The translations under genes and the position numbers were made by a program. This document shows, piece by piece, positions 1 through 64,000 of a DNA stretch of 64,000 nucleotides (positions within the stretch are counted from its first letter, which is position 1; each line of letters opens with the position of its first letter). The DNA is from Candidatus Omnitrophota bacterium (GTDB lineage: Bacteria > Omnitrophota > Omnitrophia > Omnitrophales > Aquincolibacteriaceae), in NCBI GenBank assembly GCA_030698625.1, contig JAUYMS010000034.1, forward strand, positions 2,835 to 66,834, given 5' to 3'. The notes under the pieces are model-generated. The model did not search any database and was not told where the DNA came from. It was given only the letters and a program-made list of their open reading frames with translations.

Positions 1-3000
1 CAATCTCATAAATTTATTCGTCTTTCGGTTGATCTCCTGGGCTATCATTTCTGGTTCAAATTGGTTACCGGGATCATTCCATGCTGTTGCATCATAGCTG
101 AAATCGTTGTGCCGGGCATTGAGAATTAAAATATTGACGTTTTCAATGCCTCCCGGAGCAGATCCTGTGAACCCAGCCTTTGACCATTCCGAAAGCAAAT
201 TTGTCGGATTAGACGGCGGGCCAAAATCACTTATGACGACAGGTTTTTTACTTGGATCGATACAAGATACCGACCCATTCGTATTGCAACCCGGGATTTG
301 ATTGGCTCGTGTCTCTATAATTTCATTAGGCGCTGTTCCCCAGACATTGATAATACGTTTGAGGTTAGGGTTGTCAATATGATCATTCCAATTCACATTG
401 GGTCCTTCGTAATTGATCACCGTTTGGACATCAAAATAACTTCCGTCATCCCGAGTCTTTTCTAAAGCACCCAAAAGCGGAGCAAAAAATCCAGAATGCG
501 CAAAGGCAATCCCCTTATCCAAAATGCCTTTAGCCTTCTCAAAATCAAGCAGCTTCTTTTTCACTTCTTCTATCAGGTCATTGCCGCCTAAGGCGTTCGC
601 TAATATCGGTAAAACGGACGGTGTAATTCCTAATGCTGCCGTCTTTAAAAGTTCGCTCGCGCTGCTTAGTTTGAAAATAAAGTCTTGAGCCCAATCCAAT
701 ATATTTCCCACGAGTCCCGTTGTCTCATACATAGGAACCAGTAAGGTCTTAGCAATATTGATAATAAAATCTTTAGTCGCTAGATCGCTCACAAACGACG
801 GCATCAGCTTATCCGGCGTGTTTTCAGGAACAATTTCATTGTTGAACCCGTTGCCAAAAACGAATTTTGAAGTATCAGTGGGCGCTGCAACAGTCGTGCT
901 TGCCCCGGGGCGGACTTCAGCGCTGGCGTATGCGACCTTGCCATCAAGTATATTGAACTTGAAGAAAAGATTATCAAAAAGAGTAGGCCTTTGCGGGTCA
1001 AAATCATCAGGAATTTTGATGACAACCGGCGAAGGATTGATTTCCACATCTCCCTGAAAGATTCGACCATCCTCAGTCATCCAAGGCTTCTGATCCTCGG
1101 GACCTTTGACTGTTATTATTGGCGTCCCTTCTATGCCGTAACTCCACCCGGTAAGTTTTCCGTTATCAAAGGTTTGGTTTAGGACTGCTCCCCCACCCAC
1201 AGCAGTTTCATAAGTTAGTTTTTGATAATAAATGCCACCTCCTTCGTCTTGACCTAATCCAGTAATACGGGCGCTTCCGCCAACGCCAAAGGATTCTGTG
1301 GCTTCTCCTGTTTGGGTATTGTAATCAATCCGGCTTGAGCCATTCTGCCAGGTCCAGATGTCCCCATTTTGCGTCACAGTAGCTCCCTTTAATCCTACTT
1401 CATCTTGATAAATTCCTTCTTGAGTCTGACGGCTGAAAATAGATGAGAAAGCGCTCACTGCTTTTTTAAACCCCTGCACCGTGACATTGCCAACCCCTTC
1501 GACCACTTTTTGACCAAAGGAAACGACATTTCCAACAACATTGGCAATCCCTCGTCCGAATTTTTGCAATCCTTCCCCGATCTTCGAGAGAATGCTCTGT
1601 CCCTTGGCTTGAATATCACCCGGGCCCCCACCTCCCGAAGAACCACCTGCTAGGCCAGACGCAATGGAGCCAAGGAAGTTACTGATGAAATTTGTAGCGA
1701 TTGGCGGCGCTCCAAGAGCATCAAGTCCTATGGCCGCACCTACTGAAACAAGGCCCCCCAAGGTTTGGCCACTGGTTAAAGCATCCTTTATCGAATTGAA
1801 GACACTTCCGGCACCAGTTCCATTTGTAAGGCCATTCATCAGACCGCCGACCGAAGCCATCACGGGGATCCCGATGAGTGCTGTAATGCGCCAATCAAGA
1901 CCGAGGGCGTTGCCGGCGGCGGTGACGCCGGCGGAGGCTAGGTCCATCGTAAGATGTGGAAGAGCTGTTTGGAGGCTGGTGAGACCGGCTGCGATGGATT
2001 CGCCGCCGCCGCTAAAACCGCCTCCGAAGGCGGCGAGGCCGGCTGCGCCGATGCTGATCAAATTCGTAGCGAGAGGCGGAAGGCTTGTGTGTAGGTTGAG
2101 CATCTCGGAGGTTCCACCGGACACAAACCCTAAGCTGGCAGCGACGCCAAGGGGGTTGCCGGTCGCGAGGAGACCGATCCCCATCGCAATTTTTCCACCG
2201 GCGATGATTGTGCGGCTGAGTTTAGGTGAAACACCGACTGCTTCCAGCAGGGATCCGGCACCCTGCAGCTCAAGACCGATTAGTGCGAGGTTGAAGCCAG
2301 CGCTGCCAACAAATCCCGAAAGCGCTCCTCCGATAAGCGGAATGCCGTTCAGGAAACCCTGGACAGGTGCCAGGAGAGTTGCGTTGAGGGTTCCCAAAGC
2401 GCTGGCGAGGCCGTATCCAAATTCGATGATTCCGCCGATCACTCCGCCGGCGATCTGTCCAAGACCCGTGAGCACGCCGGCGAAAAGCCCTTGGAGGCCG
2501 GCAAGGAAGTTACCCGTGAAGAGGCCGCCGAAGAAACTGCCGAAGCCTGAGAGGATGGAACCAACGCCTGATATGAGTCCGGTAAGAACAGTGCCGATTG
2601 CTGCAATGGTGGCGCTTACTGCGGCCATGACGGCCTGTGAGATGGCAATGAATGCGATTACAAGCAGCGTGAAGAAGGCGCCGCGCACCGACATTTCTTT
2701 TTCGATGGTGAGCGCGGCGTAAGAGGCCGGATCCGCCTCCGCAGGCGGCGGCCTTTGACTTAACGCATAACCAAAACCTTTGTCGGGGTCGCTCGGGTCA
2801 ACCCAAATCGCGACGAATTCTTCTTTCGTCATCGTGACTTGGTCGAGAGCCTGTTGGGCGCCCGCGCCCGGATCAATATAGGAGATCTCGTCGTCGGTGA
2901 CGCGGGTCACAATGATGTAGTGATTACCGTTGACGTGTGCAACCAGGCGGAAGTCACAGGTGTCGGGATCAGGAGCACAGGTATCGTCGTAAATAGCTTT

Positions 3001-6000
3001 AAGCGCATCGTAGTTCAGCGCAAAGGACTGCGTCTCAAGGCCGTAATGTGCGGCAACAGTGCGCAATGCAAACATCGAGATCACCAGGTCGTCTTTCTCG
3101 AGCGGTGTGATCGTGCCGGTCAGGATGTCGATCAGGATAAGGCGGGAAGCGAGTTCGACGCGCTCGAACTCTAGGCCCGCGCGCGCGAGCATCGCCTCGA
3201 TGGCCAGATAGGCGGACTGTCCGAAGTGAAGCGAGCGGGTACGCACCCAGTCGAGCGCAGCGTTTGCTTCAGCGGCGGACAAGTCGACAACTTGTTCGGG
3301 GAGTAAACCCAAGGCCTCGGCATAAGCCAGTTTTTCGGTGTCGCTGAGCAGGAGATAAGTTAAGAGCTCGGTTTCTACATTATTCTTAATGGTCTGAACC
3401 TCAGCGGTGCGATCTAAGAGTTCCTGCGAAGTCAGCAGGCTCTGCTTCAGTGCTTCGAGATCAAACAGGCCGGTTTCGAAATCAGCGGTGGCGATTACGG
3501 CGGCGTATTCCGCCTGTGAAGGATCGCGGCCCATGATCTTGCGGTACCAGTGGTAGACAACCGGCGTGATTTCCTGCTGTAGGATGTTGCGGCGGGCAAT
3601 CTGGTTCTCGGCCTCAATTTCGGCAAATGAGGCCTCGGCTTCGCTTAGAATTTGCTGCGAGGCTTCGGCCACCTGTGCCGCGAGCTGTTCGAGGGCTGCG
3701 GCCCGCTGGGCGGCAAGCGCTTCGAGTGCCCCGTTCACCTGATCGAGCCCGACCTGAATCTGCGACAGGGCATTCCCTAAAGTACTCTTCCCCTGTTTGC
3801 CGCGCACTTCGATCGAAGCAATCTCGCCGTGCTGCGCTTCGAGCTTGTCGCGAATCGCCAGCAGACGATCGCGCGCCACGACATACTGACCTTCGAGGGT
3901 CTGACTCAGTACCTGTTCGCGTTCGGCCACGCGCGCGAGTGCCTCTTCACGCTCCACCGCGATTTCGGCACGCAGCCGCAGCACCGCGGAATCAAGCCGC
4001 CGCCGCGCCCCGCCCATTTCAATACGGATGGGGTTGCCGTCGGCGTCGTAGGAATAAACCACGAGTTGTTCGCCGTTACCGGCAAGCACCCGATCGATCC
4101 GGCCTTCGTGGTAGGTCTCCAAAACACCCTCGGCATACCTGCGCGTGACCAGTTCGCCGTCAAGCGCGTACTCGCTCTCAATCGGCAGTGTGCCCGGCAA
4201 TCCGAAGTCCTGCCACACGGTAAGAATCTGGTCCTGCCATAGTTTCTCGGCCTCGGCTTGGTGAAACTCGGCCGATTCATTGGGGTTTACGAGATGCCCG
4301 TTTTCGGTGACCAGCCCGACCATATGACCGGCCGCGCCGGTCACCGCATAAGGATTGCCGTCCCTGAATTCGGTGACTGTACCGTCATTGTGAAATACTG
4401 TGGCGTCGAGAAGTATGGACGCGCCGGTTTCGTCTGCTTCGGCGGCATCGAAACTAATCAGTGTGCCGTCGGCGAGCCGCAGGTTCGTAAGCGTGCCGTC
4501 TTCATAGCCGGCCTCTTCACCCTCGGGTCCGGTAAAACCCGTGAGTGTGATCCGATGCACTTCTTCGCCAGCCGGATTATCCACCAGGCTCACCGAAGGC
4601 ACATCCACCGTAAAGGTGGATCCGTCGGGAAGCTCGACAGTCTCGGTCACAGCAACCGTGACGACATCACGGGCCGTTTCGAAACTGTGCGCATAGCGAA
4701 ACCCTTCCGGCGTGATATGAGAAAGGATATTGCCGTCCTCACCGTACTCTTCGCGCACCCCCTGTTCGGTCGTGATGACGCGGTTACCGCCGTCATTGGT
4801 GCTGTGTTCGAAGGTCTGGCGGACGCGGCCTTTGTACACAATGGAAGAACGCAGGAGTGCGCCGTCTTCACCGTACTCATAAACCGTATCCACGCCGGTG
4901 GCCGCGGTGCGTGAGATCAGGCGTTCGGCAAGGTAGCGTTCCGCGAGACCGGTGTCGGGGTCATAAACCACCGTGATTTCTTCGCCGGCATCATTGAATT
5001 CGTAGGAGTATTCAAGTGGGCTTTCGCCGGCACGCGACATTGCGCGCACACGGCCATAGGCAAGGTCGAGTGTTTCAGCGGTGCCATCCTCGCGGGTCAC
5101 GGTCTGCGTCTGGTCGTCAAACTCGATCACGGTGCCGTCGGGCAAGCGGCTCCGGCTCACGCGGCCTGCTTCCATTTGCGAGACGGTGCCGTACAGGGTT
5201 TCAAATTCCTCGGCCTCACCGGCCGTGTCAAAATCAATGCGGGTTTCGGCCGTCAGTAAGCGGCCCCAATCGAAATCCACCTCGCCGTTGGCTTCACTCA
5301 GGCCCAGGTATTGGGCAAGCGTTTCATTGCGGTCGGAGTAGACTTCGGCCAATAAGTCTTCTTGCGTAAGCATACGGTCGAGCCAGTCTTTGACCGCAGG
5401 CGGGCGCGGCGCCGCAAAAGTCACGTTGTCGACATATAAGGGAATGCCGGGGTTTTCACCGGCGGGTTCGAAGGTGATGCGGAGTTCGTCGGCATCGGAT
5501 TTGCCTGCGTCCATCGGCAGGTAATGGTCGGCCCACTCCATGCCGACCGCGTCAATTGTCCACTCCTGGTAGGACTCGGGCTCAGCGGGATCACCGAGCG
5601 TCACTTTCACGCGGCCCTCGGCCGCCCCCACCGGCTGCGCGGCACGGACACTTACGTGCAGGTAATCGTAGAGCGAGCTCTTTACAGAACTGCTCGCGGC
5701 CTGAATACCGCCGATTGCCATGACGCTCGCAGGCAGGAAACCCGATCCGGTGCCGAGTTGCACCCGCCACTCGGTGTCACCCTCGGTATAGAGCACGCGG
5801 TCGGGAATAGCATCGCCGTTTACGTCCGTAAGCTCCGCGACTTTTCTGACATAGGCCGGCGACCGGCCGCCGCCGTTATAGGAGCGAAAATTGCGGTCGT
5901 CCTGGGTAATAGCGGTTTCGCGCGTGCCCGTGCCCTCGATACCGCTCCAGGCTACGGGGTTAGCAAAGCTCGAGCCCGTGTTGACCTCGACCCACCAGGT

Positions 6001-9000
6001 GTCGTGCGTGCCGCCGTCATTGGCATCCACACTCACACGGTCGGGCAGGCCGTCGCCGGTGACATCCATAATATCGATAAGGACATTGCGCGGCTCGTCC
6101 CAACCGAGGAAGGCGCGCACACCGACTGCCGCCACCCCGCCGACTCCGGGCAGGGCACGCACGCTATTGTCCCAGAGCACGGCAGGCTCAAACCCTTTAC
6201 CGTTATTAAACTGCACATACCATTCCTGGACCGCACCGGCATCACCGAGGAAGCTTTCCTTCACGAGCACGCGGTCGAGGCGGCCGTCTCCGTCCATGTC
6301 GACCAAGTCGGAGACGTCAGCAACTAACTCCCCTTGCGCCGTGCTCTGCCGTTCGTACCACGAGAGTGACCCGGCAATTTCAGGGTCATTGTGAAAAGTC
6401 ATATCGACACCGGTCCACAAGATGGCACTGTCGAAACCGTCGCCTGTATTGTGTTGGTAGAACCAGTGGCTGAACGGCTGCACCGCAGGCCTGACAATGC
6501 GATCGGCAAGGCCGTCACCATCGATGTCGACGAGGTCACTCAAAAGCTCCTGCACATCTTTGCCGTCGTCACGCACCTCGAGCGCATAGGCCGCCTGAAA
6601 GCTCCACTGACTCGCGGGCTGAGCGTTCTCCGCCCACACTTCGAGCGGATCAAAACCGCTCCCGTTGTTGTATTGCACGTACCAGGTCTGCTCGCCTAAG
6701 AACTTCTGCACCACGCGGTCGGGCAGGCCGTCTCCGTTCATGTCGGCGAGGTCGCCGAGCACATGCGGGTGCCGGCCTTCGAAGAAACGCAGAGCGCCCA
6801 TCGTATGGGCATTGCAGCAGACTTCATTGCCGTAATCCTGGTCCACACCGGTCCAGCGCACGGGGCTGTCAAAGCCGTTGCCGTTGTTGTACTGAATCCA
6901 CCAAAACCCCATATTGGCGGTCACATCGATAAAGACGTGGTCTTTCAAGCCATCGCCGTTCATGTCGATGAGGTCGGCCGTCTGGGCAGGCAGGTTATCG
7001 TGCACATCCATCGTATGATTGCGGCCGATATAACCGAAACTGTTGACCGGGTTATTGAGAGAGACGCCGGTCCACTCCGGATCGTATTCCCCCGCAAATT
7101 CATACACGGTTTCGCGATCAGTGTCGCTCACGAGTTTTGAGACGAGCAGTGTCGTGCCGCCGTCGAGTTCGGATGAGACGGCAAGCGGGTCGGCGAGTGC
7201 GTCATGCGCCGGGCGTGCCAGCAGAATCTCAGAGAGTTCGGGATCGGTCAGCGGTTCGGGGCGTTCGTAAGACGGGTCCAGAAAGTGAAGCAAATATTGT
7301 GTGTCACCGTCGCGCTCATACTCTTCGACGCCAGGCGTAAAACCGGTGTTCCAACGTGCCGTCCGAGAAACACGGAACTCATCCATTCGCCCCTGCATGG
7401 AATAGGCGCCGCCGTGAAGACCGCCGACACTCAAACCGCCGCTCGCACCGCTCACGTTGCGGGCAAACTCTACAGCCGCGCCGATTTGTGCGCCATCGAC
7501 AAAAGCCTTCAACTGGCCGCTCTGTCTGACAAGTGCAATGTGATACCAGCGATTGACTTGAGGGGCCCAGGTAAAATTCCGGACGCTTCCGTCTATCCAC
7601 ACTTCGAGCGATTGTCCTGCCGCGGCCGCAGCCCTCATGCCGGTGCCGCCCGAACTCCCGAGTTGAAAGAAGCCGACCGAAGATTCGCCAGGAAAATTAT
7701 CGGACTGCATCCAGAAGTCGACCGTGAAATCCCCTGTTCCGATGAGCCAGGATGCTGGTTCAGGCACCGACAGAATATCCCCGCCCGCGTTGAAGCGCAT
7801 TGAGGCATGCCCGGTCTTAAAATTGTTGGTATCGATGGTGCTTGTGCCCTGCATGGAATAGCTGTCGTCACGCGGCGCAACACCGAGCACGGCCGTGGCC
7901 GGATCAAGTAGATAAGGCACGAGGGAGTGACTCGTGCCGCCGTCAAAAGTGCGTATAAGCTGCATGCCGGCGAGAGAGCCGTCGGCAGCGTCTTCATAAG
8001 AAAGATCATAACGACGGCCTTCGATTTCTACACCGCTGACGCGCCCTTCCGCGTAGAGCACTGCCGTGCCGTCGGCACGCACGGTCTTGGTGAGAACTCC
8101 CTGTTCGATCGTCTGCTGTGTCGCATCGGCAAAGGTGAGGGTACCTGATAAAATGCCTTCCGCATCGAAGCCGGGATTTTCGACCTCACCAAAGCGGGTA
8201 TAGAGCTGCGAAACTTCACCGTCGGTCATTTCGGCATGAACACCGTCTGTTAGAACGCGCAGAAGCGTGCCGGCCGGCGTGTAGGCGCGGAAGGCATGCT
8301 CTCCTTTAAATTGAATCTCCTGAAGTCCGCCGGCCTCGCCGCGCAGGTAAGACACTGTCTGCTCGCTTGCATCCGGCAGCACAATGCGCTCGGCCATGCC
8401 TTCGCGTCCATAATAAATTTGAGCACCGTCGCTTGTGGTCAAGCGGACCAAAGTTCCATTTTCATAAACCTTCACGATGCCGTCGGATGTTTCTTCTGTC
8501 ACCGTCGCCACCGCACCATTATCGAAGCCGATCGTGTGCAGACGCGACCCGTCGGGGAACAGGATCTCGCTGATTGCACCGCCGCCATAAACAACGTGCG
8601 TGCCGTCGCGAAAATGCCACTCGCGCAGAAGGGCTTGATCGTTGGCGAAGTCATAGATCTTGCCGTCTACGGTTTCAAAACCCGTCATCACACCGTTCTC
8701 GATGGTTTGCTTGATCCCCTCCTTTGTCTCGATAATGCCGCTGATAATATTGCCGTCTTCATCCAACTCGAAATTGCTCAATTGGTTTCCTCCGACAGTC
8801 TCGAGCAGCAAGTCCACCACGGCCTCGTCGTTCAGCATGCCGTCGCCGTCGGTGTCTTCGGCCAAGCGCCGCACCGTGCCGCCGCTCGTGACAATCGACT
8901 CGAGAAAACCGGAATCATCGTAGACAAAGTCTGTGCCGTCGCGGTTAACGGTGAGCCCCTTCATGAAGGACAACTCCTCCGCATAGGAGTAGCCGGCCGT

Positions 9001-12000
9001 TTCCGCACCGGTTTCATCCAACGCCCGAAGTACTCTGCCGTCGTCGAACTCAATTACCGAGCCGTCTTCCAGGACCGTTTTCAATACACTGCCGTCGGCG
9101 GCATAATCCGCCGCGGTCATGCTCTTGGCTTCAGGAGCACTCGAGACGGCCCGGTCGAGGCTCAGGGTGTAACCGTTTTCTGCAGCAATGCGGTTGTAGA
9201 TAAAGTGGGCGCCGGCGGCGTCCTCGACTTCACGCATGATTCCGAGCTTATCGTATTTGACGGAGTCGCCGGCCGCCGTAAAGATGCGTGTCGCGGCTAT
9301 TTCGGTTTGCGAAAGCTTCTCCACTGAGTGGTATTCCGTGATATCGGCCAGGATCTCGCGCACGACGAATGCCGCGGGAGTAAAATCCATAATGCCGCCG
9401 TCTGCGGCGATGCGCCTGAGCAGAGCCCCCTCGCGGATCACATCCAAAGAGCGGTCGGGGTACCGAATTAAAGCATCCACAATCTCGTTATTTTCGTTCA
9501 GCGTAAAATCCGTGATGCGTATACCGGTTTCCGTGCGCATTTCAACCAGCTGACCCGCCGCATAAAAGGCTTCGATGCCGTCTTCAAGTGTCAGGCGCAG
9601 GGCCTCGTCCTCGTTCAGCGCTGAAGCCTCCGGCAACGTAAGCGTTTCTACCAAACTGCCTCCGGCAGCCAGGCGCCTGACCACGCCGGTCGTGTCGTCA
9701 TAGTGAATCTCACGCCCATCGGCGTACCGATAAAACGCCGTGCTGCCGTCGGCGCGGTAAATCACCTCATCGCCGGCCGGCGTGATTTCGCGCACAAGAA
9801 CATCACTTTTGTAATAGAGTTCCGTTCCGTCGGCCAGCATGAAGACTTCATCCGGCGACTCCTTCTGCCGCACGATGATCTTATCGACGTAAAGATTCCT
9901 GTCGCCGTTGGTGCAGCAGTAGTCATTTGTGAAGGCAACGGCGAATTTGCGGTTACCGGCAACGAGCTCCACATCAAAAAGATAAGAATTCCATGATGTG
10001 ACAGCCACCGGATCAGGACCGGCAATCGTTTGGTTGTCGATCTTCAGCGACATGAGCGGCCAAACACCGCCACCCTGCTGGCCCCTCGCAATGACTTCGA
10101 TTTCGTATCCGCTCGTCTCCGGTATGTTACGCGTGGCATAAACCTCACCATTCGACCAAACATTCCAACCACCCGAAGCCGGTCCGCCCGTGGTCTTCCC
10201 CATATTCTCAGCCTCTAAAGTGAGGAGGAAGGGGTAGGGAGCGGACACAACGTCCGCTCCCGAGGGGGTGTACGTGGGATCGTCGGTGAGATAAAGAGAG
10301 TCGAGAAATGTGCCGTCCTCACGCTGATAAATACGGATCGTGTGCTCCCCCGCTGAAAGCACGGGTTTAAATAGACCGGCACTCCTGTCCTTGACCTGAG
10401 CCCATTCCCATGCGGTATGCGTTCCCGTGTCCCAAAGCTGAACGGGTCCGTTGTCGATCTGCACATAGAAGCTGTCGTCATCACCGCTCGGGCTCAGCGT
10501 GCGTCCCCAGAGGTAATAGGTGCCGTCCCACGGTACGGTGGTGTTGAACGTGACACTCTTATTGATGTCGGGGCTCTTAAGAAACACCCCGCCGTTCGCA
10601 ACGCCGATGTAACTGCCTGCGCTGGCATACCAGTCTTCGTAGACGGCGAAAGGACTCGCAATCGATGCGGCATTCTCGGCTTCAAGGACAATCGGCACTT
10701 CGGCTTCAATGGGCTCATAGGCCACCGCGAAAGATGCCGTCGTCTCGTTGCCGGCCGCGTCCGTCTCCGTCACCGTCAATGTGTTTGAGCCCTCGGTCAG
10801 CGTGAAATCCTTCGCTTTATCCGCGCCGTCGGCCGTATAGGTCAGCGTATAGGCCGCACGCACTGACGTTTGAGCTGAGGTAAATACAATCGCCGGCGCC
10901 GTTGAGTCGAACGTGGTCTCGACCACCACAGCCGTGCTTTCGTTTCCGCTGTCGTCTCTGGCCGTGATCGAAAAGGAGTAGAGCTTTTCTTCCGTGAGGG
11001 TCACGGCGTACGACCATGTCGTGCCTGCACTAACGGCCACAGCCTCCGCGCCGTTGATCCAAATGCCGGTGCCGGCGGCTTTGGTGCCCGCGAGGGTGAC
11101 TGTGCCGGCGTTGGTGAATGTCGGAATGTCCTCCACGGTAGGCGGCGCAATCGTTGTCACTAAATCCACTGTCACACTGCCGGTCAAAACCGTTTCATTG
11201 CCGGCCGCGTCTACTTCATCGATTCTGAGTTCGTTAATCCCCTGCACTAGATTCTCAAAGGCCTTTGTCTTGGAGATGCCGTCAACCGTATATTCCACAG
11301 TCAACGAATCTATGGTAATGACAGGGGCAGGGCCTCCCAAGCCATCGCCGGAAGCCACGGATTGAATCTCTTCGGCTGAGAGTCCGCGCTCAAAGACCCG
11401 AACATCATCCATCAGGCCGCGGAAATAATAGCTCGAAGGGCGGTCGACCCATCCGTTCAGATTGTCGTAGCCGATCCGCCAATACCCCGGGTAGTTTTCC
11501 GCCGTCTTCACCGCCGCGTTTTCAGCTGCCAAAGTGCCGTCCATGTATAACTGCATCCCGTCCGCAGAAAGAGTTGCCGCCACGTGATGCCAGGCGCCAT
11601 CATTGTAGGAATTTACAGTCTTAATCGTTTTGACGGTGCCCGGGTAGACCCCGAAATAGAGCTGGCCGGCATTGTTCATGTAAATGTGCCGGTCATAGCT
11701 AGTACTTGTGCCCGTCTGTGATCTGCCGAACCCTATCAGCTTCCCGCCCGTCGCAGAGCCTGTCTTAAACCAAAGCGAAAGACTGAATTCACTTGGATTC
11801 GTAAATGCGGTTGTAGTCGAAACATAATCATTGATGCCGTCAAAATTCAAGCTGCCGCTGTTCGGGAGGATCACATTGGGATGGTCAGGGTTTGAAGCGG
11901 GCCCGTTCATCAATTGCCCGTCATTACCCGAACCCGACTGATCCGTCACCGTGCCTCCGCTCACATCATCAAAACTCCAATATCCGGTCTGACCTTCGAG

Positions 12001-13818
12001 CGAGGTTGTTCCCTGGAAGAATACTGAGTCCGTCACAATCTTGGGCGCGATCGTATCCAGGACCACGGTGTAACTCACCGTAGTCGTGTTGCCGGCGGCA
12101 TCCGTGCCCGTCGCCGTCAACGGATTCGCGCCCTCGACTAAGGTGTACGACTTTGTCTTAGCCGCCCCATCCACCGTATAAATCAACATATAATTCGCGT
12201 CATTCGTCAATGCGGCTGAGGTGATTGCAACGACCGGCGCGGTTTGATCGAGTGTCGTCTCGACCACCACAGCCGTGCTTTCGTTTCCGCTGTCGTCTCT
12301 GGCCGCGATCGAAAAGGAGTAGAGCTTTTCTTCCGTGAGGGTTAGGGTGTGTGACCAGGTCGTGGCCGTACTGACGGCTTCGGCCTCGGCTCCGTTAATC
12401 CAAATGCCGGTGCCGGCGGCTTTGGTGCCCGCGAGGGTGACGGTGCCGGCGTTGGTGAATTCAGGAACAACCTCCACCGTAGGAGGAACGACTGCCGGTG
12501 CCGCATTAAGAACGCGCACAGAAAAATTGTCGAACACCCTCCCATAGACATCCGCATAGATGCCGACTTTGCCGGTAAGATACGGGGCGGTATCTTCGAA
12601 TTCCGTTTTCAGGACATCATCAAAATAAACCTTGAAGTGTCCTCCCTCGACACTCGCTGTGATTTTGTGCCAGGCCGCTGAAACCGTACCGACCGAGAAA
12701 GAATGGATGGCGGCCACGCCGTCCGGGACTGATTTTTGGATCGTTCCCCGGCCCCACTCATCCACCGTCACATAATAATATTGGCGTGCGTCCGTGTACC
12801 TAAGGAGCAGCCCTCGTCTTGTCAGGCCGCCGCCGAAGTAACTCGACACCGACGCCTCATAATCGTTACCGGCCAAGGTTGGGTTAAGCGTCACACCCCC
12901 GTCATGCACCGGATAGCTGTTATAACCGTACAGCTCCGTCCCGTTGCGAACGGCATAATTGCCGCGAACCACCGCCCAGTCAGTCCCGAGCGAGGCACGG
13001 TCAAAGTTGTCGGTAAACTCAACCAACTCGCTGGCCCGATAGGATTCTGTAGCAGAAACCTGCCCGCTGTTAATCAGATCCGTTTCCCGAATGAACTCAT
13101 TCAGCAAGGCTCGCGCTTCAACCTGCGAGGGCTCCCGCACGCGATCCTCCCGCACCGCCTGCCTCAACGCACTCAGATAGTCCTCAGGCTCGACTCGGGC
13201 GACCTCGCCGCCTGCACGATAGCCGTAAATGCCGGCGTCGCTAATGACGTATTCCGTAAACTCTAAGGCTGAAGAGCGGTCGAGTGCGCTGGGGCCGGAA
13301 TCGTGGAAATCGTGGGGATGCGTGTGCGAAACAAAGCTTGCCTGATTCAATAAGTTGAGGGGGGGATCACCAACACGGATCTCATCCCGATTACCAGAAC
13401 TAAAGAGAATGATCTCCCCTTTCAAAACGGCGATGCCGACCTCAAAGGACAGATCGGTTAACCGATCGATATCGTCGGCGGTCAGGCGGTCGACAACCAC
13501 AGCGACGGCATAATCGGGGCGCAGTTCCTCGGCGGCCGTTTCAAAATTAATGCGCGCAAGGTCTCCTTCTTCCTCGGCTTCTTCTTGTTCGAGTACTTCC
13601 GAGAGAGGACTGTTGTCTGAGAGAAAATCTGTGGATGTGCGGGGCTCACGCGGCTTTTCAACCTCAAGGGCGGCGCGGGCATCTTCAACTGCCCCGGATA
13701 GCGGCGTTAGCGGGAGGGAACCGACCTCATGAAGCTCGGCAGACATTCCGATCTGCGTCGTCAGAAATGTAATCACCGTAATAACCGCGATAACCTTTAT
13801 TTTTTCTCCGTGTCTCAT
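1..13818 (-). CDS. Giant secreted Rhs/teneurin/Tc-toxin-like mosaic protein (>4605 aa in window; 3' end and stop codon lie beyond the left window edge). Domain order: signal peptide, JAB-like motif, jelly-roll/LamG lectin-like domains, Ig-like repeats, 2x CBM-like, YD-like repeats, FG-GAP propeller, YD-like repeats, coiled coil, C39-like fold, Gly-rich hydrophobic region, C-terminal domain
   Basis: Manual translation of the minus strand from ATG at 13818..13816 (MRHGEKIKVIAVITVITFLTTQIGMSA... hydrophobic signal-like N-terminus). In-frame stop upstream at 13852-13854 bounds the ORF. The ORF track lists no minus-strand ORF >=60 aa in this frame anywhere in 1..13818, consistent with a frame that never reaches a stop inside the window. 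Recognisable motifs: LamG (SLWFKTG...DDVRVFERGLSAEEI), FG-GAP-like DLxDMNGDGLPDRV...YxNNGxGF repeated 6x, many xDGxxxxYxYD YD-like repeats, LEAEN...GGW CBM-like modules. The whole frame was read by eye; an undetected frameshift cannot be excluded. Confidence 0.7.
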   Translation of the reverse strand, partial: MRHGEKIKVIAVITVITFLTTQIGMSAELHEVGSLPLTPLSGAVEDARAALEVEKPREPRTSTDFLSDNSPLSEVLEQEEAEEEGDLARINFETAAEELRPDYAVAVVVDRLTADDIDRLTDLSFEVGIAVLKGEIILFSSGNRDEIRVGDPPLNLLNQASFVSHTHPHDFHDSGPSALDRSSALEFTEYVISDAGIYGYRAGGEVARVEPEDYLSALRQAVREDRVREPSQVEARALLNEFIRETDLINSGQVSATESYRASELVEFTDNFDRASLGTDWAVVRGNYAVRNGTELYGYNSYPVHDGGVTLNPTLAGNDYEASVSSYFGGGLTRRGLLLRYTDARQYYYVTVDEWGRGTIQKSVPDGVAAIHSFSVGTVSAAWHKITASVEGGHFKVYFDDVLKTEFEDTAPYLTGKVGIYADVYGRVFDNFSVRVLNAAPAVVPPTVEVVPEFTNAGTVTLAGTKAAGTGIWINGAEAEAVSTATTWSHTLTLTEEKLYSFSIAARDDSGNESTAVVVETTLDQTAPVVAITSAALTNDANYMLIYTVDGAAKTKSYTLVEGANPLTATGTDAAGNTTTVSYTVVLDTIAPKIVTDSVFFQGTTSLEGQTGYWSFDDVSGGTVTDQSGSGNDGQLMNGPASNPDHPNVILPNSGSLNFDGINDYVSTTTAFTNPSEFSLSLWFKTGSATGGKLIGFGRSQTGTSTSYDRHIYMNNAGQLYFGVYPGTVKTIKTVNSYNDGAWHHVAATLSADGMQLYMDGTLAAENAAVKTAENYPGYWRIGYDNLNGWVDRPSSYYFRGLMDDVRVFERGLSAEEIQSVASGDGLGGPAPVITIDSLTVEYTVDGISKTKAFENLVQGINELRIDEVDAAGNETVLTGSVTVDLVTTIAPPTVEDIPTFTNAGTVTLAGTKAAGTGIWINGAEAVAVSAGTTWSYAVTLTEEKLYSFSITARDDSGNESTAVVVETTFDSTAPAIVFTSAQTSVRAAYTLTYTADGADKAKDFTLTEGSNTLTVTETDAAGNETTASFAVAYEPIEAEVPIVLEAENAASIASPFAVYEDWYASAGSYIGVANGGVFLKSPDINKSVTFNTTVPWDGTYYLWGRTLSPSGDDDSFYVQIDNGPVQLWDTGTHTAWEWAQVKDRSAGLFKPVLSAGEHTIRIYQREDGTFLDSLYLTDDPTYTPSGADVVSAPYPFLLTLEAENMGKTTGGPASGGWNVWSNGEVYATRNIPETSGYEIEVIARGQQGGGVWPLMSLKIDNQTIAGPDPVAVTSWNSYLFDVELVAGNRKFAVAFTNDYCCTNGDRNLYVDKIIVRQKESPDEVFMLADGTELYYKSDVLVREITPAGDEVIYRADGSTAFYRYADGREIHYDDTTGVVRRLAAGGSLVETLTLPEASALNEDEALRLTLEDGIEAFYAAGQLVEMRTETGIRITDFTLNENNEIVDALIRYPDRSLDVIREGALLRRIAADGGIMDFTPAAFVVREILADITEYHSVEKLSQTEIAATRIFTAAGDSVKYDKLGIMREVEDAAGAHFIYNRIAAENGYTLSLDRAVSSAPEAKSMTAADYAADGSVLKTVLEDGSVIEFDDGRVLRALDETGAETAGYSYAEELSFMKGLTVNRDGTDFVYDDSGFLESIVTSGGTVRRLAEDTDGDGMLNDEAVVDLLLETVGGNQLSNFELDEDGNIISGIIETKEGIKQTIENGVMTGFETVDGKIYDFANDQALLREWHFRDGTHVVYGGGAISEILFPDGSRLHTIGFDNGAVATVTEETSDGIVKVYENGTLVRLTTSDGAQIYYGREGMAERIVLPDASEQTVSYLRGEAGGLQEIQFKGEHAFRAYTPAGTLLRVLTDGVHAEMTDGEVSQLYTRFGEVENPGFDAEGILSGTLTFADATQQTIEQGVLTKTVRADGTAVLYAEGRVSGVEIEGRRYDLSYEDAADGSLAGMQLIRTFDGGTSHSLVPYLLDPATAVLGVAPRDDSYSMQGTSTIDTNNFKTGHASMRFNAGGDILSVPEPASWLIGTGDFTVDFWMQSDNFPGESSVGFFQLGSSGGTGMRAAAAAGQSLEVWIDGSVRNFTWAPQVNRWYHIALVRQSGQLKAFVDGAQIGAAVEFARNVSGASGGLSVGGLHGGAYSMQGRMDEFRVSRTARWNTGFTPGVEEYERDGDTQYLLHFLDPSYERPEPLTDPELSEILLARPAHDALADPLAVSSELDGGTTLLVSKLVSDTDRETVYEFAGEYDPEWTGVSLNNPVNSFGYIGRNHTMDVHDNLPAQTADLIDMNGDGLKDHVFIDVTANMGFWWIQYNNGNGFDSPVRWTGVDQDYGNEVCCNAHTMGALRFFEGRHPHVLGDLADMNGDGLPDRVVQKFLGEQTWYVQYNNGSGFDPLEVWAENAQPASQWSFQAAYALEVRDDGKDVQELLSDLVDIDGDGLADRIVRPAVQPFSHWFYQHNTGDGFDSAILWTGVDMTFHNDPEIAGSLSWYERQSTAQGELVADVSDLVDMDGDGRLDRVLVKESFLGDAGAVQEWYVQFNNGKGFEPAVLWDNSVRALPGVGGVAAVGVRAFLGWDEPRNVLIDIMDVTGDGLPDRVSVDANDGGTHDTWWVEVNTGSSFANPVAWSGIEGTGTRETAITQDDRNFRSYNGGGRSPAYVRKVAELTDVNGDAIPDRVLYTEGDTEWRVQLGTGSGFLPASVMAIGGIQAASSSVKSSLYDYLHVSVRAAQPVGAAEGRVKVTLGDPAEPESYQEWTIDAVGMEWADHYLPMDAGKSDADELRITFEPAGENPGIPLYVDNVTFAAPRPPAVKDWLDRMLTQEDLLAEVYSDRNETLAQYLGLSEANGEVDFDWGRLLTAETRIDFDTAGEAEEFETLYGTVSQMEAGRVSRSRLPDGTVIEFDDQTQTVTREDGTAETLDLAYGRVRAMSRAGESPLEYSYEFNDAGEEITVVYDPDTGLAERYLAERLISRTAATGVDTVYEYGEDGALLRSSIVYKGRVRQTFEHSTNDGGNRVITTEQGVREEYGEDGNILSHITPEGFRYAHSFETARDVVTVAVTETVELPDGSTFTVDVPSVSLVDNPAGEEVHRITLTGFTGPEGEEAGYEDGTLTNLRLADGTLISFDAAEADETGASILLDATVFHNDGTVTEFRDGNPYAVTGAAGHMVGLVTENGHLVNPNESAEFHQAEAEKLWQDQILTVWQDFGLPGTLPIESEYALDGELVTRRYAEGVLETYHEGRIDRVLAGNGEQLVVYSYDADGNPIRIEMGGARRRLDSAVLRLRAEIAVEREEALARVAEREQVLSQTLEGQYVVARDRLLAIRDKLEAQHGEIASIEVRGKQGKSTLGNALSQIQVGLDQVNGALEALAAQRAAALEQLAAQVAEASQQILSEAEASFAEIEAENQIARRNILQQEITPVVYHWYRKIMGRDPSQAEYAAVIATADFETGLFDLEALKQSLLTSQELLDRTAEVQTIKNNVETELLTYLLLSDTEKLAYAEALGLLPEQVVDLSAAEANAALDWVRTRSLHFGQSAYLAIEAMLARAGLEFERVELASRLILIDILTGTITPLEKDDLVISMFALRTVAAHYGLETQSFALNYDALKAIYDDTCAPDPDTCDFRLVAHVNGNHYIIVTRVTDDEISYIDPGAGAQQALDQVTMTKEEFVAIWVDPSDPDKGFGYALSQRPPPAEADPASYAALTIEKEMSVRGAFFTLLVIAFIAISQAVMAAVSATIAAIGTVLTGLISGVGSILSGFGSFFGGLFTGNFLAGLQGLFAGVLTGLGQIAGGVIGGIIEFGYGLASALGTLNATLLAPVQGFLNGIPLIGGALSGFVGSAGFNLALIGLELQGAGSLLEAVGVSPKLSRTIIAGGKIAMGIGLLATGNPLGVAASLGFVSGGTSEMLNLHTSLPPLATNLISIGAAGLAAFGGGFSGGGESIAAGLTSLQTALPHLTMDLASAGVTAAGNALGLDWRITALIGIPVMASVGGLMNGLTNGTGAGSVFNSIKDALTSGQTLGGLVSVGAAIGLDALGAPPIATNFISNFLGSIASGLAGGSSGGGGPGDIQAKGQSILSKIGEGLQKFGRGIANVVGNVVSFGQKVVEGVGNVTVQGFKKAVSAFSSIFSRQTQEGIYQDEVGLKGATVTQNGDIWTWQNGSSRIDYNTQTGEATESFGVGGSARITGLGQDEGGGIYYQKLTYETAVGGGAVLNQTFDNGKLTGWSYGIEGTPIITVKGPEDQKPWMTEDGRIFQGDVEINPSPVVIKIPDDFDPQRPTLFDNLFFKFNILDGKVAYASAEVRPGASTTVAAPTDTSKFVFGNGFNNEIVPENTPDKLMPSFVSDLATKDFIINIAKTLLVPMYETTGLVGNILDWAQDFIFKLSSASELLKTAALGITPSVLPILANALGGNDLIEEVKKKLLDFEKAKGILDKGIAFAHSGFFAPLLGALEKTRDDGSYFDVQTVINYEGPNVNWNDHIDNPNLKRIINVWGTAPNEIIETRANQIPGCNTNGSVSCIDPSKKPVVISDFGPPSNPTNLLSEWSKAGFTGSAPGGIENVNILILNARHNDFSYDATAWNDPGNQFEPEMIAQEINRKTNKFMRL
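1640..2700 (-). other. ~330-aa Gly/Ala/Leu-rich hydrophobic region (glycine-zipper-like, predicted membrane-inserting) near C-terminus of gene A
   Basis: Translation ...AVSATIAAIGTVLTGLISGVGSILSGFGSFFGGLFTGNFLAGLQGLFAGVLTGLGQIAGGVIGGIIEFGYGLASALG...GGSSGGGGPG shows continuous small-xxx-small (GxxxG/AxxxG) periodicity across ~1 kb. Confidence 0.55.
2820..3350 (-). other. C39-like papain-fold domain with Ser in the catalytic-Cys position (or divergent RHS-core-like region)
   Basis: LHFGQSAYLAIEAMLARAG (Q...S-AYLA.EAML where C39 peptidases have Q...CGxAALxMxL) ... RLVAHVNGNHYIIVTRVTDDEISYIDPGAG (H-containing HYVVV strand followed by DP). Also contains the ISYIDPG...VDPSDPDKGFG DP-rich stretch. 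Confidence 0.3.
4300..5350 (-). other. YD/RHS-like repeat block 2 of gene A
   Basis: GTVIEFDDQTQTVTRDGTTETLDLAYGRVRAMSRAGESPLEYSYEFNDAGEEITVVYDPDTGLAERYLAERL...VYEYGEDGALLRSSIVYKGRVRQTFEH...YSYDADGNPIRIE. Confidence 0.4.
5770..7000 (-). other. Six FG-GAP/VCBS-like repeats (predicted beta-propeller) in gene A
   Basis: DLIDMNGDGLKDHVF...WWIQYNNGNGFDSPVRW; DLADMNGDGLPDRVV...WYVQYNNGSGFDPLEVW; DLVDIDGDGLADRIV...WFYQHNTGDGFDSAILW; DLVDMDGDGRLDRVL...WYVQFNNGKGFEPAVLW; DIMDVTGDGLPDRVS...WWVEVNTGSSFANPVAW; LTDVNGDAIPDRVL...WRVQLGTGSGFLPASV. This is the Ca-binding DxDxDG plus aromatic-Gly pattern of integrin-alpha/TcB-type propeller blades. Confidence 0.55.
7370..7760 (-). other. LamG/concanavalin-like domain 2 of gene A
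   Basis: GDFTVDFWMQSDNFPGESSVGFFQLG...GQSLEVWIDGSVRNFTWAPQVNRWYHIALVRQSGQLKAFVDGAQIGAAVEF...GRMDEFRVSRTARW. Confidence 0.5.
8000..9880 (-). other. YD/RHS-like repeat block 1 of gene A
   Basis: Repeated ~20-aa units of form xDGxxxxYxYDxxGxLxxV (DGSVIEFDDGRVLRALDETG, DGTDFVYDDSGFLESIVTSGG, DGKIYDFANDQALLREWHFRDGTHVVY, TSDGAQIYYGREGMAERIVLPD, ...). Confidence 0.45.
9880..10690 (-). other. Two tandem CBM6/CBM35-like carbohydrate-binding modules in gene A
   Basis: Both modules open with LEAEN (VLEAENAASIASPFAVYEDWYASAGSYIGVANGG...IDNGPVQLWD and LTLEAENMGKTTGGPASGGWNVWSNGEVYAT...LKIDNQTIAG), the common start of CBM35/CBM6-type modules. Family assignment is tentative. Confidence 0.4.
10905..11165 (-). 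repeat. Intragenic near-identical repeat copy 2 (Ig-like domain coding)
   Basis: See partner 12250..12510; spacing ~1344 bp, an in-frame multiple of 3. Confidence 0.8.
11380..11850 (-). other. LamG/concanavalin A-like lectin domain 1 of gene A
   Basis: SEFSLSLWFKTGSATGGKLIGFGRSQTGTSTSYDRHIYMNNAGQLYFGVYPGTVKTIKTVNSYNDGAWHHVAATLSADGMQLYMDGTLAAENAAVKTAENYPGYWRIGYDNLNGWVDRPSSYYFRGLMDDVRVFERGLSAEEIQSV is a classic laminin-G/pentraxin-like pattern (SLWxK...W.HVA.T......LY.DG........F.G.IDDVR.F.R.LS..EI). Confidence 0.55.
12250..12510 (-). repeat. Intragenic near-identical repeat copy 1 (Ig-like/BIG-type domain coding; partner at 10905..11165)
   Basis: ~260 nt at 12252-12505 is ~90% identical to 10908-11160 (gaccaccacagccgtgctttcgtttccgctgtcgtctctggcc...gatccaaatgccggtgccggcggctttggtgcccgcgagggtgac). 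Both copies encode ...TNAGTVTLAGTKAAGTGIWINGAEA.AVS..TTWS..TLTEEKLYSFSI.ARDDSGNESTAVVVETT.D.TAP. Confidence 0.8.
12530..13100 (-). other. Concanavalin/DUF1080-like jelly-roll domain in gene A
   Basis: Ends with GKVGIYADVYGRVFDNFSVRV, resembling the C-terminal GxIGLQ..V.FRNI strand of DUF1080/GH16-like lectin folds. Confidence 0.3.
13285..13330 (-). other. JAB/MPN-like metal-binding motif (HTHPHDFHDSGPSALD, HxH-x7-S-xx-D pattern) near N-terminus of gene A
   Basis: Translated minus strand: QASFVSHTHPHDFHDSGPSALD. HPH-x7-S-xx-D matches the JAMM HxHx7Sx2D spacing, and an acidic residue lies upstream (GNRDEIRVGDPP). Motif-level only. Confidence 0.3.
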
Positions 13819-13999
13819 CACACGGAAAGGTACCCGCGGTTCGGTGGTTACTCAATGGGAGGAGGTCAAAATAGACGCGCGTGATCTATTATTAGTAGAT
13901 TTCTATCTATTGAATTACTTAGACGCGAGGAGATACACGATTGTGTATCTCTTCATCCAGGAGGGTACTGCACTTTGGATTTAGTGATAAAGCCTGAGG

Positions 14000-14767
14000 T
14001 TATTCTTTGGGTTTAACGCGTCTTTTGCGCCATGCTCCAAGGCCGGCAAGTGCACTTCCGAGAAGCACCATGCTCGAGGGCTCGGGAACATTTGTGCTGC
14101 CGCCCGACGGCGTCGGCGATTGAACCACCTGCCCGACGCTACCGACCGTGAAGTCGTCGAAACCAAAGAAGTCAACGCCTGCAGCGGTGTTACCAAACTG
14201 CACCTCGCTAAAGAGGTTTTGAGTGTCTATCACAGCAAAATAGAGAACTCCCCCGCCTGTTACGTTGGTGGAGTTCGGAACGGTGATGACTTGGGTGGTT
14301 CCGTTCAAAAGGGTGAGCTGTACCTGCCCGCCGAAGTCACCGATATCGGTGGCGAAGAAGCCGAAGGCCGCCACGGGATCGGACAAAAGGATTGAAAATG
14401 AACTGCCGGTCTCAAAATAGTTGTCGCCGGAGATCGGAAACCGGCCGACTCCGTTGGTACCGGATGATACGGTCTGAACAGAACCCGTTCCCTGCAGGGT
14501 CGCCGTCACACCGGCCCCCGGGAAGTTGATTACGAGCGGGGTTCCGGTATTGTCTGCAAATCCCTCGAAATCTTCGGTGCCGGGGCTGATAAGGTTACTC
14601 AAGAATGAAGCCTGTGCCGCATCGGCATTGGGATGACTGGTCTGACGCGTCCCTTCTCCGATACCGGCGTCCTCGCCGAAGAAGGTCTGCGGAACAGCGT
14701 AAGCGCCTGTTGCCAAACTGAGCACCGCGACGAATACCGCTACTGCAACAAACAGGGAGCGCTTCAT
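14000..14767 (-). CDS. PEP-CTERM sorting-domain secreted protein
   Basis: ORF track 14000..14830. Preferred start is ATG at 14767, preceded by AGGAGA with 7-nt spacing. That start gives signal peptide MKRSLFVAVAVFVAVLSLATGAYA. The C-terminus VPEPSSMVLLGSALAGLGAWRKRRVKPKE is a textbook PEP-CTERM anchor (VPEP, TM helix, basic tail). Confidence 0.8.
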   Translation of the reverse strand: MKRSLFVAVAVFVAVLSLATGAYAVPQTFFGEDAGIGEGTRQTSHPNADAAQASFLSNLISPGTEDFEGFADNTGTPLVINFPGAGVTATLQGTGSVQTVSSGTNGVGRFPISGDNYFETGSSFSILLSDPVAAFGFFATDIGDFGGQVQLTLLNGTTQVITVPNSTNVTGGGVLYFAVIDTQNLFSEVQFGNTAAGVDFFGFDDFTVGSVGQVVQSPTPSGGSTNVPEPSSMVLLGSALAGLGAWRKRRVKPKE

Positions 14768-15018
14768 TAGTGAATCTCCTAGTAAATTGAATATTTGTCG
14801 GTTACTAAAATGACGCTTATAACACAGCAACTCCTATGCCAGAAGCACCTACCCCATGAAGTTCAAAAAATTTTGCTTTAACGCATTTAACAGTCGTCTG
14901 TTAGGAGGTTATCCACAGACACACATACCCGATATGTCACAGACACACCGGGACATGCCTTGATATAGCGTCTATGGATGTGAACAATGTGAGGAATTCT
15001 CGATATAGAGACGGAAAA

Positions 15019-16884
15019 TCAAACGTCTAAAAAATGCACGCACATGAGGGTGCGGTCGTCGTGGGCCGTGTCCTGGCCGCGCTGGTAGGTTTTCATCGCG
15101 TCAAAGAGGTGCTTCACCATGTCCTTGGCCGTACTGCCGCTCTTCGCCTTGGCTTCAACCGCTTTGCTGAGCCGCTCAATACCCATCTCCGCGCCCTTGG
15201 GATCACGCAGTTCTTTAACACCGTCACTGCACAGCACAAAGCAGTCGCCCTTCTTGACAGGGATTTCGCAGGATTCGTATTGGGTCCCGTCAAACATGCC
15301 GAGCGGCATGCCGCCGACCTTGGTCACAACCTCAGTCTTGCCCTCACTCTGATGAAAGAGAATCATAGGTTCGTGCCCGGCTGAGGCGTATTTCAGTGTC
15401 ATGCCTTTGACATCAACAATGACATAGGCCAGCGTAAGGAACATTCCGGATACCTCGGCAGTTGCCAAGATATGATTGAGTTCCGCACACACATCGCCAG
15501 GTTCGCGGTCGCGCTTACTGATGCTGCGAAAATCGCTAATGGATTTTGCCATGTAGAGCGCAGCCGGCATTCCCTTGCCCGAGACATCCCCCACACAGAA
15601 TCCGTACTTGCCTTCACCAAGGTCCGCCCAATCATAGAGATCTCCCCCAACGCCCTTAATGAAACGGATCTCATATGCGACATCAATCTGTACGGGGTTC
15701 GGCGCCACGCGCGGCAGGAAGTTTTCCTGAATGCGCACAGCGGCAGAAAGCTCCTGCTGCATGCGTTCCCGCACAAAGAGCTCGGCAAGGTATTTCATGA
15801 AAAGCATGACGGCATATATCAACAGGATCACAGCCGCGGGCATGAAAAGCGGCAGGATGAAATCCGCAAAGATAAACACCGCAAGATTGATAACCCAGTA
15901 GCCGGCGATGAGACCGAGCGAGGCAAGAAGGCCGTGCACGGGCTTAAACTTAGTCATCCACCAGGAAACGGCCAGAGCAAATATGAGAAGCATCAGAAGA
16001 TGAGCGTATTCGGGCAGCTTTCTGAGCGGGCGGTTTTCAAGCAGCGTGTGCATCGCCGTTGCCTGCACCACAAGACCGACTTCCTGCGTAGAAAACGGGG
16101 TCGGCTTCAGATCCGTTGTGCCGGTCGCCGTATGCCCCACCATCACGACGCGGCCTTTAAAGAGCGCCTTCAGTTCGGCACCTTTATTCATACCGGCCAT
16201 CTTGATGACTTCCGCAACGGAAATTCTCTTATAAGCCTTTTCAGTGCCCGGATAATTGAGCCAAATTTGATTTTTAGAGTCGAGCGGCAATGCGGCCAAC
16301 CACTCATCGGCACCCTCCCCGCGCATCAGACCCGAGATATGAACCGAAGGCTGGAAAAACCTGCCCTGAGGCGTGTCGATATAGGCCTTGATGCGGCGCA
16401 CGCGGCCGTCGTAATCGGCAGAGACATTCACAAAGCCTGTGCCTCGTGACGCTTTCTGAAACGACTCAAGAGGAAACGAACCATGAAACGGCTCTTCTGA
16501 GGTATAAAAAAACGGCAGCACCACATTACCCGCGCGCTCCAGAGCCGCTTGCAGTTTAAGGTCCTCCGCAGGGTCGGGGCTTGCTTCGGTAAAGAGGATA
16601 TCGAAAAAGATGTAGTTGGGCTCGGTGCGGGTCAATATATCCAGGAGTACCCCGTAAACGCCTCTCGGCCAAGGCCATTCACCGAAAGCAGCGAGACTGG
16701 GGTCGTCTATCGTGACAAGGACGATGTCGGAGTGGGCACTTTTTTCGCCGCGGAGCTTGAACCTTAAATCAATCGCTTCAAGTTCATGGAAATCAATAAC
16801 GCGAAAGAGGTGACAGACAAATAAGAGGAGCACCACCGCCGGAATAACATAGCCCGGCCGAAACCAGGTTTTGGGTGAAGCCAC
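15019..16884 (-). CDS. CHASE2 extracytoplasmic sensor fused to PP2C-family (SpoIIE/RsbU-like) serine/threonine phosphatase
   Basis: 621-aa ORF. N-terminal TM then periplasmic CHASE2-like region, three TM helices (LLMLLIFALAVSWW...ILLIYAVMLFM), then a PP2C core: GVGGDLYDW...CVGDVSGKGMPAALYM...VLCSDGVKE...HDDRTLMCV. Confidence 0.85.
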   Translation of the reverse strand: MASPKTWFRPGYVIPAVVLLLFVCHLFRVIDFHELEAIDLRFKLRGEKSAHSDIVLVTIDDPSLAAFGEWPWPRGVYGVLLDILTRTEPNYIFFDILFTEASPDPAEDLKLQAALERAGNVVLPFFYTSEEPFHGSFPLESFQKASRGTGFVNVSADYDGRVRRIKAYIDTPQGRFFQPSVHISGLMRGEGADEWLAALPLDSKNQIWLNYPGTEKAYKRISVAEVIKMAGMNKGAELKALFKGRVVMVGHTATGTTDLKPTPFSTQEVGLVVQATAMHTLLENRPLRKLPEYAHLLMLLIFALAVSWWMTKFKPVHGLLASLGLIAGYWVINLAVFIFADFILPLFMPAAVILLIYAVMLFMKYLAELFVRERMQQELSAAVRIQENFLPRVAPNPVQIDVAYEIRFIKGVGGDLYDWADLGEGKYGFCVGDVSGKGMPAALYMAKSISDFRSISKRDREPGDVCAELNHILATAEVSGMFLTLAYVIVDVKGMTLKYASAGHEPMILFHQSEGKTEVVTKVGGMPLGMFDGTQYESCEIPVKKGDCFVLCSDGVKELRDPKGAEMGIERLSKAVEAKAKSGSTAKDMVKHLFDAMKTYQRGQDTAHDDRTLMCVHFLDV

Positions 16885-16889
16885 GCCGG

Positions 16890-17933
16890 TTATTCCTCAG
16901 GGGGTGCGTCATTAGGAACCACGGGATCGGGTTCCGGATCTTCCTCTTCGTCAGTAACAACAGCGCCGGTATCAAGCTGAGGATCGAGTCCTGCGCCGGT
17001 ACCCCCGCCGAGATCATTCTGGAAGAACTCGCCATTTCCTGCCGGCGGCTCAGAATTATTTTCCTGACGCTTTTGTGCAACGTCTTCGAGAATGTCCTGA
17101 ATCTGATCAAGCCAGAAAGGATCAATCACAGCCAAGAGAGACTCATCCGGGGATTGACCAAAATCCAAGTCGATCTGAAAACCCTCGGGCACACTCACGG
17201 CCGACCCTTCCTCGCCTTCCAGATAGACCGCGATAGAGCTAGGGTCCTCGCCTTCGTCCGGGACATCCACCGCCGCGGCAACAAACTCGCCGTTACTGGC
17301 GGTGTAGTTGACAAAATACGTGGTTCCGCGCACGGCAGCCACTGCGGTCGGTGTGGTCACCTTCCAGTTGGCATTCTTACCGAGTCCGTCGAAGACATTG
17401 TAAAGCGTGCCGTCCTCGAGAAAAATATCCGTCGGCTCAATCGCGCGAAAAACCGCACGTGTGTTGCCCGGCACCGTGACGATATTGAGGAAACTTTCAT
17501 CGAAGGCAATCTGGACGCGAGCACCTTCGCTCGTGAGCACGATATCCCCTTCCTGAATATAGCTGCCGGCTCTGAGTTTTTGCCAGTCATCAGAGCCCTC
17601 GCGCGCTATCTTGGCGCGTCCCTGTACTTCGTAAATTTTGGCCTGCTTGTCCTGTTTGCTCGCAGCAATAATCTCCGGCGTAGCCGCGATACGGCCCAGC
17701 GAGGGATCCGCAAATACCGCAGACAAAGGGTTCGGAAGCATCCCCGCAACACCCGCCTGACCCGTCGGCGGCAACACCCCCTGCATTCCGCCGTCACCGA
17801 GCAAGGCCTGGTCCACAGATACGTCGCGGCTTGAGGCCGACTCGGCCGCATGCGCCGGAAATGACACAAGACCTACCCCCACGATCACGAGAATAAGGCC
17901 CACGGCCATTTCAAAACGTATTGCTGTTTTCAT
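16890..17933 (-). CDS. FecR-domain protein (periplasmic, acidic Pro/Glu/Asp-rich C-terminal tail)
   Basis: ORF track 16890..17972. Preferred start is ATG at 17933 with GGAGG 6 nt upstream, giving signal peptide MKTAIRFEMAVGLILVIVGVGLVSFPAHA. FecR-like core: GSYIQEGDIVLTSEGARVQIAFDESFLNIVTVPGNTRAVFRAIE...KVTTPTAVAAVRGTTYFVNY. Confidence 0.7.
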   Translation of the reverse strand: MKTAIRFEMAVGLILVIVGVGLVSFPAHAAESASSRDVSVDQALLGDGGMQGVLPPTGQAGVAGMLPNPLSAVFADPSLGRIAATPEIIAASKQDKQAKIYEVQGRAKIAREGSDDWQKLRAGSYIQEGDIVLTSEGARVQIAFDESFLNIVTVPGNTRAVFRAIEPTDIFLEDGTLYNVFDGLGKNANWKVTTPTAVAAVRGTTYFVNYTASNGEFVAAAVDVPDEGEDPSSIAVYLEGEEGSAVSVPEGFQIDLDFGQSPDESLLAVIDPFWLDQIQDILEDVAQKRQENNSEPPAGNGEFFQNDLGGGTGAGLDPQLDTGAVVTDEEEDPEPDPVVPNDAPPEE

Positions 17934-17968
17934 AACAACCTCCGAAAAGATTTTTTTATACTCATCCG

Positions 17969-19339
17969 TCAAAAACTCAAACTGTAAATCACTTGTGCCC
18001 CGCCGATGTGACGGGTGTAATCGAAGAAATTATTCTGATTCCATGCGTGAATGTATCGATAAAAGCCCCGAACGCCCACATTCGGCGTTATGTAATACGT
18101 AACCCCGCCGTAAAGATCCCAATCTACTCCGCGCCGGCGGCTTGAGTCTGCCGTCGAAATCGAGGAAAAGTTATGATAAAAACTAAGTTTAAGCCCGCTC
18201 GAGGCATCAAGGTGCCATCGCTTATGAGGCGCCGCGTGCAATCCCACAGTAGCGTGACCGCCCACACTGTCAAAGTTTCTGCCCCGCGTATGCGCGCTAT
18301 CGAATTCCCCGGTGACAAATGCGAAATTCTGGAAATTCTTTGAGTAAAGATACTGCGTCACTCCGGCTTCGTTAAACACCCCGTCACGGGAAGTTGTGCC
18401 CGGGCTGAATCCGTCTCGAGCGAAATTTCCAATGGTGATTCGATCATACACGAGTGTGCGCGTACGCGGCGCAAATCGTGTGTCTGCACTCAGAATCCAC
18501 CGGTTCTTTACCGAGAACAGATCATCCTCGAGAAAGCCCATCAAAAAATCATACCGCAAGCCTGCGACGACGTCACGATCACCCACCGTTATGCGCTTGC
18601 GAAGATTCAATCCGACCTCTTCTGAATGATAATTAAACTCATTGAGGCCGTCGTCGTGGATTGTCTGCCGCACGCTATAATTAAAATCCACCGCCGCATC
18701 ACCGCGCGAATACAAGCGGTATCGCATGCCAAGGTCGGCTACCTGCCGGCCGGAATTCTGGTCGGAAGCAGCCGCCAAAGAATCGTCATCGGGTCTCAGA
18801 ATAACGTTCGAATCATATTCATATCCATATCGGCCCGCGACATTCCAGCGCTTCACCTTAGTCGGCACACCGCCCATGCGAAGATCGCCGGTGCGCACAA
18901 GCGCTGTTTCCGCCCATTCCCCGTAGGTTGTTCCCTTCCCATCTTTGGCGACGCGCGCCCATTCTTTCGAAGCCAGCTCCGCATTACCGCTGCGGTAATA
19001 GGCCTGTCCTAAAAAATAGCGCGTTGGGACATGATCGGCGTCAGTCTTAAGTAGTTTTTTAAAGATCGGGATGGCTTCAGACGATCTTCCGAGCCGATCG
19101 AGCGTCATGGCCCGATAGCGCAGCAACAAGGGGTCGCCGGGATACTTCTCGATTAGTGCATCGAGAGCGCTCAAGGTACGCTCGTAATCGCCCGACTGGA
19201 ACAGAGCACCGGCTTCGCTATTCAGAAATTCAGCTGCTGAGATGCTACTTCGCAGCCCGTCATCGGCATGTGCAAGACCGTTATTGTACAGTGCTACGAC
19301 CAGCACCGTGAAACCCAGCAGCACTTGAAGTTTCTTCAA
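17969..19339 (-). CDS. TPR-repeat plus outer-membrane beta-barrel protein
   Basis: Signal peptide MKKLQVLLGFTVLVVALYNNGLAHA. N-terminal TPR-like helices (YERTLSALDALIEKYPGDPLLLRYRAMTLDRLGRSSEAIPIFKKLL). C-terminal alternating amphipathic strands ending in aromatic ...GAQVIYSLSF, typical of OM beta-barrels. Confidence 0.65.
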   Translation of the reverse strand: MKKLQVLLGFTVLVVALYNNGLAHADDGLRSSISAAEFLNSEAGALFQSGDYERTLSALDALIEKYPGDPLLLRYRAMTLDRLGRSSEAIPIFKKLLKTDADHVPTRYFLGQAYYRSGNAELASKEWARVAKDGKGTTYGEWAETALVRTGDLRMGGVPTKVKRWNVAGRYGYEYDSNVILRPDDDSLAAASDQNSGRQVADLGMRYRLYSRGDAAVDFNYSVRQTIHDDGLNEFNYHSEEVGLNLRKRITVGDRDVVAGLRYDFLMGFLEDDLFSVKNRWILSADTRFAPRTRTLVYDRITIGNFARDGFSPGTTSRDGVFNEAGVTQYLYSKNFQNFAFVTGEFDSAHTRGRNFDSVGGHATVGLHAAPHKRWHLDASSGLKLSFYHNFSSISTADSSRRRGVDWDLYGGVTYYITPNVGVRGFYRYIHAWNQNNFFDYTRHIGGAQVIYSLSF

Positions 19340-19551
19340 GGATTCTGAGCCTCTAATAATTCTTGATCAAATCCCTGCTGTGGGGCTCCGGGACCGGTCT
19401 CCGGGGGTACGTCTGGCAGGCGGGTTACCGACAATTCTGAATCCAGAGTCGACTCGCCTAGCGCGTGCTGATTTTGCACGGCTTTGCAACCCAGTAAGTT
19501 CAAGCTCAGTAGTAAGATAAGTAAGAGTATGTGGAGTTTGGATTGGTTCAT
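19336..19551 (-). CDS. Small lipoprotein (71 aa)
   Basis: MNQSKLHILLLILLLSLNLLGC has a lipobox LLGC. The stop overlaps the downstream OM-barrel gene start by 4 nt (19336-19339), suggesting an operon. Confidence 0.5.
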   Translation of the reverse strand: MNQSKLHILLLILLLSLNLLGCKAVQNQHALGESTLDSELSVTRLPDVPPETGPGAPQQGFDQELLEAQNP

Positions 19552-19797
19552 CGGTAGGGCGGTATCTTAAACGGTGACAGCGCCTTATGCAAGCTTTTTA
19601 AGTCATTGATATGATTGAGTTTAGATCTATTTTCTCAGTTCGGCTCAGTATTTGTTGTGATTCTGCCGAAATACAGGACATGGAAATTCTAAAACTCTTC
19701 AAGAGAGAGAAGCAGGCGGCAGAGCGTCCTCAGGGTATTGCCTGGCCGAAGCCCACACAGCCGGTCGAAGGCGAACCCACCCTGCGCACCTAGCAGC

Positions 19798-20529
19798 CTA
19801 TGATTTGCTAAAGGCCTCGGCGAGTTTGTCGCGGAAGCTATCAAACCGCAGATCAAGCTCAAGGTCAAATCGATCTAGGTCCTCGTACTTTCCCGTGATG
19901 AGAAAATTCAAACGGTAATCCGGTGTGTAGAAAAAGATGTGGCGCCGGTCCTTCTTTCGAGATCCAAAATCCGTGTATTCGGCGTTCACTTCGAGTGCCG
20001 TGACCGCACCGGTATCAGTCACCGTCACCTGCGTGCTTGTCCCATACCGCTTCTCGTAAAATTCAGCAAACTTTCCGCCGAGTTTTTCGATATGCAGCCT
20101 GAATTCATCCCTCGATAGATCGGAGAGCGCCTCGCTACGCAGAGGCACTTTCCCTGCGATTACCAGGATGTCGTAATCAGGAGCCCGCCAGACCGCCGTG
20201 GCCCCGGGAGAAAGCGACTGAGCCAGTTTCTGAACCTGCGCAAAATCGGGATTGAGCTCATTGACGGGCGCGAAGTCGTCTGACAATTCTAAAAGTGAAA
20301 GCTCGGGCGGATTCGCGTCCGAGGTTTCTAGTATTTGTGCAGGGTCGTCGGTCCACGCAGTTTGAATGAACCCGGCCGGTTTAACGGCGGCAGAATCAGA
20401 TTCAGAGACTCCGGCTAGCCTACGATTCTTGCGGGCAAGAATATTGTCGAGCTCGAGTTCTGTATTTGTGGACGCACATCCTGAAACGATTAAGATTGAA
20501 ACAAGGGAGGTTGTAAGGACAGCCCTCAC
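19798..20529 (-). CDS. Hypothetical lipoprotein
   Basis: MRAVLTTSLVSILIVSGCAST has a lipobox IVSGC. No recognisable catalytic motif. Confidence 0.55.
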   Translation of the reverse strand: MRAVLTTSLVSILIVSGCASTNTELELDNILARKNRRLAGVSESDSAAVKPAGFIQTAWTDDPAQILETSDANPPELSLLELSDDFAPVNELNPDFAQVQKLAQSLSPGATAVWRAPDYDILVIAGKVPLRSEALSDLSRDEFRLHIEKLGGKFAEFYEKRYGTSTQVTVTDTGAVTALEVNAEYTDFGSRKKDRRHIFFYTPDYRLNFLITGKYEDLDRFDLELDLRFDSFRDKLAEAFSKS

Positions 20530-20540
20530 GGATCGGGCCC

Positions 20541-21236
20541 TTAGCTTTTCCTGCGGATAAATCTCCGGCTTTGCAGGCCGGCGCCTGCCAGTGCCGTTGC
20601 GAGCAGTACCATCGTAGAAGGTTCAGGGACAGCGGGGCCTGGCCCCTGATTAGGGGCTACGAACGCTGCCGTAATAAAAGCTTCTTCTCCCCCGCCGTCG
20701 ATATTCGTGAACTGCGCCGAAATACGGAATTGGTATCCGTTTCCGGTAAACAAGCTGAGATTCATGGTGGGAGAAAATACCAGAAAGTCATGAGAACCCG
20801 AACCCGTATTCGACGCCGAATACACCGTACCCGAGGTACCGGTCAACTCGATCAGACCTTCTACTGTAATCAACTGCCCCGGATCAAAGACACCGTTGTT
20901 AACCGCATCGAGTGACCAGGATGCGACCTCGGTATTGGTAGAAGGATTCCATACCTGAAAATTGGCAATAAGATTTAGATCCCGGTCTGCGGCACTCCCC
21001 GGTTCGACAAGATCAAAAGTAAAAACAGGTATCGTCGCCTGCGGGCCAGCCTGGCTTTGTAGATAGGCAAACAAGGTATCCACAAGCACAGGGCCACCCG
21101 GTTGCGCGCCGGCTCCCCACACCCCGGAAAACGAACCGCATGATGGACACCCACCGGCTACAGAAGGCACAGGCTCTTCAAACACAAAACCGCCACCTAC
21201 GGGGTCATTATCAATTCCTCCAGCCTGGGTCAACAA
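20541..21236 (-). pseudogene. PEP-CTERM protein, C-terminal part; appears frameshifted relative to its signal-peptide-bearing N-terminal part (21230..21448)
   Basis: C-terminus AVPEPSTMVLLATALAGAGLQSRRFIRRKS is a PEP-CTERM anchor. The ORF only opens with a TTG codon and has no signal peptide. The adjacent upstream ORF 21230..21490, in the +1 frame, encodes a signal peptide (MRKFIIAIAFICYMSRPALA) and ends 7 nt inside this ORF. Confidence 0.45.
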
Positions 21237-21448
21237 TACGATATCCAGGTTGCCGAGACCGGCCGGTCCGTTAAAGCCGGTAAACTAAACTGTGTCAGGA
21301 GTTGGGTATTGTAGGAGAGAAATTCGTCGAACTGACGAACGATAGGAAGGCCATCCACAATTGTTGTTGGATCCGGCAGGACCACGACCGCAAGTGCCGG
21401 CCGGCTCATATAGCATATGAAGGCAATGGCGATGATGAATTTACGCAT
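21230..21448 (-). pseudogene. N-terminal (signal peptide) fragment of the frameshifted PEP-CTERM gene
   Basis: MRKFIIAIAFICYMSRPALAVVVLPDPTTIVDGLPIV... terminates at TGA overlapping the TTG start of 20541..21236. Confidence 0.4.
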
Positions 21449-21608
21449 CGTTACGTTGTGTCGCAAGATTGATGCCAACTGCTCACACATGAAGAGCGCT
21501 GATCAATCAAATAGCCAATTTTCTATATTTAGCTTACTTTAAAGGCGTGACTGAAGCACAAACTATTCGGCAAATGCTGATTTTTTTAGACGGATTGTCC
21601 TGCGAAGA

Positions 21609-23288
21609 CTACTTCGAGGCGCTTTTGAGCATCTCTTGGGCGTGGGTCTTGGAAATTTGAGTCTCGTCTTCGCCGCTCATCATTTGAGCCAATTCCTGAA
21701 CTCTCTCCTGCCCCGCAAGGACCTTATAGGCTACTTGCGTCTTACCCTTTTCGACCCACTTCTCGACTTTGATATGCCTGTCGGCATACGAAGCTATCTG
21801 CGGCAGATGCGTGATGAGGAGAACCTGCCGTTCGCCGGAGATCTGCTTTAACTTATCCCCGACAACACGGCCGAGGCGGCCGCCGATATTCGCATCGATT
21901 TCATCGAAGATGAGCGTCGGGATGGAGTCCACTTTCATCAGCGCACGTTTAAGGGCCAGGATGATGCGCGACGCCTCACCGCTCGAGGCAATCTCGGCAA
22001 GCGGTTTGAGCGGCTCCCCGGCATTCGGACTCATAAAGAATTCGATTATGTCCTGTCCTCTCGGGCCAAAATCCCCTTTGGAAGCGCGGCATTCAAAACG
22101 CGCGTGGCGTATATTAAGTTCCCGCAACTCTCCTTCAACGACCTTTCCTAAATCCGCAGCACGCTTAACGCGCTTCTGGCTGAGCGCCGCGGCATTCTGT
22201 TTAAGGCCTGTCAGCACTTCATCGATTTCCTTATCGAGGTCCTTTTCATAAACTTCCGAGTTCTCGAGCGCATCCAGCTTCTCTTTCGCCTCCGAACAGA
22301 ACTCCAGGACCTGCTGGATCGTAATCCCATATTTACGTTTCAAGTGCTCCATCCTGTCGATGCGACTTTCAAGTTCTTCCAGGCGGTCTTCGTCAAAGGA
22401 AAGATCGGCACGATAATCCTGTACCGTTCGAATGATTTCTTCCAGGTTCAGCCCGACTGCCCCCATTTCTTCTTTCGTCTTCTCGATGGAGTCATCAATG
22501 CGGTGCCAGTCATCAAAGCACCGGCTGATACTCCCCAGCAGGCTCGACGCAGAGTCTTCCTTTTCGTCCAGCGCCGTAAGAATCTCGGAAGTCAGGTCAT
22601 AGAGCTTCTGTGCGTGAGCCAGCCGTATTTTCTCCTCGGTCAAGTGCAAGTCCTCGTCCGGCTTCGGGTTGACGCTTTCAATCTCCTCGATTTGATACTT
22701 CAGCAGGTCGACTTGCCGCTCCTTGCCGTCACGAGCCGCGAGCAGGCTTTCTTTCTTACGCAGCAGTTTTTGGAATTGATGATAGATCACGCGATAGGAT
22801 TCCAACAGAGACGCCGAAGGCCCTGCGACAATACCGGCAAGGCGGTCGATAAATTCCAGATGGGAATCCGGTTCAAACAGACGCTGGTTGTCGTAATGCC
22901 CGTGGAAATCAACAAGAGCACATGCGATATCACGCAGCGCGGAAAGATTGACAACGCGGCCGTTAACGAAATTCTTACTGCGGCCGGCGAGCGTCACCTC
23001 TCTTTTCAAGATGACATACTCATCGCCTTCTTCGAGGATCTGTTGAAAGATTTCTTTGTTTCGAAGATTTTCGTCCGTCGCTAGAAAAGCGGCTTCGATG
23101 ATACAGGGGCGGCTTTTATCACGCACCATCTCGATTTCCATCCGCTCGCCCAAAGCCATACGCAGCGCGTCAATCAAAATGGATTTTCCCGCACCCGTCT
23201 CCCCCGTAAGCGCGTTGAGGCCTGCTCCGAAATCGAGCGTCATCTCGTCGATGAGCGCGAAGTTTTTAATGGAAATCTGTGTCAGCAT
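21609..23288 (-). CDS. recN: DNA repair protein RecN
   Basis: MLTQISIKNFALIDEMTLDFGAGLNALTGETGAGKSILIDAL (Walker A), long central coiled coil, and C-terminal signature/D-loop region (ASSGEASRIILALK...LIFDEIDANIGG). Length 559 aa, typical of RecN. Confidence 0.9.
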   Translation of the reverse strand: MLTQISIKNFALIDEMTLDFGAGLNALTGETGAGKSILIDALRMALGERMEIEMVRDKSRPCIIEAAFLATDENLRNKEIFQQILEEGDEYVILKREVTLAGRSKNFVNGRVVNLSALRDIACALVDFHGHYDNQRLFEPDSHLEFIDRLAGIVAGPSASLLESYRVIYHQFQKLLRKKESLLAARDGKERQVDLLKYQIEEIESVNPKPDEDLHLTEEKIRLAHAQKLYDLTSEILTALDEKEDSASSLLGSISRCFDDWHRIDDSIEKTKEEMGAVGLNLEEIIRTVQDYRADLSFDEDRLEELESRIDRMEHLKRKYGITIQQVLEFCSEAKEKLDALENSEVYEKDLDKEIDEVLTGLKQNAAALSQKRVKRAADLGKVVEGELRELNIRHARFECRASKGDFGPRGQDIIEFFMSPNAGEPLKPLAEIASSGEASRIILALKRALMKVDSIPTLIFDEIDANIGGRLGRVVGDKLKQISGERQVLLITHLPQIASYADRHIKVEKWVEKGKTQVAYKVLAGQERVQELAQMMSGEDETQISKTHAQEMLKSASK

Positions 23289-24037
23289 TAGGCTAAGCGG
23301 CTTTTAAACTCCGGCCAGGGGAAATTGAGGCCCGGGCATTCGGTGTTCTTTCCCGGGACATCGCCGTGGCGGATAACGCGATCAGTCGAAATATTATAGT
23401 AGCTTTGCAGCGTCTTCACCAGGTAAACGAGATTACTGAGCTGCCGCTGGGAAACCCGGCTCTCGCTGTAATTGCCTACGAGCGAGATGCCGATACCGTG
23501 ATCATTCATGCCGTTGGCATTGGCGTGGGCACCGTGCTTCTGTTTAACCCATCGAGGGCCGACTTCGATCTGCCCGTCCATCTTGCCGTTTGTGCCGTTA
23601 TCCACCAGGAAGTGATAGCCCAGGCCCCCTTCCCAACCCCGCTTGTGATGCAACTGATCGATACTGCGCGCATTTCCCGCTTCGGTGGCTGTATGGTGGA
23701 TCACGATATGAGTCCAGCGAAGAGACGGAAACAGCGGCACGGTCGCGCGCGGCCCGCGCGTATCGGGGACAATGACGGTCTGACCGTTATTGATCTGCGA
23801 TGCATTAGAGATATTGTTGGCGCGCATCAACGCCTCAATCGAAACACCGTAAGTCTTTGAGATCCGCCAAAGCGTTTCGCCCGGACCTACCTCATGCGAA
23901 ATGGTGCGAGGGACGTCGAAAGGCGCGGGTGGAGCAAAACTACTGGGCGTGGTTGAGGGAAAAGGATGCTGATACGGCGCCTGTGTGGCGCAACCGGCTA
24001 AAAGAACCAGAGAGACAATGACCGCATGCCTTTTCAT
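23288..24037 (-). CDS. LysM-domain N-acetylmuramoyl-L-alanine amidase (Amidase_2/PGRP family) lipoprotein
   Basis: Lipobox LVLLAGC. LysM: ISHEVGPGETLWRISKTYGVSIEALMRANNISNASQINNGQTVIVP. Amidase_2 zinc-ligand region: WTHIVIHHTATE...GYHFLVDNGTNG...RHGDV...CPG. TAATG stop/start overlap with recN. Confidence 0.8.
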   Translation of the reverse strand: MKRHAVIVSLVLLAGCATQAPYQHPFPSTTPSSFAPPAPFDVPRTISHEVGPGETLWRISKTYGVSIEALMRANNISNASQINNGQTVIVPDTRGPRATVPLFPSLRWTHIVIHHTATEAGNARSIDQLHHKRGWEGGLGYHFLVDNGTNGKMDGQIEVGPRWVKQKHGAHANANGMNDHGIGISLVGNYSESRVSQRQLSNLVYLVKTLQSYYNISTDRVIRHGDVPGKNTECPGLNFPWPEFKSRLA

Positions 24038-24072
24038 ATCCCACAGTTTAACGCCAAAATACCTCTTTATCT

Positions 24073-26919
24073 TTAGTCTTTGAGATACGCGGTCAGACGC
24101 TTCTCAAAAGCGGCAATGCCGCCCAGCGCATTCTTGCCAAGGTCTACCACCAACAGGGGTTTTTCACGATCCGTAAGGGCCTCGTAATCACCGAGGGCCT
24201 GTGCCCGCTTTAGTTGCTCAAAGGTGAGGTCGGTGTCGGGAATCTTGAGTCCGCCGGCATCACGCGTGAGGAACAACACAAAATACCCGCGGTGGGGCCC
24301 GCCCTTATAGAGCTGACCTATCGAATGCAAATACCTGGGCCCAAAACCCAAAAGCGCCGGGACCTTAAAGTGGACACTGATCTTCTTCTGGATCCTCCCA
24401 AGGGCTTTCTGTACCTGAGGACTTCTTTCCGTGTACGCAAGCATTGCGGCATACGCGCCTTCGTTCAAGCCGTAGAAAAACTTAGCGAAGTCGAACTTGC
24501 CCCTGGCGTCCGTCAGCTCCTCGGGATCGTCGAGCTTTCCTTTCTCAGAAAGGTGCGTAAGCAGTCGTGCCGTATTGTCCTTGCTCTCTTTTACATTCGG
24601 CTCGTCAAACGGATTGATCCCCAGGACTGCACTGGCCGCCGCCGTGGCCACTTCCCATCGAAGAAACTCGGCCCCGATATCCAACCGACTTTTCCACTCA
24701 AGCTCCAGCACGGGAAACCCCGCCTTTTTGAGTGCCCGCACTCTCCTGGCAATTTCGGCGACAGGATCTCCCTTGAGCTTAATAACGACAAAAAAACGGT
24801 CATTCGCGTACTGAGCGGGATCCCGTGCCTCTTCGCCGACCACGGGAATAATTCCTTTGCCTTCCTTACCCGTACTTTCCGCTATGAGCTGTTCCAGCCA
24901 TGGCTCGAACGGACGCAGTGATTTCGATGATACGAAAGTCAGTTTGTCCCTTCCCTGCAGAGCCAGTTCCCCGAGAATCACGCCGAGATTCACACCCGGA
25001 TTATTCTGCACCTTTGAGGCAGACTGCGACTGCGCATAAAATCCGCGGGCGCTTCTCAGGATGCCGCGCACATCGGCTCCCATGAGCGAACCGGGCACGA
25101 TCCCGAAAAACGAAAGTGCCGAGTAGCGGCCGCCGATGTCGGACGGGTTCAAAAAAATCTTGCGAAACGCACGTTCACGCGCAAGTCGTTGGAGTGACGA
25201 GTCTTCATCCGTAATGGCAATAAAATGCCGGCCGGTTTTTAACCGTTGGTCCGCGCCGCTACCGATTGCCTTTGCGACGCTGTCGTAGAAGTAATGCAGC
25301 TGCGCCATCGTTTCCACGGTGCCGCCCGATTTGCTGGCCACGATGAATGCCGTCCGCTTGAGATTGAGCCGGCGATTCAACTTTGAAATCGTTCCGGCGT
25401 CGGTAGTGTCGACCACTTGAAAACGCGGGAAACTCGGAACACACCTGCATACAGCGCTAATAACCTCCGGCGCAAGACTCGACCCCCCCATACCGAGCAG
25501 GACGATATCCTTGACGCCTTCTCGGCGCAAATCGGCCGACAGCTCATCCAATTCATACAACCGGCCAAGAATCCAATCAGCCACCTCTAGCCAGCCGAGG
25601 CGATTAGCAATCACACTCCGATGTTTGGCATCCGGCTTCCATACCGACGGATCCCTCTCAAAGATGCGTTCACAGATTCTTTCCTTATCTAACGAAACAA
25701 TACGGTCGCGAATCTGGTTTTTAACCTTCGGAAGAGTGACCGTCATCTTCCCGGGTTTAAAAGCACCCTTACTCTTTTCGCGAATCATCTCAAGGCTCTT
25801 GATCAGAGAATCGAAGGAGTCGGTAAAAGAAATCACGCCGTCATACTGCAGCTTCTCGCCGGCATCGATTAGATCAATTCCCCACGTCTTCAGTTGTTCG
25901 ATGACATTACCCGCATCGTCGATATCTTTCGCGACGGTATTCGGACAAACTTCGCCGTGATCAAGAAAAGCTTCCAATGTCGCCGTCGGCATGGTGTTGA
26001 CCGTCTCGGGCCCGATAAGCGGCTCAACGTAAAGAAGATCATGGTACTTTGGGTTCTTTGCGCTTGTGCTGCCCCAGAGGACTTTCTGGATGGTTGCTCC
26101 TCGTTCCTGCAGCGCGCGAAACCTTCCGGAACCGAAGACGTCTTTAAATTCATGATAGATTAAACGGGAATTGGATACCGCCACCTTCCCGCGCAGCTTG
26201 TCGATTTCGGCCCTTTGTTCCGCATCGGTTTCGCGGGCGTAGATGACGTCTAACTGCTTGTCGACGAGACTGTCGATGCGGCTGACGAACACACTCGCGA
26301 CCGAATGAACCCGGCTCAGATCTCCGCCCGAGTCCTTAAACTGCTCAAGGCCTTCTATATATACATTGGCAACATCCTGGTAATGCTTCATCGAAAACAT
26401 GAGCGTCACGTTTACATTAATACCCTGACCGATCAAGGCTTTTACGGCAGGAAGCCCTGCAGATGTTGCGGGAATCTTGATCATGACATTCGGACGCCCC
26501 ACCTCACGAAAAAGACGCCTTCCCTCTTCAACGGAACGGGCCGTGTTGTCGGCCAGGTCGGGACGCACCTCCAAACTCACAAAACCGTGCTCGCCCTTGG
26601 AGTCCTTGAATACCGGCAGAAAAAGATCGCATGCAGCTCGAATATCCTTAATCGTAAGCGCGTCGTAGATTTGAAGAATACCCGCACCCTTGCCGAGGAG
26701 GCGGCGAATATCACGTTCATAGCCACCGCCTTGTTTATTGATAGCTTTCTCAAAAATTGTGGGATTGGAGGTCACTCCGAGAAGCCCCTGCTTTTCAATA
26801 AGGGCTTTGAGTTTGCCTGAGCTCAGAAGCTCACGGCTGATATTGTCGAGCCAAGGGCTCTGTCCTGCTTGAGCTAATTGCTTTGTCGTCGGTACGCGAG
26901 TGGCAGTCATAGTGCTCAT
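24073..26919 (-). CDS. Bifunctional transaldolase / glucose-6-phosphate isomerase
   Basis: ORF track extends to 27117, but ATG at 26919 is preceded by AAGGGAG and begins the conserved transaldolase N-terminus (MSTMTATRVPTTKQLAQAGQSPWLDNISREL...LLGVTSNPTIFEKA...IKIPAT). The C-terminal half has PGI signatures (VLLGMGGSSLAPEV, FIVASKSGGTVETM, GGRYSALSFFG). Confidence 0.85.
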   Translation of the reverse strand: MSTMTATRVPTTKQLAQAGQSPWLDNISRELLSSGKLKALIEKQGLLGVTSNPTIFEKAINKQGGGYERDIRRLLGKGAGILQIYDALTIKDIRAACDLFLPVFKDSKGEHGFVSLEVRPDLADNTARSVEEGRRLFREVGRPNVMIKIPATSAGLPAVKALIGQGINVNVTLMFSMKHYQDVANVYIEGLEQFKDSGGDLSRVHSVASVFVSRIDSLVDKQLDVIYARETDAEQRAEIDKLRGKVAVSNSRLIYHEFKDVFGSGRFRALQERGATIQKVLWGSTSAKNPKYHDLLYVEPLIGPETVNTMPTATLEAFLDHGEVCPNTVAKDIDDAGNVIEQLKTWGIDLIDAGEKLQYDGVISFTDSFDSLIKSLEMIREKSKGAFKPGKMTVTLPKVKNQIRDRIVSLDKERICERIFERDPSVWKPDAKHRSVIANRLGWLEVADWILGRLYELDELSADLRREGVKDIVLLGMGGSSLAPEVISAVCRCVPSFPRFQVVDTTDAGTISKLNRRLNLKRTAFIVASKSGGTVETMAQLHYFYDSVAKAIGSGADQRLKTGRHFIAITDEDSSLQRLARERAFRKIFLNPSDIGGRYSALSFFGIVPGSLMGADVRGILRSARGFYAQSQSASKVQNNPGVNLGVILGELALQGRDKLTFVSSKSLRPFEPWLEQLIAESTGKEGKGIIPVVGEEARDPAQYANDRFFVVIKLKGDPVAEIARRVRALKKAGFPVLELEWKSRLDIGAEFLRWEVATAAASAVLGINPFDEPNVKESKDNTARLLTHLSEKGKLDDPEELTDARGKFDFAKFFYGLNEGAYAAMLAYTERSPQVQKALGRIQKKISVHFKVPALLGFGPRYLHSIGQLYKGGPHRGYFVLFLTRDAGGLKIPDTDLTFEQLKRAQALGDYEALTDREKPLLVVDLGKNALGGIAAFEKRLTAYLKD

Positions 26920-27029
26920 CCAGCTAGCTCCCTTGTGAGTGAATGATTTCGTGGCATGCTGTCTGCAGGATACCAAAAAAATGGGCTGAGCGCTACAGCG
27001 AAACGGCGCGAACGGGATGTTCGCGTCAG

Positions 27030-27419
27030 CTAGGCAGCTTGTTTGCTGCTGAGGTAGTCGCGCACAATCGCGGCAATCTCGAACGGATTGACGGGCTTGA
27101 TGAAGTATCGCTCGCATCCCGCGTCAGATCCGTCTTGGAGGTCCTGCTCCATGCTCTTGGCAGTTAGAAAGAAGATGGGGATCTTACTCGTAGTTCGATC
27201 TTTACGAATTTTTTTGGCTGCCTCGAAACCCGTCATTACAGGCATCACGACATCCATGAGTATAAGATCGGGCTGCTTCAACTTGGCCAGACGAATGCCT
27301 TCCAGGCCATTGACGGCAACATCCAGCTCAATATTCTCGCTCTCAAAGGCCAACTGAGTGATATCGATGAGGTCAGCTTCATCCTCAACCAACAGGATAT
27401 GAGGCTTGGTCGAGCTCAT
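27030..27419 (-). CDS. Single-domain response regulator (CheY-like receiver)
   Basis: HILLVEDEADLIDI...PDLILMDVVMPVMTGFE...IPIFFLTAK: phospho-acceptor Asp and conserved Lys contexts. 4-nt ATGA overlap with the upstream kinase gene. Confidence 0.8.
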   Translation of the reverse strand: MSSTKPHILLVEDEADLIDITQLAFESENIELDVAVNGLEGIRLAKLKQPDLILMDVVMPVMTGFEAAKKIRKDRTTSKIPIFFLTAKSMEQDLQDGSDAGCERYFIKPVNPFEIAAIVRDYLSSKQAA

Positions 27420-28507
27420 GACTGCTTCTCCGCGATAAGGGAGCGCGTCACATATGAGGACTTCTGGAGCCCGTCCGTCGCCGCAGGGATAGTGAAAAAG
27501 AAATCACTCCCCTTGCCCAGGCCTTCGCTCTTCACCCCGACTTTACCCCCCTGTGTCTCTACCAATTGACGCACAATCGTAAGGCCCAATCCGGTGCCCA
27601 CATATTTCTTACCGTCCCGGTGATAGGCGCGGTAGAACTCTTCAAAGACATGCTCCCGATCATGTTCATTCAGACCGATCCCGCTATCGAGGACATTGAC
27701 GTAGATCTGCTGACCTTCTTTGTCGTAAGAGGCCGTCAGCGTTACCTTGCCCCCCGGCTCCGTATATTTAATGGCATTATTAAGAAGGTTTACGACGACC
27801 TGGGTGATGCGCTCGATATCCGCAACGACGTCGGGGATAATATCAGGGACTTCATCGATGAGCTCGATTTGCTGCTGTTCGCAGAGAATACGGTGATCAT
27901 CCACACAAGACTTAAGTACCGGCACCAGATCAAAAACGTCCTTGCGGCAGTCGATCTTCCCTGAACGAATCCGTGATAGATCGAGCAGTGAATCGATAAT
28001 GCTCGTCAAACGCTGACCTTGCATGAGAATCTTGCGTACCCGCCGCTTCTGCTCATCGTTGAGCGTACCGAGCTTTTCCCGCACCAGGATTTCGGCAAAT
28101 CCGTTAATGATGGACAACGGCGTTCTCAGTTCATGTGAAGCCACAGAGAGAAACTCGTCTTTCAATTTGTCGAATCGGTTGCGCTGCGCCTGAATTTCTT
28201 CGTCATCCAGCGGAAACCGTTTGGCCAAACGCAATCCTACAAACAGCAGCGCGGGCAGCCCGACGACTACTTGCCAGGCAATTTGAAAAGTGGGCTGAGG
28301 CCAAGTAACTCCGAAAAATCCTTGCAGGATAAAACCGAAAAAGAGGAGCGCGAATAAGACCGTGAGGCTGACCGAAAATATATTACGGCTGTCCGGCTTT
28401 TCGAGGTTGTGGTGAAGAACCATAAGGAAGGCTACTGCATACAAAATGCCGTCGGCTACGTAGCCCCACACGGCGATGCTTGAATTAGTACCGAAAACCG
28501 TCTCCAT
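27416..28507 (-). CDS. Membrane sensor histidine kinase
   Basis: Three N-terminal TM helices, H-box FLSVASHELRTPLSIINGF, and HATPase N/G boxes (LLNNAIKYT, LDSGIGL, GTGLGLTIVRQLVE). Confidence 0.85.
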   Translation of the reverse strand: METVFGTNSSIAVWGYVADGILYAVAFLMVLHHNLEKPDSRNIFSVSLTVLFALLFFGFILQGFFGVTWPQPTFQIAWQVVVGLPALLFVGLRLAKRFPLDDEEIQAQRNRFDKLKDEFLSVASHELRTPLSIINGFAEILVREKLGTLNDEQKRRVRKILMQGQRLTSIIDSLLDLSRIRSGKIDCRKDVFDLVPVLKSCVDDHRILCEQQQIELIDEVPDIIPDVVADIERITQVVVNLLNNAIKYTEPGGKVTLTASYDKEGQQIYVNVLDSGIGLNEHDREHVFEEFYRAYHRDGKKYVGTGLGLTIVRQLVETQGGKVGVKSEGLGKGSDFFFTIPAATDGLQKSSYVTRSLIAEKQS

Positions 28508-28525
28508 GTTGGTCCGTGGTCAGCC

Positions 28526-29149
28526 TTATGCCGAAGCTCTGTCTTGTGAAGCCGAACCGCCCTTCCCGTTGCGGAATTGCTCGACCTTCTCGATGAGTGA
28601 ATCGCTTGAAAACGGCTTCGTCAGGATATCATGCACACCTACTTCGCGCATCCTCGCCTTGTCTTCCTGACTACTGAGTCCGGTCATGGCGACAATAGGA
28701 ACCTCTTTGAAACGAGGGTCCTCACGCATAAACCGACAAAATTCAAATCCGTCGAGCTCGGGCATAAGGAAATCCAGAAGAATAAGATCGGGGCGTTCCT
28801 CGACAAGTTTTGCGCCTGCGAGAAAGGCGTTGCTGACTTCAATCAACTTGAGGTTGGGCAAATCGCTGAGCATGTCGTGGAGAACCTCCAGAATGCTGCT
28901 GTCATCGTCGACGGCCAGAACCACGTACTCTTTCCGCTTTTCGAGTGCTTCCTCCTCCTGCCAGGGTAAGTTGTAATTGTGGGCAAATTTGACTAGCTCT
29001 TCATGTTCAATGCGACGATGACCCCCAACCGTAGTAAAGCACTTGAACTTACCGCTCTCAATCCAGCGTATTACGGTTATGGGAGTTACCCCTATAAGTT
29101 TTGCTACTTCATGTGTCGTATAGAGCTTCTTTGTTTGAGAATCAGCCAC
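28526..29149 (-). CDS. MerR/excisionase-type HTH domain fused to a receiver domain (response regulator)
   Basis: YTTHEVAKLIGVTPITVIRWIESGK (HTH_17-like), then VVLAVDDDSSILEVL...PDLILLDFLMPELDGFE...VPIVAMTGL receiver. Confidence 0.7.
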   Translation of the reverse strand: MADSQTKKLYTTHEVAKLIGVTPITVIRWIESGKFKCFTTVGGHRRIEHEELVKFAHNYNLPWQEEEALEKRKEYVVLAVDDDSSILEVLHDMLSDLPNLKLIEVSNAFLAGAKLVEERPDLILLDFLMPELDGFEFCRFMREDPRFKEVPIVAMTGLSSQEDKARMREVGVHDILTKPFSSDSLIEKVEQFRNGKGGSASQDRASA

Positions 29150-29361
29150 TGGTCCTGCCCTCCGTCCCCGAGATGTTTGTTACTTATGTAGTGTATGTAA
29201 ACCTAGAAGAAGTATAGCCGTCCCGCGGGCTTACCGCAAATCTACGAGGCATATTTTTTAGGGAGGCAGAAAACGCTTAAGTCGTTTGTTTGTAGGTGCT
29301 TAGGCATATGGGGGCCCGATGGCGGACCCCCTGCCATAAAACTTCAATTAGTAGAGGGAAA

Positions 29362-29607
29362 TTAAGATCCTCTTTGACGCTCTGAGGAACGCTCTGAGGG
29401 ACTTTCCTGCGATCTCACGACATTGATGGCATGCTCGCCTTTCGGGCCCGCCTCAATCTCAAACTCAACAGGTTCACCTTCGTTGAGCGTCTTGAAGCCA
29501 TCACCGCCAATAGCGCTGAAGTGCACGAAGACGTCGCTTCCACTCTCTGGGGTTATAAAGCCGTACCCCTTTTTGTTGTTAAACCACTTCACTGTTCCTT
29601 TTGGCAT
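29362..29607 (-). CDS. cspA: Cold-shock protein (CspA family) with short acidic/Ser-rich C-terminal tail
   Basis: [33 protein letters not shown]...[14 protein letters not shown] has RNP1 (KGYGFI) and RNP2 (VFVHF) motifs. Confidence 0.9.
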
Positions 29608-29649
29608 ACTCTTACACCTTTCCTTTCATATGTCGCGAGCCGGCCCGGC

Positions 29650-29700
29650 TAAAAGGCAAAAAAAACGGCCACGAGGAGCTCCGCTCCACATGGCCAAACT
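29650..29700 (-). terminator. Candidate intrinsic terminator downstream of giant gene B
   Basis: Minus-strand sequence CCATGTGGAGCGGAGCTCCTCGTGGCCGTTTTTTTGCC is a GC-rich imperfect palindrome followed by T7, located 115-165 nt after the gene B stop and upstream of cspA. Confidence 0.35.
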
Positions 29701-29813
29701 TGCTAATCCTGCCTTTTATGAAGATTCCCGCTCATCATGCTTCTAGTTCCTATTGAAAGAATATCATATTCCCCTGCCCTGTCAAATACTTACATCAAAA
29801 TAAATCAAATGAC

Positions 29814-32800
29814 TTAGGCTGCGGCAGCGACTTCGATGTCGCGGAGAATATCCTTGCTAAGTTTGGCTGCAAACGCATCAATGTCGGTAAGAATTCCGCC
29901 GAAGCCGCCCTCGCTTTTGGACTTCCCGGTGGAGAAGAAGTAGTACTTATCGACTTGCTCCACGCCGATCATCGCAACGGCCAGGGCAATTTCGATATCG
30001 CGCCGCGCCTTGCGGTAGAGACGACGCCCGAGGCTGCTATCGGGGTTGACCCCTCCGGGCACACCCTTCACGAGCAGACCCTTCCAACGCTTCTCGACGA
30101 CACCTAAGGCTACCTGAGCGAAAAGGGCACTGCCCACATCGATATCAGGCGATACAAGGGTCGTGGAATTGCCCGCCTCCGCCGACGGTAAAGCGGAGTA
30201 GCCTGCCAGTTGCGCCGCTGTAACCGCGACGCGCACGGCATCGCCATAGAAGGCCGCCGCCTCCGTCCATATGGCGCCCTGGAACTCAGCGCCGGTGAGG
30301 AAGACATCGAAGTTCTCGTCGGCATTCACAACCTGGGTAACAGGCGCGTTGATGAGCATTTTCTGCAGAGGCGTAAGGCCGCCGACTTCAGCTTGAACCC
30401 CTAGAATCGCAAGCAGTATTCCCTCAAAATCATCCGCCGCCACGCCTTTCTTAATCTCATCAAGCGTGAGGCCCGTAGCCATCCGGAGCAAGAACTCAAC
30501 CTTCAGTTTAAGACCGGCATAACGCTCAGCTTGCGCCACCGACAGGTCTTCGGAGCGCAGTTCGGAGCGCAGAATTCCCTCGAGATCACTCAACGTCTGA
30601 GTGTACGCAAAGATTTCATGCAGGACATCGTAGACTTTAGTGCCTTGAGGCAGTTGACCACTCAGCTGGGCATAGATGGAGTCGATCCTCTCGGTAATAT
30701 GATAGTGTTCAAACTCGTGATTGGCCCACAGACGCAGGTCGCGAACTGCATCGTCTTCCGGCACACTCAGGAGCTTGCGCGCATTCAAGCCCATGATGGA
30801 TTGCATCCGGTCTTCCAGCTGCTTCTTCTGGAAGAAGGCAACCGCGTCGGCATTCAGTCCCGTAAATTCTTCCAGGGAGATACGGACGCCGTTAGTCCCC
30901 TGCACCAGATCCCTCAGTTCGCTATGATCCGGGAAGGTGCGGTCGAAGATTCGCTGCAAGGCTTCCACCTGCTCGACTTCCAGCTTCTTGCGCAGGTCAC
31001 GGCTCAGCGCCTGTTCGATATTGGTCGATGTATCTTCTATATAACGCAGTTCCGAGCGCTGGCTAAGCTCATTGACACGCGAGAGCAGGCGGCCGGCCTC
31101 GATTAGGACACCGACGTGTTTGAGGTCCTTAGCGTACTTGGGGTCACTTTGCACGGCACGCAACCTCTCGCGGACTTCCTTGAGATCCTTCAACGCAGCG
31201 GCCCTCTGAAAGTCACTAATCTCGTCACCTGAAAGAATCTCATCGATACCGTCCAGACGTTTCGCAAGGCCTTCAAAGAAACGGTCGAGACGTACGTCTG
31301 TGAGCGTCTTCTTACCCGAAAGCAAATTCGTGATTGTGAGATTCAGGCCTTTAGCAATCGCCAGGAACTCGTCCCGGTCTGTCGCGAATTTCGCAACCCT
31401 TCTGTCTTCAGCCACGGCCTCTATTACCGGCGTAAGGGATTTAGCGTCTTCGATAAGAAGGGCCAATTCGGCCTGAATATCGCCCAGTCGGCCGACCGTG
31501 ATCCTCTCACTTGCAAAGATCTCGTCATAATAATGACCGAGCAGTTCCTTAACCACGCGGAAGGTCAGGTTCGCAGCCGCCTCTTGGTCGCGCTTCGCTT
31601 GCGGCAGGCTTTCTGCGATAATACCCGCACGGTTCATGATGGCCTTGAGGTTGGTAATGCGTTCACGCAAGGCATCCGCCGAAAGACTACGAAGCTCCAA
31701 GTCTGTCCGCTCGAACAGCTCCTTGAATTTCCCGACCTCCACATTCAGCTCGCGAAGCTTATCGAGCGTCAACTTCTCTTCTTCGACGATCAGCGCCAGC
31801 ACATCGCGATGGGCCTGGAGGGCGCGCTCAATCGGCGCGGCGAAGTCCGCGTATTCCTTGTCCTGTTCGTTGGTCTCAGCCGTCGGGACATAACGGCTCT
31901 GGACATCACGCACCGACGCAAGATACTCATCCGTGCGTGCGAGAGCCTCAGCCGGGTCAAAATCCTCGGCCGGTGCTTTCCCTTTGCGGCCGTAAATGCT
32001 GTCACCCAGCTGCCCGGTGTCGATGTGCAATTGACGCAGGATACCGGCATCGAGACCCCTTTGCCTGTAAGCCAACGCACTCTCCGGGGTTTCGGTTGCC
32101 GCAAGAGTGTCTTTCAGAAAAGCCTGAGCATTCTGCAGTTTTGTTTGGTCAGCCGGGCTGAGCAGTTCCCTATTTTCCTCGATCAGTGCGCGGTCAACTT
32201 GCTGCTTAAAATTATTCAGCTCTTCGCGGAACACGGCGAGTTCCTCAGGCGTTTCGAAAGAGCGGAAATTGCCTTCGCTGTCATAACTCTCTTTTTGCAA
32301 GTCTTCAAAAGCCTTATTGAGATTGGCCGCCTCCGCTGTGGCCGCAGCCTTGCGCTTCTCCAGGTCGTAGTAAACGCGGTAGTCCGCGGGCGAGTCGAGC
32401 TGCGTCGCGAGGTTCGTGGCCTTTGACTGTGCCTGTTTGATGCCGGCTGTCAGTTTTTTGCGTTCCGCATCGGCTATGGCCGTAGGAACCTCACCCGATA
32501 ATTTATCGAGTTCCGTATTGAGACCGAGAAGCTGCGCCAAAAGTATCGGCAATTCATCATCCTGAACGGGTTCGGAGGCAAGTAATTTACTCTTGAGTTT
32601 TTCCAGTTCGGAGCCGAGCCCGGCAACACGGTCGCTGATCCGCTTTTTGGTCCGTTCGGCGTCGAGCGTTTCTTCGCTCTTGAGCGTCGCCAGAAGTCCA
32701 TCGATCGTCTTAGCGAGAGCCACGGCCTTTTTGTTGCCTTCCTCGCCGAGAACGTCTTTGTATTCAGCAGCAATCCTATCGCGAGTTGCCTTCAGGGCCT

Positions 32801-35800
32801 CCACAGAGCGCTTCAGCGTTGTATAGGCCTCCGTATCAATAGACTCCTCACCGGTCAACTGCGCGGCGAGCTTGTCGATTTTACTCTGAATACTGTTCAG
32901 TGCCGTCCGGCCGCGTTCACTCTTCGGGACAAAGTCGATCACGGCGAAGTCGCTCGATTCCGTAAGGGCCGCCGGTAATTTCAATCCCGACTTTTTGAGA
33001 CCGACGACCAGGAACTTGCGGCCATCGCTCTTGCGTTGGATGACATCAAAGGCAAAATCAGCGTCTGTGCCGGTCAGGAGATCGAGGACGTCTTCGGTAT
33101 CCGAGAGCTCGATAATTTGCAAGCTGCCGTCACCGACGATCACGCCTTTTTTGCGGGCGTTCTTCTTAACCATGGCTTCGGCCTCGTTAATTTTCTTTTC
33201 AGCCAGATCGAGGTCTTTGGTTCCGAGTCTCTCGACAAGCGCCTTATGTTCTTCCTCGAGGAATGCCTGCCGATCATCCGGTGCGACACTCTGCGCACGT
33301 TTCTGAATATCCTTCGGCACCCGGCCCTGCTCAAAGCTGCGCAGGTCATTCAGGGTTTTACGCTTTACGTCGAGCTCTTTCTTCGCTTCCTTATATTCGC
33401 TGTCAAACTCACGTGTGGCTGTCAGCAACTCGCTCAAAGAGACGGCTTTGTCCGCACCGAAGCCCGCCAGGAATTTCCGGCGCACTTTGTCATTTTCAAA
33501 TGACCCTTCTATGAGAGAGTCGAACACAATCTGCCCGATCCCTTCCGCCGTGAGTTTGCTATCCACACGCAGCTCCGAACGCACCGTACCGGGCAAGAAT
33601 TCGGCCAGGAGAGAAGGATCGACGCCGCCGTCGCGCAGGCGGTCCACAAGTGTCCTCAGGAGACGCGCGCGCTCGTCGCGCTTGCCGTTACTGTTCAAGT
33701 TGAAGTCAACAGGAACTGCGTTGATCTGCTCGATCTCGGCCTGAATCGCTTTCTTCTGCGCCTTGCGTGTACGGTTGCGCAGACGGAAGCCCGTCACACT
33801 AAAGCCGGCGATCTTATTGTCAAGCCTCTCAAAACTCTTTTTGACATTGCTCGCCGTGGCGTCGTCGACGATCCTGCCCTGGGTTATGTTGCGCACAATA
33901 GCATTGAGCCATTCGCCCTGTGTAGAACGATGCGTCAGTGTCGATGCTTCATCGGTAGAATGCTCCCGCCCTCCGTCGCGTGCCGCATCGCCGCCGCCGT
34001 CACCGAAGTTAAAGGAAATGATGTCCGGATTGTGTGTGCGCACGTGATAGAAGTCACCGTACTCGTCAGTCACAACACGCTCCGAATAACCTTCTCCCAC
34101 TTTTTCCACGCCGCGGAAAACATGGGCCTGGTCGACACCGAGCTTATTGCCTTCCTCATTGACCAATTTGCCGAGTCCGGCAAATTCCGTCTTGTCAATC
34201 GTCTCACCTTTAGCATCATCGGGATGAAAGATTTCGGTGTGTATTCCGGGGTCCTTATCGCCGAAAAAGTCTTTGCCGCCCTTCTGCTCACGGCTGCCGC
34301 CTTTACGGAAGAAGCCCTTATGGCCCGCTTGTGAGTCCGCGGTAACGTAAACGACCTGGCGCTTCTCATCACGGAAAAATTCCGGATCTGCAATCTTGGA
34401 ACCGAGCCCAATTTCTTCACCCACGGTAAAGACCAGACGGAACTCCCCGCGCTCCTCACCGGCAACAGTATCGAAGGCATCGAGGGCCAGCCCGACACCT
34501 GAGCGGTTATCGGCACCAAGTGCCGTTGTCCCGTCGGTGCGAACGACTCCGTCCTTGCCGAGGATTGTCGTCAGCGGACCTTCGCGGATTTCCGGCCGGA
34601 CATCCATATGGCCGCCAACCACCGTAACGGCATCCCTTTCATGACCCTCGGTGGCTTTAAAGGTGATATATAGGATACCGTTGGCATCGACCTTAACTTC
34701 ATAATCTTGCAGACGGTCCGCACGGCGGCGGACTTTGGCGGCATCTTCGGCCTTACCTTCGCCCTCCAGCCGGACAGCCTCAGCTTCAAGACGGGTCGTC
34801 TCACTAATGATCGTATCAAGGACCATGTCCTGGATCGCAATCGAGACTTCCGGCTCGTGAAGTTGATACTGGCGCCTGACCTCATCGCTGGCTCCCGCAG
34901 GCGGCGTTGCCCGCGGCGTGCGCCCGATACTCAAAAGATGATGGTATCGCTCCAGGCTGCGACGCTCACGATCGCGGTCAAACGTTTTACCCGGATGACG
35001 CTTCTTGAAGTCTTCTTCCACCTTGTCGATTGCCGTTTCCAGATTCGCGCCGAAATCGCGGCTGCTGCGTTCGGCATTACGGCGGGCCAGCAACGCGGAG
35101 CGCGATTCGTCATTCAGTTCGGCAACAAATTCACTGCCCGGCCGCGTCGGATCGAAACCTCGCAGGATCGTCTCGAGGTCCTGACGGCTATTCTCATAAG
35201 TCTCGTCCTGAACCGTGTACATGAAGCTGAACACGTTTTCGAGCAGCATGCGGATGCCCTCCGGCAGCGCGCGGCGGTCAAACTCATCATCGATGTCGAG
35301 GTCGAGCAAGGACACGAGTTTCTTGCGAATGGCGTCGTATTTCTTGCGCAGCTTGTCGACCGACTTCAGTTGACCGGGATACTTATCGTCAGTCAGTGAA
35401 TAGAAGATGTCCTCATCCTCATAGACATCATCAATAAGATGCGGCAGCTCCCGTATCGCCTGATCCTCGAGCGTGCCGAGACTGCTCTTTACCGCGCGCA
35501 CGGTATCGCCGCTTAACATACCCAGGAGGCCGTCAATCAAGTTATCCAGCGTGTCGGATTTCTGAACGGCCGCGGTGAAACGGCGGAAGAACTCATCGCG
35601 CGCGGCATCATCCAGGCCCGCACGGGTCTGCAGCGTGAACAGCAGGTCGGCGATGGTCTCGAGCTTGCCGAAGAGCGCCTGGACTTCAGGCTTTTTCGGA
35701 TCCAGTTTGAACTGGTTCACGTAGTTACGAAGACCGTCGATGATCGTACGGCGATAATGGCGCGCGAGTTCCTTTTCGTCGAGGTTGCCGTCGCTGCGGT

Positions 35801-38800
35801 AGATCGTGTCGTTATCCGACGGGTTGTTGCGCCAGCCGTTGGTTTCGTGCACAAACGAATGGATCTCGGAAAGCATGCCCTGCTGGCCCAGGATAAGCGG
35901 ATCACGCATCACCGGGAACTGCGACAGCACGAGCAACTCATCCAGATCGGCAAACTGCTTTTGGCGATTCTCCCACAGGTACTGCGAACGTGCATGCCCC
36001 AGTTCGTGGGCAAGGTCGCGCAGGTTGAGACCTTCCGGGAATTTGGTCTTGTCTTTCTTCTCGGGAACGATCACCAGCGTACCAAAACCGGCACGGTGAC
36101 CGAACCTAATCGCGGCACCGTCGCTGCTGTCGCCCTTACCGTTACGCTTCATGAATTCTTTAAACTTGTCCTCCTTGAGTTTCAGAACAAGGATACCGTC
36201 CCGATCGATCAGTTCCGCGCCTTCAAGATCGGACTCAAGATGCTGATAGTCAAAATGGATATCTTCGGTCGGGTCCTGGCGTGTAAGCAGGAAGTCGCGC
36301 GTTTCTTTCGCCGAGGTGTCGTAGGAACGGCTCACGAGATCCTTATTGGTCTGATCCTGGAAGGCCTTGCGGACTTCCAAGAGCGTCTCACGGGCCTTGG
36401 CCGCATCAGGCTCGCTCACTATAATCAGCTTCTGCAGCGCAAAATAGACAAGCGCGCGGTAAGTATCCTCGGCCAGGAAGCGGCGGCGTTCGAGTTCGAG
36501 ACGCCGTCTCTCAGCCCCGGATGTCCCCTCGGGAATACCCAGCTCGCTGACCTTCTTTTTAATGCCATCGAGTCCGTCAGGGTGTGTCGCCGACAGCAGC
36601 CCTGCCTGCTCCGCGGTCGCCTTCGCCTGCTCGATCTGGTAGCGGTGAGCCGGCGGCACGAGGTGCTTGATACGGTCATAAACCCGGTCGTGCTTAGTCC
36701 TGTCGTAGTCGGGAGCATCGCTATGCACAAGGGCTAGGACATCACCGCGGATGCGGTTGAAGGAATCAGCCACGCGGTTCGGATGATCACCGGTCCGGCG
36801 GCGGCGGCGATGCTCTTCGAACTTGGTCTCATAGTCGACGGCATTATCTTCGACGGTATACCGCTCGCGGTCGGCCAGAGCAAAGCCCGTATACGTAATA
36901 TCACGGTTGCGCTCAAAGTTAGAACGGCTGATCTCGAGGGCCGAGCCGACGAGCCTGCCCGAGCGGCTTTGCGCAAGGAGGTTATTAAAGTAATGGAAAG
37001 TCGGATCGCTGATCGAAGGCTCACCCGTCTTAGCGCGCTGTTCGTCACTCTTCTTTTTCTTTTCATCCAGGACACGCTTGGCCTCCTCGACCTGCCCCTT
37101 CTGCAGGGCCTCCTCAAACTCAAAGATCCAGCGGTAAGCGACGTTAGTGCTGAAGTATTCTTCGTAGGCTTCCCAAGCGTTTGTGTCGCCGCTCAAGAAG
37201 CGCGTAAACGGATCCTGGTCGAGTGGTTCATTAACAATGCGCTCCTTGAAAGCGGCCTTATCACGGTACACATATTCCCCGCGGGTCATGGCCAGCGCAC
37301 GGTAGAACTGCACGGTGGCGTCCTGCTTCTCACGTGACTGGAACTTCAGGAAGTTACTCGCGACATATTCCGCGTAGTAGTCGCGGAACATCTTGAACGG
37401 ATCATCGGAAGCCACCGTCCGGCCGTGCACCGTGCCTTCGTCGATGACACGGCTGATGATACGGCCCATGCGCTCCACCCGCTCTGCTTTGACGTAATTC
37501 CCCGAGGCGCGAAGCTGGCGTGCCCGCAGGCTGAAATTCGATATATTTTTACTGCGCTGGAACGGATTGAGATAGGAATCGTGAACGCCCTCGGAAAAGT
37601 CATTGAGTTCGTACTCGATGACTTCGTGGAGAAGATGCTGACTCACATAACCGATCAAGCCTTTGTCGGGCTGGCTGACCAGACCGCTATAGCGGCCTTC
37701 GAGAAGGTCGTCCAGGACCCAGTCTGCGAAGAAGATCTTGCCGCCGCGGACAAAAGCCGGGGTGTCGGCCGCGGGCTCGATCTCAATCGGCAGGTCGCGG
37801 ATATGATCGATGAGAACGCGGAGAATGTCTTTGAATTCGTCCGGCGCAGCGGGATTCCCGAGAATGGCATCGGCATCTCTGATGATCTCACTCTTGAAGT
37901 GCTCAAGGTCAGCTTTCGTGTACGCGATGCCGTGACGCTTGCGGAATTCGATGATGCGCTTACCGTAGCCGGGGAATGCGGCGGCGACCGCATCCAGTTT
38001 GGCGAGGACCTCGTTTTTGAGCCTCTCCTGCTCGGCCGGAATGCGATCTTCCTTGTCCTTGTGGCGCCGCATCTTCTGAATGCGTTCCTCGCCGTCCTCC
38101 TGCAGCTTCGAGGCCTCATGGAATAGAATGGCCGCCAGACCCTCGCGCAAGCGTGCGGCTTCGTCGGCGCGTAAAGCGTCCTGCTCCACAATAGCGAGCC
38201 GCGCTTCATAGAGCCGCTTCAGGTTTTCAAGCGAGAGCGGCGTGCCGGTCCCGAAGAGGTCTTCGCCCAAAAGGTGCTGTGAAATCAGGTTGAGTTTGTT
38301 AGTCCAGGCCGTACGCTCGCCGCGCGCAATGGCAAAGGCGTCGTCGATCGAAATGTCATTAGCCAGAATACCGTCATGAACACCGGCAAACAGGCCCTGC
38401 AAGAGAGGATCAAGTGCAAGGCCCGCAAAACCGGCGTCACTGGCGTGATCAAGATTCACGCCAAATTTGTTAAGAATGCTCTTAATGTCGCGCAGCGACG
38501 GCCGGCCCCGGCCTTCCTGCTCGCGTTCGGCAATCACGCCGCGGATCGCGGCAACAGCGCGGCCGATCTTGATCACCGCCGCGACTGAGGCTTTTTCATC
38601 GAGGCGGAGATGGTCAAAGATCGCCTCGCCCATCCCCATACTCCCGTCGATGTCGCTGACCAGCGTTTCGTCATCCCTGAAACCACTCTCCCCGGCCTTC
38701 ACCTTGTCCGCCAGGTTCTTGCGCTCCTGAGTGATCTTCTCCGACAGCCCCTCGAAGAGTTTGTCGATCTTATGCGCAAGTCCGACCGGATCACGCCCAC

Positions 38801-41800
38801 CGTCCATCAGGGCCGCGATCTGGATTTCTCCCTTTATCTTCTCCAAGGCTGCGTTGTAAGCGCGGGCATCACGCCAGAAATCTTCTTCATTAAAGACTTC
38901 GCCAAAGCCTACGGAGTTTCGGCGTTCCTCGAGCGCTTCGGGACTGCTGCTCTCGCGGAATCTTTTGACTTCTTTATTAAAGCGCTTAAATGCGGTACCG
39001 CCGGAATCGATCGCAAGACCCGCCTCGAACTCTGCGGCCTCGTCCAGGTGCCAGCCGCCTTGAATGAGGTTTAGGGCATCCGCCACTTCGAGATTATGCT
39101 TCCGGGTAAGTTCGAGGAATTCCTTGTGACCGAGAGTGGTGTGGATCGGGTTCTTGGACAGGAGTTTCTCACGGACATCCTTCTTATTGAGATCGGTATT
39201 CTTGTCGGCCAAGCCGATTTGCGTAAGGCGATCCTTGTAAGCAGTGAGAACCTCCATCTGAAAGGCCACGAGAGGATCGGCCGCCTTCTTCAGATCTTCA
39301 AAAATCTCCTCACCGAAGAATTTGACGGACTGCTTCTGCGTCGCATAAGTCTTCTTGAAATCCGCGATACAGGCCGGCGCACAGCTCAGATCCTTCTCCC
39401 ATTCTTCGAGCTGATGCTCAAGCTGCTTCTTTTGCTGCTCTATCTGGACAAGTTTGTCCTTGTCCTTCTCATTTTCTTTGAGCTTGTCGAGATAATCAAA
39501 GTTCTGCTGGAAGTTTGAGTACTTCTGGTAATCCCCGAGCACCGACGGCCCGTACTTTTTCTTGCGGACGAGGGCCTGGATGGAATCTTTGGCCTTCTCC
39601 TGATATCGCTCCTGAACGCTCTTCTGCAACGACTGGTCTTTCTTCACGCGGTTCAGGGCTTCGCGGTCCCTCACGAGAGCGAAGTATTTGTCGATCGTTT
39701 CTTTGGACGGATTGTTTTCGGGCGCCAGGGCGATACGGGCGCGTGTCCACAAGCTGGTCGCTTCATCGTCGGCAAGGGCCGCAATACGCGAGCGCAGCCA
39801 CTTCGCTTCGGCATGGCGGTCCACCAAACCGAGCAAGATCCCCTTGAAGAAATAGCTGAGGTAGAACTTAGCACCCACAAACGGGGGCTTCGCATTCCCT
39901 TCCGCATCAAAAAGCGTACTCCGCGTATAGTAACCGCTCAATGCCTTGTAAAGGCCGACAAGAGAGCCGACGCCGACCAACGGGTACCAGACATAGCTGC
40001 TGCCGAGCACTCCCACAACCGTCTTACCAAGAGCAAATGTCGCCGCCGTACCGAGAGCACCTTTAACCGCCGCGAATGCCGTTACGAGCCAGCCGATGAG
40101 CGGGAACGAGAATCCCAATCCGAGCCCCGTCGCAATGGCCGGCAGGCCGAAAACCAAAAGTGCGCCGATGCCGGCTAGCGCCAGCCAGAAGAGCGGGCTG
40201 CGGGCAAAACCAAGCAGGTATGTCTCGATGTTCCGCACGGCACGGAATTGTGAGATCAGCAGAAGCGCCGCCAAAACCGCTGCAACAATCATCGAAACGC
40301 TAACGAGCACCGCGCCTCCGAGGAAGAATCCCCCGGCCAAGAGTCCTGCCGCTAGGCCGATCTCGAGGGTACGGCGGAGCGGCGTCACATGGGTGATCTT
40401 GCCTTCCTTATCGATTCTGTCTAAGCGCTCCTTCGTCTTCTCGACGCGTGACGTAAAGAAGAACTTAATCTTCTCGACTGCGGCGGAGAAGAAGGCCTTG
40501 ATGCGCGTACCGAAGAAGAGGACGATGCCGGTAATGGCAAGCGCGCCCACCACAATAACGGTCGGCACGACGATCATGGCGAGCAGTGATCCGCCGGCAA
40601 TCACAGCCGCGCCGATGTTAAATAAGATGAATCCGAGCAGACCGAGACCGAGGCCCACCTTGCCGATTTTCAGAAGCGTCTCATTGCGTTTCGCACGGCG
40701 CAGTTCCCGGACCTGTTCTCGGGCGTCATTGCGCAGCTCGACAAGGCGTGCGGCGTCAAGCACGCCGCGCTCCGTGCCCTCCGTAACGATAACCGCGAGG
40801 GCAGCACGCTCCTGACGCAGCGACTGTTCGAAGAGTTCTTCGGTCTTGATCTGGTCGTCGGTGCGGTTCTGTCCATACCAGGCCGTCCATTCATCCGGCA
40901 GTATGGAATCGAGGACCTTTTCGGCACCCCGCCGCAATAGCATGCGTAAAATAAAGAAGAAGCGTGCAACCTTCGTGTCGGGGACTCTAATCCGCTCCGG
41001 CAGAATACTCGTCCAGGCGCCGAAGAAATCACCATAGGACTCGGCGCGAATGCCTAACGCCCCGCGGTAGATCACGCGCCGCTCGGAACGCAAAGCGAGG
41101 TTGGTCTTGCGGAGGTTTGCGCGGACACTCGCAGGCACGTCGGTAAAGGCGGCATGTGAAACTTCTTGGTTTAGAGCCGCCAGCGCGTCGCGGGTTGCGC
41201 CCACATCGCCGCTGCTTGCTGCCGCGCGCACGCGCGCAATCCCGTTAATAACCCCGGCCAGACGTGTACGCTGTGCTGCCGGCAGTCGGTCGAGCGCGGC
41301 CTTCGACTGCCCGAGGGCCGTATCGATGCCGCTTTCAGCCGCATCCGTAAGCGTCGCCGCCGGCCGCAGGCTCTCCTTCTGGCGGCGCGAGAGACGTGAG
41401 GTATTGATGCCCGACAGGATATCGCCGGCACCCTGAGTGAGGTCGATGCCTTCGATGTCTTCCGCATTAATGTAGGAATCTTCAATCAAGTAACCGCTGC
41501 CGATGTCGGCAAGGACCGTCGAACCATTGATCGTGGTATCGTCACCGATGGTCACGTCGTCGCCGATGATCGTGGTGCGCTGTTTGAACTTGTCCTTATC
41601 GTCCTTCTTCTTATCGGGATTGATCTCACGATTGCGCAGACGCACATTGCGGCCGATTTGCACGCGACGGCCGACCACCACACCTTCGCCGACAACCGAG
41701 TTCTTACCGATAACGGTCGGACGCTCACGGTCACCGTCCTTGATGGTGGCGCCCCGGCGTACCACTGAGTTCGCTTCGAGGCGGACATTGCGGCCGATCT

Positions 41801-44800
41801 TGGCCTGAGCCTGAATCACCACACCGCTTGAAATATAGACACTTTCATCAATTTCGGCGAACGTGTCGACATGCACAAACGCAAAACCGCCGTCATCAGC
41901 TTTAACCCACCGCAGTTTGCCGCGTTCCACGTCGATCTGTGTCTTGAGACTCTTGAGCTCGGCCGACACCTCGATGGCCGCGGCCGTATGGCCCTGCTCG
42001 AGTTGCTGCAGCATCGGGTCGGCGGCCACCATCTGTTCATAAGTTTGCCCGTAGACCGCCCGCACAACGAGATCGCCGTCATTGCCGGCCTCGGTCCGCT
42101 CGCGCAGGCCATAGAAGTTGATCCCGCCCGAGGTAATGCGGCCGACGCTCAGGGAGTCAACCCGGTTAAGCAGAGCCTCGGGATTCTGAATGAGAGCCCG
42201 GCGCTCGTCTTCATTGAGTTCGAGCCGGATACGCGGCTTTCCGGGCTGCCTGATGACAACTGTGATCCTGCGGTCAGAGCAGTCACCGGCGCCGCCGCAC
42301 ACCGCCGAGCGATCAAGTTCGCGCAATGCGAGGATGGCGTTGGAAAGCGCCCGGCTGGTGGACTCGCTCGAAGTATTTTCCGTATCAACCGTAACCGTCG
42401 CACCGGCATCGGTACGTTCCACAATCACAACGTCCTCGGCCGTATGGACAGACGTTGCTGCACCGGCTTCGGTTTCAGTGGATTCAACAGCAGGAGCGGC
42501 GCGTTCGGCTCGTTCATCCTCAGCAATACGGATCACGATAGGTTCATACTCTCGCACCGACTCAACCGTATTATTGTATTGAACATTCCGAATCACTTTG
42601 AGTTCACCTGCAGGCGTCTTTAGCTGCGCCTGGCGGTTGCCTTCGAGCACGTTGCCGAGACCGCCTTTTACGACCGTCTGCGTCGCCACGATCTTGGTGG
42701 CCCGGTTTCCGACGAGTGCCGCGGCATTAAAGCCGATCGCGGCCAGAATCGCCGGAATAAGCGGCAGCCCCAGCAGAACCGCTGCGCCTGCTCCGGCGCC
42801 TATCACGGCCAGCCCAAGCAGCAGTACAACGGCAATAGCGCCGCGCTTGCCGATACGGTTCTGCAATGCGCTGAATCCCAGATACCCGGCAGTCACGCCG
42901 ACGAGAAGGCCGAGGACGGTACCGGCGAGTATGACCTGCGCGAAGAGAATTCCGGCCACAATTAAGCTGCCGAACGCCGCCGCCAATCCTCCGGTAAGGG
43001 CTAGTGTGCGCAGGAAGCTGAAGCCTGCGGCACCGGCCTCCTGAATCCGGGCACGGAAACTCCCGAGACCCACGAGGTCCATAATCCGTCCGATCGTATT
43101 GCGTATAAGCCAGTTGAGACCCAAGCGGCTGCTCAGCGTCGGCAGTACCGACAAGACGAGTCCCGCGCCGAAAACAATACCGGCAACAAGTAAGACACCG
43201 AATGGCGCAAGGAAGAAGCTGACGGCGGCCGCTACAAGCGCGCCGGCAACGGCAATACCGCCGATCACACCTGTGCGTCCGCGGAAGCGATTGAGCGCGC
43301 GGCCGACCTTGCTCAAGTCTTTCGGCGCCGTCGCATCCGCTACGTCGGCGGCCAAACCGGGGTGAGCTTTCTTGAGCTGGTCCAAGGCATCCGCGACGGT
43401 ACGCTCGCGGACTGCACCCAACGCCAGCGCGGCCTGTAGGCCCTGCACGCCAAGGTAAGAACCTTCGCGGCCGAGGCTGCGAAACTCGACGGCGCAACTC
43501 GAACAGCTGTTCAACACCGATCGCGCGGCAGTCTCTGCTTCGGAACCGATAATACTCTTAAGTGAAACATTAAGCGGCACTCCCGATTCCCGGACCGCGA
43601 TCAACACCTGGGCCGCACGGCGGGCTTTTAACGCATGGTCGGTAAGCGTGTCCTGGTCGGCGATAAACTGATTCAGGATATCCGCCAAGAGTGTCTGCTT
43701 CGCCTCTTCGCTGAGTGTTTTGTCGTTGCTGATCTCTTCACGGATGCGGCTGACAAATTCATTCTCGAGGCGGCTCTCGGCATTGTGAATCCCCCGGACC
43801 TCAAGATTACGCCGCTTCTGTTCCGACTGTTCCTCCAGCTTCAGAGAATGTTCGTAGGCGCCGTTGATCAACGCGCGGCCGAGGTTGTCGATATACTCGC
43901 GTTCGGAAACAGCTTCTTCAGCCAGCAGGCGGAGGCGGTAGGCTTCGGCACGGCGCGCCGCTACATCGTGGTCTCTGCCCTCTTCGGTAAATAGCGGTGT
44001 CCCGGTCGTCTTAGTGCGTTCGCCGCGTATACGGTTCAGTTTATCGATACGTTGCGCGTTCGCATAGCGCCTCGCATCGTCGACGCGCGCGGCGTCGACA
44101 AGTCGGTAACCGAAAGCTTTGAGTTTCGCTTCAACTTCACTGGCATTCTCGGCGGTGACTTCCGTCTCAAGCGAACCCTCGCGGCCGATGGCAAACTGCC
44201 AACCGAGCGCGCGCAGCTTGCCGTTCAACCACGACAGAGCCGCGGCCTGACCGCTGTTTTGGGCACGGGTTCTATAGTCGCTGAAAAGCTGCGTCACTGC
44301 ACTCGTGACTGCGCGATGACTGAAATAGGAATCCTCCGCTGACCCAAGACCAGCCACGACCTTCTTGTACTCCTGTTGGATCTGCGCAGGCGTTCCGCGA
44401 AACGCTTCGAGCCTCTTCGCTTCCTGCAGATAGCCGAGCCCGCGCAAGAAGCGGCCCAACCGTCTCTGTAAGAGTTGCGCGTTGCCCTGAACTTTTCGGC
44501 CGAGACGCAAACGCTCGACGCGGCTCTTGAAAAAGCCCTTAATTTCACGATCGCCGTTGGTCTGCCGGTCGCCTGCGATGACATACTCATTCAACGCCTG
44601 CTTCTCGCTCGTGAGTGTCACGCTCATGCGGCTATAGTTCAACTTGACGGTATAACGTTCATTACCGATCTCAAGCGTCTTGCCGTCAGTCAACTGATAA
44701 TTAACGCCGCCGACCTTGAGACCTGTAATCTGACCGTCCTTGTATGTAAAGTCAAAATTTTGTCCGTTCTCCTGAACAACCTGACTACCGCTCGCATCAG

Positions 44801-47800
44801 CATCACTGCCGCTCTTATCAGCAGGGACGCTGAATTGTACACGGGTATTTCCGTTTTGATACTGCTGGTATGCCGCCTCACCCTTGGATGCCAGATACTC
44901 GGTAGTCGAGACCGCGCCGTTTTTCTGCTCACCTTCAAATTGTGAGAACTTCTGTGACTCCTTAGCGCGGGCATTAAACTCGACCTTGCCGGGCAGGTGG
45001 TCGATCAGAATGCGGTCAGCCGTGGCTTCGGTCGTATTCCTGCGCGCCTGGCTGAGAAGCGCTTCGAGCTTGGCCCGCTTTACGTCGAGCTTGCGTTCAA
45101 GCCCCGTCGTGTCGCGTCCTTTAGCGCGAGCGGCCTCGACCTTTTGCTGCAAGGCGAAGTACTGAGCCAATGTTTTCTTAAAGAGCGCAAAGCTAGCGGC
45201 ATCGGCTTTCGTTCCCGGCAGGTTTTCAAAGCCGAGCGCCACAATCTCATTTACGTCCCACTCATTGACATAAATCTCACCGACGCGGCCGGGCGCTTCA
45301 TTGCGGCCGGAACGCGCCACTGCCTGCTCGAAGTCAAAGAGGTTGCGGCTTGCGCCCACGGCATAACCCAGTTCCCCGTAGGCGTAGCTGACACTAAACT
45401 TGTCGAAGAATTCTGCGACATGCGTTCGATACGCCGCTTCGATCTCTTGCGGCGTCGCCGAACTCTCAAGGCCGAGCTTCTCAAGAAGGCTCGTACGCGC
45501 ATCACCGCTTGTCGCTTGCGCTTTGGCTACCGCGGCATTCCCAGTTTCGGCACTAAACTTATCAAGAAGCTTCATCACATCGTCACGCGTCAACTCATCC
45601 GTGACCGGCAGTCCGACGCTGCTGCGCAAACCGTTGATAAAGTCGAGAACCTTCTGCCGTTCCGCCTCGGAATAACCGGCGAGTACTTCACTCAGCTTGA
45701 CTGTTGCCGTCTTATCGTTCAGGTTCTCACGCAGCGCATCCTGCAGAAGCAAGCGCTGCAAATGATGGAGCTTCTCCAATTGCTCGGTCTGCTCATTGGC
45801 GCTGTAACCTGCCTGACGCAGCAGCTCGCGCAGGCTTCGTTCCACGCTCTTGTCCCTGTCTCCGCTCTTGACGCTTTGTGAAAAGGAAGCGAAAGGCGGC
45901 ACGAAGTTCGTACCACGGCTGACATTATTCGAGGCAAAAACGACACCGCGCAGGAGACCGCCGTCTTTACCTTCCTTGCGGCCATAGTCACTTTGAGATC
46001 CGTCGAGAAGGTAGATGCGGCCGGCACTGAGAGACAGGTCCTCGAGACCGTGCAGGGCCGTAAGTAAATCGAAATCCGTCCGCACACGCGAACGCAGGTT
46101 GGAGAAAAAGCGGCGCACGGCATTATTGAGTGCCGGCTTCGCGGTCGCATCACCCCACTTGCTGCTCAACTCTTGAAGCAGGTTCTCGAGTTCGGCCAGC
46201 ATGGCCGTGATTTCAGCGTCCGTGAGACCCAGTTTCGTCTGGTTTGCCCTGAGCGTGGCCTCCGCCTGCGCCTTCACATTGGCAATGTAACTCTTTACAT
46301 ATTTGCGATAGGCCTGCTGGGCTTGTTCCGGCGACTTAAAGAACAGACGCGAGATCGTGCGGTAGTTCTTCTGTGCATCGGCCACCAGGTCGGCGATAAC
46401 CCGGTCCACTTCTGCCGCCGTCGTAAATTTGGTCTCATTGATAAATCGCGCACGCCTAATATGGGTATCGAAGTTTAGATAGTCCTCCGGGCTCGCGATG
46501 ATCTTGAACGCGGCCGCTAGCTTCAGGAAGGCCTTATCCTCCGTCTGGATGAAGGCCTGATCACGACTGCCGGAAGGTATGGATTTCACGGATGCCAGGA
46601 CCGTACCGCTCGATCCACTGAGGTCCATGCTACCATCCTCGAAACGCCGCGTCTTCATCTCAAAAACCACAAGACTGTCATTCTCACCGCTGGTCTTGCT
46701 TTCCGCTTCGACCTTAAGGACACCGCCGTTGTCAAAAACCAGGGACTGGAAAGCGGCTTCCAAAATAGTGCCGCCGAAATTGCTTTCGCGCTGCGTCGAG
46801 ACACCTTCGTTGCTCATCACGCGCACTTCATAGACGGGCGTACCGCTCTCGTCAATCTTGTCGCCTTTGGCATCTTCAGCCACTTTGAACCCGAAATCCT
46901 TGCCCGCACGGCGAGCCAGTAGGATCTCGAGACTGCGGCGCAGGAGCATCTCGAAAGCCTTGTCGGGATTCTGCAGCTGCTTGCGTTCCTCTTCACTGAG
47001 AAGCAAGTTGGAGTTGTCGAGTCCGAGCTGGGCAAAGAAATCTTGAACGTTACCCCCTCGGCTTTCGACGCGTTGCACAAATTTCTTGTAGAGTTCCTTC
47101 GACTTCTTGCTGAACTCGTCGGTCGTGCGCAGGCTTAACCGGCCGTCAGTCCCCTCGGAATCTTCAAGGACAAAAAGCGTGCCCGGTTCTGTACGGCTCA
47201 AGAGCCGACGTGCGGTGCGGGCCCACTTCTCATGGGTGCGCTCAGTCGCACTTTCGGTGCGGATGCCGAGGTCCTGCTCCACGAGTTCCTGAGCAAAGCC
47301 GAGAAGAGTGCCGAAGTTTTCGACATTCTTCTTCGCAAGACTGCGGCCCCCTTCCGCATTGATATAACGCATCAGGATCATAAAGATGGCGTCAATTTCG
47401 TCCACGCTCAGGATGTATGAGTCGTCCGAGAGGTTCTTGTCGTTAGGCGCACTGCTCTGGTCTTCTAAATACGCAAACTGATAGTCGGAAATCGATATGT
47501 ACAGGACGCGCGGCTTTTGTTCCTTGTTTGAAAATGCCTGTTTGAAGGTATCCCTGCCCATCTTGTTCTTCTTGAGGCCGTAGGTTTCAATACCGAATGC
47601 CGCATAAACGGCCTGGTTTTCATTCAAGAGGTCGTCGCTTACGGCCTGTTCGGTATGCAGGAGATGAGCCACGGTAGGCCCGACAAAGGCCTTCAGAATA
47701 TTTCGGAAGAGCAGTGTGCCGGTCTTACCCTGCGCGGTCGGGATACCGCTAAGGATGCCCTGAATCAAGGCCGCGCCTTCTACCAGCTGAATGCCGCGAA

Positions 47801-50800
47801 CCGAATAGTCGAATGCCGCATTGAAGTGGCGCTGGGCAATGGTCCCGGCCACGAGGAACTTGAAGACGATATCGTTCGGAATTTCCCGGCCCTGAATTTC
47901 TTTCGCTTTGTGATACTCATTACCGAGGGCTTTCAGTTGGGCCGCGAGGAGTTGTTTCAGAGAGTCGGAGGCATTAAAGAGTTCGTGAACCGCATTGAGG
48001 GTATCAACCGCCGCCTGTTCTTGGCTGCTGAGGAAGACAGATCCCTTGTCGTCATACAGCCCGCGCTTGCCCTGTTCGACGAGCTCGCGGAGCAGTGTGC
48101 GAAGCGCTGCCTCTTTCTCCGCCTCTGAACGTGCCGTATCGAAAAGGATATCCCGCACGCCCGCAAGCCTGTTGCGCAGAGGCTCCGGCAAGGCATCGAA
48201 ATCCGCGGCCGACAACTTTCCATTTTTAAGGGCCTTCAAGAGAAGCTTCACTTTGATGTCAAACTCTGCCAGTTGTTCGAGATAGATCGCCTTCTTCGCG
48301 CGCGCAGAAGTCTCTGCGTCATCACCCTTCAGTTGGAGCAGGCGCTCCCTCTCAGTAAAGGAGGCGATATCGTCCTTGTTTTCTTCAATACGAAGGTACT
48401 TGCTATCGAAGGCATCGGCCTCTTTGGCGGCTTCGACCCCTTCGACCAAGTCAGTCAGTTCAATGGACCGCGGGTTGTCCGGCGTGAGCTTGGCGTTCTC
48501 ACCGACCAGCCCTTCCAGGCTTCGGATGCGGCGTGAGAGTCGATCATTCTGGATCTGTAGTTCACGCTGGCGCAGAGGATTACGCAATTCATCTCCGGCC
48601 TTCAATTGCGGCCCGATGACGTGCTCACGAAATTCCACGAAGTGGTCATGCAAGGCTTTGCCGGCTTTCTGGATTTCGCCCTCGGCTTCTTTGGCCTTCT
48701 TGAGCAGTTCTTTGGCTTCTTCCCTCAGGGTATTAAGAGTCGCGCGAAGCCTAACCTTGCTCGCGCGTGAACCCCGCGCGGCAAGGAGACTCTCGGTCTC
48801 TTTGACCTGCTCATCTACTGCAATGAGCTGTGCCCGGATGCGCGCGAGAACCCCATTAGCGGCGTCAAACTCCGACTCGAGGACATCGGCTCTGCGGTCC
48901 AGAGTCAGAACAATTTCATCCGTGCTAAGGACATTGCCGTCGGCATCGAATTCCGCCCTGAAGGCAATGCCCGTGCGGGCGTCTTCGACATAAACCACGA
49001 CCTTGCCGTCGAGGTAGAAGAGATCCGTCCCCGGCTTGAGCTCCCGGCCAAAACCGTTGACGCGGTGCCCGGCAATGTGACCCGTGTTGTCGAGAAAGGC
49101 CTTCTGGGCATTTTCGCCGTAGTTGCTGTAGCCGATTTCCTGCAGGCCGTCGGCGTCACGCCCGGCAAATGTGCGGAAACCAACCTCGTCCCCGTTTTCA
49201 TTAAAGAACCACACCGCATCCTGACCATTCAAACGGCCTTTGGCGATAAAACCGCCTGAGGCCGTCACACGCACGTCGCGCTCATCCACCTCGGCGCCGC
49301 GGTTCACGGTCAGATCCGCATGAAGTCTTTGACGCCGTTCCTCGAGCTCTTTTGCTTTACTCTCAGACCTTTTGGTCGTGCCTCGCGTCGCAGGATCTCT
49401 GCGATTCAGGAAGCGGTTCGTATCCCGGAGCAGCCGGTAACTGCCTGAAAGTGTCACGAGGAAGCCAAAACCGTCGAGCTTGGCGAGGGCCGCGAGGAGT
49501 TTCGCGCGCTGGTCCGGCGTGAGTGTCTTAAAGCGTTCGACATCGCCGTTGATAACGATGGCTTCCTGATCGGCAGCGGCAACTCCGGCGGCCGTCAGCT
49601 CCTGATGATGCAGCTCGTGGCCGGTGAAAAAGCCGAGCAGAAGCGACAACTCACCCGCGCTAAACTGACCGGAGAAAAGGCTCGCATCCAAACGGATCGT
49701 CCCGGTTGCAAATTCGAAGTCTGCAGGATGCGGGGCATTCTCAAGTATTTCAATCCTCAGATGGTTCGGAACCGCATGGCCAAGCGCGGCAAGCCTGGCG
49801 ATCGTCCGGTTCTGGAGGAGAATTGCCGTCACGATAAGGCGGCGGCGCTTCATCCCCTCGGCGTCGGTACCGATCCCGAGTGACACAAAAACGTCTTCAA
49901 GTTCCGCGAGCAGTTGACGCCGTGCGCTCAACACGTCCGTGACGCGGCCAAGTGCCCTGCGGTCAAGAACGATCGTGCCGGTAGCCGGGTCGATTGTCAC
50001 AAGACTTGAGCCCGAAACGGTAGGCGTTACACCCTCAAGAACATTGGTGCCTGCACCGCGGGTATCGGCGGTCAGAACCGGGAACGCGGCGGCGGCAGCG
50101 GTACTGCTCTCATCTCCCTCACGCAAAGCAGCACCTGCGTGGGCCGCGACATTTTCGGCTTCGCGGCGTTCGAGCTCGCTCAATTCGCGGCCTTCGGCCA
50201 GGCTCGCGTAAAGCGATTCCTGCAATGCCGCCGTGCGGACGGCAAGCTCGCTGAAGTGGTCTTGCAGGGTCCGGTCGCCGGCAGTCACCGCAACATACTC
50301 GGAACGGAACTCCTGTAACACGCCTTCGCCGGCAAGCGCGAGGTGAGCATTACTCTCACCCGTAGTGTCGAAACTGAGCGTAAGCGCATCATATTTGGCC
50401 TGGAACTGATTACGCGCAGTTTCGGTATTCCGCACTGCCGCTTCAAGGGCGGTACGGGCCGCCTGCACCTGGGCATAAGTGGCACCTTCGCCCCGGAGGT
50501 AGCTGCTATAGATCCCGCGGAACTTCGCGGCTGCTTCGCGCTGCGAGTCCGCAGCCGCTTCGTATTGATCGCGCAGAGCACGCAACACCGCAAGCTCCGA
50601 GGCACCGCGGCGGCTGAGGTCTTCGGCCGCGTGAGCATCGTCCTCGGTGAGCCTTATGGCCTCGTCGGTGACGGGCGCGGCATCAAGATCGATACCGGTA
50701 CGGCGGGCCTCGAGTCTGGCGCGGCCTTCCGAGAGGTTGTCTCTAGCTGCCTGCACCAAGGCGAGAAGCCCGGCAAGCTCGGCGTCAGTGAGATTGCCTC

Positions 50801-53800
50801 CCTTTAATAAGATTTCCAGATAGCTTCTAGCCTCGTCGAGCGACTCCCCCGCAAGCCTCAGCTGGCGCTCGGCGCCCTCAATCGTGGCCCCTTCAGCCTC
50901 CGCCCGAGCGGCCGCGTTTGTCGCGACTCGGGCATTCACTTCAATGCCCAGTCGATACGCTTGTGCCAGCAGCGCTTGTGCTTCCTGCAGTGTAATTTTT
51001 TCGTCCTTTAAGGCACTGCGAATGCCGGCGATAAGCGCCCTGAGCTTACCCTGAGCCCGAATGCCCTTCGTAAGATCAAGATCCGCCCCTCTAGCGAGTT
51101 CCTCAGCCTGAGCCTGCGTCGCGTTCAGTCCATCAAGGACCGTCGTATCACGCGTGCCGGCTTTGTTGATCTGCTCATTAATCGCATTGATCACTGCGTC
51201 AAGTTTGGTATTGAACTCCTGATTGGCTTCAGATAATGCCTTTGCCCTTGTTCCCTTAAGCAAGCCTCTGAGTGTCTTTTTCAACTCGGTGATGTCTGTT
51301 ACTTTGTGAAGGGCGTCGAGTTTCGAAACAACAGCACGCGCCGCATCGAGATCTCCGCGCAGGACCAGGGCTTCTGCCAGCTCGGCGGCCGTTCCGACCT
51401 GCTCTGCCGTATAGGTATCTGCCGTACGCGACGCGGCCCAAACTCCAAACTCCGCATCGGATAGAACCGCCGCTTCTGACGCCGACAATTTTTGAATCCT
51501 CTCAGTGTCCGGCCCCCGCGCTTCTTTCTCAGCGGTTTCACGGCGGTTGCGCGCCACATCCAGGACCTGCTCGATCGCCGCGTGCACGGCTTCGTCGCGC
51601 GGCGCGCCCTTAGCGGCACGGTTAGCAAAGTTCACGGCGCAGGAGCTGCAGGTCGCATCAAGGGCTTCAAGGTCTGCGGCAAAATCAGCGTCGATCTCAA
51701 TTCCCGAACGCGCTACGTTTTCAAAGGTATGCCCCACACGGTCGGCCCGTTCATCGGCAAGTTCCTGCTTCTGCGCCTCACTGAGCGAAGACCCCTTGAT
51801 GCCTTCGATCATGGCATCATGCGCCTGCTTCTGCTGCTGCAATGCGGTCCGAAGCGCATCCCGATCACCCGCCCGAATCGCGTCTTCCACCGCCAGCTCG
51901 GCCCTAATGGCCGCAAGTTCATGACTTGTTTCGCCGCAGCCACCGCCGCCGCATAGTTCCTGGAACTTCGAGACGTTGTTCCGGACAGCGTTGATGTCCA
52001 GCGTATCCACACGGCTCAAAGCGGCGGCGGCCTTCGCCCGGAACTGATTAGCCTGGTTCGCCGTCACACCCAGTTCAGCCTGCAATGTCTGCGTCTCGGC
52101 ATAGAGCCCGAGGATTTGAGCGCGCAGCTGCTGCATCTGACGGTAGGTCTGCGCCGTCCGCGGGCGAGCCTGAAGAGCGGCTAGTTGGTCGATCTTGGCA
52201 AGTAACTCATCAGCGGCTTCGACGAGCCGCTGCGCTTTGGCGCGGGCCGCCGCATCCCTCTTGAACGCCTCGTCGATGTCATTCAGGAAGTCTGCGCCGT
52301 CAACGAAAAGATCGGCGGCCGTCACGGGAATGGCGGCTCTGGCGGCCGCGGCCGCTGTCGCAAGTTCTACGCGAAGCGCGCCGAGTTCTGCGAGCACAGT
52401 CGCATGCAGAGAAACTGCCTCAGCGGCCGGCGCATAATTCAATACTTCTCCAGCATGCCGGTAAGCGGCGCGCAGTTCTCGAGCGGCTTGCGTCAGTTCG
52501 CCCTTAACGAGATGTTCACGGGCCTTGGCGGCACGCGCCCGAGCCTTGGCCGCATGTATTTCAGCTGCGGTGCTTGGTTCGGAGGCCTCAGCCGCCGCTT
52601 CTTCATCAGCCGAAATCAATCGATTGAGACGGTCCGCGAGATCCTGACGTGCCGACCGGATTCCATTGCGTATCGCATCGGGTACTGAAAAGAGCATGAC
52701 CAGAAGACGCAGGGCAATCCACTCAACCAGGATGACGGCACCACCGGCAACGAGGCCGGCCGTGATGGCCAGGGCGATCGTAAGCATTACAGCAATGGCC
52801 ATCGAACCGCCGACAAGGGGCACCAACACCGGCAAGAGCAGTGCAAACATAACGATACCGGCCGCAATCGCCAAAACTGACGCGATGTTAAAGTACTGCG
52901 TACCCAACGTACCGAGGACCCATCGTAAGCCGTCGACGATCCGCGAAGACAGGGTCTTGCCGGTCCTCTCAGCCGGCGCAATCGTCTTAGCCAACCATTC
53001 GATCAAGCCCTTCTTGCCGTTTTCGAATGCCTGATTCAGAGCGCGAGCCACTGCCGCAATCCTTGTAGACACTGCAATGACCGGCGGTGCCAACGCGCGC
53101 GTTATGAGCACCGCAACAATAATCGCCGTCAGTACGGCCGCGGCAACAACACCGACCGTAAGACCGAATACCAGGGCGAGTGCAAGCGCAATACCCGCAG
53201 TAACCGCCAACTGATCGGAGACACGGCCTGTCAAAAAGCGGTACATCCCTTCCGGTATCACCTCAGAGATGGCCCAGCCGGCAAGGCCAAGCATGCCTAG
53301 GAGCAGAGCCACACCCAGGAAACTCAGCACTATGCCGGTAAGCGTGTAAGCCGCCCCGGAGATTATTAATCCCGCCAATGCCACAAGCGCCGGAACTCCC
53401 AACACCAGCGCCGTCACCACGGCGGCGGCCGCACCCATCACAAGAAGCATGCGTGTCGGCGAAATACTGGCAACGCGATTCCGGATTGCCGTACCCAAAG
53501 AACTCGCGAAGCCCCTCAGTAAGGTCCTCAGGTTGATCGGGATACGGAGAACGGTTTCTTCGGGTCTGGTCTCCCCGAATGCCGGTATCGTGATGGTTTG
53601 AGTGAAGAGAAATAAATCACTGACATACAAGACTGCCGCAACCAGAGCGCTCACGATGACAGCCGCGACAAGCCCCGGAAGAATACCGCCGAGAACAAGA
53701 GTGAAGCTGGTGATCACGGCTGCCGCAACAGCGGCAGTAACAAGGGCAATCGCGATGCGGCGCCCGTAATTGACAGCAATATCAACCGCCTTGTCGAAGG

Positions 53801-56800
53801 TAGCTTGCGCCGCGAGCAGGCTGAGCGCAACGGCCGCCGCCCCCATAAGCACTGCAAGGCTGAAGGCGTATGCAATCTGCTGGCGATAAACGATGGCTAG
53901 CGTGACAAGCGTCGTCACAACAGCAACCGCCGCAACCGTCCCAAAAACCAGCGCAAGTCCGAGCGCAACACTGCCGAGTGTGAATCCGAGGATCGTGCCG
54001 ATGCCGGCAAGCACAAACGGTGCAAGCACTAAGGCGAGGATGATCTGTCCCGCACGGTCGCCGGTTAAGCCGAGCAACGAACCGATTTGAATGGCATACG
54101 GGATCACGGTCGCAAGAGTTGCAATGATGGCGATTGTTGCAATGGCATTAATCACACCGCCGACAACGAGACCTACGGCCGAGACCGCCAACACACCTGC
54201 CGCAACAACAGTTAAACCAATTCCAATTTGACGGCGGTACTTGACAGCAAGTTCGGTCAGGTTCGACGCACCTTCATATGCGAGAGCGGCGACGATAACG
54301 CTTATGATCCCAATCGCGATAGCCGCGCCGGCGCCATAACGCGCTAGCGTACGGCCGACGGGAGGCCCGTATCGAACGGCCAGGTCCTTCAATCCGACAA
54401 GCAGGTTGTAAGCAACGGAGAGACCCGCAATAACGGTAAACACACCGATAATGGCCCCGGCAACTGCTGCAAACACCAGGGCCTCGCCGATTTCGCTGCG
54501 ATAAGCGACGGCCACGATGACTAGCGCCGCAACTGCCGCAATCGCCAGGGTAACGCCGATCAGGATAACGGCACTCGCCACAAGGCTAACGCCCAACACA
54601 GCGTTCACACCGAGCAGCAGGCCGACGCCGGCCGCAAGTGCGGCTCCGGCAATACGAATTCGCTGTGCATTGGCCGCATAGAAGTTCGCGACGGCAGTCC
54701 CGGCAGATGAAAGCGCCGAAGTTATTGCAGTCGTAATCGTGCTGCCATAAGTACGAATCAACCAATTAATACCTGCCGCGACGGCAGCGACACCGGCAAT
54801 TGCAGCAAGGCCGAGAGCGGCATACAACCCCACCGTCAAGGCCAAGGCCGGTGCCAAGCCAATGCCGAGAATCGCGGCCACACTTGCAAGTACAATCCCG
54901 GTCGCAACACGATGACTCCACAGGAACTGGGCCACCCTGCCGATCACGCGACCGGTCGCCATAACGGTCTGGAAGATCAGATAAACAGCGGCGCCGAATA
55001 ACGCCGCGGCCAACGCAAAGGCACCGAAATACGCCAGTGATGCAAGAAAGCCGCCGGTCAGCGGAATAAGAGCAAATGCCGCACCGAATACGACGGCACT
55101 GAGCCCGAGGGCTATGGCGATCGCGCGGACCACCTGAGCTGTCTCGGATTCTCCTGCTTTTACCCAAGCGGTAATCGACGCAATAAAACCCCAGAGACCG
55201 GTCAATGCAGTCAGTGAGGCTTGCTGCAAAGTAGTGCTGAGTATGAGTCCGATAGCGATAAGAACGGCAGCCGCAACAGCGGCCCCGACCACACCGCCCA
55301 GGAAGAATGTCGCCGCTCCGCCTGCCGCAAGGACCAACGCGACAGCCGCGACGGCGCGCAGGTTCATACGGCTCAGGAATCCGCGCAATTTGCTGAAAGC
55401 AAAGTAAGTGGCCCCGAGGGCGAGAAACCCCGCGAGAACCATGTAGATCTGGTTGATGAAGGGCCTTATTTGGTCGGCACTTTCGGGGAGACCCGTATTT
55501 TGCCCTATACCTTGCGAATCAAGAAATACAAGAAGGAGAGCAGCCAGCGCAAGTCCGGCGATACCACCAGCGACAATCTTGACCATTTCTAGCAGTGCGG
55601 AGCCCCCACTCCCTGAACGAGCGCGCCGGCTCGGAGTCGTACGCCCGGAAGGCGCGACGGCGCCCGAATCAGACGGTGTCACGACCACGCCACCGTCATC
55701 CGGTGCTTCGAATGCGTCGGCACCAGATGCAATGGGCGGAGCAAAATCCGTAATGGGGGGGACAGCTTCGGCCTCATCGACTATCGGCGGTGCCGGCGCC
55801 GCTCTGCCAACGGGAACCGTTTTATCTGCCTCCGCAACAGGCAGGGCATTCAGTTCGGCCTGCGTCGACGCTGACCGCGACGTAGCATCCGCGGCGTCCT
55901 TCGTCATGCCTAACGCGGCGTAAAGCTGCGCTGCCTGACGGTAACTCTGTATGGCAAGTCTATACTCGGCCGCAGCCGCGGCATAATACGAGCCGGCATC
56001 CCTTGAATCAGCTCTCCTCGCGCGAAATTCAAAGTCCTTTGCCAAGGTATAATGCGAGTCTGCTTCGCCATACAGCGACTCCGCCTGAGCCGAAGCAGCG
56101 GCCATATCGGGCACTCCGGGTGTGACAGGCGCCGCCGGCGCAGACTGATCAGACGCACTTTCGACAATGGCCGCGCGAAATGCCTGCACAAGCGGCTGCG
56201 CATGGGTATAGCCGGTGTTGTACAAGTATGCAGCGTCACCTTCGAAAAATCGGGCATTCAGGCCCAGCGGCTTCCCATTCGCGCCCTGGGCTTGCTCGGG
56301 ATATTCAATGCCGGGCGCCGATATGCCCGCCTGCAGCACGACTGTGTCATTGACGCCATACGGAGTGATTGCTCCATCTGCGAGTTCCACATGCCCTTGC
56401 CAACTGATATCGTATTCGGCATTGTGGTGGAAGGAGTAAATAAGTTTGCCGTCCTTTGACTGAACGAGAACGGTGCGGACATCGCCTCCAAAGGCATCGT
56501 TATACCGCGTTTGATCGGACAGAATGCCGTTTTCGAAATCGGGCGCCGATCCTTCCTGCCGAACACCCTGTTCGGACGGGTTACTCGAATGATTGAATGC
56601 GACGTATTGACCCCCGTCCGCCAAGGTCGCCGCATACCCGGCCTGTTTGACCATGCTATCGACCACGCTCAACGGTATAAACAGGGCGGCATCGAGCGCA
56701 TCACCCAGGGTCGTTCCGTCAATGACTTCAAGACCGTCGAGGTAATCGCTCACGCCCGTGCGAAGTGTCTGCTGTGTTTCATGATGTCCCTTGCCGAGCC

Positions 56801-59800
56801 AGGTGACCTGCTCAGTATTTTCGGCGTCCCGAGCCAGATGCGAGGCGACCCGCCACTCGCTCTGGGAATTACTCTTATACGCGAGTCGGAGATTGACAGT
56901 GCCGTCAGCCTCGACGACATAGAGCACCACGGCCGCGCGTCCGTCGATCTTAGAAACCGAAAAGGCGTCGGAGGAATAGACCACCTTCCCGCCGATCGTG
57001 AACTTGTGTTTGGGGCCGAGACCCGCATCCTGAAGTCTCGCAAACACCTTATCTGCCGTGTTGTACTTGCCGTCTCGCGAAATGATGTGTTCAATCGGAA
57101 AGTAGGTCTGTCCCAGCTGCTCATCATTCGACAGGCGCAGGTTGCCGGAACTCACTTCCGGGGCTTCAGTCACAGCACCGTTCTGAACCACATTGCCGAT
57201 CCGAACGCCGCCGGTAGCCGCAGGTGCTTCCACCCGGGCGCCACGCCCTTCAGCACGCGCCTGCGCTTCATTGCGAGCCGCCAGCTCCTGCTGTTCAGCC
57301 GAATCGATCGTGGGCGCTCCTGAACGCAAGCGGCTGGCGGCGTCCCGCGCTTCCCTTCCCGCCGTATCCACCCTTGCCGCATCTGCCGTGTGGCCAAGCT
57401 CTTCATAACGACTTTGCGCATCGGCGAACAGGCGTGCCGCGATATCAAACTCCGCGGCCGCACCTACTGCTGACATAGATTGAAAATTAAGAGCAAAGGC
57501 GACCTTAACCTCGGCCTGCTCCTCGAGATCCCGGGCCTCATTTAACAACTTTGCCGAATCGGAGGCAGTGCGAGAGGCGTCCCCTTCCTGTTGCTTCAAC
57601 CCGGCTTCAGCGCGCGCTCTAAGTGTGCGGGCGTGATCGAGTCGTTCCTGGATCCGATCCTTTGATTGTCCGTAATTCTGTCCCAGGCCCGTCGCCAATG
57701 TCAACGCATCGCTAAGATCCGCCTCGGCACCCTGCGCATACGGCAGGGCCCGGGTAAAATCGCCCGCATCGATATTGCCTTCCGCCCATTCAATCCGCGC
57801 CTCGGCCCGTTCGATGTTATTGATGACGGCGCTAAGCGATGCTAAATCGCTGCTCAGTTTCCGTGCGGCAGCCTTCTGACGCCCGCTCGTCCTATTGACA
57901 AGGCGGCCCAATTGCTGCTGAAGATTTTTCAACGCAGCCTTCGCCGTCCGGAGCCGCTCTTCGGCCTTTCCGGAATCATCCGCCGCGGCGTAGGCGACAG
58001 CCTGCGCGACGGTCCGGACAATCTTAGCGTAGGTATCCTGCGCTTCAGTCAAGACGCCTTGAGCCCCTTCGCCTTCGCCAAGGTAGAGTTCCGCAGCTTG
58101 CTGACTGAGGCTGCGTGCGTTCACAGCAAGCGCGCCGAATCCGGCGTACCTCGCTGCATGCCGGTCAAACTCGCCGGCGGCATGGTTCAACTGCACTTGA
58201 GCCAGAGCGAAGGTACTGTCCCCCCGGCCTTCGACGGACTCACGGCCCAGGGAGTAACTGACGGCTGCCTCGGCAACTCGATTCGCGGCCTGTGCTTCAA
58301 TCGTATATTTATCCGCCTGAGCCTTGTCTGCCGTCTCCTCGGCAAGCTCGGTGAAAACAGCCGCGGCCTGCCTCAGCAGGGTTGCCGCTCTGACATAATT
58401 CGATTCCGTGTACGTGACCGTTCCGGCCGTCGAATCAGGCAAGCCGAGCAATTCGAGAGCGCTTTTCACAGTGCTGCGGGCGGCTCTGGCCCGTTGTGTC
58501 ACACTCTGCGATGGCGCCACCGTGCTCTGCAAGATTTCGCCTTCACGCCCGCGGCCGGTGAGGACGCGGAGGTTATTGGCGATATGCGAGGCGATGGCTG
58601 CGAGCAAGCCAAGAGGCCCTGCCCGGAGTACGCCCCGCGCCATGCGGCCGGCAAATTCCTTGTGGCGAAGTTGACGCTCATTTATGATTTCAGACACCGT
58701 TTGCGCTGCCGCACCAGTCACCGCACTCGCTCCGCTGCTTTTTACGATCTCTTCGGCAGCCCTGCGGTCTGCGCTCTTATGAGCCGCCGCAAATTCACGG
58801 TTGGCCTGGACAAAGGCGCGCAGCAGGGCGTTGCGAAAACCGTGACCTGCACGCAGATTCTGCACGAGCAATACGGCAGGCCGCCCAACGCGGAAATAGA
58901 GCTCTTCGGCGACGGGGACAACGAGACCGTTGACTAAAAGGTTCGCGGGTTTGGATGATATGAAGTCGAGGCCGGTCCCGATGAGCCGGCCGGCCGAACC
59001 GAAGATCGCGGCCAGGGCATTGAGCACGCCCTGCGCCAGGGCATTCAGGCGGCTGAGGAACCCGGGCCGGGCTTCAGCGGCCGTCGCCCGGTAGAGGCGG
59101 GTAATTTCGTCCCTTTTGCCCTCGATATCCTGGACCCGTTCGAATCCCGCCCGCGTCAATAGCCGTTCATACGCATTCGCGCGCCGGGATCCCGTGGTTT
59201 CCTTCTCGGCCCCGGCGGCCTCATCCACGACCCTCTCGCCGCGCTGGGCCGTCGAGAGGACGTCGATGCCGAGGGCCCCCAGGCCCCTCGCAGCGCCCAT
59301 GAGCTTGCGCGCGAAGTCAATCGAATCCTTGGAGGCATTGGCCGATATGCGGGTCAGAGAACCGCCCACTGTGAAGCCGATCTCCACATAGGAGTCCCTG
59401 ACATTCAGGCCTTTCGCGAGGGAGGCGTCTCTCCAGTTGATGATCAGGTCCTTCCCGTTCACACGGCCATAGGCATGAAAACTCACCGCCGTAATATATG
59501 CGAAACGCAGGCCCGGGAATTGCTCGTGCAGGAGCACCAGGGCCCGTTTGCCGTTTTCCGGCAGGCGGCTTGCGCCCGGCGCAATGGCTTCCAGACGGCG
59601 TCCAAACGCAAGTTCTATCGTGCTCGCGAGGCGCTCACCTTTGGCGGCAGTTCCGATAATGACACTCACATTATGGGCGATGTGCTTGCCAATCGCGGCT
59701 CCGAGTCCCAAGATACCAGAGCTCCCTGCAGCGGCGGCGAAATCTTTGGCAAGATTTTCATAGTATTTGAATTCTGCGCTATCCACCCGCGAAACATCGG

Positions 59801-62800
59801 GATGAGCCAGCGCAAACTGCCGGGCGGCTTCATTCTCCGCTTCATCCCGAGTCATCCCCTGCTCACGCTGCAACTTTGCCGGCAGGATACGGCGGAATGT
59901 AATTTCTTCGACTATCGGCACAATGAAACCGTTGACAACCAGATTTGCCGCCTTCGTGAGTGTTAAAACGTCGAGGATAGTGCCGACAACCTTCCCGGAA
60001 GTACCGAAGATCCCACCAAGCAAGTTTGCGAAGAAACTGCCGAAGCCGCCGACTGATGTGGCGGCGCGTCTTTCGGTCTCGGCCTGTTCGGCTTGGCCTG
60101 TGCGGTCGCGTTTCAAGGGTTCAATTTGGAATTCATCGAGGAGCGTTTGTGCGGCTACCTGGCCGAGAGAGCGGCCGAGACTGGCAAGAAGGATGTCGCT
60201 TCTGCCGGCCGCATCTAAATTCGGCAGGACTTCTTCAATTAAGGCGTTCACTTCGGGGGGTGCACGAGCCGCCTCGCTGCCCAGCACCCCTTGAGAAAGT
60301 GCGACACCGAGTAATTCCGCCAATCGCGCGGCGCGGTCGTTGCTGAGCTCCGCAAGAAAGGCTCGGACGAGTGCGGCCTTGCGGGTCTGCCCTTGACGCT
60401 CCAGGGACTGCGCCAGCACCGCAAGGACTTGCTCCAGGACCAGCCCGTTCAACTGCCGGCCGGCCAGCCTGTTCATATTAATGAGATTCGTAATAGCGTT
60501 GACGAACAGCTCGGCGAATGTCGCTTCCGCGGCCGTATTTGCGGTGCCCGAAACTGAAATCGCCAGCAGCTGGCTCAGGAATAATGCCGCTGATTCTTCG
60601 GCAGACGTTGCGCCCACGAGGCCGCTTTCGCGAACAAAATCTGCAGAACGCAAGGCCGTCAGGAAATTGACCGCCCGCTTCACACGCTCGGCACGGTCCT
60701 CCGCCTCATGACCCGTGTTAACTTCGTTGAGCAAGCCGGCAAAGACGTTGAGCACAACCGGCACAATCTGGGCCGCGGCCGCGGCATCGGCTTCCAGTCC
60801 CAGGCTCTGGGTCAGCATCTGCTGCAACAATTCATTCCGAATGACCACATCACCGCCGCGGGCCGCCTCCACCAGGATGTTCGCAAACGCGCGAACCTCG
60901 GCGGCCGTCAGATTAGACACACCGGCGAGAAGCGCCGCCGCTCCTTCAGCCGATATCTGCACAAACTGAATGGATCTTCCGTCTTCCGAGGCAATGCCGA
61001 GGAAGTTTCCGTTCTGAGCCGCCCACAGCGACAAGGCAAAGTTACCGCCGAGGACAAGGTCGATGTCTACAGCAATGGCCGGGATAGCCGAGGCATCGAC
61101 TATCGCGCCGTCGGTCAGATTGGTGTTTCCGATATTAAAACCCACGATCTGGAATCCCGCACCCTGCACCATATTCCGCAGCGCCTCGGAGCCGCGCACA
61201 AAGTTTGCTTCGCCTGAGACGATGAGGATCGGCACCGTATTGCCGGTCAGAAGAAGCCCCGACAATGCGACCCCATTGGCGGTCAAGTTGCGGAACTGAT
61301 TGAGGAACTGCGGCGAGCTAAGGTCTTCCTGATTCAGCACGAAGATCTGCGTCTCGCCCGTGAGATTATTAGAAATTTCAGAGCCGGTGATCGAAACCGG
61401 CGTCAGGGTTCCGATGACGGCACCGGCAATCTGATTGGCAAGCGCGGCATCTGCTGCGCCCAGCTGCGCTAATGCACCGACAAGAGCGGTCACGACACCA
61501 GCAACGCGTACGGCGTGTGCATTGTTGGTGACGGCAAGATTGGCGAACTGCGCCCCAAAGCTTGCAACCGTCGCGGCCGAAACACCGCGCACCCCGCTGA
61601 TCGCCAACACACTTTCAGAGATTGTCAAGGCAAGAGCACTGCCGGCCGCGTCTGTTCCCAAGAGGGTAAGGATATCGGCTGCGAAGGTCGCGCCTGCCGC
61701 AGCGTTAGTCACGGCAACCGCTGTGACCGCATCGGCGATCGCTACTGCCTGCGCTGAGTTCGTCTCGTTCAGGGTCATAAGGGCCGCGGCAAACCCGGCC
61801 TGTGTGGCCGCGCTCGCCGACGTATTGCCGAGAGCTGTGACGGCACGGCCGATCGACTGCGCAACCGCAGGCTGCGTTTCGGTCAAATCAAGCAACCGCG
61901 TCGCAAGATTTACGAGAGTGTCACCGGCAACGTTAGCTGCGGAGAGACTCGCGATAGCACCGGCCGTTGCAGAAGCAAGGGCCGGATTGCTGACAGACAG
62001 ATTGCTGAGGCGCAGGGCAGCGCTTGTGACGCGCGCGGCATTATTACCAGAAGCGAGCGCAATCGCGTTTACACTTTGTGAGATGGTCACGGCAAGGGTG
62101 AAACCGGCGGCGTCTGTACCAAGAAGCCTGAGTATATTGGTTGTGAATGACGCACCGGTGGCTGCATCGGCCGTGACGACGGCCGTAACCGCATCGGCGA
62201 TCGAGCGAGCAACCGCAGGCTGCGTTTCGCTCAGGCTGAGCAGCTGAGTCGCTAAACTCAGGACAACGCCGCCGGAAACATTGGTCCCGGCCAGAGCCGT
62301 AATAGCGCCTGCCGCCGCCAACGCAAGGGTCGGATTGTTGACGGCCAGGCTGCCGAGGATCAGGGCGGCATTCGTGACAATCGTCGCATTGTTATTAGAA
62401 GCACTTGCAATCGCAGTCAGGCTTCGGACCAGCGTCCGGGCGGCGGCCGTCTGATTGCTCACAAGCATGGCCGAAACGGGGAGGGCAATGGCATTGATCG
62501 CGAAGGTATTGAAGCCGGTCGCCGCGGCAAGCACTGAGATGCCGTGCGCGATATCCGCTGCCGCGGCCGCGTCCGTCCCCGCGAGAGTGACGATCCCGTT
62601 GACAAAATTCGTGACGGTCGTGCCGTCCAGCGAGATGTTGGCCGTAGCAACCGCTGTCACCGCATTGGCAATCGTAACCGCCAGCTCTGAGCTCGTCGCG
62701 TTTAGATCATTCAGGGTCATGATGTCCACGGCAAACCCGGCCTGTGTGGCGGCGCTCGCCGACGTATTCCCGAGAGCTGTCACCGCACTGCCGATCGACT

Positions 62801-63965
62801 GCGCAACCGCAGGCTGCGTTTCGGTCAAATCAAGCAACCGCGTCGCAAAATTCAACACGACACTGCCGGGAGCGTTGGTTCGGGCCAGAGACGTAATCGC
62901 ACCTGCCGTCGCGGAAGCAAGAGTCGGGTTGTTGACAGTCAGACTGCCGAGGCGCAGTGCAGCACTCGTAACGAGCGCCACATCATTATTTGAAACAGCC
63001 GCGATTACGGTCAAGCTGCGCAGTAACGTCCGGGCCGCGTTCACCTGATTCGCTTGATTGGTTGCAATCGCGGCGGAGACAGGCACGACAACGGCATTGA
63101 TCGCTACAGCATTGTTGCCGGTTACCTCGGCAAGCACCGAGATACCGTGCGCAATGTCGACTGCTGCAGCCGAGTCCGTCTTGGCGAGATTGACAATCCC
63201 GCTGGTAAAATTCATGACGGCCGTGCCGTCTAGTCCGGCATCGGCGCTGGCCTGCGCCACAATGGTGATTGCCGCAATCAGAGCATTCTTTGTGCCGTTA
63301 CCCAAGTCAATTGCCGGTATTTCTAGCAGTTGCGTGATCACGGCAATCATGCTGCCGCCGGTGATTTGGAGACTGCTCAGGGCACTGAATGCCTGAGTCA
63401 GGCCGGCAGCGAAATCCAGGCCGCCGCGAGTCGTGATCAGAGTCGAGACCTTGTCTGCAAGCGAAGTGATGGCGCCAGGCTGAACCTGGATACTGGCAGC
63501 TGCCAAGAGGGCATTCGAAAAGAGATCACGCGCCTGCCCGTGGCTGTTCACATCGATTCTGCTGAGGCTGCTCTCTAGCGTTTCCTGCAGGCCGCCTATC
63601 AAGGCCTGAAGATCCTGCACTGTCGTCAGTCCCTGGATATTGCCGATGACTGCGGCCAAGGCCTGTCCGAAAAGAACACCATGCCCCTGCGTCGCCCGAA
63701 TAATCAAATCCATAACCTGGAGGGCATCGGCCGATAGCATGCCTCTCCCCATCATGCCGGTCATCGACATCGCAAGACTGGTTCCAAAAGAGACATCGAT
63801 CGTTTCCTGCACCACAGCCAGCTTATCAATCAGACTCTGAAGTGTCCTTGCCTCGGTACCGGGGGTCGCCGCGGCACCGACCGCCCGCGACAACTCGCTG
63901 GCAAAAACAATATCCTGTCGGCTGGAGATGCGGATCGACGTCAAGCGATCCACGATACTGCGCAC
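29814..63965 (-). CDS. Giant mosaic membrane protein, 11,383 aa in window. The 5' end may extend beyond the right window edge: 63965 is only the first in-window start codon (GTG), and the frame stays open to nt 64000
   Basis: Single uninterrupted ORF in the six-frame track (34,152 nt). In-frame codons upstream of 63965 (...ITNLFANDTPA-V-RSIVD) contain no stop before the window edge, and the N-terminus MRSIVDRL... has no signal peptide. Motif-defined parts are listed as separate features. Confidence 0.85.
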   Translation of the reverse strand: MRSIVDRLTSIRISSRQDIVFASELSRAVGAAATPGTEARTLQSLIDKLAVVQETIDVSFGTSLAMSMTGMMGRGMLSADALQVMDLIIRATQGHGVLFGQALAAVIGNIQGLTTVQDLQALIGGLQETLESSLSRIDVNSHGQARDLFSNALLAAASIQVQPGAITSLADKVSTLITTRGGLDFAAGLTQAFSALSSLQITGGSMIAVITQLLEIPAIDLGNGTKNALIAAITIVAQASADAGLDGTAVMNFTSGIVNLAKTDSAAAVDIAHGISVLAEVTGNNAVAINAVVVPVSAAIATNQANQVNAARTLLRSLTVIAAVSNNDVALVTSAALRLGSLTVNNPTLASATAGAITSLARTNAPGSVVLNFATRLLDLTETQPAVAQSIGSAVTALGNTSASAATQAGFAVDIMTLNDLNATSSELAVTIANAVTAVATANISLDGTTVTNFVNGIVTLAGTDAAAAADIAHGISVLAAATGFNTFAINAIALPVSAMLVSNQTAAARTLVRSLTAIASASNNNATIVTNAALILGSLAVNNPTLALAAAGAITALAGTNVSGGVVLSLATQLLSLSETQPAVARSIADAVTAVVTADAATGASFTTNILRLLGTDAAGFTLAVTISQSVNAIALASGNNAARVTSAALRLSNLSVSNPALASATAGAIASLSAANVAGDTLVNLATRLLDLTETQPAVAQSIGRAVTALGNTSASAATQAGFAAALMTLNETNSAQAVAIADAVTAVAVTNAAAGATFAADILTLLGTDAAGSALALTISESVLAISGVRGVSAATVASFGAQFANLAVTNNAHAVRVAGVVTALVGALAQLGAADAALANQIAGAVIGTLTPVSITGSEISNNLTGETQIFVLNQEDLSSPQFLNQFRNLTANGVALSGLLLTGNTVPILIVSGEANFVRGSEALRNMVQGAGFQIVGFNIGNTNLTDGAIVDASAIPAIAVDIDLVLGGNFALSLWAAQNGNFLGIASEDGRSIQFVQISAEGAAALLAGVSNLTAAEVRAFANILVEAARGGDVVIRNELLQQMLTQSLGLEADAAAAAQIVPVVLNVFAGLLNEVNTGHEAEDRAERVKRAVNFLTALRSADFVRESGLVGATSAEESAALFLSQLLAISVSGTANTAAEATFAELFVNAITNLINMNRLAGRQLNGLVLEQVLAVLAQSLERQGQTRKAALVRAFLAELSNDRAARLAELLGVALSQGVLGSEAARAPPEVNALIEEVLPNLDAAGRSDILLASLGRSLGQVAAQTLLDEFQIEPLKRDRTGQAEQAETERRAATSVGGFGSFFANLLGGIFGTSGKVVGTILDVLTLTKAANLVVNGFIVPIVEEITFRRILPAKLQREQGMTRDEAENEAARQFALAHPDVSRVDSAEFKYYENLAKDFAAAAGSSGILGLGAAIGKHIAHNVSVIIGTAAKGERLASTIELAFGRRLEAIAPGASRLPENGKRALVLLHEQFPGLRFAYITAVSFHAYGRVNGKDLIINWRDASLAKGLNVRDSYVEIGFTVGGSLTRISANASKDSIDFARKLMGAARGLGALGIDVLSTAQRGERVVDEAAGAEKETTGSRRANAYERLLTRAGFERVQDIEGKRDEITRLYRATAAEARPGFLSRLNALAQGVLNALAAIFGSAGRLIGTGLDFISSKPANLLVNGLVVPVAEELYFRVGRPAVLLVQNLRAGHGFRNALLRAFVQANREFAAAHKSADRRAAEEIVKSSGASAVTGAAAQTVSEIINERQLRHKEFAGRMARGVLRAGPLGLLAAIASHIANNLRVLTGRGREGEILQSTVAPSQSVTQRARAARSTVKSALELLGLPDSTAGTVTYTESNYVRAATLLRQAAAVFTELAEETADKAQADKYTIEAQAANRVAEAAVSYSLGRESVEGRGDSTFALAQVQLNHAAGEFDRHAARYAGFGALAVNARSLSQQAAELYLGEGEGAQGVLTEAQDTYAKIVRTVAQAVAYAAADDSGKAEERLRTAKAALKNLQQQLGRLVNRTSGRQKAAARKLSSDLASLSAVINNIERAEARIEWAEGNIDAGDFTRALPYAQGAEADLSDALTLATGLGQNYGQSKDRIQERLDHARTLRARAEAGLKQQEGDASRTASDSAKLLNEARDLEEQAEVKVAFALNFQSMSAVGAAAEFDIAARLFADAQSRYEELGHTADAARVDTAGREARDAASRLRSGAPTIDSAEQQELAARNEAQARAEGRGARVEAPAATGGVRIGNVVQNGAVTEAPEVSSGNLRLSNDEQLGQTYFPIEHIISRDGKYNTADKVFARLQDAGLGPKHKFTIGGKVVYSSDAFSVSKIDGRAAVVLYVVEADGTVNLRLAYKSNSQSEWRVASHLARDAENTEQVTWLGKGHHETQQTLRTGVSDYLDGLEVIDGTTLGDALDAALFIPLSVVDSMVKQAGYAATLADGGQYVAFNHSSNPSEQGVRQEGSAPDFENGILSDQTRYNDAFGGDVRTVLVQSKDGKLIYSFHHNAEYDISWQGHVELADGAITPYGVNDTVVLQAGISAPGIEYPEQAQGANGKPLGLNARFFEGDAAYLYNTGYTHAQPLVQAFRAAIVESASDQSAPAAPVTPGVPDMAAASAQAESLYGEADSHYTLAKDFEFRARRADSRDAGSYYAAAAAEYRLAIQSYRQAAQLYAALGMTKDAADATSRSASTQAELNALPVAEADKTVPVGRAAPAPPIVDEAEAVPPITDFAPPIASGADAFEAPDDGGVVVTPSDSGAVAPSGRTTPSRRARSGSGGSALLEMVKIVAGGIAGLALAALLLVFLDSQGIGQNTGLPESADQIRPFINQIYMVLAGFLALGATYFAFSKLRGFLSRMNLRAVAAVALVLAAGGAATFFLGGVVGAAVAAAVLIAIGLILSTTLQQASLTALTGLWGFIASITAWVKAGESETAQVVRAIAIALGLSAVVFGAAFALIPLTGGFLASLAYFGAFALAAALFGAAVYLIFQTVMATGRVIGRVAQFLWSHRVATGIVLASVAAILGIGLAPALALTVGLYAALGLAAIAGVAAVAAGINWLIRTYGSTITTAITSALSSAGTAVANFYAANAQRIRIAGAALAAGVGLLLGVNAVLGVSLVASAVILIGVTLAIAAVAALVIVAVAYRSEIGEALVFAAVAGAIIGVFTVIAGLSVAYNLLVGLKDLAVRYGPPVGRTLARYGAGAAIAIGIISVIVAALAYEGASNLTELAVKYRRQIGIGLTVVAAGVLAVSAVGLVVGGVINAIATIAIIATLATVIPYAIQIGSLLGLTGDRAGQIILALVLAPFVLAGIGTILGFTLGSVALGLALVFGTVAAVAVVTTLVTLAIVYRQQIAYAFSLAVLMGAAAVALSLLAAQATFDKAVDIAVNYGRRIAIALVTAAVAAAVITSFTLVLGGILPGLVAAVIVSALVAAVLYVSDLFLFTQTITIPAFGETRPEETVLRIPINLRTLLRGFASSLGTAIRNRVASISPTRMLLVMGAAAAVVTALVLGVPALVALAGLIISGAAYTLTGIVLSFLGVALLLGMLGLAGWAISEVIPEGMYRFLTGRVSDQLAVTAGIALALALVFGLTVGVVAAAVLTAIIVAVLITRALAPPVIAVSTRIAAVARALNQAFENGKKGLIEWLAKTIAPAERTGKTLSSRIVDGLRWVLGTLGTQYFNIASVLAIAAGIVMFALLLPVLVPLVGGSMAIAVMLTIALAITAGLVAGGAVILVEWIALRLLVMLFSVPDAIRNGIRSARQDLADRLNRLISADEEAAAEASEPSTAAEIHAAKARARAAKAREHLVKGELTQAARELRAAYRHAGEVLNYAPAAEAVSLHATVLAELGALRVELATAAAAARAAIPVTAADLFVDGADFLNDIDEAFKRDAAARAKAQRLVEAADELLAKIDQLAALQARPRTAQTYRQMQQLRAQILGLYAETQTLQAELGVTANQANQFRAKAAAALSRVDTLDINAVRNNVSKFQELCGGGGCGETSHELAAIRAELAVEDAIRAGDRDALRTALQQQKQAHDAMIEGIKGSSLSEAQKQELADERADRVGHTFENVARSGIEIDADFAADLEALDATCSSCAVNFANRAAKGAPRDEAVHAAIEQVLDVARNRRETAEKEARGPDTERIQKLSASEAAVLSDAEFGVWAASRTADTYTAEQVGTAAELAEALVLRGDLDAARAVVSKLDALHKVTDITELKKTLRGLLKGTRAKALSEANQEFNTKLDAVINAINEQINKAGTRDTTVLDGLNATQAQAEELARGADLDLTKGIRAQGKLRALIAGIRSALKDEKITLQEAQALLAQAYRLGIEVNARVATNAAARAEAEGATIEGAERQLRLAGESLDEARSYLEILLKGGNLTDAELAGLLALVQAARDNLSEGRARLEARRTGIDLDAAPVTDEAIRLTEDDAHAAEDLSRRGASELAVLRALRDQYEAAADSQREAAAKFRGIYSSYLRGEGATYAQVQAARTALEAAVRNTETARNQFQAKYDALTLSFDTTGESNAHLALAGEGVLQEFRSEYVAVTAGDRTLQDHFSELAVRTAALQESLYASLAEGRELSELERREAENVAAHAGAALREGDESSTAAAAAFPVLTADTRGAGTNVLEGVTPTVSGSSLVTIDPATGTIVLDRRALGRVTDVLSARRQLLAELEDVFVSLGIGTDAEGMKRRRLIVTAILLQNRTIARLAALGHAVPNHLRIEILENAPHPADFEFATGTIRLDASLFSGQFSAGELSLLLGFFTGHELHHQELTAAGVAAADQEAIVINGDVERFKTLTPDQRAKLLAALAKLDGFGFLVTLSGSYRLLRDTNRFLNRRDPATRGTTKRSESKAKELEERRQRLHADLTVNRGAEVDERDVRVTASGGFIAKGRLNGQDAVWFFNENGDEVGFRTFAGRDADGLQEIGYSNYGENAQKAFLDNTGHIAGHRVNGFGRELKPGTDLFYLDGKVVVYVEDARTGIAFRAEFDADGNVLSTDEIVLTLDRRADVLESEFDAANGVLARIRAQLIAVDEQVKETESLLAARGSRASKVRLRATLNTLREEAKELLKKAKEAEGEIQKAGKALHDHFVEFREHVIGPQLKAGDELRNPLRQRELQIQNDRLSRRIRSLEGLVGENAKLTPDNPRSIELTDLVEGVEAAKEADAFDSKYLRIEENKDDIASFTERERLLQLKGDDAETSARAKKAIYLEQLAEFDIKVKLLLKALKNGKLSAADFDALPEPLRNRLAGVRDILFDTARSEAEKEAALRTLLRELVEQGKRGLYDDKGSVFLSSQEQAAVDTLNAVHELFNASDSLKQLLAAQLKALGNEYHKAKEIQGREIPNDIVFKFLVAGTIAQRHFNAAFDYSVRGIQLVEGAALIQGILSGIPTAQGKTGTLLFRNILKAFVGPTVAHLLHTEQAVSDDLLNENQAVYAAFGIETYGLKKNKMGRDTFKQAFSNKEQKPRVLYISISDYQFAYLEDQSSAPNDKNLSDDSYILSVDEIDAIFMILMRYINAEGGRSLAKKNVENFGTLLGFAQELVEQDLGIRTESATERTHEKWARTARRLLSRTEPGTLFVLEDSEGTDGRLSLRTTDEFSKKSKELYKKFVQRVESRGGNVQDFFAQLGLDNSNLLLSEEERKQLQNPDKAFEMLLRRSLEILLARRAGKDFGFKVAEDAKGDKIDESGTPVYEVRVMSNEGVSTQRESNFGGTILEAAFQSLVFDNGGVLKVEAESKTSGENDSLVVFEMKTRRFEDGSMDLSGSSGTVLASVKSIPSGSRDQAFIQTEDKAFLKLAAAFKIIASPEDYLNFDTHIRRARFINETKFTTAAEVDRVIADLVADAQKNYRTISRLFFKSPEQAQQAYRKYVKSYIANVKAQAEATLRANQTKLGLTDAEITAMLAELENLLQELSSKWGDATAKPALNNAVRRFFSNLRSRVRTDFDLLTALHGLEDLSLSAGRIYLLDGSQSDYGRKEGKDGGLLRGVVFASNNVSRGTNFVPPFASFSQSVKSGDRDKSVERSLRELLRQAGYSANEQTEQLEKLHHLQRLLLQDALRENLNDKTATVKLSEVLAGYSEAERQKVLDFINGLRSSVGLPVTDELTRDDVMKLLDKFSAETGNAAVAKAQATSGDARTSLLEKLGLESSATPQEIEAAYRTHVAEFFDKFSVSYAYGELGYAVGASRNLFDFEQAVARSGRNEAPGRVGEIYVNEWDVNEIVALGFENLPGTKADAASFALFKKTLAQYFALQQKVEAARAKGRDTTGLERKLDVKRAKLEALLSQARRNTTEATADRILIDHLPGKVEFNARAKESQKFSQFEGEQKNGAVSTTEYLASKGEAAYQQYQNGNTRVQFSVPADKSGSDADASGSQVVQENGQNFDFTYKDGQITGLKVGGVNYQLTDGKTLEIGNERYTVKLNYSRMSVTLTSEKQALNEYVIAGDRQTNGDREIKGFFKSRVERLRLGRKVQGNAQLLQRRLGRFLRGLGYLQEAKRLEAFRGTPAQIQQEYKKVVAGLGSAEDSYFSHRAVTSAVTQLFSDYRTRAQNSGQAAALSWLNGKLRALGWQFAIGREGSLETEVTAENASEVEAKLKAFGYRLVDAARVDDARRYANAQRIDKLNRIRGERTKTTGTPLFTEEGRDHDVAARRAEAYRLRLLAEEAVSEREYIDNLGRALINGAYEHSLKLEEQSEQKRRNLEVRGIHNAESRLENEFVSRIREEISNDKTLSEEAKQTLLADILNQFIADQDTLTDHALKARRAAQVLIAVRESGVPLNVSLKSIIGSEAETAARSVLNSCSSCAVEFRSLGREGSYLGVQGLQAALALGAVRERTVADALDQLKKAHPGLAADVADATAPKDLSKVGRALNRFRGRTGVIGGIAVAGALVAAAVSFFLAPFGVLLVAGIVFGAGLVLSVLPTLSSRLGLNWLIRNTIGRIMDLVGLGSFRARIQEAGAAGFSFLRTLALTGGLAAAFGSLIVAGILFAQVILAGTVLGLLVGVTAGYLGFSALQNRIGKRGAIAVVLLLGLAVIGAGAGAAVLLGLPLIPAILAAIGFNAAALVGNRATKIVATQTVVKGGLGNVLEGNRQAQLKTPAGELKVIRNVQYNNTVESVREYEPIVIRIAEDERAERAAPAVESTETEAGAATSVHTAEDVVIVERTDAGATVTVDTENTSSESTSRALSNAILALRELDRSAVCGGAGDCSDRRITVVIRQPGKPRIRLELNEDERRALIQNPEALLNRVDSLSVGRITSGGINFYGLRERTEAGNDGDLVVRAVYGQTYEQMVAADPMLQQLEQGHTAAAIEVSAELKSLKTQIDVERGKLRWVKADDGGFAFVHVDTFAEIDESVYISSGVVIQAQAKIGRNVRLEANSVVRRGATIKDGDRERPTVIGKNSVVGEGVVVGRRVQIGRNVRLRNREINPDKKKDDKDKFKQRTTIIGDDVTIGDDTTINGSTVLADIGSGYLIEDSYINAEDIEGIDLTQGAGDILSGINTSRLSRRQKESLRPAATLTDAAESGIDTALGQSKAALDRLPAAQRTRLAGVINGIARVRAAASSGDVGATRDALAALNQEVSHAAFTDVPASVRANLRKTNLALRSERRVIYRGALGIRAESYGDFFGAWTSILPERIRVPDTKVARFFFILRMLLRRGAEKVLDSILPDEWTAWYGQNRTDDQIKTEELFEQSLRQERAALAVIVTEGTERGVLDAARLVELRNDAREQVRELRRAKRNETLLKIGKVGLGLGLLGFILFNIGAAVIAGGSLLAMIVVPTVIVVGALAITGIVLFFGTRIKAFFSAAVEKIKFFFTSRVEKTKERLDRIDKEGKITHVTPLRRTLEIGLAAGLLAGGFFLGGAVLVSVSMIVAAVLAALLLISQFRAVRNIETYLLGFARSPLFWLALAGIGALLVFGLPAIATGLGLGFSFPLIGWLVTAFAAVKGALGTAATFALGKTVVGVLGSSYVWYPLVGVGSLVGLYKALSGYYTRSTLFDAEGNAKPPFVGAKFYLSYFFKGILLGLVDRHAEAKWLRSRIAALADDEATSLWTRARIALAPENNPSKETIDKYFALVRDREALNRVKKDQSLQKSVQERYQEKAKDSIQALVRKKKYGPSVLGDYQKYSNFQQNFDYLDKLKENEKDKDKLVQIEQQKKQLEHQLEEWEKDLSCAPACIADFKKTYATQKQSVKFFGEEIFEDLKKAADPLVAFQMEVLTAYKDRLTQIGLADKNTDLNKKDVREKLLSKNPIHTTLGHKEFLELTRKHNLEVADALNLIQGGWHLDEAAEFEAGLAIDSGGTAFKRFNKEVKRFRESSSPEALEERRNSVGFGEVFNEEDFWRDARAYNAALEKIKGEIQIAALMDGGRDPVGLAHKIDKLFEGLSEKITQERKNLADKVKAGESGFRDDETLVSDIDGSMGMGEAIFDHLRLDEKASVAAVIKIGRAVAAIRGVIAEREQEGRGRPSLRDIKSILNKFGVNLDHASDAGFAGLALDPLLQGLFAGVHDGILANDISIDDAFAIARGERTAWTNKLNLISQHLLGEDLFGTGTPLSLENLKRLYEARLAIVEQDALRADEAARLREGLAAILFHEASKLQEDGEERIQKMRRHKDKEDRIPAEQERLKNEVLAKLDAVAAAFPGYGKRIIEFRKRHGIAYTKADLEHFKSEIIRDADAILGNPAAPDEFKDILRVLIDHIRDLPIEIEPAADTPAFVRGGKIFFADWVLDDLLEGRYSGLVSQPDKGLIGYVSQHLLHEVIEYELNDFSEGVHDSYLNPFQRSKNISNFSLRARQLRASGNYVKAERVERMGRIISRVIDEGTVHGRTVASDDPFKMFRDYYAEYVASNFLKFQSREKQDATVQFYRALAMTRGEYVYRDKAAFKERIVNEPLDQDPFTRFLSGDTNAWEAYEEYFSTNVAYRWIFEFEEALQKGQVEEAKRVLDEKKKKSDEQRAKTGEPSISDPTFHYFNNLLAQSRSGRLVGSALEISRSNFERNRDITYTGFALADRERYTVEDNAVDYETKFEEHRRRRRTGDHPNRVADSFNRIRGDVLALVHSDAPDYDRTKHDRVYDRIKHLVPPAHRYQIEQAKATAEQAGLLSATHPDGLDGIKKKVSELGIPEGTSGAERRRLELERRRFLAEDTYRALVYFALQKLIIVSEPDAAKARETLLEVRKAFQDQTNKDLVSRSYDTSAKETRDFLLTRQDPTEDIHFDYQHLESDLEGAELIDRDGILVLKLKEDKFKEFMKRNGKGDSSDGAAIRFGHRAGFGTLVIVPEKKDKTKFPEGLNLRDLAHELGHARSQYLWENRQKQFADLDELLVLSQFPVMRDPLILGQQGMLSEIHSFVHETNGWRNNPSDNDTIYRSDGNLDEKELARHYRRTIIDGLRNYVNQFKLDPKKPEVQALFGKLETIADLLFTLQTRAGLDDAARDEFFRRFTAAVQKSDTLDNLIDGLLGMLSGDTVRAVKSSLGTLEDQAIRELPHLIDDVYEDEDIFYSLTDDKYPGQLKSVDKLRKKYDAIRKKLVSLLDLDIDDEFDRRALPEGIRMLLENVFSFMYTVQDETYENSRQDLETILRGFDPTRPGSEFVAELNDESRSALLARRNAERSSRDFGANLETAIDKVEEDFKKRHPGKTFDRDRERRSLERYHHLLSIGRTPRATPPAGASDEVRRQYQLHEPEVSIAIQDMVLDTIISETTRLEAEAVRLEGEGKAEDAAKVRRRADRLQDYEVKVDANGILYITFKATEGHERDAVTVVGGHMDVRPEIREGPLTTILGKDGVVRTDGTTALGADNRSGVGLALDAFDTVAGEERGEFRLVFTVGEEIGLGSKIADPEFFRDEKRQVVYVTADSQAGHKGFFRKGGSREQKGGKDFFGDKDPGIHTEIFHPDDAKGETIDKTEFAGLGKLVNEEGNKLGVDQAHVFRGVEKVGEGYSERVVTDEYGDFYHVRTHNPDIISFNFGDGGGDAARDGGREHSTDEASTLTHRSTQGEWLNAIVRNITQGRIVDDATASNVKKSFERLDNKIAGFSVTGFRLRNRTRKAQKKAIQAEIEQINAVPVDFNLNSNGKRDERARLLRTLVDRLRDGGVDPSLLAEFLPGTVRSELRVDSKLTAEGIGQIVFDSLIEGSFENDKVRRKFLAGFGADKAVSLSELLTATREFDSEYKEAKKELDVKRKTLNDLRSFEQGRVPKDIQKRAQSVAPDDRQAFLEEEHKALVERLGTKDLDLAEKKINEAEAMVKKNARKKGVIVGDGSLQIIELSDTEDVLDLLTGTDADFAFDVIQRKSDGRKFLVVGLKKSGLKLPAALTESSDFAVIDFVPKSERGRTALNSIQSKIDKLAAQLTGEESIDTEAYTTLKRSVEALKATRDRIAAEYKDVLGEEGNKKAVALAKTIDGLLATLKSEETLDAERTKKRISDRVAGLGSELEKLKSKLLASEPVQDDELPILLAQLLGLNTELDKLSGEVPTAIADAERKKLTAGIKQAQSKATNLATQLDSPADYRVYYDLEKRKAAATAEAANLNKAFEDLQKESYDSEGNFRSFETPEELAVFREELNNFKQQVDRALIEENRELLSPADQTKLQNAQAFLKDTLAATETPESALAYRQRGLDAGILRQLHIDTGQLGDSIYGRKGKAPAEDFDPAEALARTDEYLASVRDVQSRYVPTAETNEQDKEYADFAAPIERALQAHRDVLALIVEEEKLTLDKLRELNVEVGKFKELFERTDLELRSLSADALRERITNLKAIMNRAGIIAESLPQAKRDQEAAANLTFRVVKELLGHYYDEIFASERITVGRLGDIQAELALLIEDAKSLTPVIEAVAEDRRVAKFATDRDEFLAIAKGLNLTITNLLSGKKTLTDVRLDRFFEGLAKRLDGIDEILSGDEISDFQRAAALKDLKEVRERLRAVQSDPKYAKDLKHVGVLIEAGRLLSRVNELSQRSELRYIEDTSTNIEQALSRDLRKKLEVEQVEALQRIFDRTFPDHSELRDLVQGTNGVRISLEEFTGLNADAVAFFQKKQLEDRMQSIMGLNARKLLSVPEDDAVRDLRLWANHEFEHYHITERIDSIYAQLSGQLPQGTKVYDVLHEIFAYTQTLSDLEGILRSELRSEDLSVAQAERYAGLKLKVEFLLRMATGLTLDEIKKGVAADDFEGILLAILGVQAEVGGLTPLQKMLINAPVTQVVNADENFDVFLTGAEFQGAIWTEAAAFYGDAVRVAVTAAQLAGYSALPSAEAGNSTTLVSPDIDVGSALFAQVALGVVEKRWKGLLVKGVPGGVNPDSSLGRRLYRKARRDIEIALAVAMIGVEQVDKYYFFSTGKSKSEGGFGGILTDIDAFAAKLSKDILRDIEVAAAA
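30705..30719 (-). other. HExxH motif 3 (HEFEH) about 300 aa from the C-terminus
   Basis: AVRDLRLWANHEFEHYHITERIDSIYAQL. Confidence 0.2.
33880..34700 (-). other. MH-clan (M42/M20/M28-type) co-catalytic zinc aminopeptidase-like domain
   Basis: ILYITFKATEGHERDAVTVVGGHMDV (His ligand, nt ~34597-34612) ... TTALGADNRSGVGLALDAF (bridging Asp in the G-A-D-N-R-x-G box) ... RLVFTVGEEIGLGS (Glu-Glu catalytic/ligand pair) ... YGDFYHVRTHNPD (C-terminal His). Order and spacing match M42/M20 peptidases (e.g. GxDDRxG / TVQEEVGLRGA). Confidence 0.55.
35994..36008 (-). other. HExxH motif 2 (HELGH) in metalloprotease-like context
   Basis: KFPEGLNLRDLAHELGHARSQYLWENRQKQFADLDELLVL: an Ala-His-Glu-Leu-Gly-His-Ala core with downstream Glu candidates for a third ligand. 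Confidence 0.35.
39930..40690 (-). other. Transmembrane cluster 3 (~8-10 predicted TM helices)
   Basis: LLKIGKVGLGLGLLGFILFNIGAAVIAGGSLLAMIVVPTVIVVGALAITGIVLFF ... LAAGLLAGGFFLGGAVLVSVSMIVAAVLAALLLISQF ... WLALAGIGALLVFGLPAIATGLGLGFSFPLIGWLVTAFAAV. Confidence 0.55.
41470..41870 (-). other. Left-handed beta-helix / hexapeptide-repeat (bactofilin- or acyltransferase-like) block
   Basis: VYISSGVVIQAQAKIGRNVRLEANSVVRRGATIKDGDRERPTVIGKNSVVGEGVVVGRRVQIGRNVRLRN...TTIIGDDVTIGDDTTINGSTVLADIGSGYLIEDSYI shows hexapeptide [LIV]-G-x-x-x-x periodicity across ~130 aa. Confidence 0.45.
42700..43290 (-). other. Transmembrane cluster 2 (~8 predicted TM helices)
   Basis: GVIGGIAVAGALVAAAVSFFLAPFGVLLVAGIVFGAGLVLSVL...AIAVVLLLGLAVIGAGAGAAVLLGLPLIPAILAAIGFNAAALVG. 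Confidence 0.55.
45700..47850 (-). other. SecA-like DEAD motor / SF2-helicase-like ATPase module
   Basis: Four blocks in canonical order: (1) IAQRHFNAAFDYSVRGIQLVEGAALIQGILSGIPTAQGKTGT (nt ~47731-47830) vs SecA [30 protein letters not shown]; (2) VAHLLHTEQAVSDDLLNENQAVYAAFGIETYGL vs SecA [31 protein letters not shown]; (3) SYILSVDEIDAIFMIL (nt ~47391-47402) vs SecA HYALVDEVDSILIDEA; (4) GGLLRGVVFASNNVSRGTNFV (nt ~45901-45918) vs SecA motif V TIATNMAGRGTDIVL. Alignment is by eye, from memory of the E. coli SecA sequence. Confidence 0.4.
49605..49619 (-). other. HExxH motif 1 (HELHH)
   Basis: GQFSAGELSLLLGFFTGHELHHQELTAAG. Motif-level only. Confidence 0.25.
52650..55600 (-). other. Polytopic transmembrane cluster 1 (~950 aa, roughly 25-30 predicted TM helices)
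   Basis: From ALLEMVKIVAGGIAGLALAALLLVF to WIALRLLVMLFSVPDAIRNG the translation is almost entirely A/G/L/V/I stretches of 18-25 residues separated by short polar loops. Confidence 0.6.
58550..58950 (-). other. CPBP-like intramembrane metalloprotease-like module 2 (tandem duplicate of module 1)
   Basis: EELYFR (nt 58890-58907) ... FAAAH ... HIANN in the same order. The flanking sequence is parallel to module 1 (SKPANLLVNGLVVPVAEELYFR vs TKAANLVVNGFIVPIVEEITFRR). Confidence 0.5.
59600..60000 (-). other. CPBP (CAAX protease / Abi, PF02517-like) intramembrane metalloprotease-like module 1
   Basis: All three CPBP motifs occur in canonical order and spacing: EEITFRR (EExxxR, nt 59889-59909), FALAH (FxxxH, 59802-59816), HIAHN (HxxxN, 59670-59684). 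They lie in hydrophobic context (GGFGSFFANLLGGIFG...NLVVNGFIVPIVEEITFRRILP ... SSGILGLGAAIGKHIAHNVSVIIGTAA). Confidence 0.5.
61400..63400 (-). repeat. Intragenic repeat array in the 5' part of gene B (Ala/Thr/Asn/Val-rich protein repeats)
   Basis: Nucleotide blocks 61790-61910 and 62725-62850 are ~90% identical (caaacccggcctgtgtggc.gcgctcgccgacgtatt.ccgagagctgt.ac.gcac.gccgatcgactgcgcaaccgcaggctgcgtttcggtcaaatcaagcaaccgcgtcgcaa), offset 932 bp. A more diverged related copy lies at ~62170-62300. Protein repeats: NNPTLASATAGAITSLARTN...ATRLLDLTETQPAVAQSIG.AVTALGNTSASAATQAGFA occurs 3 times. Confidence 0.75.
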
Positions 63966-64000
63966 AGCCGGGGTGTCATTGGCGAAAAGGTTCGTAATGA

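Follow-up and report, generated by a model that had tools for sequence, protein, structure and literature searches.

The window, that is, the whole 64,000-nucleotide stretch of Candidatus Omnitrophota DNA that was analyzed, begins inside a giant gene on the minus strand whose features are listed in Table 1. Translation of the window from the ATG at position 13,818 to position 1 gives 4,606 codons with zero stops, an open frame for which chance cannot account, and an upstream in-frame stop lies ~25 codons from the ATG. The sequence-only reading had described this frame as continuous, and re-translation bears it out. Its explanation of why the gene is missing from the list of open reading frames also holds, because the program requires a stop within the window and this frame contains none. 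Full-length homologs of the coding sequence exist, one of which (L002) is ~50% identical across aa 1305-4605. In L001, L002 and L005, the homologous frame terminates 44 codons past the last residue encoded in the window, so only ~135 nt are probably lacking; the gene does run off the window, as had been noted, but the overrun is short, and the coding sequence of ~4,650 codons is probably nearly complete. A Logan assembly of run SRR13727534, made independently, recovers positions 12,412-33,288 of the window with 100% identity, including the first 469 codons of the giant coding sequence, and its contig ends inside the gene. The length of another relative (P0030), exactly 4,606 aa, is a coincidence, as its identity to the window protein is only 41%. 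The other giant open reading frame of the window has zero modules in common with the YD-repeat protein described here. The Tal-PGI protein of the window, 1,014 aa in this analysis, is given as 948 aa (with a later start) in the public gene call.

Table 1. Features of the giant gene, in window coordinates, with the residues concerned and the basis of each assignment
Feature	Position	Strand	Basis
Giant coding sequence, 4,606 codons in the window; predicted stop ~135 nt left of position 1	1..13818	-	Translation and the stops of relatives
Putative Sec-type signal peptide or signal anchor, aa 1-27 (MRHGEKIK-VIAVITVITFLTT-QIGMSA, followed by E)	13738..13818	-	Hydrophobic segment aa 6-28, read from sequence
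Conserved domain with JAMM/JAB-like motif E...GE...SHTHP-x9-S-xx-D, aa ~120-215	13174..13461	-	Motif alone; conserved in 15 family members
Lectin-like jelly-roll, aa ~265-437	12508..13026	-	Weak sub-threshold Glyco_hydro_59_C and 3keto-disac_hyd matches
Ig-like repeats (Big_13/Glucodextran_B) on either side of Laminin_G_3 domain 1 (aa 608-823)	10714..12486	-	Pfam; PDB 4qvs, E 8.6e-14
Two carbohydrate-binding-type modules: GH115_C-like (weak) and CBM60 (aa 1240-1320, 51-53 bits)	9859..10701	-	Pfam
YD-repeat block 1, aa 1325-1975	7894..9846	-	HHalign against the block 2 family, 98.3% probability, E 2e-14
Laminin_G_3 domain 2, aa ~2010-2160	7339..7791	-	65.5 bits
FG-GAP/VCBS-type beta-propeller, ~6 blades, DxNGDGxxD loops, aa ~2260-2700	5719..7041	-	FG-GAP_3, 32.3 bits
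Small beta module ("jelly-roll 2"), aa 2700-2815	5374..5721	-	Conserved alongside the propeller (18 relatives)
YD-repeat block 2, aa 2815-3275, invariant end ...YDxxGNPxRIxMxGxRRRL	3994..5376	-	RHS_repeat/YD_repeat_2x profiles
Coiled coil (aa 3275-3420) and helical linker (aa 3420-3530)	3229..3996	-	Conserved in 41 and 56 relatives; coiled coil read from sequence
C39-fold peptidase-like domain, aa 3524-3690; putative triad Ser3535, His3633, Asp3649	2749..3249	-	Peptidase_C39
Gly-rich hydrophobic region, aa 3700-4080	1579..2721	-	20% Gly, 24 GxxxG, 21 charged residues in 381
Compositional and similarity breakpoint	1870..1930	.	GC3 ~0.43 left, ~0.65 right
Beta-rich module, aa 4080-4300	919..1581	-	Conserved in 39 relatives; low-confidence beta-strand prediction
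Predicted alpha/beta-hydrolase tip, aa 4300-4606 plus ~44 aa outside the window; Ser4442 (AHSGF elbow)	1..921	-	Structure model and conservation

N-terminal modules and the YD-repeat trunk

The protein starts with a predicted Sec-type export signal, in agreement with the earlier suggestion that it is secreted. For the domain carrying the JAMM/JAB-like motif, a Pfam search returned no match. Pfam places two LamG domains, CBM60, Ig-like repeats and FG-GAP at, near or over threshold in the window protein, and a direct repeat of 410 nt lies inside the region of the Ig-like repeats and Laminin_G_3 domain 1. The N-terminal LamG, Ig-like and carbohydrate-binding modules proposed from the sequence are therefore recovered, although the carbohydrate-binding module is CBM60 and not CBM_35, and the matches behind the jelly-roll and the GH115_C-like module are weak.

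Two YD-repeat blocks with an FG-GAP propeller between them had also been proposed, and the HHalign comparison of block 1 with block 2 upholds this arrangement. In an ortholog, block 1 reaches 21.7 bits against RHS_repeat. The window copy of block 2 reaches only 13-17 bits (17.3 at best) against Pfam RHS_repeat (PF05593), below the cutoff of 22, but 19.7 bits against NCBIfam YD_repeat_2x (TIGR01643), above the cutoff of 15.8, and both profiles are matched by 14 of 15 family members. The RHS/YD profile check that the sequence-only reading had set itself thus gives a divided answer for the window copy and a favorable one for the family. In addition, the block 2 profile retrieves the Rhs toxin Tse5 from PDB (E 1.3e-3). 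The regular expression YxYDxxG finds few repeats in the window protein, indicating that the repeats are strongly divergent and that profile methods are required to detect them. Judged by profile, both blocks appear to be bona fide, if divergent, YD/Rhs repeats. A match to TcdB_toxin_midN in the propeller region is local (window protein, 25.7 bits; ortholog, 33.4 bits), extending over ~25 residues within a Ca-binding loop, and the small beta module behind the propeller gave no match in a family search against Pfam. Among 152 retrieved relatives, the propeller is found in 18, YD block 1 in 42 and YD block 2 in 49, which marks the propeller as an insertion outside the core design.

The C-terminal region and a probable 3' cassette

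Behind the coiled coil and linker, Peptidase_C39 (PF03412) matches at 25.3-31.8 bits (cutoff 22; profile positions 45-121), with orthologs scoring 29-33 bits. The position corresponding to the catalytic Cys, whose register was inferred with the PCAT1 sequence, is occupied by Ser in 53 of 56 relatives, by Cys in 2 and by Asn in 1, and the triad is thus not Cys-His-Asp; the His and the Asp/Glu are each present in 56 of 56. A PDB sequence search with this region returned no matches. Pfam detects no ABC transporter domain in the window protein, in which the C39-like domain occupies an internal position; it does not form the N-terminus of an ABC exporter that processes double-glycine leaders. The hydrophobicity of the adjoining Gly-rich region peaks at aa 3708-3760. 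Its assignment to the CdiA pre-toxin domain DUF637 was considered and dropped, the matches being sub-threshold and confined to 3 of 38 members (best E 0.0033). With an alignment of 7 sequences, a model of the C-terminal 527 aa had a pLDDT of only 42 and could not be used.

The tip modeled alone, with a 40-sequence alignment, gave a confident structure with an alpha/beta-hydrolase core fold, in which Ser4442 sits between strand 137-142 and helix 143-153 and His4570 follows strand 260-266. Across 40-101 sequences these residues are conserved at 100% and 99-100%, respectively, and Asp4572 (HxD) is conserved in ~87-90% of tip sequences. In many members the preceding strand is followed by GT(E/D)D, whereas the window subfamily has GTAPNE. 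A PDB sequence search with the tip profile gave no match, and the tip goes unrecognized in Pfam and NCBIfam, including their alpha/beta-hydrolase families, with mere hints of DUF726 and DUF3089 at E>0.09. The modeled fold and the conserved residues suggest a lipase/esterase-like alpha/beta-hydrolase, i.e., a predicted enzyme. No other region of the protein is as well conserved as the tip (83-92% against ~50%), and one superfamily, which includes the tip of the window protein, covers 46 of the 61 long-protein tips compared. The C-terminal payload envisaged earlier does correspond to a distinct putative enzymatic module, but this module is the best-conserved region and not the most variable one. 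A small gene for a membrane-anchored TPR protein directly follows the tip, and with it the 3' cassette, in 9 of 9 related loci in which the stop of the tip is visible; at this locus, the corresponding position lies outside the window.

At nt ~1,900, GC3 falls sharply from 0.60-0.70 to 0.38-0.50. Nucleotide identity to lower-GC (44-51%) lineages is 80-98% to the left of this breakpoint and 40-67% to its right, and the lower-GC lineages that share the tip region carry different trunks. The combination of foreign GC3 with such high identity to lineages with other trunks points to the last ~1.9 kb as a horizontally exchanged cassette. The tip cassette is also found as a remnant beside transposases. 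Two short relatives (P0003 and P0006) resemble stand-alone cassettes, but their contigs reveal fragments of giant genes that are interrupted by a stop or frameshift or by runs of N. The same discontinuity could arise if nt 1 to ~1,900 were a metagenomic mis-join between the 56%-GC organism and a co-occurring lower-GC relative, leaving the tip foreign to the gene; the GC3 drop and the jump in identity to lower-GC contigs coincide at one place, and the junction lies close to the window end, beyond the point reached by the independent assembly. We regard such an artifact as improbable, since the reading frame and the domain order of the family run uninterrupted across the junction, and the low similarity to the sampled lower-GC lineages upstream of it leaves scant identical sequence for a false join. 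Comparable mosaicism is also seen in lineages from separate assemblies (L001 and L012). Even with a false join, a homologous terminal module would be the expected end of the real gene, as in its relatives.

Relation to known systems and proposed function

The protein shares a YD trunk, a C-terminal enzymatic domain, an adjacent small gene and evidence of 3' recombination with Rhs toxins (Tse5, Tse15 and the WapA-type Sec-dependent proteins). It differs from them in having no Rhs core, cleavage motif, PAAR, VgrG or clade domain, in separating the repeats from the tip by a coiled coil, a Ser-type C39-fold domain, a 380-aa Gly-rich hydrophobic stretch and a beta module, in its conserved, non-polymorphic tip, and in its size, which is ~3x that of typical Rhs proteins. 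A propeller within the YD array and the local TcdB_toxin_midN match recall TcB-TcC of Tc toxins; however, SpvB, TcdB_toxin_midC and the Rhs core are absent, the propeller is optional in the family, and the C-terminal region would be far oversized as cargo. Closer in the order of parts is the polymorphic-toxin template of Zhang et al. (2012), in which trafficking modules, RHS repeats, a pre-toxin region, a releasing peptidase and a toxin follow one another together with an immunity gene. That template includes Tox-PL-C39 and Tox-ABhydrolase-1/2/3, and here too a papain-fold peptidase precedes a lipase-like tip with a small adjacent gene. The differences lie in the Ser at the nucleophile position, the tip without detectable Pfam kinship, the TM-anchored TPR partner and the fact that the tips belong mostly to one family.

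Type VI lipase effectors (Tle) are alpha/beta-hydrolases with a GxSxG-type nucleophile and are countered by periplasmic Tli immunity proteins. The predicted tip hydrolase shares this fold and nucleophile type and also resembles them in its predicted action outside the cytoplasm and in its small envelope-located partner; we know of no sequence similarity between the two, and, in contrast to Tle, the hydrolase here makes up the C-terminal end of a giant protein exported by Sec, with no T6SS. With the giant proteins of the same phylum (the Archaeovorin and Dockerin types of West-Roberts et al. 2023 and the PF03412 architecture cluster of Nielsen & Lui 2026), it shares a C39-like domain, a signal peptide with C-terminal TM segments, RHS-reminiscent beta repeats, lectin/CBM modules and a proposed role in cell contact. 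It differs in its length of ~4.65 kaa, those studies having analyzed sets of >=10 kaa and >=30 kaa, in the absence of dockerin, TSP3 and SecA-DEAD domains from the window protein in Pfam searches, and in YD repeats that are bona fide by profile. The available portions of West-Roberts et al. 2023 and Nielsen & Lui 2026 do not describe a hydrolase tip, a TPR partner or cassette exchange for these giants.

Taken together, an Rhs-like layout without the usual release machinery, a Ser version of the C39 domain and a lipase-like tip exchanged among lineages make the giant protein a candidate cell-killing or cell-attacking device. We assign a probability of roughly 0.5 to the reading that it is a Sec-exported, polymorphic-toxin-like effector of ~4,650 aa with non-canonical parts. 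The LamG, Ig-like and CBM60 modules would bind surface glycans of another cell, and the ~1,100 aa of YD/Rhs repeats, broken by LamG, propeller and jelly-roll, would serve as trunk or shell. The Ser-type C39-fold peptidase behind the coiled coil would most likely free the C-terminal ~950 aa, of which the 380-aa glycine-zipper-rich hydrophobic region may enter the membrane and take the tip across or along it. Through Ser4442 and His4570, the tip would then attack an ester-linked component of the envelope, probably a lipid. The TPR protein, anchored in the inner membrane, would serve the producer as an immunity or holding factor, although it could equally be a chaperone, and the final ~1.9-kb cassette would pass from one Omnitrophota lineage to another through recombination close to the conserved GLD(P/W)RI motif.

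Several observations speak against a toxin and lend weight to a resident surface apparatus, to which we give a smaller yet substantial share of probability. The protein would then stay permanently in the membrane of its producer, with lectin modules, YD repeats and propeller acting as adhesin or spacer toward a host or prey, the hydrolase working in place (e.g., on envelope polymers where the cells touch, as an esterase or deacylase) and the TPR protein acting as an assembly factor or chaperone. The strong conservation of a tip drawn largely from one superfamily fits this reading and is unlike the diversity of polymorphic-toxin tips. Moreover, a signal peptide with a TM segment is common in the phylum, occurring in 39% of Omnitrophota long proteins and read as secreted-and-anchored, so that the hydrophobic region may just anchor the protein in the producer; and the window shows no T6SS, TcA or TpsB nearby that could serve as a dedicated partner for secretion or translocation. 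On the other hand, a conserved and apparently active (predicted) peptidase before the hydrophobic region, together with a linked partner gene, is more reminiscent of toxin/immunity systems, horizontal cassette movement and a transposase-side remnant are typical of conflict modules, and a glycine-zipper-rich hydrophobic region of 380 aa is unlike a simple anchor.

The parallel to TcB-TcC, teneurins and Rhs toxins drawn by the sequence-only reading would imply a canonical cocoon, in which a YD shell encloses a payload, aspartyl autoproteolysis releases it and a partner aids injection. Profile-verified YD repeats, a TcB-like propeller between the YD blocks and the local TcdB_toxin_midN match agree with such a device, yet we consider it very improbable. 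The DPxG...DPxG aspartyl site suggested earlier could not be recovered: DPxG occurs nowhere in the window protein, and the full Rhs cleavage motif, DP(I/L)GxxGG-x5-Y-x8-D(P/S)xG(L/W) (PMC11461821), is absent from 52 of 52 long relatives. NCBIfam gave no match to the Rhs-associated core, which is likewise lacking in the 52 long relatives, no TcA-like gene lies at window positions 14,000-29,800, and Pfam scans of the whole protein and its segments revealed no teneurin EGF repeats, NHL propeller or Tox-GHH/ABD C-terminus. SpvB, TcdB_toxin_midC, PAAR and VgrG were likewise not found. Furthermore, the ~1,380 aa that follow the YD array amount to several times the known size of caged cargo and seem too large to be enclosed, while the supporting TcdB_toxin_midN match is short and the propeller is restricted to a minority of the relatives with YD blocks.

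Omnitrophota are abundant, uncultured and ultra-small bacteria regarded as predators or episymbionts, and we know of no genetic system for them. If the toxin reading is correct, the family would supply candidate lytic effector/immunity pairs from this phylum, and if the protein is instead an anchored adhesin, the enzymatic end of a contact apparatus would have been identified. The gene also indicates that a YD-repeat trunk can pair with a putative release system besides the Rhs aspartyl protease, and that the unit moving between lineages is the 3' cassette and not the trunk. A wider and rather doubtful extension is that a phylum-associated class of Sec-dependent Rhs-like weapons exists, in which a Ser-type C39-fold peptidase replaces the aspartyl protease and a mobile glycine-zipper/beta/lipase cassette with its TPR immunity gene sweeps across divergent trunks; such a class could provide the membrane-lysing device behind nanobacterial predation or episymbiosis. 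Published work on Omnitrophota has centered on proteins of >10-30 kaa. Clustering of the present family at 50% identity gives at least 50 groups, with proteins of 3-5 kaa and 232 relatives of the C-terminal module; at this size the family is tractable, offering defined candidate catalytic residues in a predicted Ser-His hydrolase tip and a putative Ser-His-Asp C39-fold peptidase, along with its own dedicated partner gene.

Gene integrity and domain order

Retranslation of the minus strand gave 4,606 stop-free codons from ATG 13818 to window position 1, as the sequence-only reading had claimed, with a stop in the same frame about 25 codons ahead of the start; the frame was indeed missing from the ORF listing because it has no in-window stop. 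The giant gene is real, since a protein encoded on a 384-kb MAG contig (L002) shares ~50% identity with its product over aa 1305-4605 (numbered from ATG 13818). It does run past the window edge at more than 13.8 kb, but is nearly complete: homologous frames in three related loci (L001, L002 and L005) end 44 codons past the window's last residue, so the predicted protein measures ~4,650 aa, almost all of it in the window. The window's RecN matches a protein of a 'Candidatus Omnitrophota bacterium' MAG at 100% identity. A Logan assembly made independently from run SRR13727534 agrees with window 12,412-33,288 at 100% identity and terminates within the gene, at an internal 410-nt direct repeat (10737-11145 versus 12078-12486, 79% identical) whose copies encode Ig-like modules (aa 445-581 and 892-1028). 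Since this contig ends (nt 12,412) inside the copy at 12,078-12,486, the LamG1 (Laminin_G_3 domain 1) segment between the copies runs the greatest risk of being mis-assembled.

Features of the giant protein and of the genes upstream
Feature	Window (strand)	aa	Remark
Sec-type signal peptide		1-27	N-terminus
JAMM/JAB-like-motif domain	13174-13461 (-)	~120-215	motif only (GE...SHTHP-x9-S-xx-D)
Lectin-like jelly-roll			weak; N-terminal part
Ig-like repeats			flanking Laminin_G_3 domain 1; N-terminal part
Weak CBM-like module, then CBM60			after Ig-like/Laminin_G_3 modules
YD block 1		1325-1975	trunk (repeat part)
Laminin_G_3 domain 2			trunk, after YD block 1
FG-GAP propeller			trunk, after Laminin_G_3 domain 2; ~six blades
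Small beta module			trunk, between propeller and YD block 2
YD block 2		2815-3275	trunk
Coiled coil, then helical linker			after YD block 2
Peptidase_C39-like domain		3524-3690	after helical linker
Glycine-rich hydrophobic region			380 aa; 20% Gly, 24 GxxxG motifs, 21 charged residues
Beta-rich module			between glycine-rich region and tip
Tip			350 aa; C-terminal end
Cys pairs		1301/1302, 2334/2335, 3614/3621, 4511/4519
PEP-CTERM (exosortase-sorted) proteins	14000-14830 (-), 20541-21236 (-)		upstream of giant gene
Fused transaldolase/glucose-6-phosphate isomerase	24073-27117 (-)

The proposed FG-GAP propeller between two YD blocks was recovered (between aa 1975 and 2815), and among the suggested N-terminal targeting modules the LamG and Ig-like assignments stood and one CBM-like module was assigned to CBM60, while the jelly-roll and the other CBM-like module were weak. 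The JAMM/JAB-like-motif domain directly follows the signal peptide, is kept in 15 relatives and matched no profile in the giant protein; a metallopeptidase-like domain is unusual in a secreted protein. YD block 2 ends, exactly at the coiled-coil boundary, in an invariant basic motif, G-x-R-R-R-L (window 3994-4005 (-), aa 3272-3275), a possible site of processing.

Searching exhaustively with a profile of the C-terminal module recovered 232 relatives, about 60 of 1,000-5,300 aa and 52 of at least 2,000 aa. When the window modules were mapped onto 152 retrieved relatives, a conserved core emerged (glycine-rich region 68, C39-like domain 65, linker 56, YD block 2 49, YD block 1 42, coiled coil 41). 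LamG2, propeller and beta insertion were detected in 18 of the 152; LamG1, CBM60 and jelly-roll 1, in one or two each, are nearly unique to the giant protein. Two short relatives (P0003 and P0006) proved, from their contigs, to be fragments of split giant genes.

Repeats and predicted catalytic domains

The YD/Rhs nature of the repeats is clear at family level and mixed from the window copy alone. The expected RHS/YD profile hits were obtained in part: the window copy passes NCBIfam YD_repeat_2x (19.7 bits, cutoff 15.8) but stays under the Pfam RHS_repeat cutoff (13-17 bits versus 22), and 14 of 15 block-2 family sequences match both (best E-values 3e-16 for RHS_repeat and 6e-12 for YD_repeat_2x). 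The sole PDB match of the block-2 family profile is the Rhs toxin Tse5, and blocks 1 and 2 align with an HHalign probability of 98.3%, in several registers.

Among 56 aligned C39-like domains, the residue in what we take to be the catalytic-Cys register, as judged against a PCAT1 sequence, is Ser in 53, Cys in two and Asn in one; all 56 keep the His and have Asp or Glu at the acidic position. This pattern argues for a predicted active Ser/Cys-His-acid peptidase rather than a degenerate C39-like domain.

No sequence family recognises the tip. Across 101 tips gathered by iterated profiles (alignments A4 and A5), Ser, Gly, Gly, Asn and His are invariant, the Ser/Gly motif reading AHSGF in the window protein and GYSGG in many relatives, and an Asp two residues past the His is ~87% conserved. 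The structure model, built from a 40-sequence alignment (pLDDT 82.4, pTM 0.83), places Ser143 (aa 4442) between strand and helix and His271 (aa 4570) after the last core strand. Conservation and this confident model together identify the tip as a predicted alpha/beta-hydrolase with an intact Ser-His pair.

All eight Cys of the 4,606 aa fall in four local pairs (CC, CC, Cx6C and Cx7C), as would fit an extracytoplasmic protein with disulfides; as those of the C39-like domain and tip are kept in the orthologue, both domains are suggested to face an oxidising, extracytoplasmic compartment.

The putative 3' cassette and its partner gene

In all nine related loci where the tip stop is seen, a partner gene (140-190 aa product) directly follows, with a gap of at most a few nt where measured and ~60 nt in L010, where a divergent partner adjoins a divergent tip. 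In the other eight (L001, L002, L004-L009) the product combines a TM helix at its N-terminus with TPR repeats. For the giant gene, the partner would be encoded to the left of window position 1.

GC3 is 0.60-0.72 over codons 1 to ~4000 and 0.38-0.50 over the last ~600. This low-GC part shares 77-97% nucleotide identity with L001, from a 45%-GC Omnitrophica MAG, and 98% with L005, whereas the sequence just upstream is ~41% identical to L001. At window nt ~1,870-1,930 (aa ~3,975, motif GLDWRITALIG), identity to L012 (51% GC) jumps from 0.4-0.67 to 0.8-0.95, coinciding with the GC3 switch (~0.65 to ~0.43); the change falls within coding sequence, at the conserved GLD(P/W)RI motif. L005 (Ga0209541_10105007, 122-2794) holds only the last 166 tip codons, 98% nucleotide-identical to window 1-498, and the TPR partner, flanked by two IS200-like (Y1_Tnp) transposase genes. 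Distant tip-TPR pairs (35-37% identity) in L006 (3364-5941) and L008 (7125-8992) lie on short ORFs adjoining phage-integrase-family genes, and are either true stand-alone cassettes or decayed remnants. The simplest reading is that a ~2-kb cassette has probably been exchanged among lineages; an assembly chimera could also produce a mosaic 3' end, but is less likely, as the sequence upstream of the junction offers few identical stretches.

Candidate function and genomic setting

Zhang et al. 2012 (PMC3482391) describe a polymorphic-toxin template of trafficking signal, RHS repeats, releasing peptidase, toxin and adjacent small gene, and already list C39-like peptidases of the papain type as well as alpha/beta-hydrolase tips resembling lipases. 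As the giant protein matches this order of parts, a Sec-exported, contact-acting effector is favoured, with a probability of roughly one half. In such an effector, a serine-type C39-fold peptidase would stand in for the aspartyl protease of Rhs proteins, entry into the membrane would depend on the glycine-rich region and the hydrolase would form the active end. The strongest competing reading is a surface apparatus that stays anchored in the producer's membrane, a tentative but serious possibility: its signal-peptide-plus-TM design is common in long Omnitrophota proteins, it agrees with what West-Roberts et al. propose, adhesion and digestion of cell walls, and the tip is conserved, not polymorphic. 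A canonical Rhs/Tc cocoon, as the sequence-only reading had it, is very improbable. None of the 52 long relatives carries the cleavage motif published for Rhs proteins, DP(I/L)GxxGG-x5-Y-x8-D(P/S)xG(L/W) (PMC11461821), and DPxG is absent from the window protein, so the suggested DPxG...DPxG autoproteolysis site falls away; profile searches of the giant protein detected no Rhs-associated core, SpvB, TcdB_toxin_midC, PAAR or VgrG, and the TcdB_toxin_midN match is local (~25 residues, Ca-binding loop).

The literature searched yielded no account of a YD-repeat toxin from Omnitrophota or of this architecture; giant-protein studies of the phylum dealt with proteins no shorter than 10-30 kaa. The building blocks are all of known kinds. 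What is new is their combination, the Ser-for-Cys C39 fold, an unrecognised putative hydrolase family accompanied by a TPR protein, and a mosaicism whose direction sets a conserved cassette on divergent trunks.

A second, much larger ORF (11,383 aa, window 29814-63965 (-)) lies on the same strand and has no detectable module in common with the giant gene (phmmer, all 18 modules). The start codon of the fused transaldolase/glucose-6-phosphate isomerase gene is uncertain, given the two lengths of 1,014 aa (longest ORF) and 948 aa (public call). The giant gene's neighbours are ordinary (PEP-CTERM proteins, CHASE2-SpoIIE, FecR, TPR, RecN, amidase, Tal-PGI and a two-component system), and the PEP-CTERM, CHASE2-SpoIIE phosphatase, FecR-like and TPR genes may constitute an envelope-sorting and signalling neighbourhood.

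Follow-up and report, generated by a model that had tools for sequence, protein, structure and literature searches.

A candidate exchangeable effector cassette, comprising a glycine-zipper region and a predicted lipase-like hydrolase, at the C-terminus of a giant Omnitrophota surface protein

α/β-Hydrolase toxin domains (Tox-ABhydrolase-1/2/3) occur in polymorphic toxins (Zhang, Aravind et al., 2012; PMC3482391), and depolarising toxins of the glycine-zipper type are known at polymorphic-toxin C-termini (PMC11630599, PMC12744356). In the CdiA-like protein StbD a C39 domain processes its own protein at a Gly-Gly site (bioRxiv 10.64898/2026.05.07.723447), and a binding role is cited for the C39-like domain of HlyB by West-Roberts et al. 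(2023; bioRxiv 10.1101/2023.11.21.568195). The Omnitrophota are uncultured and mostly ultra-small, and a role in attacking other cells is suspected for their giant proteins, though direct evidence is lacking; a 2026 preprint (10.64898/2026.06.07.730766) lists an architecture cluster of 24 proteins whose defining domain is PF03412 (C39). Searched by term, these two Omnitrophota preprints yield no lipase-like terminal domain, partner or immunity gene, cassette exchange, or double-glycine-like site in cis.

The window analysed here is a stretch of 64,000 nucleotides from a Candidatus Omnitrophota bacterium (assembly GCA_030698625.1, contig JAUYMS010000034.1, positions 2,835 to 66,834). Its gene A is a single open frame on the minus strand, extending from nt 13851 to nt 1 (4617 codons) and running off the left edge. 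As the initial annotation had said, the C-terminal region continues beyond the window; judged from relatives, about 46 codons and a stop are missing at the 3' end, for a product of ~4.7 kaa. The closest related loci are Omnitrophota, and one of them, L008, holds a full-length orthologue of 3889 aa. The N-terminus, MRHGEKIKVIAVITVITFLTTQIGMSA, resembles a signal peptide on reading, and the order common to relatives is C39-like domain, hydrophobic/Gly-rich region, (middle domain) and hydrolase. The features are as follows.

nt 1..13818, minus strand: gene A, giant secreted or surface protein of more than 4606 aa from Met12, cut at the window's left edge
nt 5572..7251, minus strand: FG-GAP / TcdB-middle-N-like β-propeller region, aa 2201-2760 (Pfam)
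nt 3532..3984, minus strand: Ala/Glu/Leu/Gln-rich region, aa 3290-3440, a putative coiled coil (composition)
nt 2662..3561, minus strand: C39-peptidase-like domain, aa ~3431-3730 (Pfam Peptidase_C39, relatives' profile, invariant columns)
nt 2677..2712, minus strand: double-glycine-like motif L3714-T-I-E-K-E-M-S-V-R-G3724-A3725, proposed scissile bond before F3726
nt 1597..2676, minus strand: glycine-zipper hydrophobic region, aa 3726-4085, 360 aa (composition, ladder counts)
nt 1650..1800, no strand: compositional/recombination junction, 5' edge of the mobile cassette (GC step, blastn limits)
nt 862..1596, minus strand: middle (M) domain, aa 4086-4330, β-rich (phmmer)
nt 1..861, minus strand: hydrolase (H) domain, predicted α/β hydrolase, aa 4331-4617, the last ~46 aa outside the window (AF2, Foldseek, conservation)
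nt 847-849, minus strand: G4335, probable oxyanion-hole N-G of the H domain
nt 493-495, minus strand: S4453, candidate nucleophile Ser of the H domain
nt 226-228, minus strand: D4542, probable acid of the H domain
nt 109-111, minus strand: H4581, candidate catalytic His of the H domain
nt 103-105, minus strand: D4583, Asp of the H-x-D of the H domain

The initial annotation had placed YD blocks in gene A and compared its tail with the encapsulated toxic cargo of Rhs/Tc systems. In this frame the tail would be an unfolded toxin held in a YD-repeat cocoon and freed by Rhs-type autoproteolysis. The protein does contain a propeller region in keeping with it (FG-GAP_3 with E 1.6e-10 over six stretches; TcdB_toxin_midN with 30.7 bits against a 24.8-bit cut-off), together with a few YD-like motifs (aa 2950, 3266) and a sub-threshold Pfam RHS_repeat score. 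The YD blocks are weak: the product has only one to three YD-type motifs, and of the two segments one gave a RHS_repeat score of 17.1 bits (E 0.007), below the cut-off of 22 bits, and the other no match. The Rhs-core motif DPxG[LWMIV] is absent throughout the 4617 aa, and NCBIfam at E≤1 returned neither a Rhs core model nor a TIGR03696 match in the product. Membership of gene A in the Rhs/Tc group was rejected on the missing core, the sub-cut-off RHS_repeat score and the paucity of YD-type motifs. Encapsulated cargo is also hard to reconcile with the layout, in which the YD-like stretch lies ~430 aa (coiled-coil-like region and C39-like domain) away from the payload, the element preceding the payload is a C39-like domain with a double-glycine-like site and not a Rhs aspartyl-protease plug, and the ~940-aa payload (a folded hydrolase of 300 aa and 360 hydrophobic residues) seems oversized for a cocoon lumen; we consider it highly improbable.

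The C39-like domain was absent from the initial annotation; it sits between the putative coiled coil (A 26, E 19, L 17, Q 16 among 151 residues) and the glycine-rich region. Pfam Peptidase_C39 (PF03412) matches it with 25.3 to 30.4 bits against a 22-bit cut-off, over profile positions 45-121 of 133 only, and a profile from 16 relatives matches the His/Asp half of the C39 domain of PCAT1 (7n87, E 0.005); a profile was required, the PDB search with the single sequence giving no match. The family HMM matches the domain with E 4.7e-119. H3542, S3546 (nt 3214-3216) and H3644 (nt 2920-2922) are invariant, and D3660 is mostly Asp or Glu across relatives. The family motif, L-H-F-G-Q-S-A, has an invariant Ser and no conserved Cys; from its spacing to a conserved Gly, and from the Pfam consensus, we take this Ser to occupy the position of the Cys nucleophile. 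The domain lies inside a giant secreted protein, with no ABC exporter fused to it, and a scan of ten genes at 14-29 kb of the window revealed no ABC transporter.

Directly after this domain, at the junction LTIEKEMSVRGA|FF, stands the double-glycine-like site. In 37 cluster representatives the motif L-[ST]-x2-E-x3-[IV]-R-G-[AS]-F-[FWL] occupies the same place and is retained while its flanking linker varies. Against a double-glycine reading, the usual hydrophobic residue at -7 is not conserved (Glu stands at -8 or -9), the motif is internal, in cis, and not N-terminal, and no NCBIfam leader-peptide model matched it. Since the C39-like domain lies just upstream of so conserved a motif, the pair suggests processing in cis; since the catalytic Cys is missing, the domain may merely bind, by analogy with that of HlyB. 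A stand-alone version with its own signal peptide, P0006, starts near the cassette boundary, which fits a released fragment as a functional unit. Such a stand-alone version lies among mobile-element genes (integrase, HicB).

The hydrophobic region that follows, first described as ~330 aa of Gly/Ala/Leu ladders at nt ~1640-2700, was recovered as 360 aa. Measured over aa 3721-4090, it has 20.8% G, 14.6% L and 13.8% A, and 18 of the 370 residues are charged (~5%). Small-xxx-small-xxx-small ladders number 50 (30±5 when shuffled, with none of 1000 shuffles reaching 50), and GxxxG motifs 24 (15.7±3.1, reached in 8 of 1000). The first ~57 aa are free of charged residues, Pro, Asn and His, a single Gln (Q3739) breaking the run; the remainder consists of 14-20-aa runs free of the same residues, with moderate hydropathy. 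No internal sequence repeats were found within the region, and Pfam (E≤10), NCBIfam and PDB searches with it gave no meaningful match. Relatives have a comparable hydrophobic/Gly-rich region, which is poorly conserved.

Ladders so strongly enriched, over 360 aa nearly devoid of charge and behind a bacteriocin-like double-glycine site, could denote a depolarising channel toxin of the Tse5, EsxX or CDI-ionophore type, as known from polymorphic-toxin C-termini, with the hydrolase as an accessory or a second toxin. We consider this improbable: nowhere in the protein is conservation lower than in this region (window and L008 share 10-46% identity here and 80-98% in the hydrolase), it has no Pfam or PDB similarity to any pore-former, and at 360 aa it far exceeds in length the small Gly-rich pore-forming peptides and toxin domains of other systems. 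It is moreover the hydrolase, not the glycine-rich region, that is carried by the mobile cassette and the orphan modules described below. The region might just as well serve to insert the enzyme into a membrane or to tether it there.

The rest of the tail, taken in the initial annotation for one C-terminal domain of ~540 aa (nt 1-1640), has about that extent (~533 aa, aa 4086-4617, nt 1-1596), but comprises two domains. The M domain is found by phmmer in a subset of relatives, and its structure was not resolved by AF2 (9-sequence alignment, pLDDT <50; 42.9 in the run). For the H domain, a 48-sequence alignment gave a model with pLDDT 84.5 and pTM 0.86, in the order strand 129-134, Ser135, helix 135-145, strands 157-163, 181-187 and 252-258, and His263, with the Ser at the strand-helix junction. 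The predicted structure is that of an α/β hydrolase, whose Ser and His, both invariant, occupy the canonical places. The GxSxG-like nucleophile elbow suspected from the beginning is supported and lies in GIAFAHSGFFAPLLG (aa 4447-4461, nt 469-513) as GIAFAHSGFF. The best Foldseek match in the PDB is the A. fulgidus lipase 2zys (E 7.4e-4, prob 1.00), followed by cutinases, PETases, APT1 and a venom PLA1; essentially all leading matches are α/β hydrolases (lipases, cutinases, PETases, esterases, PLA1), and they are remote (TM 0.25-0.41).

Across 89 representatives at ≤50% identity, S4453, G4454, G4335 and H4581 are invariant; the elbow, A-H-S-G-F in the window, has the consensus [AG]-[YH]-S-G-[GF]. 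The acid varies: 53 of the 89 sequences have the canonical Asp after 'NVWGT', a position held by Pro4508 in the window, whose subgroup has an inserted loop ending in G-D-F-G-P-P; D4542, the candidate acid, belongs to this loop and occurs in 31 of the 35 sequences without a canonical Asp or Glu. D4583 of the H-x-D is present in 76 of the 89. Neither Pfam (E≤10) nor NCBIfam returned a meaningful match when queried with the 533 C-terminal aa, with divergent tails and with 48 family members, PDB sequence and profile searches with the H domain were empty or irrelevant, and no profile in the three libraries linked it to a characterised lipase. Because such matches are missing, we regard it as a new α/β-hydrolase family, lipase-like by predicted fold. 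This family comprises at least 200 clusters, nearly all with the domain at the C-terminus of proteins of 3000-5000 aa. Giant tails that phmmer did not match were considered as unrelated toxins, a possibility rejected when an iterated HMM placed most of them in the same family; P0074, P0120 and P0146 are absent from its match list.

The cassette DNA is foreign in composition. GC content falls from 0.56-0.62 above nt ~1800 to 0.42-0.49 below nt ~1650 (about 0.60 to 0.44), and blastn finds homology to L007 only over nt 1-1767 (84%) and to L008 mainly over nt 4-1592 (76%). Identity between the window and L008 is ~50% overall but 80-98% in the hydrolase. Between L007 and L008 the hydrolase core is 91% identical, its last 48 aa 41% and the partner protein 40%, hydrolase tail and partner gene being swapped between the two. 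This pair alone is informative among the tail/partner comparisons: partner divergence correlates about equally with the core (rho 0.73) and the tail (rho 0.72) of the hydrolase, and does not discriminate between them.

The partner gene is known from relatives only, since the window ends before its position. A small gene immediately downstream, anticipated as a candidate for immunity, is found in L016 (98% identical to the window across its final 498 nt), L007 (91% aa identity) and L008 (80% aa identity), which are the closest relatives, and follows the hydrolase domain within 15 nt in 14 of 14 fetched loci with downstream sequence. When the left flank of the window itself was sought with exact 40-mers in metagenome contigs, only the L007 contig and an L016-type orphan locus were recovered, and a word-index protein search with the C39-like domain gave one unrelated fragment. 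The partner protein, of ~170 aa, has an N-terminal membrane anchor and a TPR-like domain; TPR families are the only ones on record for its homologues (43, of 119-323 aa), NCBIfam gives a weak YbgF/TPR match only, and no profile match to the lipase chaperone (Lif) family was found. In 18 hydrolase/partner pairs the partners are 25-43% identical to the L007 copy, and where the glycine region is missing the partner still accompanies the hydrolase, which further argues against that region as the primary toxin. Orphan modules recur: L005 has three hydrolase/partner pairs, the third hydrolase truncated at its 5' end; in L011 a partner goes with a fragment that comprises the final ~90 aa of the hydrolase; L012 has a second pair; and in L016 a hydrolase fragment starting exactly at HSGFF is followed by the partner and a Y1 transposase. 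The GC break, the DNA homology limited to the cassette and the orphan modules with their partner together point to the behaviour of a polymorphic toxin, in line with the toxic cargo first proposed at this position.

The features of the partner (membrane anchor, helical fold, gene just behind that of a lipase) would also suit a lipase-specific foldase. Lif proteins (lipA, Pseudomonas/Burkholderia) have an N-terminal anchor, are all-helical, are encoded directly after the enzyme gene, and comprise about 300 aa or more. On this reading the glycine-rich region would be no more than the C-terminal membrane anchor of a giant adhesin, with the hydrolase acting on the cell's own envelope or on environmental esters and the partner serving as a Lif-like chaperone or regulator rather than as immunity. 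Partner architecture and gene order would suit such a housekeeping arrangement, as would the single terminal family across the giants and the anchors described near the C-terminus of other giant Omnitrophota proteins (West-Roberts et al., 2023). The orphan 5'-truncated enzyme fragments that keep their partner, however, are typical of toxin/immunity turnover rather than of operons for an enzyme and its chaperone; the cassette, foreign in its GC content, has been exchanged between lineages, the partner is about half the size of Lif and has TPR homologues only, and the stand-alone, signal-peptide-bearing version lies among mobile-element genes. We therefore consider a housekeeping role rather unlikely, if less so than a primary pore-former.

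These considerations lead us to favour, with some reserve, the reading that the last ~940 residues of gene A are an exchangeable effector cassette on a giant Omnitrophota surface protein, polymorphic-toxin-like but on a new carrier. The observations on which the tail was first singled out are confirmed, and their interpretation is supported in part. Through its N-terminal signal peptide the giant protein would be exported; its LamG, Ig-like, CBM and propeller domains would bind the envelope of a target cell; the C39-like domain would recognise, and probably cut, the adjacent RGA|FF, leaving a very hydrophobic new N-terminus; the glycine-zipper would insert into the membrane and keep the esterase/(phospho)lipase at the bilayer, where ester lipids would be hydrolysed; and the membrane-anchored, periplasm-facing TPR protein would neutralise the enzyme in the producer and its kin. 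More tentatively, the fragment may be a 'tethered bacteriocin': a cut in cis at the double-glycine site by the Ser-substituted C39-like domain would free the ~940 residues (~890 aa in the window), the glycine-zipper N-terminus would drive a lipase of a new family into the membrane of another cell, be it host, prey or competitor, and the TPR protein would protect the producer by recognising the variable last ~48 residues of the enzyme. Against an effector cassette, the terminal domain is one divergent family, less polymorphic than in classical Rhs/CDI systems, and a Sec-exported protein with many hydrophobic segments might stay anchored in the membrane of its producer.

The locus offers a testable idea of how tiny, possibly predatory Omnitrophota attack other cells. 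Directly testable are the 300-aa hydrolase with its named candidate catalytic residues and the 170-aa candidate immunity protein; further, the 12-residue candidate processing site and the Ser-for-Cys C39-like domain. If confirmed, they would add two new families, one of lipase-like toxins and one of immunity proteins, both missing from present profile libraries. They would also show that polymorphic-toxin dynamics (cassette swapping, orphan modules) extend to this phylum, with a Sec-exported giant as carrier instead of T5/T6/T7 substrates, offer a possible example of bacteriocin-type double-glycine processing in cis, and give a rule by which more than 200 protein clusters, now without functional annotation, could be annotated. 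A 'tethered bacteriocin' would, if true, represent a new way of delivering and processing contact-dependent effectors, and its effector and immunity protein would be the first such pair defined in the ultra-small, putatively predatory Omnitrophota.

Compared with the Tox-ABhydrolase toxins and the Tle-Tli pairs of T6SS, gene A likewise has a C-terminal α/β-hydrolase (predicted) on a large multidomain carrier; a small gene directly downstream (in relatives) with a product predicted in the envelope, as for Tle with periplasmic Tli; orphan arrays of toxin fragments and immunity genes; and a cassette of deviating GC exchanged between genomes. It differs from them in that its terminal domain has no sequence-profile link to Pfam lipases, Tle or Tox-ABhydrolase, its carrier is an Omnitrophota giant with a Sec signal and no T6SS, T5SS or T7SS trafficking domain, PAAR, VENN or Rhs core, and its payload includes the 360-aa glycine-zipper region. 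Where classical polymorphic toxins display a mix of unrelated toxins, its family ends in one divergent domain. With TcB of the Tc toxins it shares the TcdB_toxin_midN / FG-GAP β-propeller, unaccompanied by any SpvB domain, Rhs shell or Rhs core detected in the product, or by a TcA-like partner recognised among the window genes scanned. As in the C-terminal domain of Tse5, the C-terminus of EsxX and the CDI ionophores (PMC11630599, PMC12744356), a Gly-rich small-xxx-small segment lies near the C-terminus of a large delivered protein; in gene A it is several-fold longer, poorly conserved and followed by two further domains, there is no cocoon like the Rhs cocoon of Tse5, and the immunity-like gene tracks the hydrolase and not the glycine region.

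The C39-like domain resembles those of PCAT/AMS exporters in its above-cut-off Pfam score, its profile match to PCAT1 and its conserved His and Asp/Glu, and departs from them in the invariant Ser for the nucleophile Cys and the lack of an ABC transporter fusion. The site after it recalls class II bacteriocin precursors in L(-12), S/T(-11), E(-8/-9), I/V(-4), G(-2) and A/S(-1), and in the Gly-rich hydrophobic polypeptide that comes next; unlike in PCAT/AMS substrates, this 'leader' is internal, in cis and directly C-terminal to the peptidase-like domain, with -7 not conserved as hydrophobic. StbD is a case of self-processing by a C39 domain within a polymorphic toxin; for gene A cleavage is a prediction from domain and motif. 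With the giant Omnitrophota proteins, finally, as described by West-Roberts et al. (2023; bioRxiv 10.1101/2023.11.21.568195), gene A shares a very long open reading frame, a C39 domain, transmembrane segments near the C-terminus and a proposed role in attacking other cells; beside giants of more than 30 kaa it is, at ~4.7 kaa, a 'long' protein.

Gene A is a minus-strand open frame of 4617 codons that extends from nt 13851 and is cut off at nt 1 by the left edge of the window; its start is likely Met12 (nt 13818), which is followed by a signal-peptide-like sequence, MRHGEKIKVIAVITVITFLTTQIGMSA. The features recognized along it are the following.

Features of gene A (residue numbers in its own frame)
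gene A, minus strand: two Laminin_G_3 domains (Pfam)
gene A, minus strand: CBM60 (Pfam)
gene A, minus strand: Big_13 (Pfam)
window 5572-7251, minus strand: FG-GAP_3 (six stretches) / TcdB_toxin_midN propeller (Pfam)
aa 3591-3683, minus strand: Peptidase_C39 (Pfam)
nt 2677-2712, minus strand: double-glycine-like motif, LTIEKEMSVRGA followed by FF, the window version of a motif shared with relatives
aa 4086-4330, minus strand: beta-rich middle (M) domain, delimited by phmmer and HMM
aa 4331 to end, minus strand: terminal hydrolase (H) domain, delimited by phmmer and HMM

The propeller is the sole solid Tc/Rhs-like element of the protein. An Rhs plug ahead of the payload was considered and rejected: the DPxG[LW] motif and a match to the Rhs core are absent, RHS_repeat stays below the cut-off, and the upstream position is held by a C39-like domain instead. 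The Rhs/Tc frame of the initial annotation, in which the C-terminal part is an encapsulated toxic cargo, is thus abandoned as highly improbable. Near the N-terminus, a JAB/MPN-like metal-site motif, H-T-H-P-x8-P-S-x2-D (HTHPHDFHDSGPSALD; window 13279-13326, minus strand; aa 176-191), lies where Pfam finds no domain and is kept in the orthologue of the related locus L008 as SHTHPGEYSAEGPSGQD; it could represent a second, N-terminal peptidase-like module.

The C-terminal 533 aa have no sequence match in Pfam, NCBIfam or PDB, and a word-index search with them returned only nine metagenome proteins. With the alignment of these nine as query, HMMER matched 219 proteins (131 at E<=1e-10) in a complete scan of 1.84 billion representatives; many of them are 3000-5000 aa long and have the match at the C-terminal end. 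Both phmmer and the HMM divide the 533 aa into two parts, of which M is found in a subset of relatives only and H in nearly all. An alignment of 89 H sequences shows no variation at G4335 (part of an N-G motif), S4453, G4454 and H4581, and very little at P4458, G4505, N4573 and D4583. With 48 sequences, AlphaFold2 predicts a classic alpha/beta-hydrolase topology (pLDDT 84.5, pTM 0.86; pLDDT 42.9 with 9 sequences), placing S4453 at a strand-to-helix turn, the acid loop after the 'RIINVWG' strand, and H4581 after the last core strand. The 'GxSxG-like' nucleophile elbow suspected earlier is thereby confirmed at GIAFAHSGFFAPLLG (nt 469-513), which contains S4453. The best Foldseek match in PDB is the lipase of A. 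fulgidus (E 7.4e-4, probability 1.00); next come cutinases, PETases, acyl-protein thioesterase 1, carboxylesterase/phospholipase family proteins and venom phospholipase A1, all with low TM-scores (0.25-0.41). From this topology and these matches we conclude that H is a remote alpha/beta hydrolase of esterase/lipase type, forming a new family; the fold and its conserved Ser and His leave little room for doubt, and the chances that the substrate is an ester lipid are about even. The subgroup to which the window belongs has Pro4508 at the place of the canonical Asp behind 'GT', and an inserted loop ends in G-D-F-G-P-P; D4542, present in 31 of the 35 sequences without the canonical acid, is therefore likely the triad acid. 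A weak match (E 0.002) to Pfam DUF637, a domain of haemagglutinin/CdiA-type proteins, is found in two of the 48 H-family members of an alignment (A2) made up of relatives of the window sequence, and in none of ten other sequences checked.

Scanning GTDB genomes with back-translated patterns yielded nine loci, mostly in Omnitrophota MAGs, three being labelled uncultured Planctomycetia. The missing end of the gene can be read in two of them: L007 (Omnitrophica RIFCSPLOWO2_12_FULL_50_11), with 91% identity across all 533 aa, and L008, with 80% identity and a complete orthologue of 3889 aa. In both, the gene runs ~46 aa past the point matching the window end, and a partner gene starts 1 to 7 nt past the stop codon, encoding a protein of 170 or 179 aa that has a hydrophobic anchor at its N-terminus and is TPR-like in its C-terminal half. 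L016, a locus found via this small protein, matches window nt 1-498 at 98% DNA identity; the same tail (...LYQFSLTDQTRPGDLRFFLENTTGISFDSANQVWVVDPSQLEF) follows there, as does the small gene. The small downstream gene foreseen by the initial annotation is thus present in L007, L008 and L016; next to the window copy we infer it from these relatives. All fetched loci were searched with HMMs for three elements, namely H, the small protein and the C39-like domain. In every locus where sequence continues past H (18 pairs in 14 loci), the small protein lies <=15 nt away; the small proteins are mutually homologous, with 25-43% identity to the L007 copy.

Extra pairs of hydrolase and partner occur in tandem. 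L005 has three, the third H fragment lacking its first ~100 positions; lying at 1700-6930 on one 7.6-kb contig, they form the clearest orphan array of the set. L012 has a second pair, L011 an H fragment comprising the last ~90 positions only, with a small gene, and L016 an H fragment that starts exactly at H-S-G-F-F, with the small gene and then a Y1 transposase of IS200 type behind it. In L003, the protein P0006 is a stand-alone version that carries a signal peptide of its own and starts near the cassette boundary; an integrase and a HicB antitoxin are encoded beside it. Y1 transposase genes of IS200/IS605 type adjoin orphan or truncated cassettes at L016 2897-3484, L001 57-1043 and L017 2010-2597; the one in L001 appears to have cut the giant gene inside the C39-like domain, and these transposases may be a vehicle for cassette movement.

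Within the window, GC content steps from 0.56-0.62 to 0.42-0.49 at nt ~1650-1800, and blastn homology covers nt 1-1767 only against L007 and mainly nt 4-1592 against L008; protein identity to L008 is ~50% overall, 10-46% in the glycine region and 80-98% in H. Between L007 and L008, identity is 91% for the H core but falls to 41% for the last 48 aa and to 40% for the small protein; between L007 and L016, the three values are 98%, 100% and 92%. Tail and partner thus differ together in the first comparison and agree together in the second, so that the extreme H tail and the small gene appear to move as one; the drop in the first places a recombination breakpoint at ...KTN.F.R.LY, exactly at the window end. 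This hints that the last 48 aa are the specificity determinant for the partner protein. Partner conservation, orphan arrays and cassette exchange can be stated with high confidence, and H and the small protein probably form a toxin/immunity pair. The main alternative, a housekeeping anchor and enzyme served by a Lif-like chaperone, is unlikely: orphan arrays and lateral exchange of the cassette speak against it.

Other C-terminal tails follow the shared C39-like region in the giant relatives P0074, P0120 and P0146, which are absent from the hit list of the iterated hydrolase HMM search; visual inspection shows a C-H-S-A-G elbow in P0120 and no recognisable motif in P0074. P0119, with an L-Y-S-G-S-G elbow, is a weak partial match in that list (E 4.3e-22). 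These other tails suggest that some true toxin-type polymorphism may exist among the giant relatives.

The glycine-rich stretch first noticed in the DNA is real and spans aa 3726-4085 (nt 1597-2676). Over residues 3721-4090, Gly makes up 20.8%, Leu 14.6% and Ala 13.8%, and 18 of the 370 residues are charged; the segment forms 50 small-xxx-small-xxx-small ladders vs 30+/-5 in shuffled sequences, none of 1000 shuffles reaching 50. Only the first ~57 residues are a long run free of charged residues, Pro, Asn and His, with a single Gln inside; the rest consists of Gly-rich runs of 14-20 aa, and no internal repeats were found in the region. That this region is itself the toxin, as a pore-former, is quite improbable. 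As it is the least conserved part, and as cassette, orphans and partner gene all track the hydrolase, we weakly prefer a membrane-insertion or tether segment over an autonomous pore.

In all giant relatives, a C39-like domain lies directly upstream of the payload; a profile built from 16 of the relatives matches the C39 domain of PCAT1 (7n87, E 0.005) over the part with the catalytic His and the D-P-G Asp. The expected nucleophile helix reads L-H-F-G-Q-S-A, with invariant His and Ser and without Cys; if the conserved Gly ending this helix is taken as anchor for a comparison with the Pfam consensus, Ser3546 would fall exactly at the C39 Cys position. Immediately past the domain, 37 representatives share the motif L-[ST]-x2-E-x3-[IV]-R-G-[AS]-F-[FWL], preceded by a variable linker. 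The domain and this adjoining leader-like motif suggest that the former would recognise, and may cleave, the latter in cis; cleavage between RGA and FF is proposed tentatively. Because Ser replaces Cys, the domain may instead only bind, as the C39-like domain of HlyB does.

The genes between gene A and a second giant open frame are all on one strand (window 14000-29179, minus).

Features beside gene A
14000-14830 and 20541-21236, minus strand: two PEP-CTERM proteins (gene scan)
24073-27117, minus strand: fused transaldolase/phosphoglucose isomerase (gene scan)
within 14000-29179, minus strand: CHASE2-SpoIIE phosphatase, FecR-like protein, TPR protein, RecN-like ATPase, LysM-amidase and histidine kinase (gene scan)

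None of the ten genes scanned there encodes an ABC/PCAT exporter or a secretion system. The second giant frame (window 29814-63998, minus strand; >11,383 codons) is cut by the right edge; its first 5000 aa have no Pfam match at E<=1e-5, an HMM search finds no C39-like or H domain in it, and further in it has a SecA_DEAD-like domain (~nt 47379-48032) and hexapeptide repeats. A preprint on giant Omnitrophota proteins describes SecA-like domains in them (bioRxiv 10.1101/2023.11.21.568195).

Two preprints on long Omnitrophota proteins (bioRxiv 10.1101/2023.11.21.568195; 10.64898/2026.06.07.730766) mention C39 domains as well as TM segments at the C-terminus, and put forward maturation by proteolysis and a role in attacking other cells; a term search of the two finds neither a terminal domain of lipase-like type nor a partner gene, an exchange of cassettes or a double-glycine-like motif in cis. 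The motif of gene A agrees with double-glycine leaders at -12, -11, -8/-9, -4, -2 and -1 and differs at -7, and, as in class II bacteriocin precursors, a Gly-rich hydrophobic polypeptide follows the site. In the CdiA-like toxin StbD, a C39 domain is reported to self-process at a Gly-Gly site (bioRxiv 10.64898/2026.05.07.723447). The pairs, the orphan arrays, the GC step, the cassette-limited homology and the co-movement of tail and partner are hallmarks of polymorphic toxin/immunity systems, in which alpha/beta-hydrolase toxin domains are already known (PMC3482391); we rate the gene A cassette as a probable effector/immunity system of this kind, new in its toxin family, immunity family, carrier and candidate processing module.

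Follow-up and report, generated by a model that had tools for sequence, protein, structure and literature searches.

The minus strand of the window (the whole 64,000-nucleotide stretch of DNA analysed here) carries one open reading frame of such length that it either unites several ordinary genes by error or encodes one very large protein. We consider it probable, at roughly 0.6, that the frame is one authentic gene, from an uncultured member of the Omnitrophota, and encodes one of the large or giant inner-membrane-anchored proteins typical of this phylum, of a subtype with a divergent SecA-type ATPase. The frame is stop-free from 63998 to 29817, a run of 11,394 codons closed by a TAA at 29814-29816. 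Counted from the first in-window start candidate, a GTG at 63965, it comprises 34,152 nt and 11,383 aa, exactly the single minus-strand ORF of more than 34 kb reported in the initial annotation of this DNA. Base composition predicts some 410 stops in this frame where none is observed (log10 P = -181), the remaining two minus-strand frames hold 369 and 578, and GC1, GC2 and GC3 are even along the ORF and the same as in neighbouring genes.

The initial annotation had also worried that the ORF might be a chimera, and an assembly chimera, a collapsed repeat or sequencing error could each have merged several genes. The source is a metagenome assembly, and an independent one, the Logan assembly of SRR13727534, ends within the ORF at window position 42098, leaving the upstream 22 kb to one assembly alone. 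Against such an artefact stand the zero stops across 34 kb with uniform coding statistics, and the DNA itself, in which TRF reported four short low-scoring rows and no substantial tandem repeat. The Logan assembly is 100% identical over window positions 12412-33288, the 20.9 kb checked, and the gene predicted on it covers the final 4,094 aa of the ORF. In addition, the module order recurs in at least three further metagenomic contigs of 46-56% GC, the SecA-like segment is also present in a fourth locus (GC 40%), and all four loci are stop-free over the 16.7-20.6 kb examined in each. The independent assembly and the collinear homologues largely remove the concern, and we regard an artefact as very improbable.

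Table 1. Features of the giant ORF, in order from its N-terminal end (positions are those of the window).
Feature	Residues (aa)	Window positions	Strand	Basis or content
Giant ORF		29814..63998	(-)	at least 11,394 codons; N-terminus beyond window edge
Internal repeats	~230-850	61449..63311	(-)	Ala/Thr/Asn/Ser-rich, almost uncharged, 3-4 copies
CPBP-like unit 1	1299-1462	59613..60104	(-)	EEITFR, FALAH, HIAHN
CPBP-like unit 2	1634-1828	58515..59099	(-)	EELYFR, FAAAH, HIANN
TM cluster 1	2808-3758	52725..55577	(-)	~15 uncharged hydrophobic stretches, ~24 TM helices
HExxH-1 small module (HELHH)	4794	49509..49811	(-)	kept as HEYAH in relative L004
SecA-type DEAD ATPase module	~5320-6245	45264..48041	(-)	Pfam and PDB profile matches, motifs
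TM cluster 2	6909-7098	42705..43274	(-)	three 46-50 aa hairpins, K/R-rich flanking loops
Hexapeptide left-handed beta-helix acyltransferase-like block	~7374-7540	41379..41879	(-)	PF00132
TM cluster 3	7781-7978	40065..40658	(-)	three 39-51 aa hydrophobic stretches, K/R-rich loops
Unannotated HExxE module	~8650-9130	36609..38051	(-)	family-conserved, invariant H8791-E-x-x-E
HExxH-2 (HELGH)	9331	35994..36008	(-)	motif
M20/PepT-like metallopeptidase module	~9770-10040	33879..34691	(-)	PDB 3rza, NCBIfam
HExxH-3 (HEFEH)	11094	30705..30719	(-)	motif

Profile searches on tiles, as the initial annotation had advised, were run against Pfam and NCBIfam with overlapping tiles spanning aa 1-11,394, and recovered nearly all the domains it had proposed: tandem CPBP-like modules, a SecA/SF2-like ATPase core that is of SecA type, a beta-helix block that is left-handed, and an M42/M20-like zinc peptidase that matches M20/PepT with scores under the family cut-offs. 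Its three HExxH sites are likewise present (Table 1). The ATPase module matches Pfam PF07517 (SecA_DEAD) at E 1.1e-11 over aa 5323-5540, its family profile matches PDB SecA at E 5.5e-12 with an additional weak motif V alignment (2-5 bits), and hhalign to a canonical SecA gives a probability of 95.9%. The motifs, aligned by tool or by eye, are Walker A PTAQGKT and Walker B VDEIDA, which align with SecA GEGKT and VDEVDS, together with GSSGT, SRGTNF/GRGxDY and ARSGRN; for motifs III and VI the match was made by eye, and the non-Walker motifs are visible in all homologues. The module is like canonical SecA (PDB 2ipc, 3bxz) in an NBD1 that aligns, with its Walker A (GKT) and Walker B (DExD), and in stretches similar to motifs III, V and VI that are conserved in the family. 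It is unlike canonical SecA in being only ~11-25% identical with large insertions, in its position mid-chain (11 kAA) between TM hairpin clusters, and in the absence of detected helical scaffold, wing and C-terminal domains. No PF07516 or other SecA domain was found at E <= 0.1 in the tiles (PPXD, HSD and HWD were not detected by Pfam), and statistical support is confined to NBD1, with NBD2 represented by the weak motif V alignment. The AF2 model of the module is poor (pLDDT 56.7), and its Foldseek match to SecA is weak (E 3.7e-3, TM 0.2). Its aligned Walker A and B, and the conservation of sequences like motifs III, V and VI, define the SecA-like motor well enough for biochemical testing.

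The initial annotation was wrong in holding this not to be a described architecture, as Omnitrophota, tiny bacteria of groundwater, have already been reported to carry ORFs of giant size that combine numerous TM helices with a divergent SecA_DEAD domain (Seymour 2023, PMC10066038; West-Roberts 2023, bioRxiv 10.1101/2023.11.21.568195; Nielsen & Lui 2026, bioRxiv 10.64898/2026.06.07.730766). The present protein is a further example of these known SecA-motor membrane-anchored proteins and not a new kind of machine. Nielsen & Lui 2026 catalogued 916 proteins that reach 10 kAA or more, among them a PF07517 architecture cluster; TM helices or a signal peptide occur in 94%. They define a TM-only class as membrane-anchored cytoplasmic; normal-length SecA is also present in Omnitrophota genomes that carry such giants (West-Roberts 2023). 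Six proteins encoded beside our ORF are identical to proteins of an NCBI Candidatus Omnitrophota bacterium MAG (MDP3920454-465 range), on a contig of 70,371 bp. The protein shares with the published giants the phylum, a length above 10,000 aa, TM helices by the dozen, a DEAD-like domain of SecA type lacking the SecA scaffold and wing, few recognisable domains, poor sequence conservation and contig-filling fragments. Its visible length of at least 11.4 kAA, with the N-terminus beyond the window, falls in the 'large' class (at least 10,000 aa), 'giant' being at least 30,000 aa. Unlike the 'Archaeovorin' giants it lacks their glycosyltransferases, HEAT, methyltransferases and NUDIX, all of which, with glycosyl hydrolases, were absent from the tile scans of aa 1-11,394, and unlike the dockerin-type giants it lacks dockerin/TSP3 repeats, with no PF00404 or PF18884 match in the ORF. 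CAAX/CPBP, hexapeptide and M42, the terms compared, find no mention in the publications consulted on Omnitrophota giants.

Membrane attachment is indicated by ~21 strongly hydrophobic uncharged stretches, mostly of 45-66 aa, which correspond to ~35-40 TM helices. Hydropathy and charge are the basis of this number and of the parity, so that the sidedness of single segments is uncertain. The three clusters of the initial annotation are borne out, and its count of ~45 helices is somewhat above this estimate. In cluster 1, nine of the ~15 stretches are hairpins of 46-66 aa connected by short, K/R-rich loops, and loops between hydrophobic stretches include KLRGFLSRMNLR, RIR and RIGKR. That the TM segments are mostly hairpins with K/R-rich loops suggests that the soluble ATPase, beta-helix transferase and M20 peptidase modules lie on the cytoplasmic face. 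The protein might instead be a surface 'coat' or attachment giant, mostly exported and displayed outside, where it would bind and degrade the envelope of host or prey, with its TM helices merely anchoring it. Published proposals of this kind exist for the 39,678-aa protein of V. archaeovorus and for the 'Archaeovorins', LiM giant peptides are reported to be up 3-fold in attached cells, and the domains of related giants are predicted to be mostly extracellular (West-Roberts 2023). The N-terminal ~1,000 aa, almost uncharged Ala/Thr/Asn/Ser-rich repeats, could also be extracytoplasmic, and nearby genes encode a LysM-amidase and a second, adhesin-like giant. However, Pfam and NCBIfam found no adhesin, lectin, dockerin, glycoside-hydrolase or transglycosylase domain in the ORF, the recognisable enzymes depend on cofactors of the cytoplasm, the motor on ATP and the beta-helix transferase on acyl-CoA/ACP, and the hairpins with their K/R-rich loops bring the chain back to the same side. 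We consider a mostly surface-exposed protein unlikely; the hairpin and positive-loop pattern argues that this subtype is largely cytoplasm-facing, which bears on whether such proteins are surface weapons or membrane-tethered intracellular scaffolds.

The enzyme-like modules differ in how closely they follow known families. Both CPBP-like units resemble CPBP/Rce1-like glutamate intramembrane proteases (PF02517; NCBIfam MrtJ) in having all three motifs, EExxxR, FxxxH and HxxxN, in approximately canonical order and spacing, but unlike in those proteases the inter-motif segments are polar and not transmembrane, and a lone unit is under the Pfam threshold (15.1 bits, as against 27.7 with both units in one tile and a GA of 22.4). 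The relative P0009 retains both histidine motifs and the first Glu, with a degenerate first motif (FETIWFQ). The beta-helix block, like other hexapeptide (LbH) acyltransferases, has tandem hexapeptide repeats over the gathering score (PF00132 E 1.4e-15, 56.7 bits vs GA 27; PDB 4m9c E 1.1e-6), and is nearest to LpxD/LpxA and sugar N-acetyltransferases. The M20/PepT-like match covers aa ~9770-9875 (PDB 3rza E 2.4e-6; NCBIfam PepT-like E 1.3e-9). As in Peptidase T and M20 dinuclear metallopeptidases (PDB 3rza, 1fno), the HxD, GAD and GEE metal-ligand/catalytic motifs align, here as GHMD, GADN and GEE with the ligand motifs of the tripeptidase 3rza, and D9888 and H10013 are, by eye, candidates for the last metal ligands. 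Unlike in those enzymes, ~85-100 residues align, the lid/dimerisation region is unrecognisable, and scores are far under the cut-offs (Pfam 16 bits vs GA 23-25; NCBIfam PepT-like 37.5 bits vs 274). The HExxH sites are more frequent than expected (3 observed vs 0.11; P = 0.0002 by shuffling). The HExxE module, in whose AF2 model the motif helix comes after a sheet of three strands, has no match among Pfam and PDB sequences. It is by motifs and sub-threshold profile scores that these putative protease-like sites are defined.

Were these sites active, the protein could be a polyprotein, translated once and cut by its own CPBP-like, HExxH/HExxE and M20 modules into separate membrane and soluble proteins, the mosaic being a delivery format and not a single working machine. 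This would accord with the enrichment of HExxH, with the conservation of one HExxH and one HExxE in relatives, and with the two motif-complete CPBP-like units and the M20 ligand motifs; self-cleavage, by C39/S8 domains, was raised by West-Roberts 2023. However, the protein is not known to have cleavage sites or to give rise to processed products, each protease module taken singly scores below the curated value of its family, and a single functional chain predicts conserved collinearity equally well. We judge a polyprotein decidedly unlikely.

The evolutionary context of the protein comes from an exhaustive HMMER search with aa 5151-6350 of 1.84e9 representative proteins, which gave 7 matches, and from two metagenome loci; the libraries searched are seemingly short of very long proteins, the query's own protein being absent and the longest match being 7,895 aa. 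The five strongest matches are fragments of 2,246-7,895 aa, two of which fill entire contigs. The comparative search for related giants that the initial annotation proposed yielded collinear relatives, with P0009 following our protein over aa 1338-9127, P0008 over 4965-8319 and L004 over 4698-9100, and a further relative, L002, is from an Omnitrophota MAG. The common core of the subfamily, aa ~4700-9130 (~4.4 kAA), is collinear, and its module order recurs in independent metagenomes. What is new here is this small subfamily, with its collinear core and an unannotated module with an invariant HExxE.

With respect to function, we infer a polypeptide that would be stitched into the cytoplasmic membrane by the three helical-hairpin clusters, with short K/R-rich loops that would keep the large soluble modules, namely the ATPase, a beta-helix transferase of acyl-CoA/ACP type and the M20 peptidase, on the cytoplasmic face. 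Adjacent hairpins would tether the SecA-like motor, replacing the missing SecA scaffold and wing, and the motor may spend ATP on threading or inserting polypeptide at the membrane. Its likeliest substrate would be the giant's own segments, as proposed by West-Roberts 2023, and the two CPBP-like units, the HExxH/HExxE modules and the M20 module may trim the giant or its partners. The functional proposals of the initial annotation, a self-contained secretion or processing machine or a surface structure, stand as hypotheses. More speculatively, and we would give this little credence, the subfamily could form a cytoplasm-facing, hairpin-anchored single-polypeptide machine and not a surface adhesin, in which motor, membrane bundles and several protease or acyl-transfer modules jointly handle a substrate through translocation, processing and modification. 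The substrate would be the protein itself or a partner, for instance the second, adhesin-like giant. If true, export and processing would be united in one self-contained system apart from Sec, T1SS and the rest. From its relatives, the role of the protein is presumed to lie in interaction with hosts or prey, as part of an episymbiotic or predatory way of life; Omnitrophota giants occupy much of the genome in bacteria whose genomes are very small, and are held to be the basis of such lifestyles. To these giants the present protein adds a subtype that is compact and sparse in domains, with conservation over a core of ~4.4 kAA, and a conserved unannotated HExxE module, leaving the picture of what exists unchanged and offering a useful experimental case.

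The N-terminal repeats (aa ~230-850) show their strongest offset at 314 aa and have no family match. Near the ORF are the LysM-amidase gene and the adhesin-like second giant, the latter 16 kb downstream.

The minus-strand ORF studied here, which we call the giant, is a domain-sparse, SecA-bearing subtype of Omnitrophota giants that have already been described, and not a new architecture. ORFs of more than 20 kb that are poorly conserved and carry few annotated domains occur in most Omnitrophota classes (Seymour et al. 2023, PMC10066038), and the same paper recounts that peptides of a 39,678-aa, 42-TM protein of V. archaeovorus were up 3-fold in attached cells. West-Roberts et al. 2023 (10.1101/2023.11.21.568195), who term proteins of >10,000 aa 'large' and those of at least 30,000 aa 'giant', found numerous TM regions in all full-length giants and divergent SecA DEAD domains without scaffold and wing in most, and split giants into Archaeovorin and Dockerin types. 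The catalogue of Nielsen & Lui 2026 (10.64898/2026.06.07.730766) lists 916 proteins from 10 kAA upwards, and TM helices or a signal peptide are present in 94% of them; PF07517 defines one of its architecture clusters, and a 'TM-only, membrane-anchored cytoplasmic' class makes up 46% of it. The present gene resembles the published Omnitrophota giants in phylum, size class, TM richness and its SecA_DEAD domain, and it has neither the Archaeovorin nor the Dockerin domain set; we have therefore filed it as a SecA-bearing subtype. The initial annotation had considered the architecture undescribed, a claim that falls because Omnitrophota giants with many TM regions and a SecA DEAD domain are already in print. 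Two of these papers make no mention of CAAX, CPBP, hexapeptide, M42, acyltransferase, PF02517 or PF00132. The present giant is of value as a clear-cut, testable case whose motor appears intact, and its conserved HExxE module (an unannotated module at aa ~8650-9130) is a further point of interest.

The giant's frame contains no stop from 63998 down to 29817 (11,394 codons) and is closed by a TAA at 29814-29816. The first in-window start candidate is a GTG at 63965, giving 11,383 aa and 34,152 nt, so that recomputation returned the figures first reported for an ORF open to the window edge; the ORF leaves the window, and its N-terminus lies beyond the edge. From base composition ~410 stops would be expected in this frame (log10 P of none = -181), and the remaining two frames of the same strand hold 369 and 578. 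GC at the three codon positions is 0.65/0.44/0.65, steady over every 1,000-codon block and similar to adjoining genes. Reassignment of a stop codon was rejected, as the frame is without any of the three standard stops and adjoining genes end normally. TRF returned four rows for the window, all short and low-scoring, which leaves no sizeable tandem repeat at the DNA level, and scans of it for Rfam families and tRNAs came back empty. An assembly chimera or collapsed repeat, raised as a concern at the outset, is opposed by this lack of repeats, by collinear homologues and by a second assembly. In the separate Logan assembly of SRR13727534, a 29,687-bp contig is 100% identical to window 12412-33288 over the 20,877 bases compared, and its gene call includes the giant's C-terminal 4,094 aa, until the contig ends at window 42098. 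This assembly covers the downstream part of the giant only and the upstream 22 kb rests on homologues, in which the same module order in independent samples is a strong argument against a chimera. The Logan contig ends at 12412 and 42098, one inside each giant ORF of the window, with no repeat evident at either; coverage or strain variation could be the cause. Six flanking proteins (RecN, LysM-amidase, histidine kinase, response regulator, CHASE2-SpoIIE and TPR) are exact in NCBI, in the MDP3920454-465 range, and belong to a MAG named 'Candidatus Omnitrophota bacterium', in which they lie on a contig of 70,371 bp.

With aa 5151-6350 as the query, an exhaustive HMMER search of 1.84 billion representative proteins gave seven hits, the five strongest of which are 2,246-7,895 aa long, two of them filling whole contigs. 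Source names on four of the seven comprise two partial proteins of NC_groundwater MAGs, one 'bacterium' MAG and one JGI hypothetical protein; the NC_groundwater labels are Omnitrophica/Omnitrophota and Aenigmarchaeota, and the latter hit is probably mis-binned. The related protein P0009 comes from a 23,686-bp contig (JACQNY010000098.1) that is in its entirety a giant-collinear fragment, placed in a Candidatus Aenigmatarchaeota archaeon MAG, most likely through a binning error rather than as an archaeal homologue. The protein from which the query was taken was itself not among the hits, none of which exceeds 7,895 aa. A word-indexed protein search missed the related proteins P0008-P0012 although they are in its collection, even with segments of these proteins included in the query alignment, and with the SecA module or the family alignments A1 or A4 it found one canonical SecA only (E 2.7e-4); very long proteins seem to lie beyond the reach of the word index. 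As such proteins are probably missing from both libraries, the seven hits are a lower bound, and negative results for giants, which seem under-represented, need care. A scan of genome contigs with the giant's single protein gave no match, and pattern scans with a three-sequence alignment found the same two MAG contigs (GTDB genomes) together with metagenome contigs of 51 kb and 2.17 Mb. In all four related loci, with GC from 40% to 56%, the frame is open over the whole 16.7-20.6 kb examined. One of these, L005 (Ga0315338_1000003, 1,382,400-1,402,981; GC 40%, open over 20.6 kb), is a homologous giant on the 2.17-Mb contig, which is near genome size. By BLASTP, P0009 is collinear with giant aa 1338-9127, a match that takes in a CPBP-like unit, the SecA module, the beta-helix block, the region past TM cluster 3 and also aa 8468-9127; P0008 is collinear with aa 4965-8319 and another of the four loci, L004, with aa 4698-9100, and L005 matches aa 5364-6332 only. 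Four stretches of the giant lack counterparts among the fetched relatives, which are fragments: the 1,300 aa at the N-terminal end, aa 1830-2800 and aa 3760-4700, and the 2,300 aa at the C-terminal end. The conserved core of the family is ~4.4 kAA.

The module search combined Pfam on 1,000-aa tiles, cut in two sets offset from each other, with NCBIfam on one set and sequence searches of the PDB. The anatomy first proposed proved essentially correct: the CPBP modules, SecA-like ATPase core, beta-helix block, three HExxH sites and three clusters of TM helices were all recovered.

Modules of the giant (aa numbering over the visible codons)
Feature	Position (aa)	Strand	Evidence
CPBP-like units	1299-1462; 1634-1828	minus	EExxxR, FxxxH and HxxxN in each, at about canonical spacing
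TM clusters	2808-3758; 6909-7098; 7781-7978	minus	hydrophobic stretches
SecA-type module	5323-5540 (SecA_DEAD)	minus	Pfam E 1.1e-11
Hexapeptide beta-helix block	~7374-7540	minus	Pfam E 1.4e-15; PDB 4m9c E 1.1e-6; NCBIfam LpxD/LpxA-like
M20/PepT-like module		minus	tripeptidase 3rza E 2.4e-6; NCBIfam PepT-like E 1.3e-9
HExxH sites	4794; 9331; 11094	minus	3 vs 0.11 expected; P = 0.0002, 5,000 shuffles
N-terminal internal repeats	~230-850	minus	Ala/Thr/Asn/Ser-rich; phmmer on tiles

The two CPBP-like units are mutually related (phmmer E 4e-13 between tiles), and Pfam Rce1-like scored 27.7 bits with both in one tile (cut-off 22.4) and 15.1 bits for a single unit; unlike classical CPBP proteins, they are polar between the motifs. 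For the M42/M20-like zinc peptidase first proposed (a module at aa ~9770-10040), GHMD, GADN and GEE align to ligand motifs of 3rza; matches to M42 and M20 in Pfam fall below threshold; by eye, D9888 and H10013 are plausible last metal ligands. The only hints of the coiled coils first proposed are weak matches to the helical-bundle families ApoLp-III and HalX, and long helices in an AF2 model.

In alignment with E. coli SecA, PTAQGKT of the giant falls on GEGKT and VDEIDA on VDEVDS. Common to the family in alignment A1 of the SecA-like module are YRGIQLxEGAAL, PTAQGKT, DE(I/M)D, SQRExxFGAT, GSSGT, GRGxDY and RSGR, which we read as counterparts of Walker A and Walker B, of the stretch that closes the preprotein-binding region, and of motifs III, V and VI in SecA. 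The statistical support for this kinship is confined to NBD1: the family profile matched PDB SecA with E 5.5e-12 over SecA residues 28-217 and hhalign gave 95.9% probability over residues 29-212 of canonical SecA, and the motif V alignment scored 2-5 bits. Pfam detected no SecA preprotein-binding, Helicase_C or scaffold/wing domains in the giant. An AF2 model of the module from seven sequences was of low confidence (pLDDT 56.7), and Foldseek placed Thermus SecA best at E 3.7e-3 and TM 0.2, which corroborates SecA kinship weakly.

Most hydrophobic stretches of the giant run for 45-66 aa without one charged residue and are joined by short Lys/Arg-rich loops (KLRGFLSRMNLR, RVIGRVAQFLWSHR, RIR, RIGKR); the sole acidic loop lies between two single-span segments that open TM cluster 1, and clusters 2 and 3 have three stretches each with K/R-rich sequence around them. 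Under the positive-inside rule, such loops give the pattern expected of helical hairpins with both ends on the cytoplasmic side, which bears on the question of whether Omnitrophota giants face inside or outside. We infer that the ATP-dependent motor and an acyl-CoA/ACP-type transferase would lie on the cytoplasmic face, as would probably the M20 module; this layout agrees with the 'TM-only, membrane-anchored cytoplasmic' class of Nielsen & Lui. The SecA-like motor, without scaffold and wing, may be held at the membrane by the adjoining hairpins and may act there on polypeptide, possibly the giant's own segments, as West-Roberts et al. suggested. The presence of several protease-like sites makes self-processing of the giant plausible.

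A terminator scan 3' of the giant gene found none, nor was a terminator-like site found between it and the cold-shock and regulator genes: a cold-shock-domain gene (29362-29607, minus strand) ~200 bp downstream of its stop, followed by a response regulator (HTH_17 and receiver), a histidine kinase and a second receiver. Two PEP-CTERM sorting-signal proteins (14000-14830 and 20541-21236, minus strand) are encoded between the two giants, and no exosortase was seen in the window. In NCBIfam a CPBP-like unit matches best, though weakly, to MrtJ, which acts as a protease in a C-terminal sorting system; the occurrence of this match alongside the PEP-CTERM proteins is possibly coincidental. A fused transaldolase-phosphoglucose isomerase gene (24073-27117, minus strand) encodes 1,014 aa from its first ATG; as this form is not in the protein collection and the Logan call is of 948 aa, the start is probably further downstream. 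The second long ORF (1-13851, minus strand, at least 4,617 aa) continues past the left edge of the window and has an N-terminal hydrophobic anchor, MRHGEKIKVIAVITVITFLTT... It has Laminin_G_3 in two tiles, a domain mentioned for Omnitrophia giants (Seymour 2023, PMC10066038), weak Big_13 and Glucodextran_B matches, CBM60, FG-GAP and TcdB_toxin_midN, and a Peptidase_C39 ~3,600 aa in. These matches mark it as a predicted adhesin/toxin-like surface giant, very unlike the SecA-bearing one.
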